Positions 1 through 64,000 of a stretch of DNA of 64,000 nt are shown here, one piece after another. The stretch lies in the NCBI RefSeq assembly GCF_011745625.1, contig NW_027191458.1:558001-622000 (forward strand), given 5' to 3'. Below the pieces are notes generated by a model. It ran no database searches. It saw only the letters and a program-made list of their open reading frames with translations, and had not been told where the DNA came from. The position numbers were made by a program, and so were the translations under genes. Position 1 is the stretch's first letter, and each line of letters starts with the position of its first letter. Origin of the DNA: Cladosporium halotolerans (lineage: Eukaryota).

Positions 1-127
1 TAAGGGCAGGCGGGATGGATTTTAGCAGCGCATGCGTCCCAGGTTCTCGGTAAAGTATGAGGCCATCCACCGTCCAGTCGGCACTGCGCGCGAGTCCGGT
101 GGCGCTGCTGGCCTGCGCTGGCGGGAG

Positions 128-179
128 TTGGCGTGCTGTGCTGGTGCGGGCGTTGGCGTGCTGTGCTGGTGTGCGGGCT
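128..179. repeat. Tandem duplication of ~25 bp (gttggcgtgctgtgctggtg(tg)cgggc x2)
   Basis: Two near-identical adjacent copies read directly. Confidence 0.7.
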
Positions 180-1545
180 GCTGTCTGAGACACGCGCGGG
201 TTGACGTGCTGCCGTGTAGCGAGCGGGGGGGAGGGGGGGATGTGAGAGCGAGGAGGGGAGGATGGGCAGGCGTACTGTATGTGATGGTGATGCGTCAGGG
301 AAATACCAGGCCCCAAAGACGGCAACCCGACAGTCGACTCGCAGCGGTCCGTCAGCAGTAGTTCGCGGTTGGCGCGGTGCACACGCACGAGGACCTCGCA
401 GTGGCAGAGGCGGCGCTGGCAGCAGCTCCAACAGACGCCGTCGATCGCACGCAGGAATGCGGCGATGGCTGGCGTCGCCAGCTGCACGCAAGCGGGGCCC
501 GCGCCAGGGCGTGCACCGCCCACGATCGCCCTCCGGCTGCTCTGCCGCCCCACCACCAACCTGCCTGCCTCCATCACATCCTCCTAGGTACCTACCTACC
601 TGTAGGCTACCTGTAGGCTACCAACTCTCGCTACTCAGGAACAGCATCGCAGACCGCTCCCACAGCCACGCCAAGCCCTTGCCTCCGGTCGTGTCCAGGA
701 GCAACGGCAGAGCAACCAGGCACACGCGCACAGTACACGCACACGCGTGCAGCACCACAACGCACCCCACCCTTCACTTTCCACCGCATCCAAGCGAGCC
801 GTGAATCGCGAGATAAAATGAGCAACAGGCCGGGCCCCCTCCGTCCATCTATCAATCCACCCCTCCCTTCCCTTCCTCCCTTCCCTTCCTCCCTCCCTTC
901 CTCCCTCCCGCCCGCGTCGCACAACCAACATCACGATTACCCCGACGCAGCACAAACGCAACCTGTCATAACCCCAACCCCGGGACGCGCGCAGAGGCAG
1001 GTGTGGTGAGCATGGCAGCCCAGCGGGCCACAAGCGGCGCGCGCAACGCCCAGAACGCGGACTCGGTGCCAGCCCAGCCCGACTGCGGCTCGCCGAAAGG
1101 CGCCTCCACAGGCACTAGTAAGGTAGTAGTGGTGGTGGTAGTTTTGGGCGCAGAAGAGAGACCACCACACAGTTAGTTAGCACCAGTAGTCTCGCGAGCC
1201 CACCCACACCACACCACCGCCCGCTCCCAAGCCAGCGTGTGGTCGTCGCAGCACCACTCACTCACTATCCCATTAGCCAACCGCATCCGCCAACGCCAGC
1301 CAGCCAGCCCGGAGCTCCCCTCCCTCCTCCCCTCCCATAAGATACCTACCCAATCGCCTCGCCTCGCTCGCCTCGCCCTCGGCTGACCCGCCCGAGCACT
1401 ACTGTACACACTAGCCCCACCCACACCACCTACTGCACCCTTAGACCCAGATGCCCTGACAGCGCGCGCCCGGCCGCCCTTCCGAATAGCCCTACGCACG
1501 CACGCGAGCGCAGCAACCAACCTAGGCAACCCGAGCTCGAGGTCG

Positions 1546-1572
<27 letters not shown>
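1546..1572. repeat. (TGC)9 microsatellite, intergenic
   Basis: Perfect trinucleotide run. Confidence 0.9.
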
Positions 1573-1578
<6 letters not shown>

Positions 1579-2924
1579 CTACTTACTGTCCACCGAAACC
1601 CGGCGTCCACGCCCTCGGAGACCGTGACATTTCGCGCGCTGCGCTGTGCCTGCGTTCGGGCCCGGGGCCGGGCGGGGGGGGGGGGGGTGGTGTGGCTTGG
1701 GTGTGGGTGTGGGTGTTGCTGATGGGCTTTTTTTCTCGAGAGCCCGCCTGAGGTGTGCGCGAGTCTGTGCGGGAGGGGCAGGGAGGGTGTGGTTTGGTTT
1801 TGCGGTAGCGAGGATGGGCGGGGGGGCTTGGTTAATTATATGCTAGGTGGCCAGGTAGCCACAGTATTACAGGCAGGTAGGGGCGTAAGGCCGGTAGCGT
1901 GGTGTTTCGATGAGATGCAGGCGAGATGAGAGGGTGCATGGGGGAGGATGTGGGTTTGAACTTTGCTAAATGGAGGGTGCGCAGGGACGATGCGCGATGC
2001 TGAGTGTTTGGGGTGTGAGATGTGTGAGGTACCTGAAGGTGCTGCCGGGGTCTTGGGTAGTTGATGCGTGCTGATCGCGCGATCGTGGTGGCACGGTGCC
2101 TGGTGCGATGCACAGGTTGTTAGAGTACATGCGGGACTGAGGAGTATTACAGTGATGTCGCTGTTTTGGGTGCTTGATGCAGGATTGACGTATATCAATA
2201 TTGATTTCAGTGTTTGTCTGTCCTACTGTATTCTTTGATACTCTTGGACTTTACTTGTCTTGGGAAGCCTTGAGCCAGTATAGTCCAAAGTGGATGTTGT
2301 GTTCTCAGGGAATCCATCGACGAGCGAGAGTTCCCGCCGTCGGCCGACGGGACTTACTGGACTCACCTTTCAACGCGTGTAAATATCACCCTCTAGCAAG
2401 AATAGTCGTACAGAAGCTCAATCGTTCATCAATTGACAGCACGCTGGGAGATGTCGAGGTGCATGAAGAAAGCCATTGCCCCAACCCTAACCCTAACAAC
2501 ACAGAATGAACCGCAGGGCCCGGCTGCGTCTAACTGATGTCCAACACACGCAACCAAGAGTGACTGATCCGATCGAACTAGATCCAGACAATGTACCGTT
2601 CACCAATGAGCATCCCTCAATACTGACACAGACTGCGAAACTCACGTCGCATCACCTCACGTCGATGTTCTAGAACGGCACAAATCGAGGCTCTCAATCA
2701 GGCAGCCCCACCCCCAGTCGCTCAGCTCCACTCGTTATCAGCAACGATTGGCCCGACCACAGCTTTGCTGACACCTCCGCCTACGTCTTCACTGACCCAG
2801 CTATCGCGCTCTTAAAGCCAGCTGTCTCGCGCCGCGACACCTTTACAGCCCACACCAGAACACGCCGCAACATTTCTCAACGTGCCTCACACTTTCTCTG
2901 GCTACCTCAGCCCACCCACCAAAA

Positions 2925-3659
2925 ATGGCCCTCCGCGGCGTCGCGCCCTTCGCGACCTTCCTCATCGTCGGCCGTTCGTCCTCCCCCAAACCACCACTCC
3001 CGCTTCCAAGTCCCCGACTAACCCTCCTCCCAGCAACCTGCTTCTTCCTCGGCATCCTCTTCGCCATGTTCCCCTACGACTACAACGTCCTCTGGTCGAC
3101 ACCCCCCCTCTCGCCCCTCGCGGACCCCGCCTCCAGCCCGCGCGCGCCCTTCTTCGACCTGCAAGAAGCGCACCTCAAGTTCCTGCACGCGTCGCCGGCC
3201 CTGATCTCGCGCGTCCTGCACATCGTCATCGGCACCGGCCTGCTGGGCTTCATCATGAAGCTGTACAAGCCGTCCGAGGCCAACATGCTGTTCGACGGCG
3301 CCAGCCTGGCGCTGTACATGTGCGGCGTGGCGGTCTACGCGGCGAACATCGTCAAGGGGCTGCGGACTGTGACGGCCGGCGCGTACGGGGGCAAGGTGCT
3401 GCAGGAGGGCGAGACGCTGGTTGCGAAGGCGATGGAGGGCGAGGAGGGGGGGTTTATTGGCCGCGAGGATAGTTTGAGGGTCATGGCGGCGAGTAATACG
3501 ATTCTTGCGCTGGTGTTGGTTGGTGTGCTGGTGCTGCAGGCGGGGCAGTGGTATGCGCAGCGGAAGGAGGAGGAGGAGATCGAGGCGATGGATCGGGCGA
3601 GGGACGAGAAGAAGAGGGGGAAGGAGGGGAAGGAGGGCGGGGGGAAGAAGAAGCAGTAG
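2925..3659 (+). CDS. SHR3: ER membrane chaperone for amino-acid permeases (Shr3 family); intron 2974-3033
   Basis: Spliced N-terminus IVGPTCFFLGILF, motif KLYKPSEANMLFDGASL, four hydrophobic segments, VLVLQAGQWYA and a charged tail. Intron GTTCGT...CTAAC...CAG. Confidence 0.9.
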   Translation: MALRGVAPFATFLIVGRSSSPKPPLPLPSPRLTLLPATCFFLGILFAMFPYDYNVLWSTPPLSPLADPASSPRAPFFDLQEAHLKFLHASPALISRVLHIVIGTGLLGFIMKLYKPSEANMLFDGASLALYMCGVAVYAANIVKGLRTVTAGAYGGKVLQEGETLVAKAMEGEEGGFIGREDSLRVMAASNTILALVLVGVLVLQAGQWYAQRKEEEEIEAMDRARDEKKRGKEGKEGGGKKKQ

Positions 3660-3942
3660 GGGGTTTGGAGGAGGCGGTAATGGGCGGCGTAGTGTGGGGG
3701 GAGGATGGGGGGAGTGTAGAAAATGTTTGTATTAGATAGCCTTCATAGCGGTGGTCAAAACAGGAAAATCACACTCCAATCACTCCATGTGCTGAAGACC
3801 AAATCTCCCACGAGAACGACAAAACCAAGCCAATCCTCTCAACCTGCTTGATTAGTAACCGGCAAAAACTCCAAACACTCCATGTGCTGTGGTCCAAGTA
3901 ACCCACGAGGACGAACGAACGAACCAAATCCTCCCAACCCAC

Positions 3943-4716
3943 CTAATTCGTAATAGTCACACACTCCCACCCACCCCCTCCCAACTCCCCCAACCGCACA
4001 ACCCTCTCAAAAACCCACTCCCCCACATCCTTCCTCGCAACCGTCCACCCCAGCGCCGGCTTCCTCTCGCTCCCGAACCGCACCTTCTCCCACCCGATCC
4101 CCGCCCCACTCGTCAGCAGCGTCGCCTTCACATCCACGACGCCCCGCACCCTCTTCTCCCCACTCTCACTCACCTCCTTCCGCAGCTCCGTCTCCATCAC
4201 CGCCTTGTCCGCGTGCGGCGCGTGCAGCAACCATTTGTACAGCGGGAGATAGAGCAGCGGGACGTCGCGCGGGCAGCCGGGGGAAGGAATGCCCGTCGTC
4301 GAGACGACGATGAGGAGGGGCTTTTTCTTGCTCCCTTCCGTGGAGGCCGAGACGGCGGCGAGGATCGCGCGCGTCGCGTCCGTGCAGATGCTCGCGTCGT
4401 GCATTGCGATGGGCGCGAGCGGGTTGGGCGACAGGTAGATGGACGTGGCGCCCATGCCGCTGATGATGGTGTCGGGCGTGGGCGTGAGAGTCTGCTGCAC
4501 GGCGGAGGGGTCGCGGATGTCGCCTTGTGTTATGGTTAGGAGCCGGGATTGGGTTGCCGCGTCGATGCCCTTTGAGGCGAGCGAGTCTTGCAGTTTGCTG
4601 GCGTTGCGGGCGAGGGCGGTGCACGGGTGGTTGGCGCGCAGGGCGGCGGCGAGGGCGTGCCCGGCTGTATCGCCGGTCGCGCCGAAGAAGGCGAGTCTTT
4701 TGGGGGTGGTGGACAT
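3943..4716 (-). CDS. NAD(P)-binding Rossmann-fold oxidoreductase (atypical SDR / flavin-reductase-like)
   Basis: N-terminal FFGATGDTA, ALARNASKL, TQGDIRD and late VARKDVGEWV motifs; intronless 257 aa ORF. Confidence 0.85.
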   Translation of the reverse strand: MSTTPKRLAFFGATGDTAGHALAAALRANHPCTALARNASKLQDSLASKGIDAATQSRLLTITQGDIRDPSAVQQTLTPTPDTIISGMGATSIYLSPNPLAPIAMHDASICTDATRAILAAVSASTEGSKKKPLLIVVSTTGIPSPGCPRDVPLLYLPLYKWLLHAPHADKAVMETELRKEVSESGEKRVRGVVDVKATLLTSGAGIGWEKVRFGSERKPALGWTVARKDVGEWVFERVVRLGELGGGGWECVTITN

Positions 4717-5230
4717 TGTAGTTGGAGGCGCGTTGGGTCGGTGTGTGTGGGTAGATAAGGTGGTCTGGTCTGTTTCTGGGGAATGAAATGTGGTTTGGAG
4801 TGAGCAGAGAATGGTGCTGTGAGCTGTGGTACGATCGAGATGGACAGGAACGATGAGAATACTTATACTACTTGGTTGCCTACAAGTCGGGCTGTGTCGG
4901 CGGACACGCCACCGGCTCGCGACAATCTGAGAGAGAGATCAATGTTGGGAGACGTGTAGTTTTTTGCATAGCTCGTGATAGGGTTATGGTAATGCTCAAG
5001 TATGCAAACTCAGCTGAGGTTTGCGGGGTTGCACAAACATCAAGCTGAATAATCGCTCCGACACGCCGGCGTTTCGCGAATGCGAGCTCTCGCGCAATTG
5101 GACGCGGGTCGGTCAGATTGGTAGGGTGGCTGTTTTGTGGATGTTTGGCGCATTGAAATGGCTTGCACAGCAAGTGGGAAGACGTTGGTCGTAGCAGGAA
5201 TATCTTCGGAGTCATATCGCGCATCGCCGT

Positions 5231-5699
5231 TCATGAGTCGCCTTCGGGCATGCCACCAGGGATCAACTGCGGTCAAAGTCAGCAAGAGTAGTCTAGCCTC
5301 AGCGTTAATGTAACTTGCCATGCAAATGTTGTTGCCGTTGAGCAGAATCTTGGGGAGATTTGATGTCGCGCCGGTGTAGTCGCTGTGTTGCAAGTCAGGT
5401 TTGGTTTGTAGGCTTCAGTTCAGCGAAGGCGTGGCGTACTATTCCGTGACATCTTCCAGCACCATGTCTGATGGATTGTTAGCACTACATTCGCAAGCAT
5501 GGGAGAGCCTTGGTTGTCACATACTGACAAAATCGTCGAAACCGAGCAGGGTGCCACTGAACTCTGCGCCTTGATGTTAGCCTCGTTCCCATCCCTTCAC
5601 TTCCAGTCAATTCGCACCCTTATCACCCTTCATGATGACACGCATCCGCGAGCCGATGCATCGATCGATCAGCTCCAGCGGCATCAACTGAGACGCCAT
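5231..5699 (-). CDS. LSM5: U6 snRNA-associated Sm-like protein LSm5; 5 exons, last intron (5267-5318) is GC-AG
   Basis: Spliced product [82 protein letters not shown] has the Sm1/Sm2 motifs of Lsm5; all four introns have branch sites and CAG acceptors. Confidence 0.93.
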
Positions 5700-5987
5700 C
5701 TTGTTCGATTGCTTGCTGTTGTACTGATGTTCCGTGCCCGCGATTCTACGAGTCGCCTCGACGCTCCAAGGCTCGCTTGACTCTGGACGGCGGCTCAATT
5801 CCGCGGCTGCTTCGGCGCCAGCCGCTGCTTTACCACCTAGGGCCGAACTCTATCCTCGGGAACTTGGGGCAATTGTCGTCAATCACTCCCAAAAGTTGCC
5901 ATTGCTTCGAGCGGCGTTTTGTTTTCTGCTCTCGTTCTCTCTACATCCATCGCTGCTCTCAGCAGCATCACGCCGAAGCTGTGAGGC

Positions 5988-8900
5988 ATGTCATACCTGC
6001 GCCCAACATGCAGCGACGCAGTAGCACGAGCCACGAACCTTAGCATCGCTAGATATATTCCCACTTTCCGCCAAAGTGACGCGCAAAGCGAGAATGCAAC
6101 CCCAACAGAGCAGGATGTCGCCCGCGAGGAGCTCCACGAAGGCGAGCGCTTGCCATCACGACGCCCTCTTGACCGCCGATGGGACGAGTCTCGCGGGCTT
6201 GTCTTCAGTCGGAAGGAAACACCCGCGAGAAATTACACTTGGACTTCGAAGCGCGGCATTGCCTTCGCGGGGAGCTTAGACCAGCGCAGAGGCTATGCAA
6301 TGCGACCGACGCGTTCGCCCATTCCTCCGAGATCTCAAGAGCACAAGGACACGCAACATCCTGCTTCGACTCCCAGCCCGACCTTTGGCGCTGGGCTGCC
6401 GTCGCTTGAACGACCAATGGCTCCCTCGCCTGCTGCGTTGGCTAGGGGTACCAAGCAAGAGCAGATGGAGAAAGAACTGTCAAGTCGGAAATCAAGGATC
6501 GATCAATTGGAAGGGGAGATCAAATACCTTGAAGATGGATACCGAGAGTTGGAAAAGCGACTCGAAGGTGACAAGACGACGTTGAGGGCGGAAATGCAAC
6601 AAGCAAATGCTGAATACGAGGCGCAGCTCAAACAGATCAGAAGCGAGGTCGAAGCGCAAATGAAAGAGGCTCAGCAATTTTTGGAAGCCAGCAAAACATG
6701 GGCGTTCAAAGAAGGCAGACAGGCTGGCGAGGAAGAAACACAGCGTACCTTGCAGGCCAGGATGCGCGATCTAGAGGCCCAGCATATGGAGATGTCTAGT
6801 GCGGTTGAGAAGGCCATTCAGGAACGGCCAAACATGCGGAAAGAACTCGAGCAAGAAGTGTTGGAACGAGAAAACAAGCTCGATAATAGGCTGGCATCAA
6901 TCAGAAGTCTTATTCAAGCTTTGAAAAGGGAAGCGTTGGCCGAGGTCGAACGCGCGCGCAAAGATTTCGACGCGGATGCGGAAAGTCGCTACCGCGACTT
7001 GAACAGCGTGAGCGTTGAAGTGAGAAGGCAAGAAAGCGATGCTCAACGAAGAATTAACGAAAGGATGAAGGAGCTCGAACTCTTGGGAGAGCGCAAGGTG
7101 CACCGATCAGACTACGTCGCTTACAGAAACCTGTTCAGTCATGTTCACGACGAAGGTTTCGCTTTCGACAAGGAGTTGAGAGAAGTGCAAATCCTGCTGG
7201 AGCAGAAGAGTTTCGCCGAGGAGAAGACTGATCAAGTGTCTGAGCCAGCGTCTGGCGACAAAGGATTGTTGGACTCTTCGAAAACGCGGGCTCTTGGCTT
7301 GAAGCGTCTCGCGAGCCAGGTCAAAGAGTTTCGCAAACACCTTTCGGCAACAGATTCGCGCCTGAAGAATGAAGCGCACATGTCTCGCCTTCAGACGTAC
7401 CAAACTCGATACACCGACATTCAATCTGCTGGTGTAGTGTTGGGCGCAGCTCTTTTCCCTGCAAGCATAAATGCTTTGAAAAGTGTCAAGGATCGCACCC
7501 TTGCACAGTATTCTGAAATCAGCCGGCAGATGGAAGTTGCTAGCAATAACACATTGCGCGAAGAATTGGCAAAACAGAGAACAGCCCTTTCTGCCGAATA
7601 TGGAGCGATAAGGAGCTCAATGAACCTCGCGTACTTGGACCGCAAAATTCAGATATACGAGACGCTGAAGCTTGAAGACTTTGCTCACAAAGCCGTATTC
7701 ATGGGCACCATTGATTTAAGGGAGGAATTCGAAAATCTACTCAACGAGCGGGATGAAGGAACGAGCTCCAAAAGCTCGAAGCCACCAGGCTTCAGGCTTG
7801 CCAATAGATTCAATCGGGAAATGGTTCGAGGTTTCCGCGTCGGACTCGAAAAGCTCGAAGCAGATATCAGAAAGAGGGCGTTCATTCAGCAGCTTCTCAA
7901 TCAACACGGGGCTGAAGAAGAGAAGCTGGATAAGGTCATTGACGAAAGGAAAGAAGACGCTCTGGAAGAGCTGGATTCGGAGAGGACGAAGCTTCTCGGG
8001 CTGCAGAAGTCAGTGCGATCTGCCGCCAAAACAATGAAGTCTCGACGTCTCCCATCAGCTCCAGATCCCAGACCGAAGGAGAATAGGATGAAGCCACTGC
8101 CTGCACAGAATGAAACCCTTACGCCGTTGGAAGAGAAGCGTTTGGAGGGTATTCGTGAGCGGTCGGCACAGCTGGATAGCATGCTGTCGGACAAGAACAA
8201 GCTCGACGATGACACTAGAGCCAGGTACAAACGCGAGAGGGCGATGCTCAGTTTGGACTGGCAAGAGCTGAACATACGCCGTGCGGCTTCAAAATTACGC
8301 GCGTGTAGAGGTGCAAAGCAACGGGCGAGATATCAAGGCCAGATTAGGAGAAGCACAGCGATCAGAAGAGAGATTCAGCAGAGACTGGGCAACCTTTCTC
8401 GACACACCTCAACTAGCAAGCCATCAGCAGGAGCCCGCCAAACGCTTGATCGCACCAACAGAGACGACTCGATGGAATCTTCGCCGAATGCCCCCAGTGA
8501 GGAAATCCGTGCCGGAAGCACGCAAAAGGAAGAGAAGACCAGGGATGCTTTTGGTTCAGTTTCGGCGCAGGATGGGAGAATGAGCCCGCCAAAGGAGGCA
8601 ACAGACACCGAGACTCAGCCCGGCGGTGCCGCGCGAATATTGGTCGACATGGTTTCCCCATCCGAAGCATCTGAGAGCGCGAAGCAGCCGCAGTCCACAG
8701 TCGATACGCAGTCATCGTCGAGGAGCGAGACGAGAAATCCAGGCTTTAGGCGTTTGAATTTCACCTCGACGGCGCCCAAGCACGCACCTCAGGATTTCTA
8801 TGCGCGTTGGAATACGCAGGAAGGCCGCTCTTGGGGTTCACCTTCGTTTCGAGAGGGCGAGGCCCCCACAGACCCGGCTGACGTTTGGTCGTCTTTCTCC

Positions 8901-10604
8901 TCATCAGCGGAGCATGATATCCTGAGTAAGCAAGAATCCGCTCCTGGTTCGGGTGAACAGGGCGATGGCCTGACCGGCGCAACTGATCCTAACGGGGTGA
9001 ATCCTCAGTTATCATCTGATCGCACCGTCAATGATGGTGCATGTGATGCTAGCACTGATGCAATGAGCGGCACCTTTACTGACGATAACGCCAAGAATTC
9101 AATGCAGGCGCCCGCATCTTCTATTTCCCCGGGAACAACAAACGTTTCGACTTCTTCCAACAACGTCGTTGCAGACATGGTTCCAGAGCCGGATGAGGAA
9201 ATCGCCCTCCTCTATGACATGCCTGCTAGTGTCAAAAGGGCTGCTTTCATGGCCTCGAGGAATTCGACCTCCCAATTCTGGAAATACAACATGTACCGTA
9301 ATGCCGCCGGGGAAGCTCCGACGCGACATTACTGCACGACATACGAACAAACAGAAGCTCAAATTGCGAAGTTCCTCGACGAAAAGGTCGTAGGCTTCGA
9401 TCTGGAGTGGGAGAAGAGTTCGAGGCCGGGCGTCGACAGCCCGAAACGCTGCGTGTCTCTGATGCAGATCGCAGCCGAAGGCAAAGTTGCTCTTTTCCAC
9501 CTCGCTGTGTTCCGTGGTGGCGATTCAGCCGAAGACCTTCTACCACCGGCTCTGCGCGCGTTCCTTGAAGACCCAAGCATCCTCAAGGTTGGTGTCAACA
9601 TCGGCGGTGACGCGACAAGGATGAAGAATTGCTTCGGCGTCGAGATGAGAGGCAACATCGAGCTCAGCCACTTGTTTCGTCTGGTCAAGTACGGCGAGAA
9701 AAGCCCTGGCAAGGTTAACAGGACGCTCGTCGCGCTGGCGGAACAGGTCAAGGAGGTCCTTCACCTGCCGCTCTCGAAGGGCAGCGTCCGCACCAGCTCG
9801 TGGTCCAAGCGCCTAGATAATGAGCAAATCGACTACGCCGTGTCTGACGCCTACGCTGGTCTTCGCCTATTCCACGAGCTGGAGAAGTCGAGGAGGGCCA
9901 TGCCCTCGAAACCTCCCAGACCCGCGTTCCAAGAACTGCGTTTGCCCATCACTCTAGGCGCGGGCATCGTCGTGCCACCAAAAGCGAAAAAGACAAAGGT
10001 CGTCCCCGAACCAGAAGAAGACCCAGCCGAAGAGCCCGAGCCCACCGCCGCCCTCGAAGAAGAACCCGACAGCGAAGAAGACTACTACGATGCCCCCGAA
10101 GACCCCTCCCTCGACTCCCAGTCCGCCGCAGCAGGCGACCCCCTGCCCGAAATCACCTACCCGACCCTCCCCACTCTCGCCTCCTCCGACTCCTCCGACC
10201 TCGACTCCGACTACAGCCTGCCCTCCGACCCCCTCGAGCCGCCGCCCTCCCACCCCCGCACAACACCCGCCCTCCCCACGCCCGAAGCCCTCGCGGCCCA
10301 AACCTGGGCCACGACCTGGCAGGCGCAGCTGCCCGCGGCCTACAACCTGCAAGTCTCGCAGCCGCACCTGCGCGCCTACCACGTCTGGCACCACCAGGGG
10401 TTTGCGCTGCAGGAGACCGCGGCGCTGCTGCGCCGGGAGCCGCCGCTGGCGCTGTCGACGGTCGTGAGCTACATTGCGGAGGTGCTGCAGAAGGAGGATC
10501 TGGAGTTCGAGCCGGCGAGGGCGCGCGAGGTGCTGGGGAGGTTGCCGGTTAGTGTTCGGGGGCGGTATGCGAGGTTGTATGCGAAGGTGCAGAGGGCGAC
10601 GTGA
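5988..10604 (+). CDS. Large protein: N-terminal coiled coil, disordered linker, WRN/EXD2-type DEDDy 3'-5' exonuclease, short C-terminal helical domain
   Basis: 1538 aa ORF; ExoI VGFDLEW, ExoII GVNIGGDAT, ExoIII YAVSDAYA, plus the S-x-W-S-x-x-L (SSWSKRL) motif of WRN-like exonucleases. Confidence 0.85.
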   Translation: MSYLRPTCSDAVARATNLSIARYIPTFRQSDAQSENATPTEQDVAREELHEGERLPSRRPLDRRWDESRGLVFSRKETPARNYTWTSKRGIAFAGSLDQRRGYAMRPTRSPIPPRSQEHKDTQHPASTPSPTFGAGLPSLERPMAPSPAALARGTKQEQMEKELSSRKSRIDQLEGEIKYLEDGYRELEKRLEGDKTTLRAEMQQANAEYEAQLKQIRSEVEAQMKEAQQFLEASKTWAFKEGRQAGEEETQRTLQARMRDLEAQHMEMSSAVEKAIQERPNMRKELEQEVLERENKLDNRLASIRSLIQALKREALAEVERARKDFDADAESRYRDLNSVSVEVRRQESDAQRRINERMKELELLGERKVHRSDYVAYRNLFSHVHDEGFAFDKELREVQILLEQKSFAEEKTDQVSEPASGDKGLLDSSKTRALGLKRLASQVKEFRKHLSATDSRLKNEAHMSRLQTYQTRYTDIQSAGVVLGAALFPASINALKSVKDRTLAQYSEISRQMEVASNNTLREELAKQRTALSAEYGAIRSSMNLAYLDRKIQIYETLKLEDFAHKAVFMGTIDLREEFENLLNERDEGTSSKSSKPPGFRLANRFNREMVRGFRVGLEKLEADIRKRAFIQQLLNQHGAEEEKLDKVIDERKEDALEELDSERTKLLGLQKSVRSAAKTMKSRRLPSAPDPRPKENRMKPLPAQNETLTPLEEKRLEGIRERSAQLDSMLSDKNKLDDDTRARYKRERAMLSLDWQELNIRRAASKLRACRGAKQRARYQGQIRRSTAIRREIQQRLGNLSRHTSTSKPSAGARQTLDRTNRDDSMESSPNAPSEEIRAGSTQKEEKTRDAFGSVSAQDGRMSPPKEATDTETQPGGAARILVDMVSPSEASESAKQPQSTVDTQSSSRSETRNPGFRRLNFTSTAPKHAPQDFYARWNTQEGRSWGSPSFREGEAPTDPADVWSSFSSSAEHDILSKQESAPGSGEQGDGLTGATDPNGVNPQLSSDRTVNDGACDASTDAMSGTFTDDNAKNSMQAPASSISPGTTNVSTSSNNVVADMVPEPDEEIALLYDMPASVKRAAFMASRNSTSQFWKYNMYRNAAGEAPTRHYCTTYEQTEAQIAKFLDEKVVGFDLEWEKSSRPGVDSPKRCVSLMQIAAEGKVALFHLAVFRGGDSAEDLLPPALRAFLEDPSILKVGVNIGGDATRMKNCFGVEMRGNIELSHLFRLVKYGEKSPGKVNRTLVALAEQVKEVLHLPLSKGSVRTSSWSKRLDNEQIDYAVSDAYAGLRLFHELEKSRRAMPSKPPRPAFQELRLPITLGAGIVVPPKAKKTKVVPEPEEDPAEEPEPTAALEEEPDSEEDYYDAPEDPSLDSQSAAAGDPLPEITYPTLPTLASSDSSDLDSDYSLPSDPLEPPPSHPRTTPALPTPEALAAQTWATTWQAQLPAAYNLQVSQPHLRAYHVWHHQGFALQETAALLRREPPLALSTVVSYIAEVLQKEDLEFEPARAREVLGRLPVSVRGRYARLYAKVQRAT

Positions 10605-10778
10605 TGGTTGGGAGGCTTGGATCTAGGAATGATATGTGGTTTCGGCTTGCGAGGATAGAATGCATTGTATAATGTATAGCATATGTCTGCGCGCGTGGGG
10701 ACCTTGCCCGGTGGACGAATGAATCATGGACATATAACTAAATCGAAAACTTCTCTACTTCACCTTCTTGCTTCAAAT

Positions 10779-12308
10779 TCACACCCGCCTCCCTCCTCCG
10801 CCTCCTCCACTACCCTCCTGACCAGCTCTAACCCCAGCCCGCTCCATGAACCCGCTAAACGTCGTCATCCGCTTGCCATCATCATCTCCTATCCGCCCCG
10901 CAAACAGACCTTGCTCGTACGCTCGCGCAGCCGGCTCTCCACGCCTGGCTTGCGCGATTGGCACGCGCGTGGGCGTGTGGTGCGAGCGAATCGGCTCCGG
11001 ATAGAGCGGCGAGGACCGAGACGTGTCCCAGGTCGAAGGCGAGGTGAGGTGGATAGGCGGAGGCGCTTTGCGCTGGTCGGGCGTGTGGGTTTGCTGCTTG
11101 GCGCGCGGTAGCAGGACTTGGATTGTTTCTGTCGTCGTGCTGGGCTGCGTGGTGGGATGGGGTTGGCTGGGAGGTGCTGCTGTTGCGGCTGCATCCCTTT
11201 CGCGTCTGAGCGAGTGGGACGATTTCTTTGAGCGCAGGGCGCGGATCGGGGCGATGGTGTAGGCGTGCGTGAGGGTGCCGCGCTTGAGGTGTGGTGGGAA
11301 GTGGGTTGGGAGGGGCGTTGGGGGTGTTTGGAAGATGGAGGAGCGGGAGAGGAAGGTGCGAGGTTTTTGTGTGCGAGATGGTGTTGCTGGGCCTGATATC
11401 GTGGCCGTGTAGCCTGCGTTGCTGTTTAAAGGGTCGATCGGGCGGGGAGGCGATGGGGTCCCACGGACAAAGTCTGTTCGGTGTGTGCTTGACGGATCAG
11501 AGACTGGTTCGGATATTGAACGAGTGTGCATTGGTGGTCGGTCTGGGTCGGCGCTTAGGCTGGTGAGTTGGTCGGCGGTGGAGAAGTGCTTTTCGCTGTC
11601 GAAATCGTAACGTCTTCTCTTTCGTCGACTGAGGCACCACATAAGGAGCGCAAAAGCTGTGATGCCGAGCAATATTCCTGGAAGAAAGCCAGCGACAAAA
11701 CTTGTGCCAGAGAAATCATTTGAAGACTGCCGCTGGACTCCATCATTGATCGGTATCCCATCGATCGAATCAGAGGTATTCGGGGCGCTTGAGGCTGGGG
11801 AAGTTGTCGCAGAGCTCGTCGCTGATGCCTCGCTTGTGGGAGTTGCTCTTGACGCGGAGCTCGTCAATGCTGGTTTTGTCGATGTAACAGGCGCTGCGGT
11901 TTTAATTTCGCACACTCCGCTATGACAAATCGCCCCAACAGGACAGCATGAATCTCCGCATTGCTCAAGAGGAATGGTCGGATCCGAATGAAGCTGATTC
12001 GTAGGGGATATTGTTGCGTTCTGGGCCGTCTGATCGCAGTTAATAGGCGACACGAACTTGCAGTCCTGACCAGCAGGGCAGCAAAGAACGACCAAGCCAG
12101 TTGACTCAAGCTGCAAGCACGTCGCAGATGCTGGACAGCAAAAGTCATCCGGGGAAGGCGTACCGCACTGGTGCAAGTCGACGTTGTTGCCGCACATGGA
12201 GGATGCTCTCTGGGTGAGGTGTGATGTAGATGGCCTGGTTGACGTTGCTTTCGAAGATTGGAATTGGGAAAGTAGAAAGATGACCGCGTTCATGGAAACG
12301 AGCGCCAT
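10779..12308 (-). CDS. Type I membrane protein: signal peptide, Cys-rich CCP module, Ser/Thr stalk, one TM helix, cytoplasmic tail (surface-sensor-like)
   Basis: MALVSMNAVIFLL; CCPASATC, CCPAGQDC, CCPVGAIC; TM FVAGFLPGILLGITAFALLMWCL then RRKRRR. Start codon inferred. Confidence 0.75.
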   Translation of the reverse strand: MALVSMNAVIFLLSQFQSSKATSTRPSTSHLTQRASSMCGNNVDLHQCGTPSPDDFCCPASATCLQLESTGLVVLCCPAGQDCKFVSPINCDQTAQNATISPTNQLHSDPTIPLEQCGDSCCPVGAICHSGVCEIKTAAPVTSTKPALTSSASRATPTSEASATSSATTSPASSAPNTSDSIDGIPINDGVQRQSSNDFSGTSFVAGFLPGILLGITAFALLMWCLSRRKRRRYDFDSEKHFSTADQLTSLSADPDRPPMHTRSISEPVSDPSSTHRTDFVRGTPSPPRPIDPLNSNAGYTATISGPATPSRTQKPRTFLSRSSIFQTPPTPLPTHFPPHLKRGTLTHAYTIAPIRALRSKKSSHSLRRERDAAATAAPPSQPHPTTQPSTTTETIQVLLPRAKQQTHTPDQRKAPPPIHLTSPSTWDTSRSSPLYPEPIRSHHTPTRVPIAQARRGEPAARAYEQGLFAGRIGDDDGKRMTTFSGFMERAGVRAGQEGSGGGGGGRRV

Positions 12309-12908
12309 GATATGTCGTGTGGTGTTACGCAGCGTTGTTGAATGATTGAATGGATACGCAGGATACAGTCCTTGAAGATTGCAGTGAGACCGTCGCACAT
12401 CTGCTCAAGACAAACAAAGAAGAGATTTGAGACAGGCACGGTGGATGGCAAGGTGCGAGATCTAGAGGAAACATGGAATGACTCTATTTCCCTACCAGTT
12501 TGGGCGACCGTAGACGAGGCCCACGTCGTCTGTAATGTCGGGCACGCATCGCGATGGACAGGCTGCTGCAAGCGCTGTAGCAAAGCGCGTGACCTCATCG
12601 CGTCGTGCGCTATATCGACTCGCGAGAATGCCTGACATCGTAGCAGCTTTGAAGACAGTGCAGACGGAGCAGCATGAGACGAGGTTAGCCGCCGTGTTTC
12701 AGCAAGTCGACGTCTAGGTGAGAAGTGAGGTGTGGTTGGTCGGAGAGCCATGACAGCCAGAAGCAGCATTCATGGACTGAAGTGTGCAGCCGTGCTCAAA
12801 ATTACCGCCAGGCGGCGGCGTCTTCGGGGGTTCTGTATCGCGATGGGGGATTTGCTGGGCGACACAGGAACGTAGACGAGGTTTATTACTGCCCTGCACA
12901 CATCCACC

Positions 12909-13911
12909 ATGAACACCAGAAGAATAGCACGCCCATTGGGCGCTTTTGCCAAGCAATGGGCTCGCCCTTCATACGTACGTACATATTCTTTGCGACAGTC
13001 GCGAGAAACATTTACTGACACCAGAACCTTTCTAGACCCGCGCCTCCATCTCACAGCAAATACAACACCGAGCATTCTCCCGCACTGCCCGCCGAAACGA
13101 CGGGAACCAGCGTCCGCTGCCCGAGCTTACACACGCAGAGTCATTTGCAAAGGATGGTGTGGCCGGTCTGTTCAGCACGACGGGCTACCAGCTTGGATGG
13201 ATCACGTACCAAGAAATGATGCTGCAGAAGCTCGACGAGTTACTGGCCGGCGAGCCTGACGAGAAGGAGGACATCAAGAACTTGGTGCTCAAGTACGCGC
13301 GCGACCCGCAGAACGCCTCCGTCTTCAACCACGCCAGCTCGGCGTGGAACAACCACTTCTTCTACCAGGGCATGGCGCCCAACCCGCAACCGCTCAACCG
13401 CTACAAGAACATCGAGAACGGGCTGATCGGCTCCTTCGGCTCAATCGACACCCTGCGCACCACCATGCTCGACACCGCGGCCTCCATGTTCGGCCCGGGC
13501 TACGTCTGGCTCGTCTACTTGCCCAACATCCCCGGCCGCGAGAAGGGCGGCTACCGCATCCTGACCACCTACGCCGCCGGCACGCCCTTCCCCGAGGCCG
13601 GCCACCGCGAGCAGCGCATCGACGCCAACAACCACACGCCCGAGTCCTACAGCGCCTACCAAAACTCCGTCGGCGCCTTCGGCCGCTCCAGCGCCGCCGC
13701 CCGCAAGGCGGCCAAGATCCCGCCCGGCGGCACCGCCGCCGTCCCCGTCCTGTGCGTCAGCACCTGGGAGCACTCGTACATCTACGACTTCGGCTTGACC
13801 GGCAAGCGCAAGTACCTCGCCGACTGGTGGGACACGATCGACTGGTACCGCGTGGAGCAGCGCGTGCCTGAGCAGGCGAAGTCGGAGGCCATGAGGGCCA
13901 GCTTGCACTAG
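12909..13911 (+). CDS. Fe/Mn-SOD-fold mitochondrial small ribosomal subunit protein (mS42/mS43, Rsm26/Mrp1-like); intron 12975-13035
   Basis: Arg-rich presequence MNTRRIARPL...RAFSRT; SOD-like AWNNHFFY, FGPGYVWLV and LCVSTWEHSY, with the metal-ligand Asp replaced by Ser. Confidence 0.8.
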
Positions 13912-16119
13912 AGGGCTGAAGAGGTTGAGGGGAGAAAAAGGAACGCGGTTAGTAGCCCTTTCGTGAGGCTTTGATCAGGTCTGAGCCGGCGAAAGCTTGG
14001 ACGAGGACAGAACTCGCACGCAGAAGAGCATCGTCCACCGCCCGGCATCGGGTTTCAGGCCATTGGCGACAGCATGGGAGCCATCGGGCGCAGGAGTTGG
14101 AAGAGGAGCAAAAGTCTGCGGCCAAAAGAGTTGGCTGTGTACGATTACATTACAAGCATTTGTAGAGGCAATCAACTGTAGCATATACTGTTCACATTCG
14201 ATGGAAGCGTGCAACGCTTGTCCGAAAGATTGCAGAAACCCCCCGTGCTGATGAGCGAGAAAGCCACTAATTACGAAACCCTGTATTCTCTGATCGTAGT
14301 CAGGCTGCTATCCTCCGCAGCTCCGCTCTAGACTTCCAGAACTGATCAATCGCTCGGAAACGTTTCTCCTGCAAACTTCTGGATATGCGGCGGGTTCCAA
14401 AGACATCACTCGAAGTCAGCTTTGCTCCGATTCGCTGCAATGACAAGTCACGAAGTACCCATGGGCAACTACCGTGGAAGCTCACGCAACCGTACGTACC
14501 TGATGTACATTCTATCATCCGACAGGAGAACAACTCGGGGAACGGTCCGTCGCCCCTCAGCCCACGCCTCACGCCCACGGTGCGAATTCCCACTGCCATG
14601 GCTTCGCACACTATAAAACACACGCTGTAAGATGAGGCGGTCAAGATGACGGCGTGCACTGCGCCCAGAAAACTCAGTACCTGCAGGCTTATCGCGAGGA
14701 ACTCAGTGGCCCGCAGCCGCTCAATGGCATGCTGTGTAGGGAGCTAGCTCTACAGGACGACACTCCTTGGTTGGCAGCTAGCTATAGCTGTGCATAGCTC
14801 GGAGGCTCTCATCAGGCAATCCCTTACCATTCCCAAGACAGGCAAGCATTCCAGGCCTTGCCAGCCAGCGCAAATCGTCATCGCAGGCCCCGACACGGCT
14901 CGGCACACTCCAGCCAGCGACGGCCCGAAAAGCAGAAGGATCAACGACAGCGGACGGCAGGGCGAGGCGAGGCCTGCGGCCCTGCGAGTGAGTGGACTCG
15001 CTTGACGAAAGGGTACCTGCGTGGGGTTCTATCAAACTGCAACCGCGGTCACGAGACCCAAGGCGGCTGCTGAGTTGCCGCGCCGATCAGCGTGTTGTGG
15101 GTGTGCTGATACGGGGCCGCGACAGTGGCTGCTCTGTACAGTAATACTTTCGTCTAAACGAGCCTTTGAGCTGTCGAGCGCGGGCGGGAGAATTCTGGGT
15201 TCGGGACCCTGCGCGCCACTAGAGTAGGCCCAAGTGTGGGGTGGTTTCTGCTGCTGCGGCTCCTGGGGGACGGAGCTGTGGATGTGGGCGGTGGAGGAGG
15301 ACGCGCGGGCGGGTGTGATGTGCAGACGAGGAGGCCTGGCGGAGAGTGGGTTCGCGATGGGGTGGTGGATGCACGTGGGAGATCTCGCGGCTCGCTTGAT
15401 GCACTCGCGCCGAGGCGCTCCGCTGGGCGTGGATGCTGGCCATGGTGTGTACCGTACAGTGTGTGTGTAGTGTGCTTGGGGGTTTGCAGCGTCGCTCGCG
15501 TCCTGCCGCCGCGCAGGGGTGGTCAGGCATTCGACGCAGGCCATTGGCGCACGTGACGCTGCGATCGAGGTACGTAGCTGCGAACAAAGGCTGGTGCTGC
15601 TGGTGCTGCTGGTGCCGTGTGGTGCTTGGGCGCTGCAGATAAAGGGCGGCTGCCCTACCCCGCAAAGCTTCGTCGGGTTTGGGCGAGACAGGCAACAGAT
15701 CGACGGCCCTCGCCTGCATCTCGCTCTCACCACACTTTCTGCTTCTCCTAATCCTTCTTCTTCCTTCTCGTCACACTTCATTTCCTTCCCTTCCATTTCC
15801 AGTCCCATTCTCAGCCTCACCAACGACGCGCCCGCTTGAACGACATCCACCGACCGATCCCACCGACATCCCACCGTCCCGCCATCTCGGTGACGTAGAC
15901 GAAACATCCCGCCCAAAACGTCAGCCCTTGCGTCTTCGCCTGGTCTGCATACCACACCTCGACACCACACACGCACCAGCTAGGGGGTACATACTGGCTC
16001 CTGTTGGCCTCTGGTCGACATCAGCCGAGACACCGCTTCTCTGACAGCGAATTCCGCATTCGCTTCCCGCACAAACGCCGCCCCTTCCATCCGCCTTCAT
16101 CCGCTCACCCGTGCTCACA

Positions 16120-17073
16120 ATGGCCGACGAACCCACCTCCACCTCTCAGTCCCCACCACGCACCAGACGCAGCTCTTTCGCTGGCCAGACATTTGCCGAC
16201 ATCTTCGGTGGAAGCGGCCGTCAGTCGGGTTCTGCACCCCGTAATGTCCCTTCCAACAACGGAGACGCCCAGCAGGGCCAGTACCCCGGACCCATCACCA
16301 CTGCTGCTGCCCAGGCCCAGCGGAGACGCATGTCGTTGACCACGCTGGGGCTGTCTGGATCCCCAACCGCCCAATCCCCTTTCAGTTCTATGCGTGGCCG
16401 CCGTGAGAGTTTCAGCTCCGCGAACAGCGGCAGCATCGACGAGTCCGCCATCGAAGACGAGTTTGCCTCGCGCGACCAGCCCACGACCCCGTTCGCCCGC
16501 CGAATGAGCTTCGGCGCCCGCGCCATGCGTGATATCAGATCCTCCACCGGCGGCAGTGGCGGAGGTGGCGATGGAAGCCCTCCCGCAAATGGTAGATCCT
16601 TTCCGCCCCCTGCACCTTCGTCGCAGCACGCGCGCCAGCTGTCTACTTCCATACCATCATCCAACGGGACAATCTCTTCCCGCGACAACCAGGGTCGAGG
16701 TTTGTCTTCGCTGCCTGACACTGAACCACCCTCCTCCTCCTTGCTCCCCTCATCCGCTCCCTCCCGCACCTCGTTCAGTATCCCGTTTAGCAATAGACGG
16801 CTGACCATAGCATCTTCTGCCACAGGCGAAGGCTTCAACTGGTCCGAGAACCTGCGCTCCCGCGCCGAGCGCACCACGTCCATCAGCGGCGCCTCGGGCG
16901 GCGGCGGCGGTGGCGGTGTTGGATTGCCGCTGGGTTCCAACAACCACGCCCGTGCCAAGAGCGTCGCCACCATGGAGGCTCCGGTGCGCGAGATTCCGGC
17001 CCAGCCGAAGGTCAGCAAGAAGCCGGACCACTTCCAGGAGCGGATCTTGAAGGGCGACTTTTACATGGATTGA
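16120..17073 (+). CDS. Ser/Gly-rich disordered protein of unknown function; probable intron 16700-16825
   Basis: Good start context (cacaATGg), coding-like codon usage, C-terminus KPDHFQERILKGDFYMD; intron GTTTGT...CTGAC...CAG. Confidence 0.75.
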   Translation: MADEPTSTSQSPPRTRRSSFAGQTFADIFGGSGRQSGSAPRNVPSNNGDAQQGQYPGPITTAAAQAQRRRMSLTTLGLSGSPTAQSPFSSMRGRRESFSSANSGSIDESAIEDEFASRDQPTTPFARRMSFGARAMRDIRSSTGGSGGGGDGSPPANGRSFPPPAPSSQHARQLSTSIPSSNGTISSRDNQGRGLSSLPDTEPPSSSLLPSSAPSRTSFSIPFSNRRLTIASSATGEGFNWSENLRSRAERTTSISGASGGGGGGGVGLPLGSNNHARAKSVATMEAPVREIPAQPKVSKKPDHFQERILKGDFYMD

Positions 17074-18253
17074 TTGGATCGACGCTGTACGATTGGAGAA
17101 GAAAGCATCGAATCTGGATGGCGAGAAGTCGTCCCCGCAACCATCTCTCTCAGCTACAATCTGGCTCTTCGTACCGGAGTTTCAGGCGCCGTCGGCGTGG
17201 CAGCGATTCGGCCTCGAGAAACAGCTACCCGGAAAAAAGCAACCTCCATCCCAGCACCTCGGCAAAAACCAGCGGAACCTTCAAACTTCATCACTCGTTT
17301 CCTCTCGTCATCATCATTATCATCATTACCATTGCTGCAACACAGCACATCACAGCACAACAGACACGACGTTCACGACCAGCAGGCAAAGCACGCTACA
17401 GGGCAGATCGTGCAGGAGTTTTTTTTCTTTTTTCTTTTCTTCTTCTAGTATCGGCTATTCCCCCCTTTTCTATTTTTCCTCTCAACCAATGAATGACAGC
17501 ATGGCAATTGTCCCCAGTTTCGATTCCATTTGTCCGTTCGTTCCATTTCATTTCTCCATTCTCAAACAGGATTTCAAACAAACTTTCGCTTCATCATCTC
17601 ATCAGATGCACCACGCGACACAGCAGGGCTTCAGACATGTTCCTAGAAGGCGACACGTGAGGAAACAGGCAGAGCTTCGGGGCGTGAAGAGAGGGGAGAA
17701 TTCAGACTGCTAAATGCTGCTGGCTGCCTTATTAGATTGACTGACTGACTGACCGACTCACTGGGCTGAGATGGAAGAGCCGGGTGCAGGGAAGGAAGGA
17801 AACGGCATTGCTAAGGGAGTGGAGTGTCGCGTCTTGAGATTTCTGACGGAGGATAGGGGACATATGGGACCAGAATGAGAAAGCGACGGGGGATGGAAGG
17901 TTTTGAAATGAGTTAATGACGATTCTTTCTTTCTTTTCTCATTTTCGAACCTTTTTTTTTTCTCGTTCTTGACTTCGAGGTCTCTTTCGAGTGCCTGTTT
18001 TTCTTTTCCGTTCTCATCGCGGCTTCTTGGATGACGCTCTGGTGGGCAGGTAAACGCTGAGCAAGAGGGGACTGAGAATACGTTCGTTGGCTGGCTGGTC
18101 CAGCGTTGAGCAGTACTTCGAAGGATATATTATCGTGCGGAAACACAGTGCAGCCCTAGCCTAGCCCAATGCACCACTTCAAAAACCCGCACGTGCACAC
18201 GTCCCTTCCAAAACCCCCCCCAATCGATCTGCGCCAACACCCCAGAACTGCCA

Positions 18254-20683
18254 TCACCCAAAAAACTCCCCCTCAACCAACCCCTCCCAGCTCCCCCCCG
18301 TCTCCCAAACCCTATGCATCAGCCTCCTCGCCCGCCGCACGTGACACATGCCCCAGCCCTCGACGCCCTCCAGCCTCTCGCTGAAAACCCGCCTGTCCGC
18401 CTCGCTGCGCGCCTCGCAGCCCGCCGTGAACATCGCGAACAGCAGGCAGCTCTCGGCGCTGCTGCCGCGGCGCACGCGCGCCAGGTTGCCCAGGATCGCG
18501 CGCACCCAGTGCTGGATCTGCGGGTGCGCGTGCGGGAGGTTGAGCACGCGGCGCGCGAGGTGGATCTGGCCCGCCCAGTGGGAGGCTTCGTTGGTGGCGA
18601 AGATCTCGGCGCTGTCCGGGTCGGAGTCCGGGTGGTGGGCGCAGCCGCGGAAGACGCAGGTGGCGGAGGCGGAGAGGCGTTTCTGCAGGTCGAGGGCTTG
18701 CCGGCGGACGGGGTCGGAGGGCTGCCAGTCTTCGCGGGGTTGGCGGGTGGCGGGGTCGATGCGGGCTTCGTGGCAGGCGGCGGCGAGTTCGGCGACGGCG
18801 GCGAGGAGCGCGATGCAGCGGCCGGAGAAGCCGAAGAAGCAGTCGATCTGGAAGATTTCGTCGTCGTCGCGGTTCACGAGCCAGAGGCCGCCGCCGTCCT
18901 CGAGGTAGGCGCCGTAGAGGGGCTGGTCGTGGCGGGAGCCGGAGAGGCTGCCGAGGACGTCGAGGTAGGCGAACCAGCGGGACAGGAAGAAGATGGCTTT
19001 GTCGCGGGCGCCGTTGGCTTTTTGGGCTAGGTGGTGCAGGCCGCCGGTCGCGACGATGAGTTGGCGTGCCACGTGCAGGTGGTTCTGCCATGAGATGGGC
19101 ACGGCGAAGGTGTCGGGGGAGATGATTTCGAGGGAGGCGAGCATGATTGCTGTGGCGAGGGGGGCGAGGGAGGATGGGTCTGCGGGGTCCGAGACGACTT
19201 GCGAGGTTGGTTCGCTGAGTGCTTGTCGCAGGGCAGGTAGGACGTCGGACATCCATTCTGCGATTCTGTTGGCGGGTTCGGAGTGGCTGAGTAGGCGTGC
19301 GCGGTGAGATGCTGAGAAGGCTAGCATCAAGTGGAGCAGGTGATTGTTCCGGACTGCCATTTGCGGTAGGACACCACGAAGCGGGTTTTCTGAGCAGTCG
19401 TGGGGTACCATTATTCGAGCAGTGTGGTTCAAGAAATGGTGGAAGTACAGCATGTTGATTGGGTTGTCGGTCAACTCTCGCGGCAGAGGCTCCAGAGATC
19501 TTGGTATCTTGATAGGCACAGGCTGGGCATAGTATCCTCCAGGCTCAAAGGCGATCTGTCTGGGATCTGGCTCGCCATCGGAAGTACTGACCTCAGAGAC
19601 GGCAGTGCTGGCCCTGCGTAGATCGGGTGAGCGTGGTCCGATTGCGGCATAGTCATTGTTTCGTGGGATGTCCAAATCGGGAAGGCCGTGGTCATATCCG
19701 TATGTTCGATACCTGCGGCCGCTGTCTGTGCTTGATCTGGTGGTATCGGTGACATCAGAGGGATCCGACAAGAGCGACTTGACCGACAATCTACGCAACT
19801 CAGGTGGCTCGTGATGTGCAGAGGATGGCGCTGGACCAGGGTGTGGGGATCCGGAGTTGATACTCGATCCAGGCGTTGCGGGCGTATTTACTATGCTGTT
19901 GATGCTGTGAGGGGTGAAATAGTTGGATCCTGGGGTGTGCTCGGCTTGAGCTGGGTACTGAGGCACGGCGAAGATAGGACTTGGTTGGCTTGCGATCGGG
20001 CTGGTCTTCGGACTCAGTCTCGCTCGCTTGGAGCGGTGTTGAGATGACCAGCTAAAATCATGGTGGGCAGAAGCTGAAGGCGATTGCTCAACTTGACCAG
20101 GATCCAGAATAGCACCAAAGTGTGACAAAGATGGCAGCTGGTTGTCGCTTTGCGATCGCTGCTCGCCAAGACTCACCGCGGGTCGTTGTATCTGATGTTG
20201 AGTATGCTGCTGTTGACTGTTGTTGATGTTGGCAAAGTGAAGCCTTGGGTCCAGAGGCGCACCAGGCGCACCAGGCGCATCCCCTGTGGAAGTGAGGCTT
20301 GGTGCTTGAGGGAAAGAATTGCGGCCATGGTTGCTCGGCACCCGCTGGTGTCCTCCGGGCGCAGATGTCACAATGCGCTGGGCGGAAAAGACATGTTCGT
20401 GTCCAGCAGCACTCGGTGGGCTCCTCACAGCGGCCGCGGAAGGGTTCGGCGTAGCGACAAAGGTGAAGCCGCCAGAATCCGCGCCGTTCGCATCCTTGTC
20501 CTTGCGCGATCTGCCTCCCCAGTTCAGACGGATGGAGTAATCGCACGTCTCACCCGCCTTGACGCAGTTCTGACAGGCAGGCTTTTCCTCGCCGCATTTG
20601 ACCTTTCGCGCCTTGCAAGGCCAGCAACCAGTGCGACTGCGCTTCTTGGGCTCCCCAGCGCCCTCCTTCTTGGGTCGCGGCAT
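18254..20683 (-). CDS. Zn(II)2Cys6 transcription factor with C-terminal fungal-specific TF domain (Fungal_trans_2-like)
   Basis: RSRTGCWPCKARKVKCGEEKPACQNCVKAGETCDY binuclear cluster; LYFHHFLNHTAR, WFAYLDVLGSL and FTAGCEA motifs. Confidence 0.92.
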   Translation of the reverse strand: MPRPKKEGAGEPKKRSRTGCWPCKARKVKCGEEKPACQNCVKAGETCDYSIRLNWGGRSRKDKDANGADSGGFTFVATPNPSAAAVRSPPSAAGHEHVFSAQRIVTSAPGGHQRVPSNHGRNSFPQAPSLTSTGDAPGAPGAPLDPRLHFANINNSQQQHTQHQIQRPAVSLGEQRSQSDNQLPSLSHFGAILDPGQVEQSPSASAHHDFSWSSQHRSKRARLSPKTSPIASQPSPIFAVPQYPAQAEHTPGSNYFTPHSINSIVNTPATPGSSINSGSPHPGPAPSSAHHEPPELRRLSVKSLLSDPSDVTDTTRSSTDSGRRYRTYGYDHGLPDLDIPRNNDYAAIGPRSPDLRRASTAVSEVSTSDGEPDPRQIAFEPGGYYAQPVPIKIPRSLEPLPRELTDNPINMLYFHHFLNHTARIMVPHDCSENPLRGVLPQMAVRNNHLLHLMLAFSASHRARLLSHSEPANRIAEWMSDVLPALRQALSEPTSQVVSDPADPSSLAPLATAIMLASLEIISPDTFAVPISWQNHLHVARQLIVATGGLHHLAQKANGARDKAIFFLSRWFAYLDVLGSLSGSRHDQPLYGAYLEDGGGLWLVNRDDDEIFQIDCFFGFSGRCIALLAAVAELAAACHEARIDPATRQPREDWQPSDPVRRQALDLQKRLSASATCVFRGCAHHPDSDPDSAEIFATNEASHWAGQIHLARRVLNLPHAHPQIQHWVRAILGNLARVRRGSSAESCLLFAMFTAGCEARSEADRRVFSERLEGVEGWGMCHVRRARRLMHRVWETGGSWEGLVEGEFFG

Positions 20684-21636
20684 GCTGGTCGCGCGTGCCC
20701 GCCAGTGCCAAGCTCTTATCCTCGATTCCAGGCGTTTCGCTATTCCTCCAGTCCGTGGTATCCAGGCGACTCGTCAGTCCAAGATGATTGTCCAGCGACG
20801 CTTTGCTTGCGCCAGCGCTGGACAAGTCACGACGGCATCGCGTGCGCAGAGTATTTCGCTTATCTCTGACCCGACGCCGGTGGTAGATGTGGATCTGTGA
20901 GAGTATCCGTGCGGAGTGTGGAGGTGGTGTGGGGAGAGCAGTCGGTCCGTGATTGCAGTTGGCACACGCGGTGGTTCATAAGGACAAGACAGGGGACGGA
21001 AACAGAAGCGGTGCTGAGGGAGGTAGATCTACGGTCGGTATGAGGCTTGGCCAGGCGAGGCAGCACGGCGGGACTGGGACAGGTGCGGAGGATGCACTTG
21101 GGCACGGCGAGTCCAGCTGCGGCGATAAGAAGCCACGAGAGCCACGCAGCCACGGCTGTGGTGCGCCGGCCAGCCAGCGACCATCAGCAGTCGCGCGCCG
21201 GACCCTTGCGGGGAGTCGCTGGCTGGGCGATTCGCTTGCCGGCTGCTGCGAGGCCGATCGCTCCACTGCCGACTTCCGTTACGGGCAACCCCTGTACCTG
21301 TGTATGTCTTCTACTACGGACAGCAGTTCTGCTGCTTTCTTTCGCCTCTACACGCTCTGTACCGCTGGCCTGGGGCAATCCCCTGCTGCCACGCCGCATC
21401 CGGTGCCGTGGCGTCGGCGTGCCTCGCTACCGGCACGTGGCATCTGCAGAACGGTGGCATAGCGTGCCAAGACCGCTGACGTCGCGAGGCCTGCGACGAC
21501 CTGATGTCACGGGCCTGACTTTTTGCTGCTGCTCTCTGCCGTGCTCCAGTAAACACCACGTGCGTTTCCATCTGTTGTAGTACTTTCGGTCCCTACTCAT
21601 TCCGTCGTTTCCTCGCATCCCTATCCGGCAGACATA

Positions 21637-22546
21637 ATGGCATCACAAGCAGCTCAAGAGCTGATCCAGCGGCACCCGTTGCAACGCCTAGACTCTCCTT
21701 CAAGAGGTGCCAGCGCTCTGCTTCATGTACCTACCCGATCAACCCCTGCAGTCACAATATCTCTCTGACCATGCACCCAGATAACCGGCCTCGCTTCCTT
21801 CGCATACTCCTTCGCATACCTCGTGCTCAACCCGAACCCAATGTACGTCTCTTCCGCCACCATCCGCTTCAAAACCATCTCTAACCCTCCCACCACAGTA
21901 ACGATTCCTACGGCTGGCACTTCCAATACCTCACCATCATCGGCCTGGCCCTCTCCACTGCAACCTTCGCCTTCGGCCTCCTCGCCGACCTGACCCTCAG
22001 CCGCCGCCTCTTCGCCGTCAAAAACGCCCTCTCCGTCGCCTCCGCCCCCATCGAATGCCTCATCACAATCCTCTACTGGGGCCTGCGCGCAGTAAGCCCC
22101 CATCCCACCACCTTCCTCCCCAAAAACCCAACTCCTAACATCCCCACCAGATCGACACCTCGCTCGTCCTACCCCCCTGGGCGCCCGTCCTCCTGCTCCG
22201 CGACGACCTCTCCTTCCACTTCATGCCGGCCTTCACGCTCACGCTCGACCTCCTCTTCTTCTCACCGCCGTACGCCATCGCAGCGCTGCCCGCGCTCGCC
22301 CTCTCCGGCGCCATCGCCTTCGGTTACTGGTTCTGGATCGAGCAGTGCTTCACGTACAACCAGTTCTACCCGTACCCGATTTTCGACGTCCTCGACACGC
22401 CCGGCCGCGTGGGGCTGTTTGCGGCCAGCGCGGGGCTGATGGCGCTGGCGACGGGGGCGTTGGTTTGGCTTTATGGGGTTGTTAATGGGAGGGTTGATGA
22501 GGGTAGGCTGGGGAAGGAGAGGAGTGGGAATGTTAAGGGGGAGTGA
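21637..22546 (+). CDS. FAR-17a/AIG1-like integral membrane protein; 3 introns
   Basis: Spliced segments RHPLQRL, YGWHFQYLTIIGL, ILYWGL, DLSFHFMPA and FYPYPIF typical of the family. Confidence 0.85.
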
Positions 22547-22699
22547 TGGATTTCCTATTTGACTCGTTGGCTGAGCGGGCAGTGGCGAGGATTCGCAGAG
22601 TCAGGGAAACGCGTGCCCATCTTGTTCTCAATCATGAATTTCCTTTTAGAACACGATGTCCACCGTGTAGATCTATAGATACACCAACTTCTCATGCTT

Positions 22700-23924
22700 C
22701 TACTCCAGCACAATATACTTATGCAACCTCTCCGGGATCGCGCCCAACAGCCCCTTCTCCACAAGCCACTTCCGGCTGAACAGCCTATCCGCATACCTAT
22801 ACGCGCCATCGCACAGAATCGTCACAACCGTCTTCCCAGGCCCAAGCTTAACCGCCAGATTCCTCGCTGCGGCGACATTCAGCGCGCTCGACGCGCCCAG
22901 GTACAGGCCCTCCTCGTCCAAGCACCGGTACACCATCTCGATGCTCTCCGCGTCCGGCACGTGCAGCGCGCCGTCCAGCAAGTCAATGTCCGGCTTCAGG
23001 TTGTCCGTCACGCGGCCCTGCCCGATGCCCTCCGTGATGGACCCGCCTTTGCGCTCTGTCAATTGCCCGCCGGACGAGATGTACGAGTACAGGACGGAGC
23101 CCGGCGGGTCGGCCAGCCAGCACTGCACGCGGCCGTCGCTGGCGTCTTTGAGGTAGCGCGTGACGCCCGCGATGGTGCCGGCCGTGCCGGAGGCGCAGGT
23201 GAAGGCGTCGAGCTGCCCGCCCGTCTGGTGCCAGATTTCGGGGCCGGTCGTCTCGATGTGCGCCTGGCGGTTGGCGACGTTGTCGAACTGGTTCGTCCAG
23301 ACGGCGTTGGTGAGGGACTCGGCGTGGCGGCGCGCCTGGTGGTTGTAGTTTTCCGGGTTGTCGAAGGCGACGGCGGGCACGGGGCGGACGTCGGCGCCGA
23401 GCAGGCGCAGGAGGTCGATCTTGCCCTGCGACTGCGTGTTGGGCATGTAGATCACGAGCTGGTAGCCTTTGCTGCGGCAGACGTGCGCGAGCCCGATGCC
23501 TGTGTTGCCGGCTGTCCCTTCGACGACGGTGCCGCCGGGTTGGAGGAGGCCGCGCTTCTCGGCGTCTTCGACTACGTAGAGGGCGGCGCGGTCTTTGACG
23601 GAGCCGCCGGGGTTTTGGAATTCGGCTTTGCCGAGGATTTCGCAGCCGGTTTGTTGCGAGAGGGTTTTGAGGCGGATGAGGGGGGTGTTGCCGATTGCTG
23701 GGAGGACGGGTTAGTGGGAGGATGTGGTTGATTTGGTGGAGGTAGGAAGGCTTACCTGACACGAAGCCATCCTGGGCAACGCGCTGTGCTTTCGAGATCT
23801 CAACGCCGTGAGGGTTCATGTTGTCGGAGACCGAGGACGATGTGGTGAGAGTTGAGGCGGAACGGAGGGCTCTGGGCGTGAAGGCAGGCTTTGAGGCCAC
23901 CCTCAGCGCATTGCGGGCGAACAT
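22700..23924 (-). CDS. cysB: Cysteine synthase (O-acetylserine sulfhydrylase, PLP-dependent) with mitochondrial presequence; intron 23698-23755
   Basis: [22 protein letters not shown] (PLP lysine), [35 protein letters not shown]. Confidence 0.92.
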
Positions 23925-24185
23925 TGAAGAGGAGGTGGAGGAGGGGGAGAGGTGAGGGGTTGCTGCAGGGTCGTGGCGTGCAGATGAACAGCTTCGATGG
24001 TCAAATGTTAATAATCGGCCAATAGTTGAGCCATCGCATCATCGTCCGAACTCGGCTTGCGGAAAAGGCAATCTTATCTGATCCAGATCTGCTCTCCGCA
24101 ATTCCATCTCCGCTCTATGCGGCCATCATCTTCAAGCATCGGTCACGACACCCTTCCCTTCCCTGGAAATACATCGCCCTTCAAC

Positions 24186-25331
24186 ATGGACCGCTCATCA
24201 CGACTGTTGGCTTCATTGCCCTCGGCTGCCTCTTCATTGAGCGCACGCCGCTCGTACCGCCTTACATCCATCTACGCTGCCAGCCCCTCGACCGCATACA
24301 CTTCGAGAACACAGTCAAGAAACATCCATAAATCCTCCGCCAACGCTGCTACTCCCCTCCCACATCCGACCGTCGCGGGCCCACCTCCCGAGCCTCCTCA
24401 GCAATCCGTCAGCGAATCGCAAGGCCGACTCAACCGAAAGCGCCAACAAGCCGACGCCTTCATCAAAGGCCAAAATGCCCGCCCGAACCCAGCAAAGCCT
24501 ACCACCGTCCTGCAGAAGCGTTTCTGGAAAGACGTGAAAGTCACCGAGACGCCCAAGGGCCTGCAAGTAATGCTCGACGCCCGACCGGTGCGCACAGCGT
24601 CGAAAGAATCCCTCGTCCTCCCACACTCGAAGCGCGCTCTCGCCTCCGCCATCGCGCTCGAATGGGACCAGCTCGTGTCAGCCCAGCAGGCGCTCAAGCA
24701 ACAATACATTCCCTTGACATCGACCACCTCGCGCGCTATCGACATCGCCGCCGCAGACGCCGCAGGCAACACCGACATCCGTGCCTCGATCGTTACAATG
24801 GCCATGCGCTACCTCGGAACAGACACCCTGCTGTGCTGGGCGCCGGAGAAGAACATCCACGAGCCGGCGAACGAGACCCGCAAGCCGCTCCGCCAGCGCC
24901 AGCGCGAAGTCGCCGAGCCCATCATCGCGTACCTCCGCACGCACGTCTTCCCCGGCGTCGACATCAACCCCATCCTTGCGCCAGACAGCATCGTGCCGAC
25001 GCCGCAGCCCCAGAACACTCGCGAGGTGATCCAGAGCTGGGTGCAGAGGTTGCCCGCTTTCGAGTTGGCGGGTCTGGAGCGTGGCATTCTGGCGACGAAA
25101 TCGCTGCTTGTGGCCGTGAGGTTGTTGGCGGAGTGGAGCAAGGAATTCCAGGGTGCGAACGTGGCGAAGAATGCTGGCCAGGAGAGGTTTGGCATTGAGG
25201 CAGCTACGGAGGCGGCGAGTCTGGAGGTCCTGCACCAGACTGAGCAGTGGGGTGAGGTTGAAGACACGCATGATGTTGACAACGCCGATATCAGGAGGCA
25301 GCTGGGCAGCGTCATCTTGCTTGTGAGCTAG
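24186..25331 (+). CDS. ATP12: Mitochondrial F1-ATPase assembly chaperone Atp12
   Basis: KRFWKDV, LDARPVRT, AIALEWD, KSLLVA and LEVLHQTEQWGEVEDTHDVD. Start may instead be at 24117. Confidence 0.92.
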   Translation: MDRSSRLLASLPSAASSLSARRSYRLTSIYAASPSTAYTSRTQSRNIHKSSANAATPLPHPTVAGPPPEPPQQSVSESQGRLNRKRQQADAFIKGQNARPNPAKPTTVLQKRFWKDVKVTETPKGLQVMLDARPVRTASKESLVLPHSKRALASAIALEWDQLVSAQQALKQQYIPLTSTTSRAIDIAAADAAGNTDIRASIVTMAMRYLGTDTLLCWAPEKNIHEPANETRKPLRQRQREVAEPIIAYLRTHVFPGVDINPILAPDSIVPTPQPQNTREVIQSWVQRLPAFELAGLERGILATKSLLVAVRLLAEWSKEFQGANVAKNAGQERFGIEAATEAASLEVLHQTEQWGEVEDTHDVDNADIRRQLGSVILLVS

Positions 25332-25462
25332 AGGCATGGAAGGTATTGACTGCATTTGTACGTTATTTTCCAGCAGATATCCTGGAGGAAATTGTAAATA
25401 TATACACTTGTATCTCAGAATTGCTCTGAGCATCCTCGTTCACTCCAGCTCCACCACCTTAC

Positions 25463-26371
25463 TCACAACTCCCCTCCCATCTCCTCAACCGCCTCCCTCA
25501 ACCTTCCCACCATCCCCTCCAGCTCCTCCATCCTCCCCTCAGGCCCCGGCAAAGTCGACACCGACCCCCCATACGCCTCCACAAACCCCTGCCTCCCACC
25601 ATCCACCTCCCCACCACTCCCAAAACAAACCGGCACCAACTTCGCATGCGCCCAATCAATCTCCATCCCCTCCAAAATCAACCCCACCCTCTCCGGCCGC
25701 AGCCCCGACCCCTCCAGAACCCTCATAACCTCCCAAACAGCCCCCATCATCCCCTCCAGATCCCCCGCCGGCAAACCCAGAACATCCGAGTCCAGGTGCG
25801 CCCGCGGCACGACAACCGTCTTGCCCGGACAGTTCCCGAACGGCGTCAGGAACGCGACGTGCGTGCTCGACTCCCAGACGCGCCACTGCGCTTCTTCGCC
25901 GCGGACGATGCGCGCGAAGAGATTGCCCTCCTTGTCCGCTGGCGCGGAGCACGTCGTGTCCATAGCCGGTTTCGCGTCTCCCGTTATCGAGTCCTGGACT
26001 TGTTGTAGAGAGGCATCGGAGATTCGGGGCCCGCTGCGCGACGAGACATACCCGGGATAGGTCTCGTGGAACTCTTTGATGGGGTCGAGCGCTGGTTTCC
26101 AGGTCTGCGAGAGGCCGTGCAGGGGGATGAGGTGGATTGTGCGGTCGGCGGTTGTGGCGAGGGCGATGCGGGGGGCGCGGGTGGTGCGTTTGAGGAGGGA
26201 GGCGAGGCGGGCGGTTGAGAGGAGGGTTTGTGTGAAGAGGGGTTTGGGGAGGGTGTGGAGGGGGGAGGGAAGGTGAAGGACGACTTCGGAGGGAGTTGAG
26301 GGGGTGGGGGAGAGGGTTGCTGTGTAGAGGGGGGAGGTGTGGAAGGTCAGGTGCTGAGGGATGGGGGACAT
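25463..26371 (-). CDS. HIT-fold protein with two tandem degenerate HIT-like halves
   Basis: NLFARIVRGE, VAFLTPF...PGKTVVVPRAH and LEGMEIDWAHAKLVP; internal similarity between halves. Confidence 0.75.
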   Translation of the reverse strand: MSPIPQHLTFHTSPLYTATLSPTPSTPSEVVLHLPSPLHTLPKPLFTQTLLSTARLASLLKRTTRAPRIALATTADRTIHLIPLHGLSQTWKPALDPIKEFHETYPGYVSSRSGPRISDASLQQVQDSITGDAKPAMDTTCSAPADKEGNLFARIVRGEEAQWRVWESSTHVAFLTPFGNCPGKTVVVPRAHLDSDVLGLPAGDLEGMMGAVWEVMRVLEGSGLRPERVGLILEGMEIDWAHAKLVPVCFGSGGEVDGGRQGFVEAYGGSVSTLPGPEGRMEELEGMVGRLREAVEEMGGEL

Positions 26372-27130
26372 TGTTCTTTGGTGGATGGTGTTTGTTTGGT
26401 TGGAAGTGAATGGGGTTATTGCCGGCGGGTTGATCGTGGCTTTGGTTGGTGGCTTCGTGGGGAGTGCGGTGGTCTCTTCTACGAAGGATTGGTTTAGAAT
26501 AGTATGACTGGGTTCGATGAGATGTTGAACGTTGCAGCTCTTGTACCAAAAGGAGATACAGGTGTCTTGCGAGATGTCTGTGATGGTGTGCCTGGTGAGA
26601 CCTTAATGTGTGATATGGGGCGAATCTATTTTGTAACAAAGAGGAGATTGCTTTCAAAGTGTGGATTCTGCTTGCATTGCATCCACTGGTAAAATCCCAA
26701 TCGATAAGATGTTGTATATGAGTCAATCGTCTATTTACGGGCCAATCGAGGTTTCGTGGGTAGTCTAGTTCGGCAGATGTGTCAATGATTGCTGTTCTGG
26801 TGAAATTTCATCTTTTCTCAAGCAAGCTGAATGATGAATCACCAATGGGTTCGAAAAGTCCAAAGCAAGCCACGAAATACGAGACGGCCGATGCGGGTGA
26901 GAATGCTACCACATGATAATTGGCACCAACCAACGATGGATCCGCTTACTGAGCTTTGCTACCATTTTCTGCAGGCGTCATACACCTGATACAATCCTCA
27001 AACTCGCCGCAAATTTGAAGAGTGAAGTGTGAAAGACAAGTTGATACCATAAGGTATTTACCAAAACACAAAAACTCGATTATCTCGACGAATAATGGTC
27101 GGATGAAGTTGTAGATAGGCGCAAAAGAAG

Positions 27131-27214
27131 GGGCTCAACCGCGAATCGAACGCGGGACCTCTTGCATTTCTGGAATGACCCAAAGCAAGAATTATACCAC
27201 TAAACCATTAAGCC
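27131..27214 (-). tRNA. tRNA-Pro(UGG) with 12-nt intron (27167-27178)
   Basis: Minus strand: acceptor GGCTTAA/TTGAGCC, D-loop AGTGGT, anticodon arm CTTGC-TTTGGG^T-GCAAG, T-arm CCGCG-TTCGATT-CGCGG, downstream TTTT. Confidence 0.93.
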
Positions 27215-27513
27215 CTCAGTCACACCTCACTGGCGAGATGATGTCACGCGCGACTAAATCTTATCTGTATATCATATATTTGATCCACTTGCAGGAGAAA
27301 GCCACGATGAGGACCATGAGGATTATCCAGGCAAACAGTGGAATCATTGAGGAAGGATTTTTACGCGTGAATCAAGTAGGCCGAAAGACCCCAAAGAGCT
27401 TGTGCCGCCACCGCCACGATCGCGGACGCATCGCAACACGAGACGAAGCCCTGCCTGCAATCACTCTAACACAGGCCGACCCCTCAACCTCAACACCTCG
27501 TCCCATCCAAACC

Positions 27514-28257
27514 TCACTCCTCCCCATACTTCTTAACCCCCACAACCTCCCCCCAATCCTTAACCATAACCGGCATACTCTCCAACCCCGCTGCCCGCCA
27601 CACATTCGCCTCCCCGCCCTCATCCCCCGTCCCCCCCAACACACAATCGAACCCGCACTTCCCATAAAACCCCTCCTGCCCGCGCACACTGATAACCGAG
27701 CACGAAACCCCCTCGCCCCTCGCCCTCTCCATCCCCCAGCTCACCAACTCGCGCCCGAACCCCCGTTTGCCGTAGGGAGGGTCAACGCCCAACAGCGATA
27801 AATGCCAGCTGTCCGCCCGCGAGCCGCTCCAGTGGTGCGCGAAGAACGGCACGCCCTGGGAGATGAGAGCGTCGTTCTGCGGACAAAGGGCGCGGTTGGG
27901 GTAGAAGTACTCCTCCGCTGCGTTGTACTTCTGCACTGCGAAGAGGGCCGCGCGCGAAGCCCAGCTGGGCTGGGGCGGGGCGCTGGTGTTGCGGATCCAG
28001 TGGGCGAGGCCCGTCACGGTCTCCTCTCTCTGTTCGGGATCAGATTGGCAAGGTTCTAGGTAGGTGACGACGAGGTGCTCGTTCGGGGTGTAGAGGGCTT
28101 CGCGCAGGAAGCGGAGCCAGTAGAGGTGGACGTCTTGCGGGTGGGCGTCGCGGTGGGGGTGCACGAAGGCGCCGAACATGGGGTCTGCGTGGAAGGCGGC
28201 GGCGAGGAGGTGGGAGGCGGGGAGGAGGTCGGGGTGGGTTAGTGGGCGGGTGGGCAT
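27514..28257 (-). CDS. GNAT family acyl-CoA N-acyltransferase
   Basis: WHLSLLGVDPPYGKRGFGRELVSWG (motif A) and GFYGKCGF. Start placed at MPTRPLT; the upstream ORF extension looks non-coding. Confidence 0.85.
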   Translation of the reverse strand: MPTRPLTHPDLLPASHLLAAAFHADPMFGAFVHPHRDAHPQDVHLYWLRFLREALYTPNEHLVVTYLEPCQSDPEQREETVTGLAHWIRNTSAPPQPSWASRAALFAVQKYNAAEEYFYPNRALCPQNDALISQGVPFFAHHWSGSRADSWHLSLLGVDPPYGKRGFGRELVSWGMERARGEGVSCSVISVRGQEGFYGKCGFDCVLGGTGDEGGEANVWRAAGLESMPVMVKDWGEVVGVKKYGEE

Positions 28258-28784
28258 TTTTTGGGAGGGTTTCACGAGTGGTTTAATGAATCTATGATCA
28301 AGGGTTTGGTTCCAGAAGGGCACGCCGTTGCATTTGAGGCTTTTGGGATGGCCATCGGCTAGAACGGCAGGGTTGCATTGAATAGCGATGAGGGCGGCGG
28401 TCGTTGAGAAGGAGTACGGTGTCAACTTCGAGCGTAGTGTGCTTGAGTCAGTTGGTCGTGTTCTGTAAGCGAGGTGGGACGGGACGTTCGTGCTGTTTGT
28501 CGCTCCATACTTCATTTCATATCAAGAACTCGTCTGGGTCGCAGGTGCAGCGAGCTCGTTACTTTGTAAGCCCTGTTGAGCCAAGGCCCCTGAAGCTCAA
28601 GTAGACTACAATTCCCACGAACCTCCCCAACGACGAGCCCAAGTCCATTCGCAACCTCAGTCTAGCAGGAAAAAGACATTAAGCGATTATCTAACTACCC
28701 TAACCCTACTCCCTTCCCAAACCCAAAACAAAAGAAAACCTCTCTTTACCCCCCCCCCAAAACTCCCCATTCCCACTCCACGCC

Positions 28785-31700
28785 CTAATACTCCGGCTCA
28801 TCCTCCCAAATCGGCACTTTCCTCAAACTCCCCTCGTCCTCATGCGGCCACTCGATCTTCCCCTTGTCGTTGAACCACGCTCCCTCATCCGTGATCGTCA
28901 ACAAATCCTTGCCCACGGCCGCCTGCGTCGCGCCGACCTCCTGCTTCGAAAGCCCGTACTGGTCGCGCGCGATCCAGACCATCGGGCACTCGGAGATGAG
29001 CGCCGGGTGCAGGTAGGCCTCGTCGTGCTCCTGCTGCGTGTAAGGGCGCGGCGGGGTGGAGAGGTTGCCGGCGACGGAGTGGACGTTTTCGAGGGCGGCG
29101 GAGGTCGGGGCGAAGAAGGCGCGGATGCGCTGGGAAATGGGTTTCTTGCCACTTTGGGGCAGGGGGGCGGATTCGACGGCGGGGAGGGAGTCGGGCTTCT
29201 CGTTGCCGTGGCCGTTTTTGAGAGCGGATTCGCTGGTGACGCTGTCGGACTGGGAGTTGCGGGGCGCGCTGCGGCCGCCGAGCCAGCCCTCTGCGGCGAT
29301 CTGGGACGGGAGCTCGGCGTCCATTTTGTTCACTTTGCGACCGAGCCAGATTTGCCAGAGGATGGTGGCGACGAGGAAGACGACCATGAGGACGAGAGGG
29401 CCGATGGATTGGTTGGTTGTGCCGACGCCGATGGCGAAGAGGCCGATGAGGCAGATCTCCGAGATGTAGATGCCGACGGTGAGCTGCTTGAGGGCGCGCT
29501 TGTAGGATTCGCCGCGGGTGGAGACGTTGGTGCCTACCGCGAAGAGGATGTTGTAGCGGAAGGCGAGGTAGAGGAGGGCGAAGCAGACGGTCGCGAAACC
29601 GAGGATCAGAGGCGCGATGGAAGAGTAGGCGAGGGCTGTGATAGTTAGTTTGATGTTGAGGTACATGGGTTGCGGTCAGGACTCACCAATCACACCCAAG
29701 TTGGTGAACTTCGGGTACAGAGCACCCCAACCAAGACCTCCAAGGTTGATGTAGCGGTTGTACATCTTCCTGGGCGTCTTGTCGAGCAGCTTTCCAAGGA
29801 TGATGAAGAGCAGCAGCGGGACGATGTTGAGCATCATCATGGCGGAGTTCATCAGACCAAACAGAATGAAGAAAGAAATGTAGAAGTTAGAGGCCTTGGG
29901 CAGGTTCTGAGCCAGCAGAGTCGGGGCCTGGGTCGGGTCGTTGATGATCTGGGTGACCACACTGGCGGCACCGGAAGCGAAGGTGGTGACGAGGAAGACC
30001 TGGATGACTTGGAACGGGAAGTACCAGCCCTGGACCTTCATCTGGACGCGGCCCTGCGTGGGCTCGAAGAGGCTGGCCAGGATGTTCATGATGATCGGCA
30101 CAAGGGCCATGAGAACCGCGAGCAGGCTGTGAAGCATCAGCACAGATCCAGTCTGGAATCCAGAATGTGGCAACTTACATGACAGGAAGCAGACCAGTGA
30201 CAACACCAAGAATCACGTCGGGGATATCGTTAATGAAGCTGAGGAACGGCACCTTGTCGGTGAGGTACTAGTGAAGAGCGTCAGTACCCGAAACCCCACG
30301 TAGACGGCTTTTTGGAGAAGAAAGCCACATACGTTAATGTTGCTGATAGCACCAATAACCGCGACCGGGATCGTCCAGAAAATACACAAGAACCAGACGA
30401 AAGCCGTGCAAAGCGCGCTCATGATCTTGACCTGCGCCGATTTCTTCGTCGTGTTCTTCCAGAGCTGCAAAAGAAAAGCACCACATTAGCAAATCCGTTC
30501 CACAACACCACCAAAATAACACCCAAATATACTCACCACATTGTCCGGGTGCATGCCCAGCTCCTCCGGCCTGATCTTCGACTTCTTCTTCTCCTTCGAG
30601 CTGCGCAGCGCCGCCTCCGCAGCCTCCACAGTCGCGAACTCGATGAAACACGCGCCCTTGGCCTCGCCCGCGCCACCGCGCTGCTCGTGCTGCTCGTTGG
30701 CCACCTCGGGGATGAGCCTCTTGAGCTCGCCGCGCGACCAGTCGAGCGTGTCGACCTTCTTGCCGAAGGGCAGGAACTTTAGGACCGGCAGGCGGTGCTT
30801 GGGGCGCTCCTTGTCGGTGAGCTCGATGGCGCTCGCCGGCGCGGCGCCGTTCAGCCGCGCGCGGCTCTCCTGCCCCTTCTTCTCTTTCTTCAGCTGCGCC
30901 TTGACGTACCCCTGGATCATCTTGACCTCGCCCGTCTCGAGCTTGGCGGCCGCCTTGTCGCGCTCGGAGACCTTGTCCGCCAGGTCGTCGGGCACGGTGA
31001 CGAGCCAGACGTGCTTGGCGCCGGCGAACTCGGCGCGCAGGAACTGCTCGTTGCGCGCGTCCTCGGGCAGGTTGGAGAAGAGGACGGTGCGGGTGGAGAC
31101 CCGGGCGGCGTTGTAGGGCGCCTGGTAGAAGCGGTGGCGCAGGTGGGTCACATAGATGGTCTCGCGGGTGATCATGAAGACGACCCAGCCGAGAAAGACC
31201 CAGGCGACGAGGGCCTGGGCGTAGTAGCGTGGGCCCGGCTGGACGTTGCTGAAGCTGAGGATGTCGAGGCCGGACTGGCCGCCGCCGGCGGTGGCGTTGA
31301 CGGGGAACAGGATGGGCCAGGTGACGATGCAGCCGACGAGGCACATCAGCGTGAGCATCTTGAAGAAGCGCAGCCAGAGGTAGTTGTCGATGGAGGAGTG
31401 GCCGAGGATGAACTCGTCCTTGAGCGCGTTGTACTCATTGCGCCATCCCAGGACGCCAGCGGACTGCTTCGGGGAGCGCTGCGATCCGCGCAGAGACTCG
31501 ATGTAGGTGCGCGGTTGGTAGATGCGCTGGAAGCGGCGCGAGAGGATGAGGAAGCCCGTGAAGGCTATTACAGCGATGATGAGGGTTGGAATGAGCGTGG
31601 AGACCAGGCCGGAGATGGAGCTGCTGCCTCCTCCCTGGTTTTCGCCAGCCTGCGACTTGTCAGCTCCGTGTTGCTTATCACAGCATCATCATCATCATCA

Positions 31701-31787
31701 TCATCATCCTCAGTCGCAAAGCGCAAACACCGCGGTGCCACTCACATTCTGACGCCTCACGAGCTCGTGAACATGATTGCCACCCAT
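28785..31787 (-). CDS. CSC1/OSCA/TMEM63 (DUF221, Rsn1/Phm7-like) calcium-permeable stress-gated channel; 5 introns
   Basis: RIYQPRTY, IDNYLWLRFF, ILFPVNATAGG, WTIPVAVIG, YFPFQVIQVFLVTT, LAQNLPKASNFYIS, YSSIAPLILGF. Exon 1 MGGNHVHELVRRQN inferred. Confidence 0.92.
31684..31707. repeat. (CAT)8 microsatellite inside intron 1 of the CSC1-family gene
   Basis: Perfect trinucleotide run between the inferred GTGAGT donor and CTGAC branch site. Confidence 0.85.
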
Positions 31788-33314
31788 TGCGCCTATGTCG
31801 CCCATTGTCGAGCGATCCTAGAAGCAACGTTGATAAGAGAGATCCAAGAACATAAACAGCAGAGGACGCGCGCCAGCGCACCGGCAGCAGATATAACCAG
31901 GCGCACCACGCCATTTCCACAGACTTTGGGTCGCAGTCCAGAGCTCGAGCAAGGAGCGTCATCGCACAACGCGCGCCGCGGCTGCGATTGGCCGCCCGCG
32001 GGCAGCGTTTGCGCGCCCTGCTAGCACGAGACAGTCGCCCGTTGCGTTGCCGTGTCGGCCAGGCACCGCGGGAAACAACTGGTTTCACTCGCTCTCTACC
32101 CTGCTGTCCTTCCAAATCAATTCAGCCCAGCAGAGCAAACGGCGCACTACCGAGCGCGTCCCACTACCTCGAACCACCCTCCAGCGATCGCGACCGGGCA
32201 AGGATCCATCCCTCCCTCCCTCCCTCCCGAGCTCGCCATCCACGGCCCAGCAGATCTGCTGTTCGTCGATCGCAATGCCCAGCGGGGCCCTTCAAGCTTG
32301 GCCCGCCTCTCCCCAGGCCGAAAAGCCAAAGCGCATGTGGAGTGATGGGCGCGCACAGCAGCAAGAGTCTGTGAGACCCGAATGCAGGTTTTCTGGTCGG
32401 CGCTAGGGGAACTCAATCGGCGCCCGTCCAACACACGTAATGCGGGTGGCCGCACCCAGAGGCTGGCTGAGGATTGCAATTTCATGTGACTGCTGCGTCA
32501 GGCTACCTGTAGGGATCAGGCGTTCTGGGAAATTGTGGCCGTGCAGGTCTTGTAGGGCGCCTGACGGTTTGGACCGATTTCCGATTGTCGACTTCCAAGC
32601 TCGCTCGGCCGGACGTCTGAGGCTGATGGGGCGTACTGTACTGTATGGGCTTCTTATCGTTCGTGAAGAAGGTGGCCTGTCTCGATGGAAAGCAACGAGT
32701 CAACAATGTGCTACGCTTTCCGTCATACTATTTGCCATACCTGAGTCCTCTCTGTATCCAGAATGCCTCATAGATTGACTACACGCGGATAAGTATACGT
32801 AGCAAGCAAACCCAGCCAGCAAAGCCCACACACACAGCCTTTCGGACGGGACGAGAAGGGCTGTCTGTCGGTGGCTGAACGACGTCCGAACCGCCTCGCT
32901 TCGGCCTCGCCGAGCCGCAGGCATGCAACACGTCAATCAGGCGGCCTACTGCAACGGAGCCGTCTCCAGCACGCTGCTGCACACGGCACGGATTAATGGC
33001 AGAACAAGGCACGTCAGGCTGTCAAGAAAAAATTCTCACATTTACATTGCAGGATTTCTAGGAATAACTCCACTTCCAACGTCGTGCCTAGGTAGTCAAA
33101 TACAAATGGTGCGGTAAAGACAACGCAGCCACCCAGAAAAAATCAAAAACGTGAAATTTCCGCCACTCCAATCAATGTGAGGCGCCCGAGAAATGCGGAA
33201 GAGACCGACCGGCCGGGATTTTGGAAATGCAGCAGAAATGGAGCCGTGCTCGTGGTATCATAGAAGAGAGGTAAAGAAAAAAAAGGAGGTAGTGGCAGGT
33301 GAAGCGCTCGGTGC

Positions 33315-36051
33315 TCACTCATGGCCTGGCACTCGTGTTTGATCTTTGGACGGTGAACCGTTGCGGCTCCCAGGAGCGTCTTCGGCGACGCGCGAGCCGT
33401 TCGGTAGCGATGGCTCAGACGGAGGCTGCGGGCCTGTTGGTGTCTGGATGCCATTCGCCTGCTCCTGAGGTTGCTGACTCGCCATGTGTCGCGAGGTGCT
33501 GTCAGGCTCGTGAGCCGCTTCAGCGACTGCCGATGGTGTTTCTCCAACATCAGCGCTTTCGCCGACAGGATGAGGTTGCTGTCCCTGGGCCTGCACAGCC
33601 ACCACAGGCGCAGCATCGCTCTGCTCATACTTCGGCAAATCAATCTCCCCAGCAGCATCAGCATGACTGTCATGATTCAGATCCGCCTCGCTAGGCACCA
33701 GCGTGTCGTCGCCCACTTCCTCCAGCACCGCCTGCTCAGCTATCGGAGGCTGCGAAGGCAGTAGCGCCGGGACAGCCGCACTCGACTGCGCCACAGGAGC
33801 CGCGCCCACGTGATTGCTGTCAAGTGGTGGTGGCGCAGACGCTTCGGCCTCCAGCCGTCGGCGCTGCATCTCCTGCTTGTCATCCGTGACCGGGATGTGG
33901 TTCGATGGGCCCGCAGCAGGGAGGTACTCGGGCACGCGCGCGCGCGAGTCGCCATGTCGAGGTGCAGCGCCTGACGGGCCAGAGATTGACGGGTGGCGAG
34001 ATTCATACGCGGGCGTGGGCATGTCGTATTGATGCGGGACGAGCTCCTCTGGCAAGTAGGGAGCGGTGGGAGCAGAAGCGCCCGCCACGGCTTGTGGCTC
34101 CGCGCCTGGGGGCTGGCTGGGCAAGAGGCGTTCTTCCGCGCGCCGCGCCAGTTCTTTTTCAGAAAGTTGCGAATTGTCTGGCAGTTGTGGCATGGGGACT
34201 TCGTGCGCCTGGTCCCATCCGTACTCGTGGTAATACCAGTCGTCGTGGCCGCCTGGGGTGCCGTGGTACCAGTCATGGTGATCGTGGCCCCAGTATTCTT
34301 CTTCATGGTTATGGTAATGATGGTGATGGCCGGGTTCTGCGGATGGGGTCACAGGGTGATTTGCGCCGCCTCCGGTCTCTTCTTGCGTATTATCAGGCTT
34401 TGTTTCTTCCTTTCGCTTGCCTTTCCGTCGTTCACTGTCCCGTGTACCAATGACAACTTCGAAAGTGGCAGTCACGACACCTTTGTCTCGCCTGGCTGGT
34501 GCGGTGTCGACCAGTTGCGACCCAGGAGCGCCCATGATATTCCGATCGTTCTCTAGATCATCGCCTCCAGATGTTATCGTCGCGGTCAGCCCAGAAAGAC
34601 CCGCCATAGCTCGTTCCTGAGTTCCCAGTTTGCCCTGTATGTCAACCACGACTTCGACGTAATATTTAAAGCTGATCATAGCCCCAGGGACCGTGGAGAT
34701 GGTCGGAAAGGCATCGTCCGGTACTCGTACCCTGACCGTGATTTCTGACGACAAGCTTCCAGGATCTATAATTAAAGGCTGTACAGTCTGCGATAGATCT
34801 TTCCTGAACATGTGGCTGGAGCCAGCTCCTGATAGTGATAGTCCGCCGAGGCCCGTTTTCGACCGTGGATAGTAATCTTCGTACTTCGGATTCGAACTCT
34901 TCTCTGTCGGTCCTAGAGGTATCGCAGGGTGCATGTCTACTCGTGCCTGGCGGTAAAGCGTTACGATAACGCCGTTCATAGACTTGATGTGTTTCACGTG
35001 GTTGACATTGACCCTTACAGGAATGCTGTCGCCACGCAGACAACCCCCTACGCACGATTCAATTTGCGTGGTGATGTTTTTGACCGCAATAGAGCCCTTA
35101 CTATCATTAGGCTTGGTTCTGGTGCTTGTGCTTTGCGACTGGGAGCTAGAATCCAGCTGCGAGTGCCTGTTCGAGCTACTCCGGGCGCTCTCAAAACTCA
35201 TCTGACTAGGCGATGGGCTCATCGCAGGATCGCTGTCGTGGTGTGTGCTGGGAGCTGTGGAATTGCTGTCTCGAGGAGGGTCGCTGCGAGATGCAGAGTC
35301 CGTTTTGCGGCTCTTGCGATCTGACGGATCAACCAGCTTCCGTGCTTGATCTTTCGCTACTTTCCTTCGCGAAAGGGCTTCCAGTGTGATCGTTCTTGAT
35401 TTTGGCGGATACAGCGGTGAGATGTCGATACGCTCGACGAAATAGACCTTGCGATCGCATGATACCGTGGGCGATATTGTCGTTGGTTTAGTGACGGTTG
35501 CGGTGATCATGTAGGATACTGTCCCTCGCTCGAACTTTCAATGGGTTAGTCAGGTGTATATTGCGCTTCCGCCGTTCAGAACTCACATCGATGCTGCTCG
35601 GTAGATCCGTATCTGGAAATTCCAATTCGAAATTGAATTGATATGCTCCCTCCGCCAGTCTGCCGTCGCCGCACAAGACGAGCTCATCCTCGAAAAGAGA
35701 AGCGAAGCCATTCCCGAAGTATTCTGCTGATTTCTTCCCCCGGCCAGTGCCCAAGTAGCCAGGCGTCGCCCGGAATCCTTCGCCCGGGGAGCCGGGATTC
35801 TTGAACACTTGCGCGTACCCGTGCAGCGAGACGACGATGTGCGTGACGCGCACCGGCCTCAGCACACGCAGTCGCACGCTACCAGAAACAATATCACCGG
35901 GCGAGTATTGCTTGTGCGGCTCGTCGGGCTGGATGTAGAAGTCGGTGATGCTGCGCGACTTGGTTGCGAAGGGCGAGGTCAGGCGCGAGAGGATGCGACG
36001 TCCAGGCGAGGATGACGGGGCGGCGGAGGAGCGGTCGGGAGTTGATAGCAT
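33315..36051 (-). CDS. palF: Arrestin-like ambient pH signalling protein PalF/Rim8; intron 35535-35586
   Basis: YFGNGFASLFEDELVLCGDGRL, LPSSIDFERGTVSY, YEDYYPRSKTGLGGLSLS and FKYYVEVVVD; C-terminal SAPTAP/EASAPP motifs. True start uncertain. Confidence 0.9.
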
Positions 36052-36589
36052 GCTGGTGCGGCGCGACCGAGGGCGCACGCGCAGGCCTCGACTCGGAGCG
36101 AGAGGCGGCGAGGCGCGGGACTCGTGCGTGCACTTGGTGTTCGTCTCAACCCGGCGTCAGCGAGTCGGCCACGCCAAGCCGGGGTGAAGGTTAGGGTTGG
36201 GCGGGATGGGAGAGGGCGGCGGTGGCAGCTGTCCTGGCGCGCTGCATGGTCAGTAGAGCGCGGGAGGCATAAGCGCAGGCGGCGTGAGGGCGGATCGGGC
36301 GGTGCAGACGGGGTTGTGGGCGGTGGTGGTGGGCGCGCGGTGGGAGAGTCGCAATGGGACGAGGCCGTGCATGGACCATGACGCGGTCGGGCTGTGTGAA
36401 GGTGGGTGGGCGAGGGAGGGCTGGTGCTCGAGGGGAGAGGGGGCGCAGGCGGGGATGGCAGGCTGTCGAGGCTGCGTCGCGGAGCCGGCGGGCTGCTGTC
36501 AACGGCCTCACTCGCCGTCCACCAACACCGCCGTCGACACAAACACACACACTGTTACGCCTCGTCCTCGACGCGCCGTCCGCACGTCA

Positions 36590-36661
36590 CTTGGCCTGGC
36601 CTGGTCGGATCACTCACCTGCACCTGTTGCGACACCGCACGAGGGTGCCAAGTTCGCCAAG
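36590..36661. promoter_or_regulatory. Cluster of four PacC/Rim101 sites (GCCARG) upstream of palF
   Basis: CTTGGC 36590, CCTGGC 36595, GCCAAG 36647, GCCAAG 36656; a fifth GCCAAG at 36173. Confidence 0.7.
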
Positions 36662-37538
36662 CTGGAGCTTAAGTCGAGTGCTCGCGGTCTCGCGGTGTTC
36701 TGCTGACGCCGGCCACACGTGGGCGGAGAGCGAAGCTTTTAGCTGTCCGGGATCGCAGCCGGGTACTGTATCGATGTCGCGTGTCGTGCTTCGCTTCCAT
36801 GCGCGGCGTGCTCGATGCAGTCACAATAAACACACCACTGCCCTCGGGCGAATCAGGGGATCTCGACTCCCCAGACCTCTTTCCGACGTGTCACATAGCG
36901 GGCTTGCCCTGTGGGAGACCTTGCAGCTCTGCCGCCAGACCCACCTTTAGGATCACGACCGGAATGATAAGGAACGTCTGGAGGCCAGCCTGCCGTGGCA
37001 AGTCTCCATCCGAATAGCGGTGCATCTTGCTCGCTGACATAGCATGGGAGGGTCGAGGCTGAAACGAGCCTCGGATTTGATCATAGGCGATGTGTGTTTA
37101 TAATCCAAAGTTCGCGACGTTGACGTTTCCACTCGCGAAGGGCCGAGGTTCCGCACCCCGTGGGCTATCATCAACAGTGTTTGTGCTTCTCTTGTTTCTG
37201 GTCTTGGTCAATCAATTGAACGATTTTCATCTCATTCATCAATAAATTGTAATCCCATCTCAGCCTTCCAAAACAGTGCGGACGATTTCTGCAGACGACA
37301 CGAAACAATGCGATGCGCACCCCTCATCTCACCTATTCGTCAGCATTCACTTCAGCTGCCACCGTCAAGGTTAGGTAATCACAGCGGGGTACACTTTGGC
37401 ACGTCATGCTCCCACCTGCCGCCGCGCCGGCTCGCATGGAGCTCTAGCAGTCGAGCGCATATAAAGAAACGAACGGCATTTGCTCCTCCTGTCCGTCGAC
37501 AATTTCATCAGACTACACACCGCAACACAGCATCAACA

Positions 37539-38407
37539 ATGGCGGACCAACTCTACACCAGCGAGACGCCCTCCGAGGTGAAGAACGCCAAAGGCCTTCA
37601 CCTCATCACAATGAACACGCCCAACGGCCAGGCCGTCCAGATCCTGCTCGAGGAGCTCAAGGATGCCTACGGCACGGAATGGACCACCACGCTCATCGAC
37701 ATCATGACAAACGAGCAGAAGAAGGAGTGGTTCCTCCGTCTCGACCCTAACGGCATGTCGCCACTTCCATTCCCTAGATACAAACAAACCCATTGCTAAT
37801 CGTCTCACCAAACAGGCCGCATCCCCGTCCTGGTCGACAACACCCAGAACCCGCCATTCCCAGTCATGGAGACCTCCGCCGAAATGCTCTACCTCCTCAA
37901 AACAGCCGACAAGAACGACACCTTCGGCTTCAAAGACGAGCTCGAGCGCAACCAATGCCTGCAGTGGACGTTCTTTTGGCACGGCTCTGGCGCGCCCTAC
38001 CAAGGTAAGATCCAAAAAAAGAAATCGCTCAGAAATCCCCACCACCCAGCGACTAACCCCGACCCCCAACAGGCCAAGTAAACCACTTCAGCCGCGCCGC
38101 GCCGGAGAAAATCCCCTACGCCATCAACCGCTTCCGCAACGAGACCCTGCGCGTCTACGGCGTGCTCGAGATCCAGCTCTCGGGCAAGTACACGGGCGCC
38201 CCGCGCGAGTACCTCGCCGGCAACGGCAAGGGCAAGTACAGCATTGCCGACATGAAGACCTGGCCCTGGGTCAAGGGCTGGGAGCGCTCGGGCTTCACCG
38301 AGGAGGATATGAAGCCGTTCCCGCATGTCAAGCAGTGGATTGAGAGGGTTGGGAAGAGGGGCGCGGTGCAGAGGGGGATTGGGGACGCTTACGTGCAGAA
38401 CAAGTGA
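37539..38407 (+). CDS. Glutathione S-transferase, Ure2p/YfcG-like class; 2 introns (first GC-AG, 37753-37815)
   Basis: TPNGQAVQILLEEL, EQKKEWFLRLDPNGRIPVLVD, METSAEMLYL, KYSIADMKTWPW. Confidence 0.9.
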
Positions 38408-38787
38408 GTGCGTTCGCTCTTTGGTTGGGTCTCAGGGGAAGTTGTGTTGGAGGCGACTGACGGTCATTATCACGACGAAGAAACGACAAGGTCCAAGTGA
38501 AGCCTTCAAGAATATGAACGGTGGTTTAGTGAACAGTGCGAACACGTGTCTCGTTGCCGCGCGCGCGTGTGTGTGTAAGAACTGTTCCCATGCCAGTTGC
38601 TGTCTGTTTCGTTACGATGTCCTGTGGTCGTTCTAGTAATCATTACTTTCCAAAGTCATTTAGCGTTGCTGATCGCCCGTCCCGGTTGCCGCTCCGGTGA
38701 TTCGCCCTAAGCAGCTGCCTGGAGCAGTGCTCACTCCCAATCCAACGCAATGAATGTCGTCCCTGCGGCCGAAGACTGCCCTTCCAC

Positions 38788-40003
38788 TCAAATCGCATCC
38801 AGCTGAAAGTCCCTCAGCGCCTCATCCTCCTCGACATCGCCCGCATTCCCGCCCAGCTCGTCCTCCCGATCGTCTTCCAGACTCAGCCCCAGCAGCTGAT
38901 CCAGCGAAGTCTTTCCGCCTCCAAACGGCAGCTGCGAGCCAGCAGGTCTATCCGCAGGCCTCTTGTGGATATCCTCAAGCGGAGTGCGCGAAGCGCCGGA
39001 AACCGCGCGCCCTTTGGAGTACCCGAGAGTGGTGTTCGAAGCTGCTCTGGCAGCGCCGTGGCGAGGGTTGCCTGCGGTTGTGGAGTTGAGGATCGGCTTT
39101 CTTGAGGCTGGGAGGCCTGGTGTCCGGGCTCTGGTGGTGGCCGTGGGTGCGGCGAAGTTGCGGGTCCCGGTGCTTCGCGATCCGAGCGCTGATGAAGCGC
39201 TTCTTGCGGCGATGGTGGGCGGTGCTCGGTCGGCGAGAGGGTTTCTCTTTGTCGCTGTTGGATTTGATTTGACGACGGCGGGCTGCTTGGACTTCTTCTC
39301 CGCCTGCTGCTTCTCCAACTTCCGGATTTTCTCGTCCAAGTCGCTCATCTCGCCCTCGTCGTCTTCGTCTTTTTGAGATTTGTACTCGGAGGCCCAGCCG
39401 CGGGTCACGTTCCTGCCCTGGAACTGAGGGTAGGTCCTGTCGTGGGGGAAGTCTTCGGGGTAGTCGGGCAGGGGAATCTCGCGTGGCGGCATGTACTCGA
39501 TCTCGCGCTCTGCGTCTGCATCGTGCGTTTCTGGCTCAGATTGGAGGACTTTGACTTTTGATCTGCGCGTGCGAGGACTGGTTGGCTTCGCTGATGGCTG
39601 CTCTTGAACGGGTTGTGCGGCTGGTGTTCGGAAAGCATTGGTTCTTGCGTTTGTTGTTTTGTTTCCTAGAGGTGCTCTGTTGCGAGGTCCTGCATTGGTC
39701 GTTAGCCTGCTTCAAATCTGTAATGTTATCGAAGGTCGCATGCGTACCTGCAGGCGTTACGAAGGCGCTAGGATCTACTTTGCCACCCTTGCCATCGCCG
39801 AAAAGCCCATCTTTGCCTTTACCGCCGGTCTTGCCAGCGCCAAAGGTCACATTTTCATCGTTGAGTGTGACCTTGAATGGTGTTTTCGGTGCCTTATACC
39901 CCGGTGTTTTGGGCGCGAGATTGTTTACACCGTGATTCTTGGCTGCCGTGGCCTGCTGCTGCTGGTAGACGGCATTTTCCTGATTGTTCCTGGTCGAAAA
40001 CAT
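38788..40003 (-). CDS. Probable securin (separase inhibitor, Pds1/Cut2-like); intron 39690-39747
   Basis: Spliced product has a D-box RAPLGNKTTN, several TP/SP sites and EREIEYMPPREIPLPDYPEDFP. Confidence 0.75.
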
Positions 40004-40345
40004 CTTCAATACGCTAGATGGTTAGTGCAGTTCCCGTCTGTATGATGGTGTCAACAAAACACTCGCACTTTACATTGCTTTGCTGTTGTGTTCACCGTTT
40101 CTTCAGGGCCGCGCTGCACGGCAACTGTTGACAAACAGTGCGGGCACAGCCGCGAACCCTGCATACACAGGAGCAGCAGCCCGCCGCCCGAACTGCTGGC
40201 CGTTGCTGCTGCGTACGTGTGAGCGGGAGGCTCCCACTTTCTCAACACCACCACAAACACCACCAACCACCACATCATCACAAACTCTCGAAACACACTC
40301 TACCGCAACCTCATCACCCACAATACTTCATTCGCACCCGCAAAA

Positions 40346-41018
40346 ATGGACGCCATCAAGCAGGTGAGCCACCCCTATCTCACCGGTCTTCTACCCCTCA
40401 GTGCCCGCTTGGGGCTTACGGCCTGCAACATGTCTCACATGTGATTCAAAAGATGTAATTTACTGACACGATATCATTCAGCGCATGAACGCCCTTAGAC
40501 TCGAGGCCGACGAGTCCGCTGGCAGGGTCGAGGAGCTCTCCGCCAAGGTCAGGACTCTCGAGCAGGAGAACCTTCAGAAGGAGCAGGAGATCACCTCCCT
40601 GCAGCACAGGAATGGCGTGCTCGAGCAGGAGGTCGAGAAGCTCGAGAACCTTCACAAGGACGCCAAGGCCGCCGTCGACGAGAGCGCACAGCACGGCACG
40701 CAGAACGAGTCGCTGCAGAGGAGACTCCAGCTGCTCGAGGAGGAGGCCGAGGAGAACGACAAGAACCTGAGGGAGACCAACGAGAAGTACGGCTCCTCCG
40801 ATATGCGAAGTCTTGAATTGTCCGTGTTGCAGCAGCGGCTAACACAATCCTGCAGGCTCCGCCAGACCGACGTCAAGGCTGGCCACTACGAGCGCAAGGT
40901 CCAGGCCCTCGAGCAGACCTCCGACCAGTGGGAGAAGAAGTACGAGGAGATGGCGAAGAAGTACGCCGACACCAAGAAGGAGCTCGACGACTTCGTTGCG
41001 GAGATTGGTAACATCTGA
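40346..41018 (+). CDS. tpmA: Tropomyosin (Cdc8/Tpm1); introns 40364-40481 and 40787-40855
   Basis: MDAIKQRMNALRLEAD...LQRRLQLLEEEAEE...KLRQTDVKAGHYERKVQALE continuous coiled coil. Confidence 0.95.
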
Positions 41019-41375
41019 GCAACTCCCAAATCAAAAACCATTCGACTTCACGGGCACACATCCTCGCTTCAAATGCAATCGTGCTAACGTTGCATGCGTC
41101 TTTGATAGCCTTCTACAACCCGAAAGGCGCGCTCGCAAAGCCTCTTCACACCCACAAGAAGGGCAACGGGAAGGGCTTCTTGTAACGGCGTCCAGACGGG
41201 TGGTCGGCTGTCAACAAATTCGAACGATGCTGCAATGGCTGAGCCTGAGAGAGAGTCCCCTAGAACTTTTGCATAATAATACCCTTGCACAACTTCACCT
41301 TCTGGCCCTGGTAGGCAGTGAACTGATTCGAGAGAAACAAGAAATGGGAAGATTAAAAAAGTGTCATTACATTCA

Positions 41376-42067
41376 TTACGCGCCAGATTTGCGTGCCGCC
41401 GCTGCCTTCGCGTTCTTCTTCTTCTGCTTGTCTCTGGTTGCTTTCCTCTCGGTCTTCGTTTCATATCTGAACTTCTTCTTTTTCTGCTTCGGCTTCGCCT
41501 TGCCGTCTTTCATCCACGGTCGCTTCTTTGTCTTTTCTGTTGTTGTTTTGTCCTCTTCAGGCTTTTGCGGAGGCTTACGTTCTGTCTCCTCTTCTTCGTC
41601 GCTACCGCCCATCGCTTCGACCGTAACGGTTGTGTATTTGTCTTCGTCCACGTACTCGTCCTCCTGTCCGTCCACATCGTCTACAGCGCCGAAGCCCTCG
41701 AAAGTCCCTTCTTCACCCTCTCCTTCGTCTTCCGATTCCGAGCTCAAGTCTGGATTCTGCTTGCGCAGTTCGGCGTTGAATTCTTTCAAGTGGTTCTCGA
41801 GATCCTGTTTGCGCTGCTCTCTCATCTGTTGTACGACATGTTAGCCTCGAATTACCTCCCAACTTCGATAGCAGATATCCCTACCTCTTTCCTCGCTTGT
41901 ACTGCCGCCTCCTTCGCCCTCTTTTCCGCTACCTCGCGTCCATGTTCCGCTCGTTGCACTTTGCGCTTGTGGAAGCCGCTGAGGTATTCTTGTCGCGCTT
42001 CTGGGTCGAACGAAATTTCCTCCACTTGCTTCGCATTGACCTTGCGACGCTTGTCTGCTGGTGGCAT
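41376..42067 (-). CDS. RRP17: rRNA processing protein Rrp17/Nol12; intron 41826-41884
   Basis: ISFDPEARQEYLSGFHKRKVQR and C-terminal KKKKFRYETKTER. Confidence 0.9.
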
Positions 42068-42185
42068 GGTCGCGTATTATTTTGCGGTGTGGTGTATCAG
42101 GGAAATATGTTTGGGACCTGGAGATTTCTTGAACGTCTCGCCGTAGATCTCGGCTTGTGAAAGAGGGCTCGAGCCCTGCATTCGC

Positions 42186-42198
42186 TTAGGGTTAGGGT
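42186..42198. promoter_or_regulatory. (TTAGGG)2 telo-box in the RRP17 / VOA1-like bidirectional promoter
   Basis: ttagggttagggt in a ~240 bp divergent intergenic region. Confidence 0.5.
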
Positions 42199-42307
42199 AA
42201 GCGTGTCGAGTCGCCGCCGCGCCATCTCCGGAACGTCACTGGGAGCTCCCGGCCTACAACACGCTTCGAGATCCTGCGTATCTTGTCGCAACACTCACAT
42301 CGCCGCC

Positions 42308-43373
42308 ATGCTGTTGAGATCGATAGGAGCAGCGCTCCTCTCTGTGGGCGCCGCTCACGGCTTCAAGAACAGCTCGCCCTTCTTCATGCTCTCGACCGAG
42401 CCGTACGCCTCTCTTCCTCAGCCACCGCGAAACAGGCAGACAACTAACCGCGCTATCACAGGTCTAACGGTGGGATCGAGAGCGCGCTGGTCAACACTGC
42501 CGACAAGGTCTCTAGCGGTCTTTTGAAGGCCGTCGGCGACTGCTCCCAGTCCCAGTACACAATCATTTCGCAACCCGGCCTCACGGTCGCCGACCTTCAC
42601 AGCGAGGAGAGCAAGAGCACGGGAAGGCTGTCGGGCAGCGACAAGTACCAGCAGAAAGTGAAGATTGAGAATGTGCTTTCCGAGGTGGACGCAGTAAAGC
42701 TCGCCGGCAAGATTGCGAGCAGATGCGGCGTTGCGGACCAGGGATCCAAGGCTATGGGCAACTATGCCTCCAAGCAGGAGTTCACCGGTGCCGGCAAGGA
42801 GGTGTCTTTCGTGAAGTTCGACCCTCTGCCTGAGGAAGACGCTGCCAGGTCAAAGAAGCTGGCTCTTCTCCGTACGTTGCATCAGGCTGTATCACATTTG
42901 GACCTCAATGCTGATTGCGCTATCAGACCGCTACCTCGATGAGACCTTCTCCCCCGAGGACGCACAAGACCACATGGTCATCGTCCTCTCCACCCCCAGC
43001 GAATCCTTCTCCCACCCCGAGCACCTTTACGAGATGGACGAGCCGTACCCTAGCGCCATGCACCAGGACCTCAAGCGCGACATCGAGTACTCGCCGCTGA
43101 AGAGCAGCAACTCCAGCATGCAGGACGGCCTGCCGCTGTTCGAGAAGTACCAGTTCCTCTCGCCTGGTAAGCCTTGAGACCCCGCCCACATCATACTCAA
43201 ACCAATTGCTAACCTGGTCTCCCCAAGGCATCTTCATGGGCCTCACCGTTAGCCTGTTCCTCATTGTCATCCTCTACGTCGGCGTGTCCGCCATCGCCGG
43301 CCTCGAGGTCTCTTACATGGCTTTCAGCAAGGAGATGGGTCCTGCTGCGCAGAACAAGGGCAAGCAGCAGTAG
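42308..43373 (+). CDS. ER membrane protein of the Ac45/Voa1/Big1 type; 3 introns
   Basis: Signal peptide then FKNSSPFF; C-terminal LFEKYQFLSPGIFMGL, TM helix, LEVSYMAFSKEMGP...KGKQQ. Confidence 0.82.
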
Positions 43374-43744
43374 AGTGGCAGTTCATCGGCATAGCAGGGT
43401 GGACACGCCCTGGTGTAGAGTCTTCTTGTTTGATGAGGCGCGGGGTTAGTGCTGTTGATTATTGTACGTTTACTATGGATACCACGCAATGTAGAAAAAG
43501 GAAGAAACCGCCAAAGTTACTTGTGACAAGAGAGTTGTTTTTGCATTGGGTGGTCGTTCGTCTGGCCGTGGTTGTGCCTGCGCAACAGTGCGTAGCGCTG
43601 AATTCGAGTGCTTTGATGTTTGATTCAGAGAAGTACTTTCTTACAGCGACGGTGTTTCTTATGAGATGTTGTTTAGACATGGGTATCGTAAGTATACAAG
43701 TCTTGCTCGACGCTAGCAACCCTCGCATTTTTACACGAGCTCGC

Positions 43745-46700
43745 CTACAGCTGCTCAATGCCAGCAACCAGCTGTTCCAACTTTGCAAACTCTCCGTCCT
43801 TCATCACGCCTCCTGCCACCTTCGAAAGGAATCCCAGCTTCCTTCTCCCTTCCTCCAGCTCCATCTTCGCGCTCTGGTCGGCAGCCGTGTCCAGCAAAGC
43901 CTTGGGCAGACCAGCAAGCTTTGCCACATTCAAACCATAGCTGCGGTGCGCAACGCCCTCGCCAACCTCATACAAGAACGTGACATCCCCCGAGCCATCC
44001 TCGTTCTTCTCCTCGTTAAACCGCATGTGCACGTTCTTCAGCTCGCCACTGAACTGCTCCGCCATCCGCGCCATAGCCTGATAATGCGTGATGAACAGCG
44101 TCAGACTCCTGAGCTTCGAGACAACATGCCCCAGCACCGCCTGCGCAATAGCGACACCGTCGTGCGTCGACGTGCCGCGGCCCAGCTCGTCGAGGATAAC
44201 CAGGCTTCGCGGCGTCGCTTGCTTGAGAATATCGCTCGTCTCAGACAGCTCGACCATGAACGTGCTCTCGCCCTTCATCATGTTGTCGAAGGCGCCCATG
44301 CGCGTGAAGACGGCGTCGAGCAGGCCCAGGCGGACGGCGTCGGCGGGCACGTACGAACCGATCTGCGCCATGATGGCAATCAGGGCGACGGAGCGAACGT
44401 ACGAGGACTTGCCGCCCATGTTGGGGCCGGTGATGAGCAGCGCGCGGGTCTGCGCGGAGGAGAGGTGCACGTCGTTGGGCACGAAAGCGTCCAGCAGCAG
44501 CTGCTCGACCATGGGGTGGCGGCCGGCAGTGATGTCGATGCCGGTTTCGTCAGTGAACTCTGGCTTGCAGTAGCCGGGTTGGGTTGCTATGTCGGCGAGC
44601 GAGAGCAGGCAGTCGAGCGTGGCGAGCGACTGGACGCAGTCGCGGAAGGCCTGGTACTTTGAGCTGATCTCACCGAGCAGATCGGAGAAAGCTGCGTCGC
44701 AAGCGTTTGCGAGAGCCTCTTTGTGCTGGTCTCGCTCGCGGATGAAGCGGACGACCTCCGGGGCGTGATATCTGGACACCTTCTTGGTTCCACTAATCTT
44801 CACCCACGAGGCGGGGACATTCTTCAGCTGCGTATTGTCGAGCTCGATCAAGTAGTCGATTCCTGCGACGGTGACATACTCGACCTTCTTCCGTTTGAGC
44901 TTTTCGGCAGCGACAGCCTTGAATTCGTTCAAGTCTTGCTCAACCATCAGGATGCCAACTTTGTGGTCTTTGATATCGTCGGTCTCGCTGCCTTCGCAGA
45001 AGAAGTTGTATTTGTCGTCGTCTTTGGCATTTTGCGTGCTGATTCGCTCGAGGTACTCTACCACGTCGTCGCCGATCCTAGGCAGAGCAGCAACTGCCTC
45101 GCTGATCAGGGTGGACTTGAAGCCAGACTCTGCGGGTGATGAGACGTGAGCAAATTCCTGCGCAATCACCTGCAGAGTCTGCAGTACTGAGAGAAGCTCA
45201 GGACGGCTACATTTCTTGTAGTAGATTCGAATCAAGGACTTCTCCAGATCACCTCTTGTCTTGCCGAGAAGAGTCTTGATGCGATCAACAGCCATTGTTG
45301 CCTCGCCGTCTTTCAGCTCTTCGACTGCATCCACACGCTCATTGAGCCGAGCGCGATCTAAAAGAGGCCGGCCAACCCACTTGCGAAGAAGTCGCTGACC
45401 GAACCTAGTCTGCGTACGATCCAGTGCCCAGAACAAGCTGCCACGCTCCGTGTGATCGGTCTGGTTCAAGTAGACTTCCAAACTGTTAAGGGTGTTGCCA
45501 TTGAGTAGCATGTGAGATCTAGCGCTGAATGACTGGAAGTATTTTGTCAAATCGAAGACGTGTTCCAGACCGTATTCTTGCAAGTGATTGATCATGGCGG
45601 ATAGACATATCGTGGCATTCTCCGACAGCTTGTGAACCTTGTCCAGCAGTGTTCCTGTCTCCTGCGATGATTCGACTTGCGAGGAGGCCGGGTCGTCTGC
45701 AGACATCTTGTCTGCGTAGAATTTGGTTATGTGGCTGAATGACTGCGCAGCCATGGTTTTGGGTTTGCCGATACGCTCGACGCGAGCATTGTCGCCAAAT
45801 ATGTTGGTCTTTGACCCTGAAAGATGCTTGACGAGCTTGTCTGTCGCCTTGGAGACCTCACCAACGATGAGAAACTCGCAAGGCGCTATGTGCAGAAGTC
45901 TCGTCTCCAGCTCGCTCCGCATCCAACCATCTTCGAAGTCATCGTAGATGATATCTCCAGTTTGAGGTTGCACAGCGACCAGCCCAATTTGGACTTTCTC
46001 GTCCGTTCCCCAGCCTTTTGGAGAGGTCTCAGTCAGACAAAGTAGATGGCCTGTTGCAGGTGCATTGCCGCCGGATTCGGAGACCGAAGGTTCCAGGCTC
46101 TCTTGATCGTCAATATAGGTACCTTTCGTGTACAGATTTGTCAATCCACGCTCGAAGGCTTTGCTGCGGTTATCACCTGCAGCTTTGAGTGCGGCAGTCT
46201 CCAATTGTCGTACAACGCCGACTTTGTGTCCAGCAGATACCAGTCGCTTGACATGGACATGTAAACGGTGGACAGGAACACTGGCAGAAGCAAAGCGATC
46301 TATGTGTGCTTCGGAGGGATGTTCATCGAACCTGAATTTTCCGGGAATGCAGACGATAGAGAGCTCTTTTGCCGCGGCACGGGCATCCTCGCCAAAGAAA
46401 CGGAACTTGTATCCAACTTCTACAATGAGTAGAGTGTCCGGGTGCTTTTGCTTGATCGCAAGCACCTGCTTCTCCAACGGAGTGAGCTTGTCTTTTCCCT
46501 TCTTTGCTGCTGGTGCTTTCCGGCCCTTCGCCTTCGGAGCAGACTCAGGTTCTTCTTCTGGATCCTCCTCTTGTTCGCCTTCCTCACCTTCTGCGGTCTC
46601 CTCAGTAATGTGACGGTTCCTCCTTTTGATCTCAGCGATGCTGTCTGGTCTTCCTAGCTTCTTCTTGAACTTCTCGTGCAGCCGCGCTTTGAGTTTCCGG

Positions 46701-47221
46701 GTGTCCTCGTCATCTTCAACTTGATCGGCTTCCTCCTTGGGTGGCACTGCTGGGGAGCTTGAGAATAGGTATTTCGACGTTCTCTCCGTGAGCTTTGGCT
46801 TCTTCGATCCGTCTAGGCCATTCTTCACGGGCCCCTGATCCTTTATATGCCTTTCAGCACCTGACAAAGCGTCCCCGTCCTCTTCTTCCAGGATGTGCCG
46901 CAGCTTTTTTGGGTCTGGCAATCCATCATCTCCTTCCGCATCATCTACCTCTTCCAATGCTCGCTTCACACCCTGTGACGACCTGCGTCTGCCGTTTGAA
47001 GGTGGCTTCTCATCGCTAACAAAGAGCTCATTGCTGTCGTCTTCGGTGACCTTGCCTAAAGAGTCTGCATTGAGTGTCGAGGGTTTGCTCCGTTCTAACG
47101 GCTTGGGCTTTGGTTGAACGGGTGCTGAGGGTTTGGCAGAGAAGAAGCTGGATATCGACTTTTGCTTTTTCTCCGACGATTGCTGTGAGCTGGGTATTGG
47201 AGGCGAGCGTGCCGAGCCCAT
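43745..47221 (-). CDS. MSH3: DNA mismatch repair protein Msh3 (MutS beta)
   Basis: PIP box [22 protein letters not shown] (Msh3-type Lys); [11 protein letters not shown]alker [30 protein letters not shown]. Confidence 0.96.
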
Positions 47222-47312
47222 CGTTATCGCCCCCGAAAGTTGTCGAGGTGGTTGCTCAATGTTTCATGATTTCACGTGCCTTACACGAAGCACTGAAGCG
47301 CGGACGTCATGG

Positions 47313-47384
47313 ACGCGCCGCGCTGGAACGCGACAAACGCGAAGCTTCGCCGAATTGAGTGCACCCTCTCATGACTTCGCGCGA
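47313..47384. promoter_or_regulatory. MCB/SCB-like element cluster upstream of MSH3
   Basis: ACGCG at 47313, 47328 and 47337, plus TTCGCGCGAA near 47376. Confidence 0.5.
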
Positions 47385-47643
47385 ATCACCACTCTAGACT
47401 TCACGCCACAGGACGTTATCAGGACGTGGTGAGATGCTCACGCCATGCAACCCCCTCCGCTTGTCAGCTCAAGGTCTGGATCGTGAACGCTTGTAGGGGC
47501 AATATAATAACAATGCACGAGCGGCGTCTTGACTGCAGCGCATCCCAGAAGCTGCCCATGGCCCTTCTGCGCCGCGGACAAGAGTCTCCTTCACGTATTG
47601 ATTGTATTGTCCAAAATTCGCAAACATGCCTACACAGCACACC

Positions 47644-48533
47644 ATGGGCTCGTGCTGCCTTTCCGGCGCCATTGCCACTGGCACTACTACAGGCACGGAG
47701 CGCGAAATCGCTGGCCTGCCGACCTATGTAGCCGAACCCTCTGACAAGTCCAAAGCAAAAACAATCATTTTCCTTCCAGACGGTGCGCTTGCCACGATCC
47801 ACTGTTGATATGTACAGGCTAATCAATGGCAAAAGCCTTCGGTTGGAAACTCAACAACATCCGTCTCCTCGCCGACAAGTACGCTGAAGCAGGCTTCACA
47901 GCCTACGTCCCAGACGTTCACAACGGCGACAGCCTGTCGCCTTCGTTGTTGACCTCCGTCGAGCCTACGTTGCCCGCCAAAGAGCAAATGTCTTTCTTGG
48001 CCAAGACTCTCGCAACTCTCCGAGCAGGCGCATCCTTAGGCCCTTGGCTTCTGCGTCACCGAGAAGCGGTCGCGAGGCCTGTCATTGAAGCTTACATCAC
48101 CAACGTAAGGACCATTCCGGGAACTGAAAAGGTCGGCGTTCTCGGGTTCTGCTGGGGTGGGAGATATGCGATCCTGGCCGCGCAGAAGCCATTCTCTGGT
48201 CAAAATGGAAAGGGCGTCGATGCCGCTTACACGGCTCATCCGTCTCTGTGCGCAATCCCTGGTGATTTTGAAGAAGTATCTGTACCTTTATCAGTCGCCT
48301 TGGGGGAGAAGGATTCGTATCTCGGTGAGAGTGATGTCAACAAGATAAGGGAAATTATGCGAAAGAAGCTTGAGGGAGAGCAGGGAGTCAAGTGTGATGG
48401 TGAGGTTGTGGTCTACAAGGACCAGGTTCATGGCTTTGCCCTTCGCGGCGATCAAGAGAACGAAAAGGATAAGAAGGCACTGGACGATGCCGCTCAGCAG
48501 GGAATCGATTGGTTTAAGAAGTTCTTGGCGTAA
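47644..48533 (+). CDS. Dienelactone hydrolase family alpha/beta hydrolase; 1 intron
   Basis: MGSCCLSG, IFLPD/AFGW junction, nucleophile GFCWGG, AHPS, QVHGFALRG. Confidence 0.9.
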
Positions 48534-48884
48534 TGGGTGGCGTGAAGGGTGGCGTGGTTTGTTAACGTGTTCTCAGAGACTGCAGACTCTACTTTTGCTT
48601 ACGAGGTCTGGATTTACGATGGTAACATCTCTTGGAAAGCTTATGACCTGTGCAACTTCAATTTCATTGTGTCCCCGACACAAACTACGTAAAAAAGTAC
48701 CCAAAATTGGCAAAATAAAGCATAACGGAAAGGACTGACAACCATCGATCGCAATTGCAAACTCCCCAAGCATTGCTCAAGCAAAGAACTTCAAAATAGC
48801 ACACTCGTACGCTCATTGATGTTCTCTGACCGTACTCGAAGGCTGTGAAGCCTGGGCGCGTACAGTCTAATAGCTTTACCATCT

Positions 48885-49804
48885 TCAATTGTCCGGATGG
48901 AAAACAGCGAGCGGGGTGTTACCGATGTACGAAGGTCCAGGGCCAGCGGGAATGGCATAGAATGCCTTGGTGGATTCAGCGTCAAGGGCAGTGATCATCG
49001 GCGGCTCTGGCCTGTACTCCATGACAGAGAGGGGATCGCGTGGACCAAATTTGGTTGCTCCGCTATTCTGCTCTCTTTCCGGAGCAAACTCGTGCCTGAG
49101 ACCGAGCACATGGCCGAGCTCATGGAGGAAATACCTCCACATGTTCGGCTTGAGATCCGGATCGAAAGCTCGCTTGTAGACGATCATGTCGTTGAGATCG
49201 CGGTTGTTGGGGAAGAAGGCGCGAGCAACGAGACCCCCTTGGTTTCCGCCGTAGCTAAGGACGAACGCAGCATCCTCTAGCTTGCCGACCTGAAGATTGG
49301 TTGTCAATACGTTCCGGAGAGTCACCCAATTGTCAACAAACGTACCCATCTGAACGTGACGCCAACGTTGATGCGGTTCCAATACAGCGCTGCACGATTC
49401 AGCTGCTGCGCCGCATATACGGCGTCTGCATCTGTCGGATAACCTCGAGCGTATGCCGCGAAGTTGATCACGCTGCCCTTGTGCCAGCGAGGAATAGACC
49501 CGAGCAGCCCGACAATGATACCCAAATCATCACTCTTGGTTGGCAGGTTCGAATCGGACACATTGCCTGGAGTTACACCCTGCGTCGCGCAGATTGGCGG
49601 AGTGGTTATGTTGAAGCTTGACTCCGTGACAGGTCTGCCCTCGTCTTCCACGCTCTCGCTTTCGGTGGGTTGGAGAACCTCGACTTCTCTGGCACCCAAG
49701 AGCTTCTCGAGAAGCTTGACAAATGTCAGCCTTCTGCTTGCCTTATCTCCATCCTTCCGATCTTTGTGCTCTTTCTGAGCCCTTTGGTCCTTGGAATCCA
49801 TCAT
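48885..49804 (-). CDS. Metzincin zinc metalloprotease (matrixin/ZnMc-like) without signal peptide; intron 49290-49345
   Basis: ARAFFP, HELGHVLGLRHE (HExxHxxGxxH) and Met-turn SVMEY. Start is the first in-frame ATG and is uncertain. Confidence 0.85.
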
Positions 49805-52452
49805 ATCATAAGGCGTACCACACCAGTTGTCAAGAATAGTATGCAAGGTATCCAGCGCGATAGGAGTCTGTGACAAGGTAGTAAAGATGTGCTTTGATGG
49901 GGAATGAGATTATGGCAAGTCGAGAAGAACGAACAACCTTTATAGCATGTTGGTACGGTTGCTTGTACAATGCTCCTCGTCTCCGTCTTCGTCTTCATCT
50001 TCGGGAAAACGTGTGATGATCGTTCGACAAGATGATAATCGCGTGACATTATGTGGTATCTTGCTCAATGGTTCCAGACACACCGGTCTAGAGTGGGCCT
50101 TCAGCTCAACTCTTCTCAGTGGCACTTGAGAGCAACCAGTAGGCTTCATGAGATTGATTCACGCAAGCCGCTCCCTGCTCCACATTCCGTAATACCGTAT
50201 CAGCCCTCGCACACATTAGCTGATTGTCAGACCTCCGGGAGACATCACACTATACGGGACTGCAACATTGAGTGTAGAGTGCGTTCGATTTGATCCAACC
50301 TTGCATGAGGGCTGAACTCGTGGGTTAGGATGCTGACCTCAGATACCAGGGGAACGTACTTGCCACCACAGGCATTCTGCAAAGGTCCCTGTCTGAGAAA
50401 ATGTTTGGCGACAGAAAATATTCAATACTTACCTGATGAGAGAGGAGGAGCTCCAACCAAGTCTCACTAGATAGAACAAGAGTTTTCTAGAGGAGCATAT
50501 ACGCCGAAGTATAGGGAGTCTGGCAGCGTTCAAGGTGATGATTCGATTGCTTCTCATCGTCCCCGTGGGACAGATGAGATGTCCTCCAATCACGGCATCA
50601 TGGGCTTCAGCCGGAGAATCTGTTGGTAACTAAGTCGAGGCGCAAGCGTCACGCGTCGCAATCTTCTGCCAATACCTCTCCTTCGGTGTCTTTGCGTCGT
50701 CTGATCCGTACATGCTGCCAAGCTGCTGAAGCGACTAGGAAATCAAATGGGGGCGTGCTTCTATAGGTGGCTTCTGTGGTTCGTGGAGGCAAATGCCCCG
50801 TGGTGAGACATCAAGATTCAGTGCTTTGGTCTGCAGGGGGTCATTTGCAAACGATGCAAAGGCCCGAAAAATCATCAGGGTGATATCTTACGCTTCAGCC
50901 TTTCCACACAAGGTGCTAAGAATCGACGGCAAATAGGAAAGAATGATCAGTATTCTGTGATCGAGCTGTTTCCATACCCCCGCTCTCCCAGGAGTGTGGG
51001 GCAGTAGTATGTACCATCATGCATCGTGGCTTCTATCTGCAGTATACCTGCAGCCTTTATGCCGCTGTAGCAACATGATCAGCTGAGAGAAGAGGGGTCG
51101 TTCTCTTACACGCAGGATCTGTCCAGGCCTTGCGCACGTTCGCTCAGCCTGGCCTGACCTTTTTCCCACTCAGTCATGCTGCCGTCAATCGCAGACCTGA
51201 GTCGTTCATATCGCTAAGGTAAGGGTATTACCAGATCAATCGATGTCAAAAAGTTGCATACCGGTGAATGCTGGAACAGTCCCCTCAGGTAGGCTGATGG
51301 ATGGTGAGGGACACGGATATTCCGATGTCGTTGATGGCTGCCAACTGCCACCAACAAGTCAAGCTACCACGTGTAGCGAGTCTCGATTCTCTTGGCCGTT
51401 TATGAAGTGATCATCTCGTATCCATCCCCGTAGAATTGCGTCGAGCGAACCTTATCATGTTAGTAGGCGAGGCTTGAGTCAAGTGTGGCACTGTTGCTTC
51501 GAACCGCCGCCTGCCCTAGAGATCCTTCGTCCGGCACAGCCACCAATGTGCCGCGAAAACTTTCCTCCACAACTCAAACGACTCGGATGTAGAGTCTTCC
51601 GTGTTCGGGTCGGCTATCTGATCCTCATGGCGGCTTCGGGCCCGTCGATCATGCCGTTTCTCCACATCGCCCTGAGAACCTCACCTCCACCTTCGCCTTG
51701 GAAACATTAGATATCGTTTCTCGGGAGACAGGCATTCGTAACACAAGAACAGTAAGTCGATACGAATGGGACTGTATACAACTATTTGATGTTTGCAGCT
51801 GCAGGTGCCATACGAACAACGCACACCGACAACAGAAGAACCTGCTATCTTCGTACGCCATCGAAAGGCATCTCCACGCGACCATTGAGTTGTGTTAGGG
51901 GCACAGTTTAACTTTAGCAGATTAAGATCGATCGGCACCCTCATGGCGAGAAGCATCAATTGGCCCCGTGTGGGAACCACATGGTATCCCTTGGCCGAAG
52001 TCATTTGAGCACACGGTTCCACATGGCCGAAGAACTTTGTGAGAGGGCACAGAGAGACTTCATCAAAGGATCCGAATGGTGCAGCTGAGGTCTTACTGAT
52101 TGAGGCGTTCCAGATGAAGCTCAGCCCATCAAGGTCGGCTCAAGACGGAACGATCGGACACTAAGATCCTTCACTCGCCTATTTGCACAGAACAAGGAAA
52201 TGATCGCAGGCCGCGGAGCAATAATGTCAAGGCTATGATGAGTCCAACCAGTTCTGAGCACACGATTGACTGATTTCCGGATTGTGGGACGTTCAACTCC
52301 GCTCACGAGCAAGCCTGATGAAGAGGAGATGCTCTTGGTCGTCTCGGATGGCTCGCAAGCTATAAGTAGATGCCTTCCACCACAGTTGAACAGAGCAGAC
52401 TCAAAAATATCACAGAACTTCCATCTCATCTAAACATTCAAAGTCTTTCACC

Positions 52453-53310
52453 ATGCATCACCTAACAACCATTGCACTCTTCGCGAGCCTCAGTAACGCT
52501 CTGGCAGTTAACAAAGAGGCCACGACAACCATTTCCCACGGCCGCCAGACCAGTCAGGAATCTCTCGACCGCTGCGAGGCTGCCGCCAATTGCGAAATTT
52601 ATGATGACGACTTCTGGGGCAAGGCTATTCGCTTCAAGGAGGGCATGGGTCCTGGTACCGAAGCACACAAGTTAATGAAAGCTAGGAGCGCGGTACAGCG
52701 CGACAGCACCGAAGAAGATCTGGTTTACAAGCGCGATGGCGCGCACTCTATTGCTACCACTAGCGACACTTCTATCAATTTCGGGTCGACAGGTGCCTCA
52801 GGTACATACGGTCTGTTCCACAAGCTCTACGACGTCTGCCACGAGGGTGGCTGCGAGTCGAACCCGATCTACCTTTCATCCACGTATGCAAGCGACACTA
52901 GCGAGTACCAGCAAGATCTTGCTTTATACGCTCGTGGGAGCTACGACGGCTGGGACCAGAGGACCGTCTTCATCGAAGCCATCAAAGCCGTTGCCGGCAC
53001 GAACGAACAGTGCGAGGACAAGACCTGGTATGCGGTCACTGGCGGCGGCCAGGTTGGCGGCGCTGTCATCGATGGAACTGTCCGCGAGTGCCGACAGACC
53101 TATTACATCCAGGTGGATAGGTGGGAAAGTGATGGAGGCTACGGCGGTGGCATTTCGGCAACCGCTCAGGAAGTCCAGAATGAGAACGGATGGTGTCAAT
53201 TCCTGAACATCGTTAGTCAGGCTGCTAGCATCCTGGGCGCGGTCCCTGGCTCGGGTTACATCAGCAGTGGCGCAGACTTCTTTGGTGCCATCACGGGCAG
53301 CGGCTGCTAA
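52453..53310 (+). CDS. Secreted Cys-containing protein of unknown function (prepro architecture)
   Basis: Signal peptide MHHLTTIALFASLSNALA, dibasic VYKR site, 8 Cys, Gly-rich hydrophobic C-terminus; TATAA near 52361. Confidence 0.8.
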   Translation: MHHLTTIALFASLSNALAVNKEATTTISHGRQTSQESLDRCEAAANCEIYDDDFWGKAIRFKEGMGPGTEAHKLMKARSAVQRDSTEEDLVYKRDGAHSIATTSDTSINFGSTGASGTYGLFHKLYDVCHEGGCESNPIYLSSTYASDTSEYQQDLALYARGSYDGWDQRTVFIEAIKAVAGTNEQCEDKTWYAVTGGGQVGGAVIDGTVRECRQTYYIQVDRWESDGGYGGGISATAQEVQNENGWCQFLNIVSQAASILGAVPGSGYISSGADFFGAITGSGC

Positions 53311-54324
53311 GCGACGTTGACAATAACCATCGTATCGAAAACATGAGTGTGAGGTCGCAGGATAGAACTTCTGTACGACACTTTCGTCCTGAGTCAAAGG
53401 AATTCACAAGAAGGTCTACTTCGTTTAGAAAATTCTGCGGTCATCGAGGCTCGAGTAATTCGTTGCCATCACTTCCCTTGAACAATTGCGTGCAGCGTGC
53501 TTCTTCAGTGTGCGGAACGCAAGAGCTTCATCTCGTTGGTGCCATCGCAACGCTCTTTTTAATGCCGATTCCTTTCGCCACCATCCTGGGATTTGGTGGG
53601 CTCTGCAACCAGGATTGAGCGTTCTAACTCCAGGCTTGATGTCTCAATACCATCTTCGGAACCATTGTTCGTCTCAATGTCAAAACTTTTCAACTTCCAC
53701 CTTGAATATATCATGCTGCTCAGCCCGAACATCTGTGATGATGAAACGTCTTTGCAATGATTACACAACCTGATCTAATGCCTAGTCTGAAGTGCCAAGA
53801 TGTTAGGGGGCATACGTTTTCTAGGCATGGTAGCTGGCAAGTGTGTTGATTACCGATTCATCAAGTGATTGAGCGTCTCGTTACAAAAGATCATGCATGG
53901 TCGGTTCGGATAATGGATTGCGTTGCGGGAATTGGCAATCAACAGCGGGCTCAACGGCAACCGAAGCAGACATATCACATGCAATTTGTTGAGGTGTCGT
54001 CACCCCATCAGCGACCGTATGGCAGCATCAAGGGCCGCGAAAGTGCTCGAAATGAGGATAGCTTATCTCTTCATCACTCGTACAGATGATAGCTGTTGTG
54101 GGGCTCATGGAGCCGTAACCGATCAGTCGCCTTCTGGGCAAGAGTATAATGTTAACAATTCAGCTTCGGATACGAACGAGAGAAGAGGCGTCTTTAAGAG
54201 TAGACAGATGATGCTCCTGGCTTATAATCGACACGGGCCACCCATTTGAGAATTCATCGATCGATTGCTAGTGCCATTCTTGCTCTTTTTCGACTATATT
54301 CATGCGGGTACCTCATATCAAGCC

Positions 54325-55600
54325 TCAATTATGGATCTTGGCGTGCAAGCCCGGAATGATTTCTAGCTCTTTCTCGCCGTACTGGTACTTCTGTCCGTCA
54401 ATTCTGGGCGCTTTTGTGCGACGCTGCTGTTGGGACTGGCGTGCTTTCACCCATTGCTCCATGGTCAGGTGTTGACCGAGGCGTGTCAAGTCGTTTTCCT
54501 CAAGACCAAGGCGCTTCAGAAGCGGGCTGTTACTAATGGGATCAAGCACAACATGGTTGTTGGGTCTGTCATCGTCAGAAATTGGTGCTTCACGAAAATT
54601 TGAGGATGGGATCTTACCTGGCGAAGAAGAGCACCCCAAGGCGATCAATATGGGCCTGGTCGTCAGGTGGAGTATGCACACGATGGACGCTTGATTTGAA
54701 ATAGCCGCCCGTCAAAGCTTGCAGAGCATCACAGATGTTGATTGTAATTGTCTCATCCTGCGGCTTCACCCACTTCCACTGTTGCTCTGAGTTCAGAATT
54801 TGCAACGCGGCGACGGGTTGCCTGAAGAGAAGTGTAACGCTGCCAAGATCCGTGTGGCCTGGCGAATAGAGCTCACCAACTTGTTTGTTTAGTTCTGGAG
54901 AGCGAGCAGCGTAGTGCATGTAGCGGAGGTGGTCCTCGCCCTTGACATCGTACTGATGGTCTCTGACGAGTTGATCTTCATCCTCGAGCTCGAGGATAAT
55001 TGCAAACAGCCGTAGCAGTTTGACCACTACGAGTTCGTGGCATTTCCTGCTGAAGCCTTCGATCTCTTTGATGTGATCTTGAAGGACAGGAGGCTGGGCG
55101 CGCTCATGGTAGCCATCAAATTTGGGTATATTGTATACTTGCACATTGTCTTTGATGGTTTCAGTGAGCCTGATACGTTAGCCAGTGTATCTTTCACGAT
55201 GATCGAGAAAATCCACACTTACTGCCTAAGGCCAGCAGGGCGGTACCCATTGTACTCGCCGTTCTCCAAGTCCTGGAGGTTGTGATATTCCAATTTCTCC
55301 TCCAGCGGCAGGTCATAGAATTCGCGACCCAAGGCAAATTGTCGATCGACTTCCTCTTGGCTGATGCCAAAGTTTTTGACATAGAAGAATCCAACGTGTT
55401 GAGCCGCATACGTGAGCTGTTTTGCGAGTTCTACCTTGCCACCGGGCTTTTCGAAGAGACCCAGGTCGAGGGTGACAAGCTCTGCCCAATCAACTAGCAG
55501 GTCATGTCAGGAGAACATCGGTAAATTCAGAAGCGATCGGCTTACGATCAGCTTTGGTCTCTTGGACCTGCTCGTATGGGGACAGAATGGCTCCCGGCAT
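54325..55600 (-). CDS. 2-oxoglutarate/Fe(II) dioxygenase (DIOX_N + 2OG-FeII_Oxy); 3 introns
   Basis: LDWAELVTLDL, VGFFYVKNFG, GHTDLGSVTLLFRQPVAALQ, SSVHRV, RLGVLFFARP. Confidence 0.9.
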
Positions 55601-56945
55601 CCTGACTAAGCCTGATCGCTGGTCTGAGTTTCGAGTGGAACAATACGAGAATGAGGCAGAGGACAAAACTGTTCACCACGCGCCTACAACTTAAAAAAAG
55701 AACCGCTCTCGGCCATAGAGCATTGCAGAGGATATGCTGATCACGTCGACCTCCCCCGCTGTCACGCCATGCTTGGGTGCGGGCATGTCGGCAGTAGTTG
55801 ACGCTCCTTGGGCCTCACTAGCCGCATACAGGAAGATAGGCAGGTGACAGGGGCCAAGGAGATTGCTTTCGTTGCCTGTAACATGAGTGTGTCACCTTCA
55901 GATGATCTTGGGCTTTTAAGCGTCGTCGGTGAAGTGTGTATTGGGGTTGGGGGGGTCAAGGGTTAGGGTTAGGGTGACGACCCAAGTTGAAATCAGTGCC
56001 CTACTCCTATTTCGCGACTTTCATTTGCCACATCGATACGTCGTTAGGTTGTTGCTTGCCTGCAAAACCTACTGGTCAGCCTTTAATGGACTGTAAAGAT
56101 TGCAGCATTTGCGGTGGGGTTCGCGTAAGCTCAGATCAAGTACGTTTAAACCCCGGAGGAAACTCATCAAGGAAGCAGACTTTAGTGGACCGACAACAGT
56201 AAGGTAAGATGGCGACATTATTGCTATATCGCATGAGTAGTGTTCGCCGTAGGATGGATGCTCTCTTTACCGAGATCTGAGCCCTCCGCTGTGGATTCAC
56301 TCCGTCATCCGAGAGATCAGCAACCGGGAGCGCCCAATTCGCTTGACTGAGAACGTGCAGTTCTGTGCAGGAGCTAGGACCTGCACAGGGAAGGATATGT
56401 CCATCTTGGAAATTGTCGAAAGTGCTGCCACGGTTGCTTAGAAACTGGATCCCACCATTGCGCCTAGAAGCAAGTGGGAAACGCACAGTAGGTGGTTCAT
56501 GACACCCTAATTGAAAGTTTGCTTCAACAAAAGGCAGCCTGACATGTATGCGGCTTGATTCCTGTGCAGAAACAAAGTGGTTGCTGTGATTTGGGAAGCG
56601 GTCAGCGTGTATGCCATCCTAGTGGTCACGACAAAATCTTCGTGAAGGTGACAAGTATGACAACGACTTCCTCAATAACGTCCTCTGTAATGACCACCAT
56701 CCAGGCATAACACGGCGGTAGAAGCGCGAATTGTCTCCAGCGCTGTGTGCCTAGTTATTACACCGTTTTGACTCTCAAAGTTGTACGGCGATTGAACAAT
56801 AATAATTGCATGTGGCGAATACCTCTCTAACTCCGTGCATCGGCGCATCGTCCTGCGCATCTTCAGTCCAAGCGTTCCCATTCGAAATTCTTTCAGTAAT
56901 CATACATTTCCCCGTTTCCCCCTTTCATCCATCTAAATTCGCTCC

Positions 56946-57397
56946 TCAGTGGCTTAGCGTATTCCTCCCCCGCAGCGTCCTCCTCTTCAAGATCTTCCTC
57001 CCGTTCCTTGACCTCACTCTTGAGAGAAAGCCGTGCCTCCGCTTTCTGACGCGGTGTGAAGGGTCGTACGTGTCTCTCTTTGCGCCGCGCACCTGGAGCA
57101 GCGAAGAGCCGGGCTGGTATGGGAGCTGGAAGGATGCGGTGGGGATGTCGGCGGCGATGGCGCTTGTTGCGGTCGAGGGGGCGACGGTCGGTCTTGAAGG
57201 AAGGGACGAGAGCACGCCATAAGATCTGTGAAGGTGTGTGTGAGCTGCGAAGGTCTTGCGATTCTGGATTGGTGCGGAAGGCCGTACCTGGTTGCTTGGA
57301 TGGGAGCAAATGTCTGGCGAGCCATCTGAGGCCCCACCGGTCGAAGGCTTGAGGCCGCAGGCGCAAAAGCGCTCCGCAGGCAGCGTAGGCTGAACAT
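56946..57397 (-). CDS. MRPL34: Mitochondrial ribosomal protein bL34m; intron 57226-57287
   Basis: Presequence MFSLRCLRSAF; C-terminal KRDTYDPSHRVRKRRHGFLSRVRSRNGRKILKRR...GRNTLSH. Confidence 0.92.
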
Positions 57398-57671
57398 TGT
57401 GTGTATTTGTGATGTGACGCTCTCTTCCGCCACCTGTAGTCGCCCAAAGACGTCGTTGCAGTCCAGCCAGCCAACGGAGGTTTGCGGACTTCGCGTCCCA
57501 AAGCGGCAACCCAGAAAGATCGACGCACGCTCGGCCAATCGTCGCCGAGCGCAAAGCGAGCTTCACTTCTCTACCTCCAAAATTTCCCCAGCCCAGCATT
57601 GAACTCTCTCATTGCAGCGAAGCGTAGAAGCACTCTTCACTGTCCACCACCCAAGCAGAAACACTGCGAAA

Positions 57672-58274
57672 ATGGCCTCCCGCACCGCCTACCCACCAAT
57701 GCACACGCCCAGCGCCCCGCGCAGCCTGGCTCCCGCAACCGCCGAATCGCACCTCACAACCTTCCTCACACAATCCCGGACCAAACCCTCCTACCACCCA
57801 GATGCCCTGCTCTCGAGCACCGGCATCCAATTCTCCGCACACTCTGGCCCGAACGGCGGACTCGCGCTGCACCACCTGCAGCGAATCGCGGCGGGGCTGC
57901 GCGGCGAGAACCTCGTGCAGGAGACGCAGGAGGAGCTGGAAGCCGTGTACGGCGAGGAGATGCGGGCGGCGGGCACGCTGCGGGGGGACGATGCGAGGCT
58001 GGACGGCGCGATTGAGAGGACTTCGAAGAGGGGGAGGAGCCAGGAGCGTGTGAGGGAGTGGGAGGATGGGGGCGCGTTTGCGGCGGCGCAGGAGGTTGTT
58101 GAGGGCGAGGTGGGGGATCGCGAGGGCGCGGAAGTAGTGCAGCAGGGAGGCGCGCCGCCGGCGGTCGAGAGCCATGGGGGCAAGGTGGATGCGGCGACGA
58201 GGAAGGCGGCGAAGAAGCAGAGGAGGCTGGCGCAGCTGAAGGAGAAGGAGGAGGAGAAGGCGAGGAAGGAGTGA
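57672..58274 (+). CDS. Probable RNA polymerase I subunit A14/Ker1-like protein
   Basis: Two-helix core AESHLTTFL and LHHLQRIAAGLRG resembling A14-family helices; Lys/Glu-rich tail. Confidence 0.55.
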   Translation: MASRTAYPPMHTPSAPRSLAPATAESHLTTFLTQSRTKPSYHPDALLSSTGIQFSAHSGPNGGLALHHLQRIAAGLRGENLVQETQEELEAVYGEEMRAAGTLRGDDARLDGAIERTSKRGRSQERVREWEDGGAFAAAQEVVEGEVGDREGAEVVQQGGAPPAVESHGGKVDAATRKAAKKQRRLAQLKEKEEEKARKE

Positions 58275-58499
58275 GTTTGGGGCGGGATGGGATTGATATT
58301 CGACACATCGACAGTGGCCTTCGAGGACATGGGACAACTGCATCCGACCATATTATCTCCACATTCACTGGTCAGCAGCACGCCCACTTAATGGTGGGAC
58401 GCCGGTCATGTGCGAAACTACGCACTATTCGAGCGCGGCAAGAAACTAAAAATACACTGCGCCGGGCTTTCGACGACAGAACTACAGGCTACAGAAGTT

Positions 58500-59923
58500 T
58501 TATAGTTCCTTCTCAGGCGCGCCGCCATCCGCCTTCTTTGCGTCGCCTCCAACCTTCGTCTCGCTGGTCCAGCCAAGAGCTTTCAATCGCTCAGTCAGGA
58601 TCGGATGGCTGTAGTGGTAGGCCGAGTACATCCAGTCGGCGTCCATGGCGGAAAGGTTCTGGATCTGGAGCTTGATGAGAGAAGAGGCGAGTTCGGCCGA
58701 GTAGCCGTGGCTGCGGCCAAAGGCGTCTGACAAGCGGTATTAGGTCCGGGTAATCGGGTAGTTTGGGAAAGAAAGGGATACGTACCAGCCTGGAATTCGA
58801 ACTTCCTCGTGAAAATGTTCATCATCAGCTTCACAAGGCTGTCGGTCGGGCTGAGCACTTCGTTGAACAAGATGAACCCAATCATTATCGGCTTCTCCGT
58901 GTGGAAGCCGAACGCCTCGTACAAACTCCGGTTGTTGATGAAGACGCTGAATAGCGCGAACACGTAGAAGAGGTGAGAGCTGGCAATGCCCAGTAGCTTC
59001 GTAGTGTGACCCATGTGCCAGTGGCCCAGCTCGTGTGCGAGAACGGCTTCCACCTCCTTGTCCGAGCTCTTCTCGATAAGCGTGTCGTACAAGACGATCT
59101 TTTTCTTCCAGGGCATGCCAGTGAAGTAGGCGTTCGAGTGGGCGGAGCGCTTGGAGCCGTCGATGATTTGCAATTCGCCGAGAGGGAACTTGAGACGTGC
59201 AGCAAGGGCTTCGACGCGGTCTTTGAGGGAGCCGGGCTCAAGCGGGGTGAGCTTGTTGAAGAGAGGAGTGATGACGATGGGGAAGATGGTGACCATGAAG
59301 AGCTGGACGCTGAGGGTGAAGAGCCAGAGGTACAAGAAGAATTGGTCGCCGGTCTTTTGGATGATCTTGAGGAAGGCGGCGCCGATAGGGATGCCAAACG
59401 CTAGACCGAGGGCTTGAGATTTGAGCAGATCGGTGACCCATAGGGAAACTGTCTGTTTGTTGAATCCGAACGATTCCTCGAGGACGAAGTGGTGGTAGTA
59501 GCTGAACGGAAGGGACAGTAGCATCTCGGCGAAAGAGTAGGTGAAAACGAATATCAGACTTTGCGTGATCTCGCCTTGGAAGCGAGAGGGAAAATAACTG
59601 GTCATCCAGAGGCCAGCGACGGCCCAGAGCTTGGGGTAGACATCGTAGGTGATTGCGGCGTAGTTCTTGACCTGATTCCAGACATTTTCGACGAAGGTGT
59701 ATTTTGACTTGGCGCGACCGTAGGCTTGCGATTTGTCGTAGGTTTCTTGGTTGATTTCTTGCTTGAGCTGTTTGGGGACGGTGGTGCGCTTGAGGACTCG
59801 GTATTGGCGGTACTGGAGGTAGGTCTCTACCGCGAACTGGCCGACAGCGAATGTGACGATGACCGATTTCCAAGGGATTGTGGGCGAGTCCAGGCCTGCG
59901 CCGAGGCGTCGCAGGAAGTCCAT
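58500..59923 (-). CDS. STE24: CaaX prenyl protease 1 (peptidase M48); intron 58727-58785
   Basis: IDGSKRSAHSNAYFTG, IVLYDTL, AVLAHELGHW, RKFEFQADAF, YHYSHPILTERL. Confidence 0.96.
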
Positions 59924-60641
59924 GGTTGCGGACTGGACTCTGTCGAGCTCTGTGTACTGAGATGGATGGATCAAGGGATCAAGGGATACATGAACAGACA
60001 CGTAGGACTTGAAAGTCGCGAGACAATCAAGCTCAAGCCCCACATACCTTGGCAATTCGGGGTCTTGTTTCACATGCAAGGGAGCGACTCCGGTGACGAT
60101 CCTTGGGTGAAAGAGACGGCGGAACACTGTCTAGCAAACACACGTCGCGATATCTCTCGAAGCATGGCTCCGGCAGTACATGCTCGCGACGCCTGTAGCT
60201 CTGCCAGACATCCTCTCGACCCGCCATTGCCTCTTGGCGCCTCGGCCGGCAGAGGTGCAGCGCGTACGGGGCCAATCAAGGGGCGCGCGCTGTGTTGCGG
60301 CTGACGTAGGTTCGCTGCTTGCTGCTGTTGCCGCCGCCAACAGGTCACCGACCGCTGCCGCCGCCATCTTGGGCCGCATCTCACAGGCCACGCAGTAGAT
60401 AGTCTGCAGTCCAGTACGTAGCCGAGCAAATTCCAGCCATATCTCATTGTCAGTCCGCAGACGTCCAGTTTTCCGTCTTGACGTTTTCGCTGCTCCTCCG
60501 ACATCCCACTCCTGAAGACCCCGCCTTCGCGCAAAGGATCAACACTACTGCCTGCCTGCGCCGCACACGTACAGGTCCGCCGCTGCGACTGGGGTGCTCT
60601 GTCTGGCACGCGGCTCCGCGCAAAAGCACAGCACACACAGC

Positions 60642-63600
60642 ATGCCTGACGAGCTGTTCCTCAATCCGGGTGACGGCGCCAACAACAGCGAGCCAACTCC
60701 CCAGCCTCTCCGGATAAACAAGCAGGGCTCGCCGCAGCCTTCCGACCATCCAACTGAGCAATGGGCGGCCTATAACGTTCCCCCGTCAAGCAGTGCCGCA
60801 GCATACGGCGCCCCGACGTCACCGCCGCCCAACGGACCTTTGCCCTACCCAGACGAGAGGACGAGAAGATACGACTACCCAGCACCAGACGGCAGGGTTC
60901 CTAGGACAGACACACCAACCGGGGCAGAGGAAGGAAGAGCGCAGAATACGAGACCGCGCAAAGCAAGCATGAGCTCTGACAACTCCTCTGGAGCGGGCAG
61001 TGGGGATGGCCACCGTAGAAGACCGCGGTTCGATGCGAACGACCCCAACCGACCGACTCTGGGAGGATATGCCAGTTCTACTCCGAGGTTGGCCGAGAGG
61101 CGAGGCACTCCTGCTAAGGGCATTCTCCCCGAGAGTCCAGGTGGGCCAGAGCTCCCGGACAAGGACGAGGATGAGGGCCTTTTCCAACGCGCTCCCAGGA
61201 AGCAGAGCGAAGGCTCCCAACAACAGCCGCAGCAGGACTATCAGCAACAGTTCTATCCACCACCGCTCGGATCCACTGCACCTCCCGCCCCGCAGCAGCA
61301 TTTGCACATCCCGAACCCTTCTGGCGTCAATCGGCTCAGTAGTACCGCCTCGAACGCCACTACACGAGCTTCTCGCGGCTCGCCACCTCCACCTGAAACA
61401 CCTATTGACCCTTCGGGTGGACCCTCTGGGCTGGGAGATATCGAAGCGCGATACGCAGCATCTGGAATTCCAGGAACGAACACTCTCAACGAGATGCAAG
61501 CTCAGAGTGCGGCCGCGGCAGCACGGCGGGCCCAATATGGGAGCCCGGCGCCGATGCGAGGGACGCCACAACCTCAAGCTCAATCACAAGCACAGCCGAG
61601 CGGCAGGTGGAGCCCCACAGAGCGACCGGAGAATACTCCTCATGGACCACCAGTCACTTTCCAAGGAGTAGAAGAGGTTGGGTCTAGCGGCGCTGGTGTT
61701 CCCAGCCAGACCAACGGAAGACAGCCGAGCTATTCTGCCCCAGGTGCAAGCCCTGATGGTCAACTCGGTTCTGACATGAATCGCATGAACCTGAACGATG
61801 AGCCCCCGCCAGCCTACTCTCCCCCTGTTGCTGGCACTGCAGCCTCGCAATACCCTAATGAGAAGGGGAGATACGGAAACGCGTCCCCACAGAGCAACGC
61901 TCAAGCAGGAGCTTCGTCGCAACCGAACAGGCAACACCCGGCCTTTGCGAACGACCCTGTACCTGTACAAGATCCGAGTCCTCAGCCAGGCCCTTCGCAG
62001 TCAAACGCACCGCAAGGCATGACTCCGATAAACGTACAACAGGCTAATAAGTCGCCCTCTCCAGGCGCCTCCGGACAAGGACCTTCAAGTCCGCCGCCAC
62101 TGCCTGAAGGCTGGATTGCTCACCTTGACAGCAACTCTGGCCAATATTATTACATCCACCTTCCGACACAGAGCACTCAGTGGGAATTCCCCAAGGGCCC
62201 GACTCCATTGAATCTTCAGGAGCCCATGTCTCCAGTTGGCACCTACCAGAATCCACTGGCTTCGCCTTCTGCATCCATGTTCAAGCAGCCACTTGCATCG
62301 CCGGGCTTCGGTCCAGTACCGCAGACGGCCAATTATGATCGTACAAGCATGATGAGCATGGCTTCCGTTGCATCTCCTACTGCTGCAGGCTTCACCGGTC
62401 CGCCACCTAGCGCAGGTGTCGATATGTACAAGATCGCACCGACAAACAGCGTCTACTTTGGTCCTTACCTCCGTTACACTAACATGGATCTAGAACGTGG
62501 GTTGTGGCTAGGCAGCATTATGCTGGTCACAGACGTAGCGCAGCCTCCATCCATCCACATCCATCAGTCTACCGATCTGTCTCCGAATCCAAGGCAGCTC
62601 AAAGCTCACCCCATTCATTCGCATCAACGCTGGACGTTCTATCGCTATGATATTGACCTTCGTATGGAAGATCAGCCGGCTAAATGGACGTACGCCATCA
62701 CTTCTCATCTCGGGTGCACTCGTTACGAGTTTTTGGTTGCTGCACGCCACGAGCAAAGCTGGCGTTTCATCGCACATTCAGGCAACGACTTCGCTATCAA
62801 CGTGAGTGCCAATGACCGCGCGAAGCTGGGAGGCATTAGCCCAATGTGGAAGGACGTCCTTCTGAAGCATCAGGAATGCGGCGGCTTTCACACACAAATC
62901 GGGCTGGGTGGTCAAATCTACGCAGACAGGCTTTGGAAAGACATTCCCGCCCTCAGACAATGGACGCAAATGAGTGGCAAAGAGAACCGAAAGAACGCTC
63001 AGTGGACGGCTAAAATGGATGAGGATGCCACGCACGCTTACTTCCATTACTATACCTCCCACTTCGACCAGCCTGCCATTCGCGAAGCGTTTGCTCAGAT
63101 CCCTCACGTCTGCTGTCTCGACGACCATGACATCTTCGACGGATTCGGAAGTTACCCAGAATACATGCAGCAGAGCCACGTCATCAAGAATGTTGGTCGG
63201 ATCGGTATTGAGATGTACCTCCTCTTCCAGCACCACACGACCTTCGAGATTCTCCGCGCTGTATCAAACGACATCGACCTCTTCACCATCACCGGCCAAG
63301 GATGGCACTTTGTCAAGTATCTCGGCCCTAGCGTGGTCGTCGTTGGACCAGACACTCGCAGCGAGAAGACCACCAACCAAGTCCTGGCCGGCCCGACATA
63401 CCAAGGCATCTTCCCGAAGGTCGCAGTGCTTCCTCCAAGCGTCCAACATTGCATTTGGCTACTACCTGTGCCTGTCATCTACCCTCGGCTTGAAACCATG
63501 GAACATGTGGCCAGCGCTGCTGCTACGGGCAAGAAGGTCGTTACAGGCGGCTTCAACGCGATTGGCAGGCTTGCGGGTGGCGTGGCTGGCGTCGTCGGTG

Positions 63601-64000
63601 CCAAAGGGGTGGTAAACTCCGGTTTCGACGGGGTCAAGAAAGCCATCGGCAAGTCTGGCTTGATGCAGGGCGTGCTGAGTCCGTTCGGCGAGGTCGAAGT
63701 GCTCGACGAGCTGCGTGACATGTGGACGCACGAAAGCAAGGTAAGCGCTCTCCCATTCCTCAAAACTATCTCCTAGAGACACCCGGCCGCTAACAAAAAC
63801 CCAACCAGGACCTCGAACGCACCTACCTCATCCGCACCCTCCAAGGCATCTCGCACAACAAATCCATCCGCATGACCTTCCTCTCCGGCAGCGTCAACGC
63901 CTGCGGCGCCGGCCTCGTGCACGACCCGGCGCACCCCTCCGACCACAAGACCATGTACCAGCTGATCACGGCGCCCATCGTCAACGCCCCGCTGTCCAGC
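60642..64000 (+). CDS. WW-domain plus PhoD-like metallophosphatase-fold protein, truncated by window end; intron 63741-63808
   Basis: WW LPEGWIAHLD...YYYIH...TQWEFP; GGQIYADRLW, DDHDIFDGFGSY, GPDTRSE, PVIYPRL. Confidence 0.85.

Follow-up and report, generated by a model that had tools for sequence, protein, structure and literature searches.

Kilobase-scale C-to-G skew domains in Cladosporium halotolerans probably reflect gene-anchored opposite GC skews

Introduction

What makes the top strand of a fungal contig pass, again and again, from C/A-rich to G/T-rich within about a kilobase? In the 64-kb stretch of Cladosporium halotolerans DNA analysed here (the window), an earlier note had listed GC-rich domains of this polarity over genes of either strand and over non-coding DNA, and had taken each centre for a fixed site of a bidirectional process. 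From this one window, with about 21 genes, we arrive at another reading, to which we give a probability of roughly 0.7: the pattern is anchored to genes, mutational and already known.

Results

In 200-bp profiles, top-strand GC skew climbs over each listed domain from about -0.5/-0.7 to +0.5/+0.8. Called with 300-bp smoothing and a threshold of +/-0.25, the 64-kb window contains 22 upward (negative to positive) and 23 downward switches, an upward-switch density of about one per 2.9 kb. The kilobase-scale, C-left and G-right, GC-rich domains are real: each of the 15 that are fully contained has exactly one upward switch (1576, 3278, 4282, 10408, 10962, 18487, 22367, 23089, 25018, 25933, 27862, 28970, 30936, 38214 and 57885), and the sixteenth (~63760), which runs past the window edge, was left out of the count. 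The standard deviation of the 200-bp skew is 0.254, whereas 100 shuffles inside 1-kb blocks never gave more than 0.171, and skew slope correlates with GC content at +0.38 (z = +6.9 versus block shuffles), a statistic that is strand-symmetric. Median GC is 0.66 at upward and 0.52 at downward switches, a rule with exceptions, since GC reaches at least 0.60 at five of the 23 downward switches (410, 15626, 21217, 57424 and 60183). All-site T/A skew is roughly flat. A third of the window, including the stretch from 39 to 57 kb, shows only weak skew. A sawtooth shape, with gradual centres and abrupt edges, was rejected on the median switch widths of 205 bp upward and 289 bp downward.

The polarity had been thought to ignore gene orientation. 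A sense-strand rule of C early and G late, however, predicts equal top-strand polarity over plus- and minus-strand genes, because a C-then-G pattern is its own reverse complement. Sense GC skew at -200 to +100 around the stop codon exceeds that at -900 to -400 in 18 of 21 genes (Wilcoxon p = 4e-5), comprising all 8 plus-strand and 10 of 13 minus-strand genes; the rise was not found in the arrestin, 2OG oxygenase and mitochondrial L34 genes. Averaged over genes, sense skew reaches +0.39 over the final 100 nt of coding sequence and +0.26 over the 100 nt beyond, with 18 of 21 genes positive in either interval, and the G-rich zone continues about 100 nt into the 3' UTR. Short genes have a sense skew of -0.44 in the 100 nt preceding the ATG. 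For 15 of the 22 upward switches a stop codon lies 102-530 nt downstream, in genes of 244 to 1538 codons. The switch points are thus tied to gene 3' ends, at odds with the proposal of fixed sites; distance to the transcript end comes close to explaining them, which the earlier note had named as grounds for giving that proposal up. We conclude that, in this GC-rich filamentous ascomycete, the domains probably correspond to transcription units or, where these are long, to roughly their final kilobase. Along the sense strand the upstream part of a unit is C(A)-rich, and the turn to G(T)-rich comes some 100-500 nt ahead of the stop codon.

Whole-gene units are formed by the SHR3 gene (2925-3659, plus strand; Pfam SHR3_chaperone, 3.3e-65), which switches at 3278 with a 4-fold GC skew going from -0.70 to +0.83, and by an NAD(P)H-binding (NmrA-like) gene (3943-4716, minus strand; Pfam NAD_binding_10; switch 4282), whose sense 4-fold skew goes from -0.58 to +0.93. 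The most extreme unit is a HIT-family gene (25463-26371, minus strand; switch 25933), identified by its translation and by homologues named HIT family, with a 4-fold skew of -0.96 to +1.00. Close behind in coordinates is a GNAT acetyltransferase gene (27514-28257, minus strand; Pfam Acetyltransf_1; switch 27862; -0.76 to +0.83). These HIT and GNAT genes have the strongest skews and are both of low depth in two RNA runs. The ATP12 chaperone gene (24117-25331, plus strand; Pfam ATP12; switch 25018; -0.41 to +0.44) is overlapped by an RNA contig that spans 24159-25482. RNA evidence throughout consists of Logan contigs, which carry no strand.

Other units contain introns. A Far-17a/AIG1-like gene (21600-22546, plus strand; Pfam and spliced RNA contigs; switch 22367) has three introns, at 21727-21780, 21843-21898 and 22092-22150, with GC skews of -0.58, -0.85 and -1.00. 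A PLP-dependent (cysteine-synthase-like) gene (22700-23930, minus strand; Pfam PALP, 1.4e-73; switch 23089; 4-fold skew -0.83 to +0.66) has an intron at 23698-23755, its joint present in RNA contigs, with a skew of -0.93. The RSN1/PHM7-type channel gene (28785-31750, minus strand; Pfam RSN1_TM, PHM7_cyt, RSN1_7TM and PHM7_ext) comprises two units, with switches at 28970 and 30936, parted by a cluster of short introns with five CT..AC joints in RNA contigs. In both of its long exons the 4-fold sites go from C-biased to G-biased, and the second C-to-G unit ends at the internal intron cluster rather than at a terminator; intron 30465-30536 is G/T-rich, with a skew of +0.67. A GST-like unit (37540-38450, plus strand; switch 38214) has a weak match to Pfam GST_C_2 (5.5e-05). 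The identities and strands given earlier hold up, Pfam supporting SHR3 (+), GST_C (+), GNAT (-) and PALP/cysteine-synthase-like (-), and homologue names supporting HIT (-).

Long genes are laid out differently. Four of them with a known start have a 5' C bias near nil (mean -0.05 to -0.20; 4-fold skew 0.00 to -0.22), and in these genes the C zone immediately precedes the G zone, both falling within a GC3-rich island, some 1 kb long, that is anchored at the 3' end. Such a 3'-terminal island occupies 9850-10604 (plus strand; switch 10408) in a 1538-codon gene with a Pfam exonuclease domain (CDS 5988-10601), where GC3 is 0.87 in the last eighth and 0.55-0.69 upstream. Another lies at 10779-11500 (minus strand; switch 10962), in a 541-codon ORF (10782-12404) of no Pfam family. 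A third, at 18254-19400 (minus strand; switch 18487), ends a Zn(2)-Cys(6) transcription-factor gene (CDS 18257-20683; Pfam Zn_clus, Fungal_trans_2); its last three eighths have GC3 of 0.90-0.93, compared with 0.50-0.69 upstream, and 4-fold skews of -0.75, -0.77 and +0.27. The island at 43745-44900 (minus strand; switch 44278) ends a MutS-family gene (CDS 43748-47221; Pfam MutS I-V), whose last three eighths have GC3 of 0.74-0.88 and 4-fold skews of -0.44, -0.30 and +0.38. This last island was absent from the earlier list of domains.

Two further units have no recognised family. At 57600-58390 (switch 57885), ORFs overlap on both strands with no Pfam family, and a C/A-rich to G/T-rich unit at 400-2300 (switch 1576) has no recognisable gene, none of its 11 ORFs of at least 110 aa having a Pfam match. 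The claim that non-coding DNA shares the polarity did not hold up at 400-2300, a unit that may yet be coding. The same unit contains a (CTG)n run and a long G run.

Short genes have 4-fold GC skews of -0.58 to -0.96 at the start and +0.66 to +1.00 at the end. Pooled over six short genes, the 4-fold sites of the first 100 codons are C257, G62, A45 and T26, and those of the last 100 codons G209, T45, C34 and A6 (Fisher, first versus last: p = 1e-59 for G/C and 9e-9 for T/A). Silent-site composition is therefore C>>A,G>T in the 5' zone and G>>T>C>A in the 3' zone. The codon flips reported along short genes are confirmed in the same comparison: for Leu, CTC falls from 53 to 0 and TTG rises from 3 to 24; for Arg, CGC falls from 25 to 3 and AGG rises from 0 to 24; for Gly, GGG rises from 3 to 55. 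Amino-acid usage tracks the local skew as well (first/last 100 codons: P 68/15, T 55/18, G 31/85, E 16/69, V 21/61). Introns match their own zone: skews lie between -0.58 and -1.00 for the five in C zones and at +0.67 for the one in a G zone. Instead of disappearing at 4-fold and intronic sites, the skew is kept, and is strongest, at both, which upholds the idea of a strand-asymmetric, non-selective signal.

For one protein, the nearest named relatives are Cladosporium species. In the HIT protein the G/C index goes from -0.51 (N-terminal third) to +0.49 (C-terminal third), and among HIT homologues P0002-P0061, mostly Cladosporium-like, the respective means are -0.03 and +0.15. In nine Cladosporium-like loci the orthologous HIT DNA has GC3 of 0.54-0.62 and 4-fold skews of -0.08 to -0.58 in the first and -0.24 to +0.40 in the last 100 codons. 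As judged from these sequences, skew intensity is lineage-specific, the Cladosporium-like HIT orthologues showing the pattern in a weak form only. Black-Aspergillus orthologues, with indices of -0.4 to -0.66 in the N-terminal and +0.3 to +0.47 in the C-terminal third, have arrived at the skew independently. Within the HIT alignment, the skew changes amino acids at otherwise conserved columns.

Discussion

The pattern is that of the 'opposite GC skews' at gene 5' and 3' ends reported, silent sites and amino-acid usage included, for about 60 fungi by McLean and Tirosh (2011, BMC Genomics 12:638, PMC3315797), here extreme and coupled to GC3; the supposition that nothing of the kind had been described at 1-kb scale in fungi was mistaken. 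In both cases the coding strand is C-biased at the 5' end and G-biased at the 3' end, in single genes; 4-fold sites, amino-acid usage and flanking untranslated DNA are all affected; positive skew is maximal around the stop codon; expression dependence is weak; and all-site T/A skew is roughly flat. Three features go beyond the 2011 paper, whose species list includes no Cladosporium. The amplitude is far larger here, with single-gene 4-fold skews of about -0.9 to +1.0; T/A also flips at 4-fold sites, whereas theirs is a minor A/T change; and four long genes are nearly devoid of a 5' ramp, carrying instead a roughly 1-kb island at the 3' end whose GC3 is 0.74-0.93. In their data the most negative skew is at the promoter, and skew is negatively related to GC content. 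Introns, included here, lay outside their analysis.

Partial parallels exist elsewhere. The portion of Fujimori et al. (2005, BMC Genomics 6:26, PMC555766) on which we draw describes a C-over-G skew where transcription starts in plants and in some fungi, resembling our C-rich sense strand at and just downstream of the transcript start (-0.44 before the ATG in short genes); it deals with the start-site peak alone and does not extend to a G-rich 3' zone, to silent sites or to gradients on the kilobase scale. Ginno et al. (2013, Genome Res 23:1590, PMC3787257), in the part of that work considered here, tie positive GC skew at human gene ends to 3' R-loops and termination, and find that both favour closely arranged genes. 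Sense-strand positive skew at the 3' ends of closely packed genes is common to both systems and offers a possible mechanistic link to termination; human 5' ends, unlike those here, are G-skewed, and our zone lies mostly within the coding sequence.

The most likely cause is strand-asymmetric mutation linked to the ends of transcription units, and the origin of the skew is most likely mutational, not codon or protein selection. That the silent composition of the 3' zone is the exact complement of that of the 5' zone points to a single process, acting on one strand in the 3' zone and on the other in the 5' zone. In composition, the enriched strand is what would be expected of DNA that is single-stranded for part of the time: deamination would convert C to T, excision of uracil and insertion of C across from the abasic site, a bypass role known from yeast work, would convert C to G, and A would also be lost to G. 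Close to gene 3' ends the non-template strand would be the exposed one; farther upstream it would be the template strand. Our preferred source is co-transcriptional exposure. At the 3' end this would come from polymerase that pauses or terminates and from R-loops formed by sense transcripts, and in the upstream zone from R-loops of antisense transcripts, about 1 kb long, that would initiate in the 3' nucleosome-free region and terminate upstream. Since G-rich RNA favours R-loops, the process could reinforce itself. R-loops are a live candidate; the specific R-loop and antisense scheme is tentative, with rather less than an even chance of being right. Against our reading as a whole stand the 5' ends of long genes, the internal RSN1 unit, the three genes without a rise and the weak 39-57 kb stretch, and the 3'-island layout of long genes is not predicted by a simple model of an initiation phase and a termination phase.

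An unlikely alternative places double-strand breaks in AT-rich nucleosome-free regions at both gene ends. After resection, the 3' overhang strand would gain C>T, C>G and A>G changes, heteroduplex repair would raise GC, and two opposed gradients would meet within short genes. The sign fits, the G/T-rich overhang being the top strand left of a boundary and the bottom strand right of it, and the zones, at 0.3-1 kb, are of the order of yeast meiotic resection tracts. Downward switches lie in AT-richer DNA (median GC 0.52), and the AT-richer intron cluster within RSN1 likewise resets the pattern. Yet the C zone of long genes, 300-1000 nt before the stop, has no AT-rich 5' boundary (9850-10300, GC 0.57-0.73), the promoter-adjacent 5' ends of those genes are scarcely skewed, and convergent 3'-3' gaps (138-290 nt from stop to stop), a class that is break-poor in budding yeast, account for many of the strongest boundaries.

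Autonomous sites unrelated to genes, each GC-rich centre being a replication start or a GC-biased recombination hotspot, are quite unlikely. Bacterial origins have a replication-associated switch of GC and TA skew, and both the C/A-rich to G/T-rich sign and the joint enrichment of one strand in G and T recall it; the units here, however, are of about 1 kb, not replicons, and are tied to stop codons. Replication starts at the centres are contradicted by density, 22 switches in 64 kb being far too many for replicons, and 15 of the 22 keep their 102-530 nt distance from a stop codon. For hotspots speak the GC maximum at the switch (median 0.66), the self-contained island of about 1 kb that long genes have in place of 5' and 3' ramps, the internal RSN1 unit, the 400-2300 unit without a recognisable gene, an intensity that varies by locus and lineage as hotspots would, and the exonic recombination hotspots (1435 of 2578) reported, in the portion of that work used here, for the Dothideomycete Zymoseptoria. 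But a central break with 5'-3' resection would leave the top strand single-stranded to its left and the bottom strand to its right, giving the opposite polarity, and symmetric GC-biased gene conversion yields no skew.

Selection on the transcript or its transcription, through terminal G-richness that aids R-loop-assisted termination between tightly packed genes, C-avoidance that tunes polymerase speed or an unstructured C/A-rich 5' mRNA, is very unlikely. Genes are tightly packed and often convergent, the ATP12 RNA contig extends beyond the stop codon of the opposite-strand HIT gene, terminal skew and 3' R-loops go together in closely arranged human genes according to the part of Ginno et al. 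(PMC3787257) considered here, and McLean and Tirosh (PMC3315797) propose in their Discussion an adaptive CTP hypothesis in which C-avoidance tunes polymerase speed. That hypothesis does not predict the T/A co-flip at silent sites. Moreover, amino acids are altered at otherwise conserved alignment columns, the effect is nearly missing in close relatives' orthologues of the same gene and is strongest in low-depth genes, and its weakness in a third of the window is not the uniformity expected of a needed function.

An assembly or sequencing artefact, for which we found no favouring points, has a negligible probability: Pfam-supported reading frames are unbroken across the islands, and independent RNA contigs refute it: in two spliced runs, 56 of 61 and 63 of 78 contigs match the window at no less than 99%, and contigs of two further runs match at 95-99%.

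GC skew in the window

The top-strand GC skew, computed in 200-bp windows, climbs repeatedly from about −0.5 to −0.7 up to about +0.5 to +0.8 across ~1 kb, and after each climb it falls back at AT-richer DNA. Using 300-bp smoothing and a threshold of ±0.25, we called 22 upward switches (negative to positive skew on the top strand) and 23 downward switches. The GC-rich domains described in an earlier note on this sequence are real: each of the 15 that are fully contained in the window holds exactly one upward switch, and the 16th exceeds the window edge. Six further upward switches, absent from that description, lie in DNA with a GC content of at least 0.54 (13799, 34899, 38982, 43332, 44278 and 57051, the one at 34899 being very broad); one more, at 17635, is in DNA with a GC content of 0.49. 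The median GC content is 0.66 at upward and 0.52 at downward switches, with 5 of the 23 downward switches in DNA of GC content at least 0.60.

This signal is far above chance. The standard deviation of the 200-bp skew is 0.254, whereas 100 shuffles within kilobase blocks gave no value above 0.171, and the correlation between skew slope and GC content, a strand-symmetric statistic, is +0.38 (z = +6.9). An artefact of the sequence is ruled out by the Pfam-supported frames that pass through the GC-rich islands and by RNA contigs from two spliced runs, of which 56 of 61 and 63 of 78 match the window at 99% identity or better. The sawtooth shape was also considered as a sign of fixed boundary sites, and this was rejected: the switches are about equally sharp in both directions, with median widths of 205 bp upward and 289 bp downward.

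The region 39000–57000 has a lower GC content (~0.50–0.55) and weak skews. Short genes in this region, encoding a dienelactone hydrolase, tropomyosin, Nop25 and a 2OG oxygenase, are without a strong pattern, and thus the intensity differs by region inside 64 kb. Elsewhere, the unit at 400–2300, which has no recognisable gene, contains a (CTG)n run (1546–1573), a run of ~13 G (1673–1690) and a long CT-rich low-complexity tract (840–910). The segment between the HIT and GNAT genes (26500–27300) is AT-richer (GC 0.41–0.46), with almost no RNA contig depth.

Relation to gene orientation and stop codons

The earlier note took the fixed top-strand polarity of these domains to mean that gene orientation is ignored. 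However, reverse complementation leaves a profile unchanged if its left side is C-rich and its right side G-rich, and genes on the plus and minus strands give identical top-strand pictures. A gene-oriented rule, with C at the 5′ end and G at the 3′ end of the sense strand, predicts exactly such a polarity, which is therefore an effect of symmetry and no evidence for an orientation-blind process. As a caution, any self-reverse-complementary pattern will appear blind to gene orientation. The skew gradient can be used as an aid for placing transcription-unit boundaries in unannotated fungal DNA, but because of the same symmetry it cannot by itself give the orientation of a unit.

On the sense strand, the skew at the stop codon (−200 to +100) is above that at −900 to −400 in 18 of 21 genes (Wilcoxon p = 4e-5), comprising 8 of 8 plus-strand and 10 of 13 minus-strand genes. 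The rise is not seen in the other three of the 21, which encode an arrestin-like protein, a 2OG oxygenase and mitochondrial L34. When the 21 genes are aligned at their stop codons, sense skew averages −0.23 to −0.28 at −900 to −600 and crosses zero near −300. It reaches +0.39 in the final 100 nt of the CDS and is +0.26 in the 100 nt past the stop codon, being positive in 18 of 21 genes in each of these two intervals, and then collapses. Of the 22 upward switches, 15 are found 102–530 nt upstream of a stop codon, in genes whose CDS range from 244 to 1538 codons. In seven short genes the mean skew across the 100 nt preceding the ATG is −0.44. The skew therefore reaches past the coding region into both the 5′ and 3′ flanks, which were taken as a fixed 100 nt.

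Closely spaced genes have a positive sense-strand skew at their 3′ ends. In four convergent pairs, the stop codons are separated by 138–290 nt (3656–3946, 10601–10782, 22543–22703 and 25328–25466). A single RNA contig (24159–25482) extends from ATP12 beyond the stop codon of the opposite-strand HIT gene, suggesting that the 3′ ends of the two transcripts probably overlap.

Although the earlier note knew of no such description in fungi, the pattern is a new, extreme instance of a phenomenon in print since 2011. McLean and Tirosh 2011 (PMC3315797) reported a coding-strand bias towards C at 5′ gene ends and towards G at 3′ gene ends in ~60 fungi, filamentous species included, with skew at fourfold sites, in amino-acid usage and into the flanks, a positive peak at the stop codon, and a very weak correlation with expression. 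They left the cause between mutational and adaptive (CTP-limitation) hypotheses, and the cause of the opposite 5′ and 3′ skews in fungi has been at issue since then. Earlier, Fujimori et al. 2005 (PMC555766) described a C>G skew that peaks where transcripts start, in plants and in some fungi. The window resembles the 2011 pattern in its 5′-C/3′-G sense strand in both gene orientations, its fourfold sites, its N- and C-terminal amino-acid usage, the extension into flanks and a flat all-site T/A skew. What goes beyond that paper is the amplitude, a T/A flip at silent sites, 3′ islands in long genes, an internal unit in one gene, and the lineage-specific intensity; a search of literature outside subscription journals found no extension of fungal intragenic skew after 2011. 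The 3′-anchored islands, the T/A flip, the participation of introns and the apparently convergent, lineage-specific rewriting of protein ends merit genome-wide attention.

Silent sites, introns and protein composition

At fourfold-degenerate sites of the short, GC3-rich SHR3, NmrA-like, HIT, GNAT and PLP (cysteine-synthase-like) enzyme genes, the GC skew changes from −0.58 to −0.96 in the first quarter to +0.66 to +1.00 in the last quarter. Pooled over six short genes, these sites comprise 257 C, 62 G, 45 A and 26 T in the first 100 codons and 34 C, 209 G, 6 A and 45 T in the last 100 (Fisher p = 1e-59 for G versus C and 9e-9 for T versus A), and the two compositions are complementary to each other. 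The flips between synonymous codons that the earlier note had pointed out are borne out by the counts: CTC falls from 53 to 0, AGG rises from 0 to 24, and GGG rises from 3 to 55. The flip of T versus A is seen at silent sites, the all-site T/A skew being flat in the window genes. Within a single gene, silent sites can thus go from nearly pure C at one end to nearly pure G at the other, and with so strong a signal, mechanisms could be tested gene by gene, using nascent RNA, R-loop maps, mutation accumulation and repair mutants.

Introns, with coordinates taken from spliced RNA contigs, carry the skew as well, so that it persists at both of the site classes, fourfold-degenerate and intronic, where the earlier note had allowed that it might vanish. 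For five introns in C zones (the C-biased flank of a switch on the sense strand), the skew ranges from −0.58 to −1.00, and one of the five contains 29 C and zero G; an intron inside the internal G zone of RSN1, an RSN1/PHM7-type channel gene, has a skew of +0.67. RNA contig depth is low in both runs for the most skewed genes, HIT and GNAT, a qualitative observation because Logan contig depth is a poor measure of expression. Codon or translational selection was rejected because introns share the skew and low-depth genes are skewed most. Amino-acid usage tracks the DNA: the first 100 codons are enriched for P, T, S and H, and the last 100 for G, E, V and W. The bias confounds codon-usage and selection analyses.

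Islands at the 3′ ends of long genes

A 5′ ramp is almost absent from the four long genes whose start is known (mean skew of −0.05 to −0.20 around the ATG), and the bodies of these genes have a GC3 of ~0.5–0.6 and no skew. Their last kilobase is a GC3-rich island (0.74–0.93) in which a C zone is followed by a G zone. Across the islands GC3 is 0.74–0.98, a local rise in silent-site GC relative to long-gene bodies. With 11 genes pooled by distance from the stop codon, silent sites have a G fraction of 0.61–0.68 in codons −100 to 0 and a C fraction of 0.55–0.65 in codons −300 to −100, and beyond −350 each of the four bases accounts for 0.18–0.29. RSN1 has a second C-to-G unit, which terminates at an internal intron cluster. 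In the three-line model of McLean and Tirosh 2011 (PMC3315797), the strongest negative skew is at the promoter or 5′ end. The seven short genes fit this model, whereas the four long genes, a small sample, do not; their C zone adjoins the 3′ G zone.

Differences among lineages

In the HIT protein encoded in the window, the G/C index is −0.51 for the N-terminal third and +0.49 for the C-terminal third, values shared by a 96% relative. For HIT homologues P0002–P0061, which are mostly Cladosporium-like, the mean is −0.03/+0.15, and for C. fusiforme it is −0.38/+0.20. Black Aspergilli reach −0.4 to −0.66/+0.3 to +0.47 independently, and fish and additional distant orthologues are near 0. In the alignment, E/D/V/G/K columns become T/P/H/L/S/Q in the N-terminal part, and P/S/Q/K become G/E/V/R in the C-terminal part. 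The black-Aspergillus proteins (P0062, P0066, P0067, P0069, P0072 and P0074) are, like the window protein, T/P/H/L/S-rich at the N-terminus and G/E/V/R-rich at the C-terminus; most Cladosporium-like orthologues are without this terminal composition. From these sequences, the black-Aspergillus and window proteins look like a case of convergent composition drift in unrelated lineages. The bias changes which residues are encoded at gene ends, and it inflates divergence, as in HIT, which is ~50% identical to its Cladosporium orthologues; at this identity, silent sites are saturated in the relatives for which DNA was obtained.

Orthologous DNA from nine Cladosporium-like metagenome loci has a GC3 of 0.54–0.62 and a weak gradient. 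Of 47 loci of at least 6 kb, six that are Cladosporium-like have a slope–GC statistic of +0.27 to +0.65, and many additional fungal loci have ~+0.2 to +0.34. The statistic is ~0 in some further loci, as well as in the three with the highest GC content (0.62–0.73), which we take to be bacterial. The largest skew amplitude among the compared loci is that of the window. Long ORFs of relatives have solely a G bias in the terminal 50 codons (+0.22 in 8 ORFs and +0.13 in 21 ORFs). The compared sequences thus indicate that skew intensity is lineage-specific. Among differences between the window and two less similar RNA runs, C↔G changes account for 21 of 112 (X15) and 16 of 68 (X16); silent sites are mostly C or G and the direction of change is unpolarised, so these were not counted for any mechanism.

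Possible mechanisms

The bias is non-selective, strand-specific, anchored near gene 3′ ends, complementary in its two zones and coupled to high GC3. We infer that the enriched strand, with G>>T>C>A, resembles a strand exposed as single-stranded DNA. On such a strand C would change to T through deamination and to G through uracil removal followed by insertion of C opposite the abasic site, and A would change to G. Insertion of C opposite abasic sites is known from yeast work. The exposed strand would be the non-template strand in the final ~300 nt and the template strand further upstream.

Our preferred candidate, to which we assign a probability of roughly one in three, is co-transcriptional exposure, through sense R-loops formed at the 3′ end, or pausing there, together with antisense transcripts that would start in the 3′ gap and end ~1 kb upstream. 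It is preferred because it could account for a C zone in the interior of long genes, and also because closely spaced human genes show terminal GC skew with 3′ R-loops, according to Ginno et al. 2013 (PMC3787257). Breaks in gene-end nucleosome-free regions, followed by resection, are allowed by the sign of the skew, but they offer no way to place a C zone within long genes. GC-biased conversion would agree with the local silent-site GC rise in the islands; it is weakened as the source of that rise by the related genus Zymoseptoria, which is reported to have extremely weak or absent gBGC, yet many exonic hotspots. Replication starts, proposed in the earlier note, are formally compatible in sign but are rejected because 22 upward switches in 64 kb are too dense, 15 of them at the 102–530 nt spacing from stop codons. 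A double-strand break at the island centre with resection is excluded, by reasoning, on its sign.

A broader proposal, which we consider doubtful, is that discrete, GC3-rich ~1-kb islands at gene 3′ ends reflect one strong, strand-specific process that is switched on or off by lineage and rewrites protein termini. The process would act on opposite strands on either side of a switch ~100–500 nt ahead of the stop codon, and the exposed strand's silent-site signature of G>>T>C>A would stem from single-strand cytosine damage with C insertion opposite abasic sites. Where it is on, protein termini would be rewritten rapidly, convergently and non-adaptively, as may be the case for the HIT orthologues here and in black Aspergilli. 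If true, the islands would be a fungal counterpart of mammalian biased-substitution hotspots, distinguished by a strand polarity suggestive of paired sense and antisense R-loops.

Transcript features

The RNA contigs are unstranded and were used for introns and sequence confirmation. Intron 3 of the Far-17a/AIG1-like gene has alternative joints, 22091>22151 or 22091>22159, the latter with 7 different letters between. The highest contig depth within the 20 kb compared (~120–590) is at 15300–17400, where ORFs without a Pfam family are located (16045–17070 on the plus strand among them); a gene with high coverage near 16.6 kb has alternative joints at 16590>16825 and 16697>16824.
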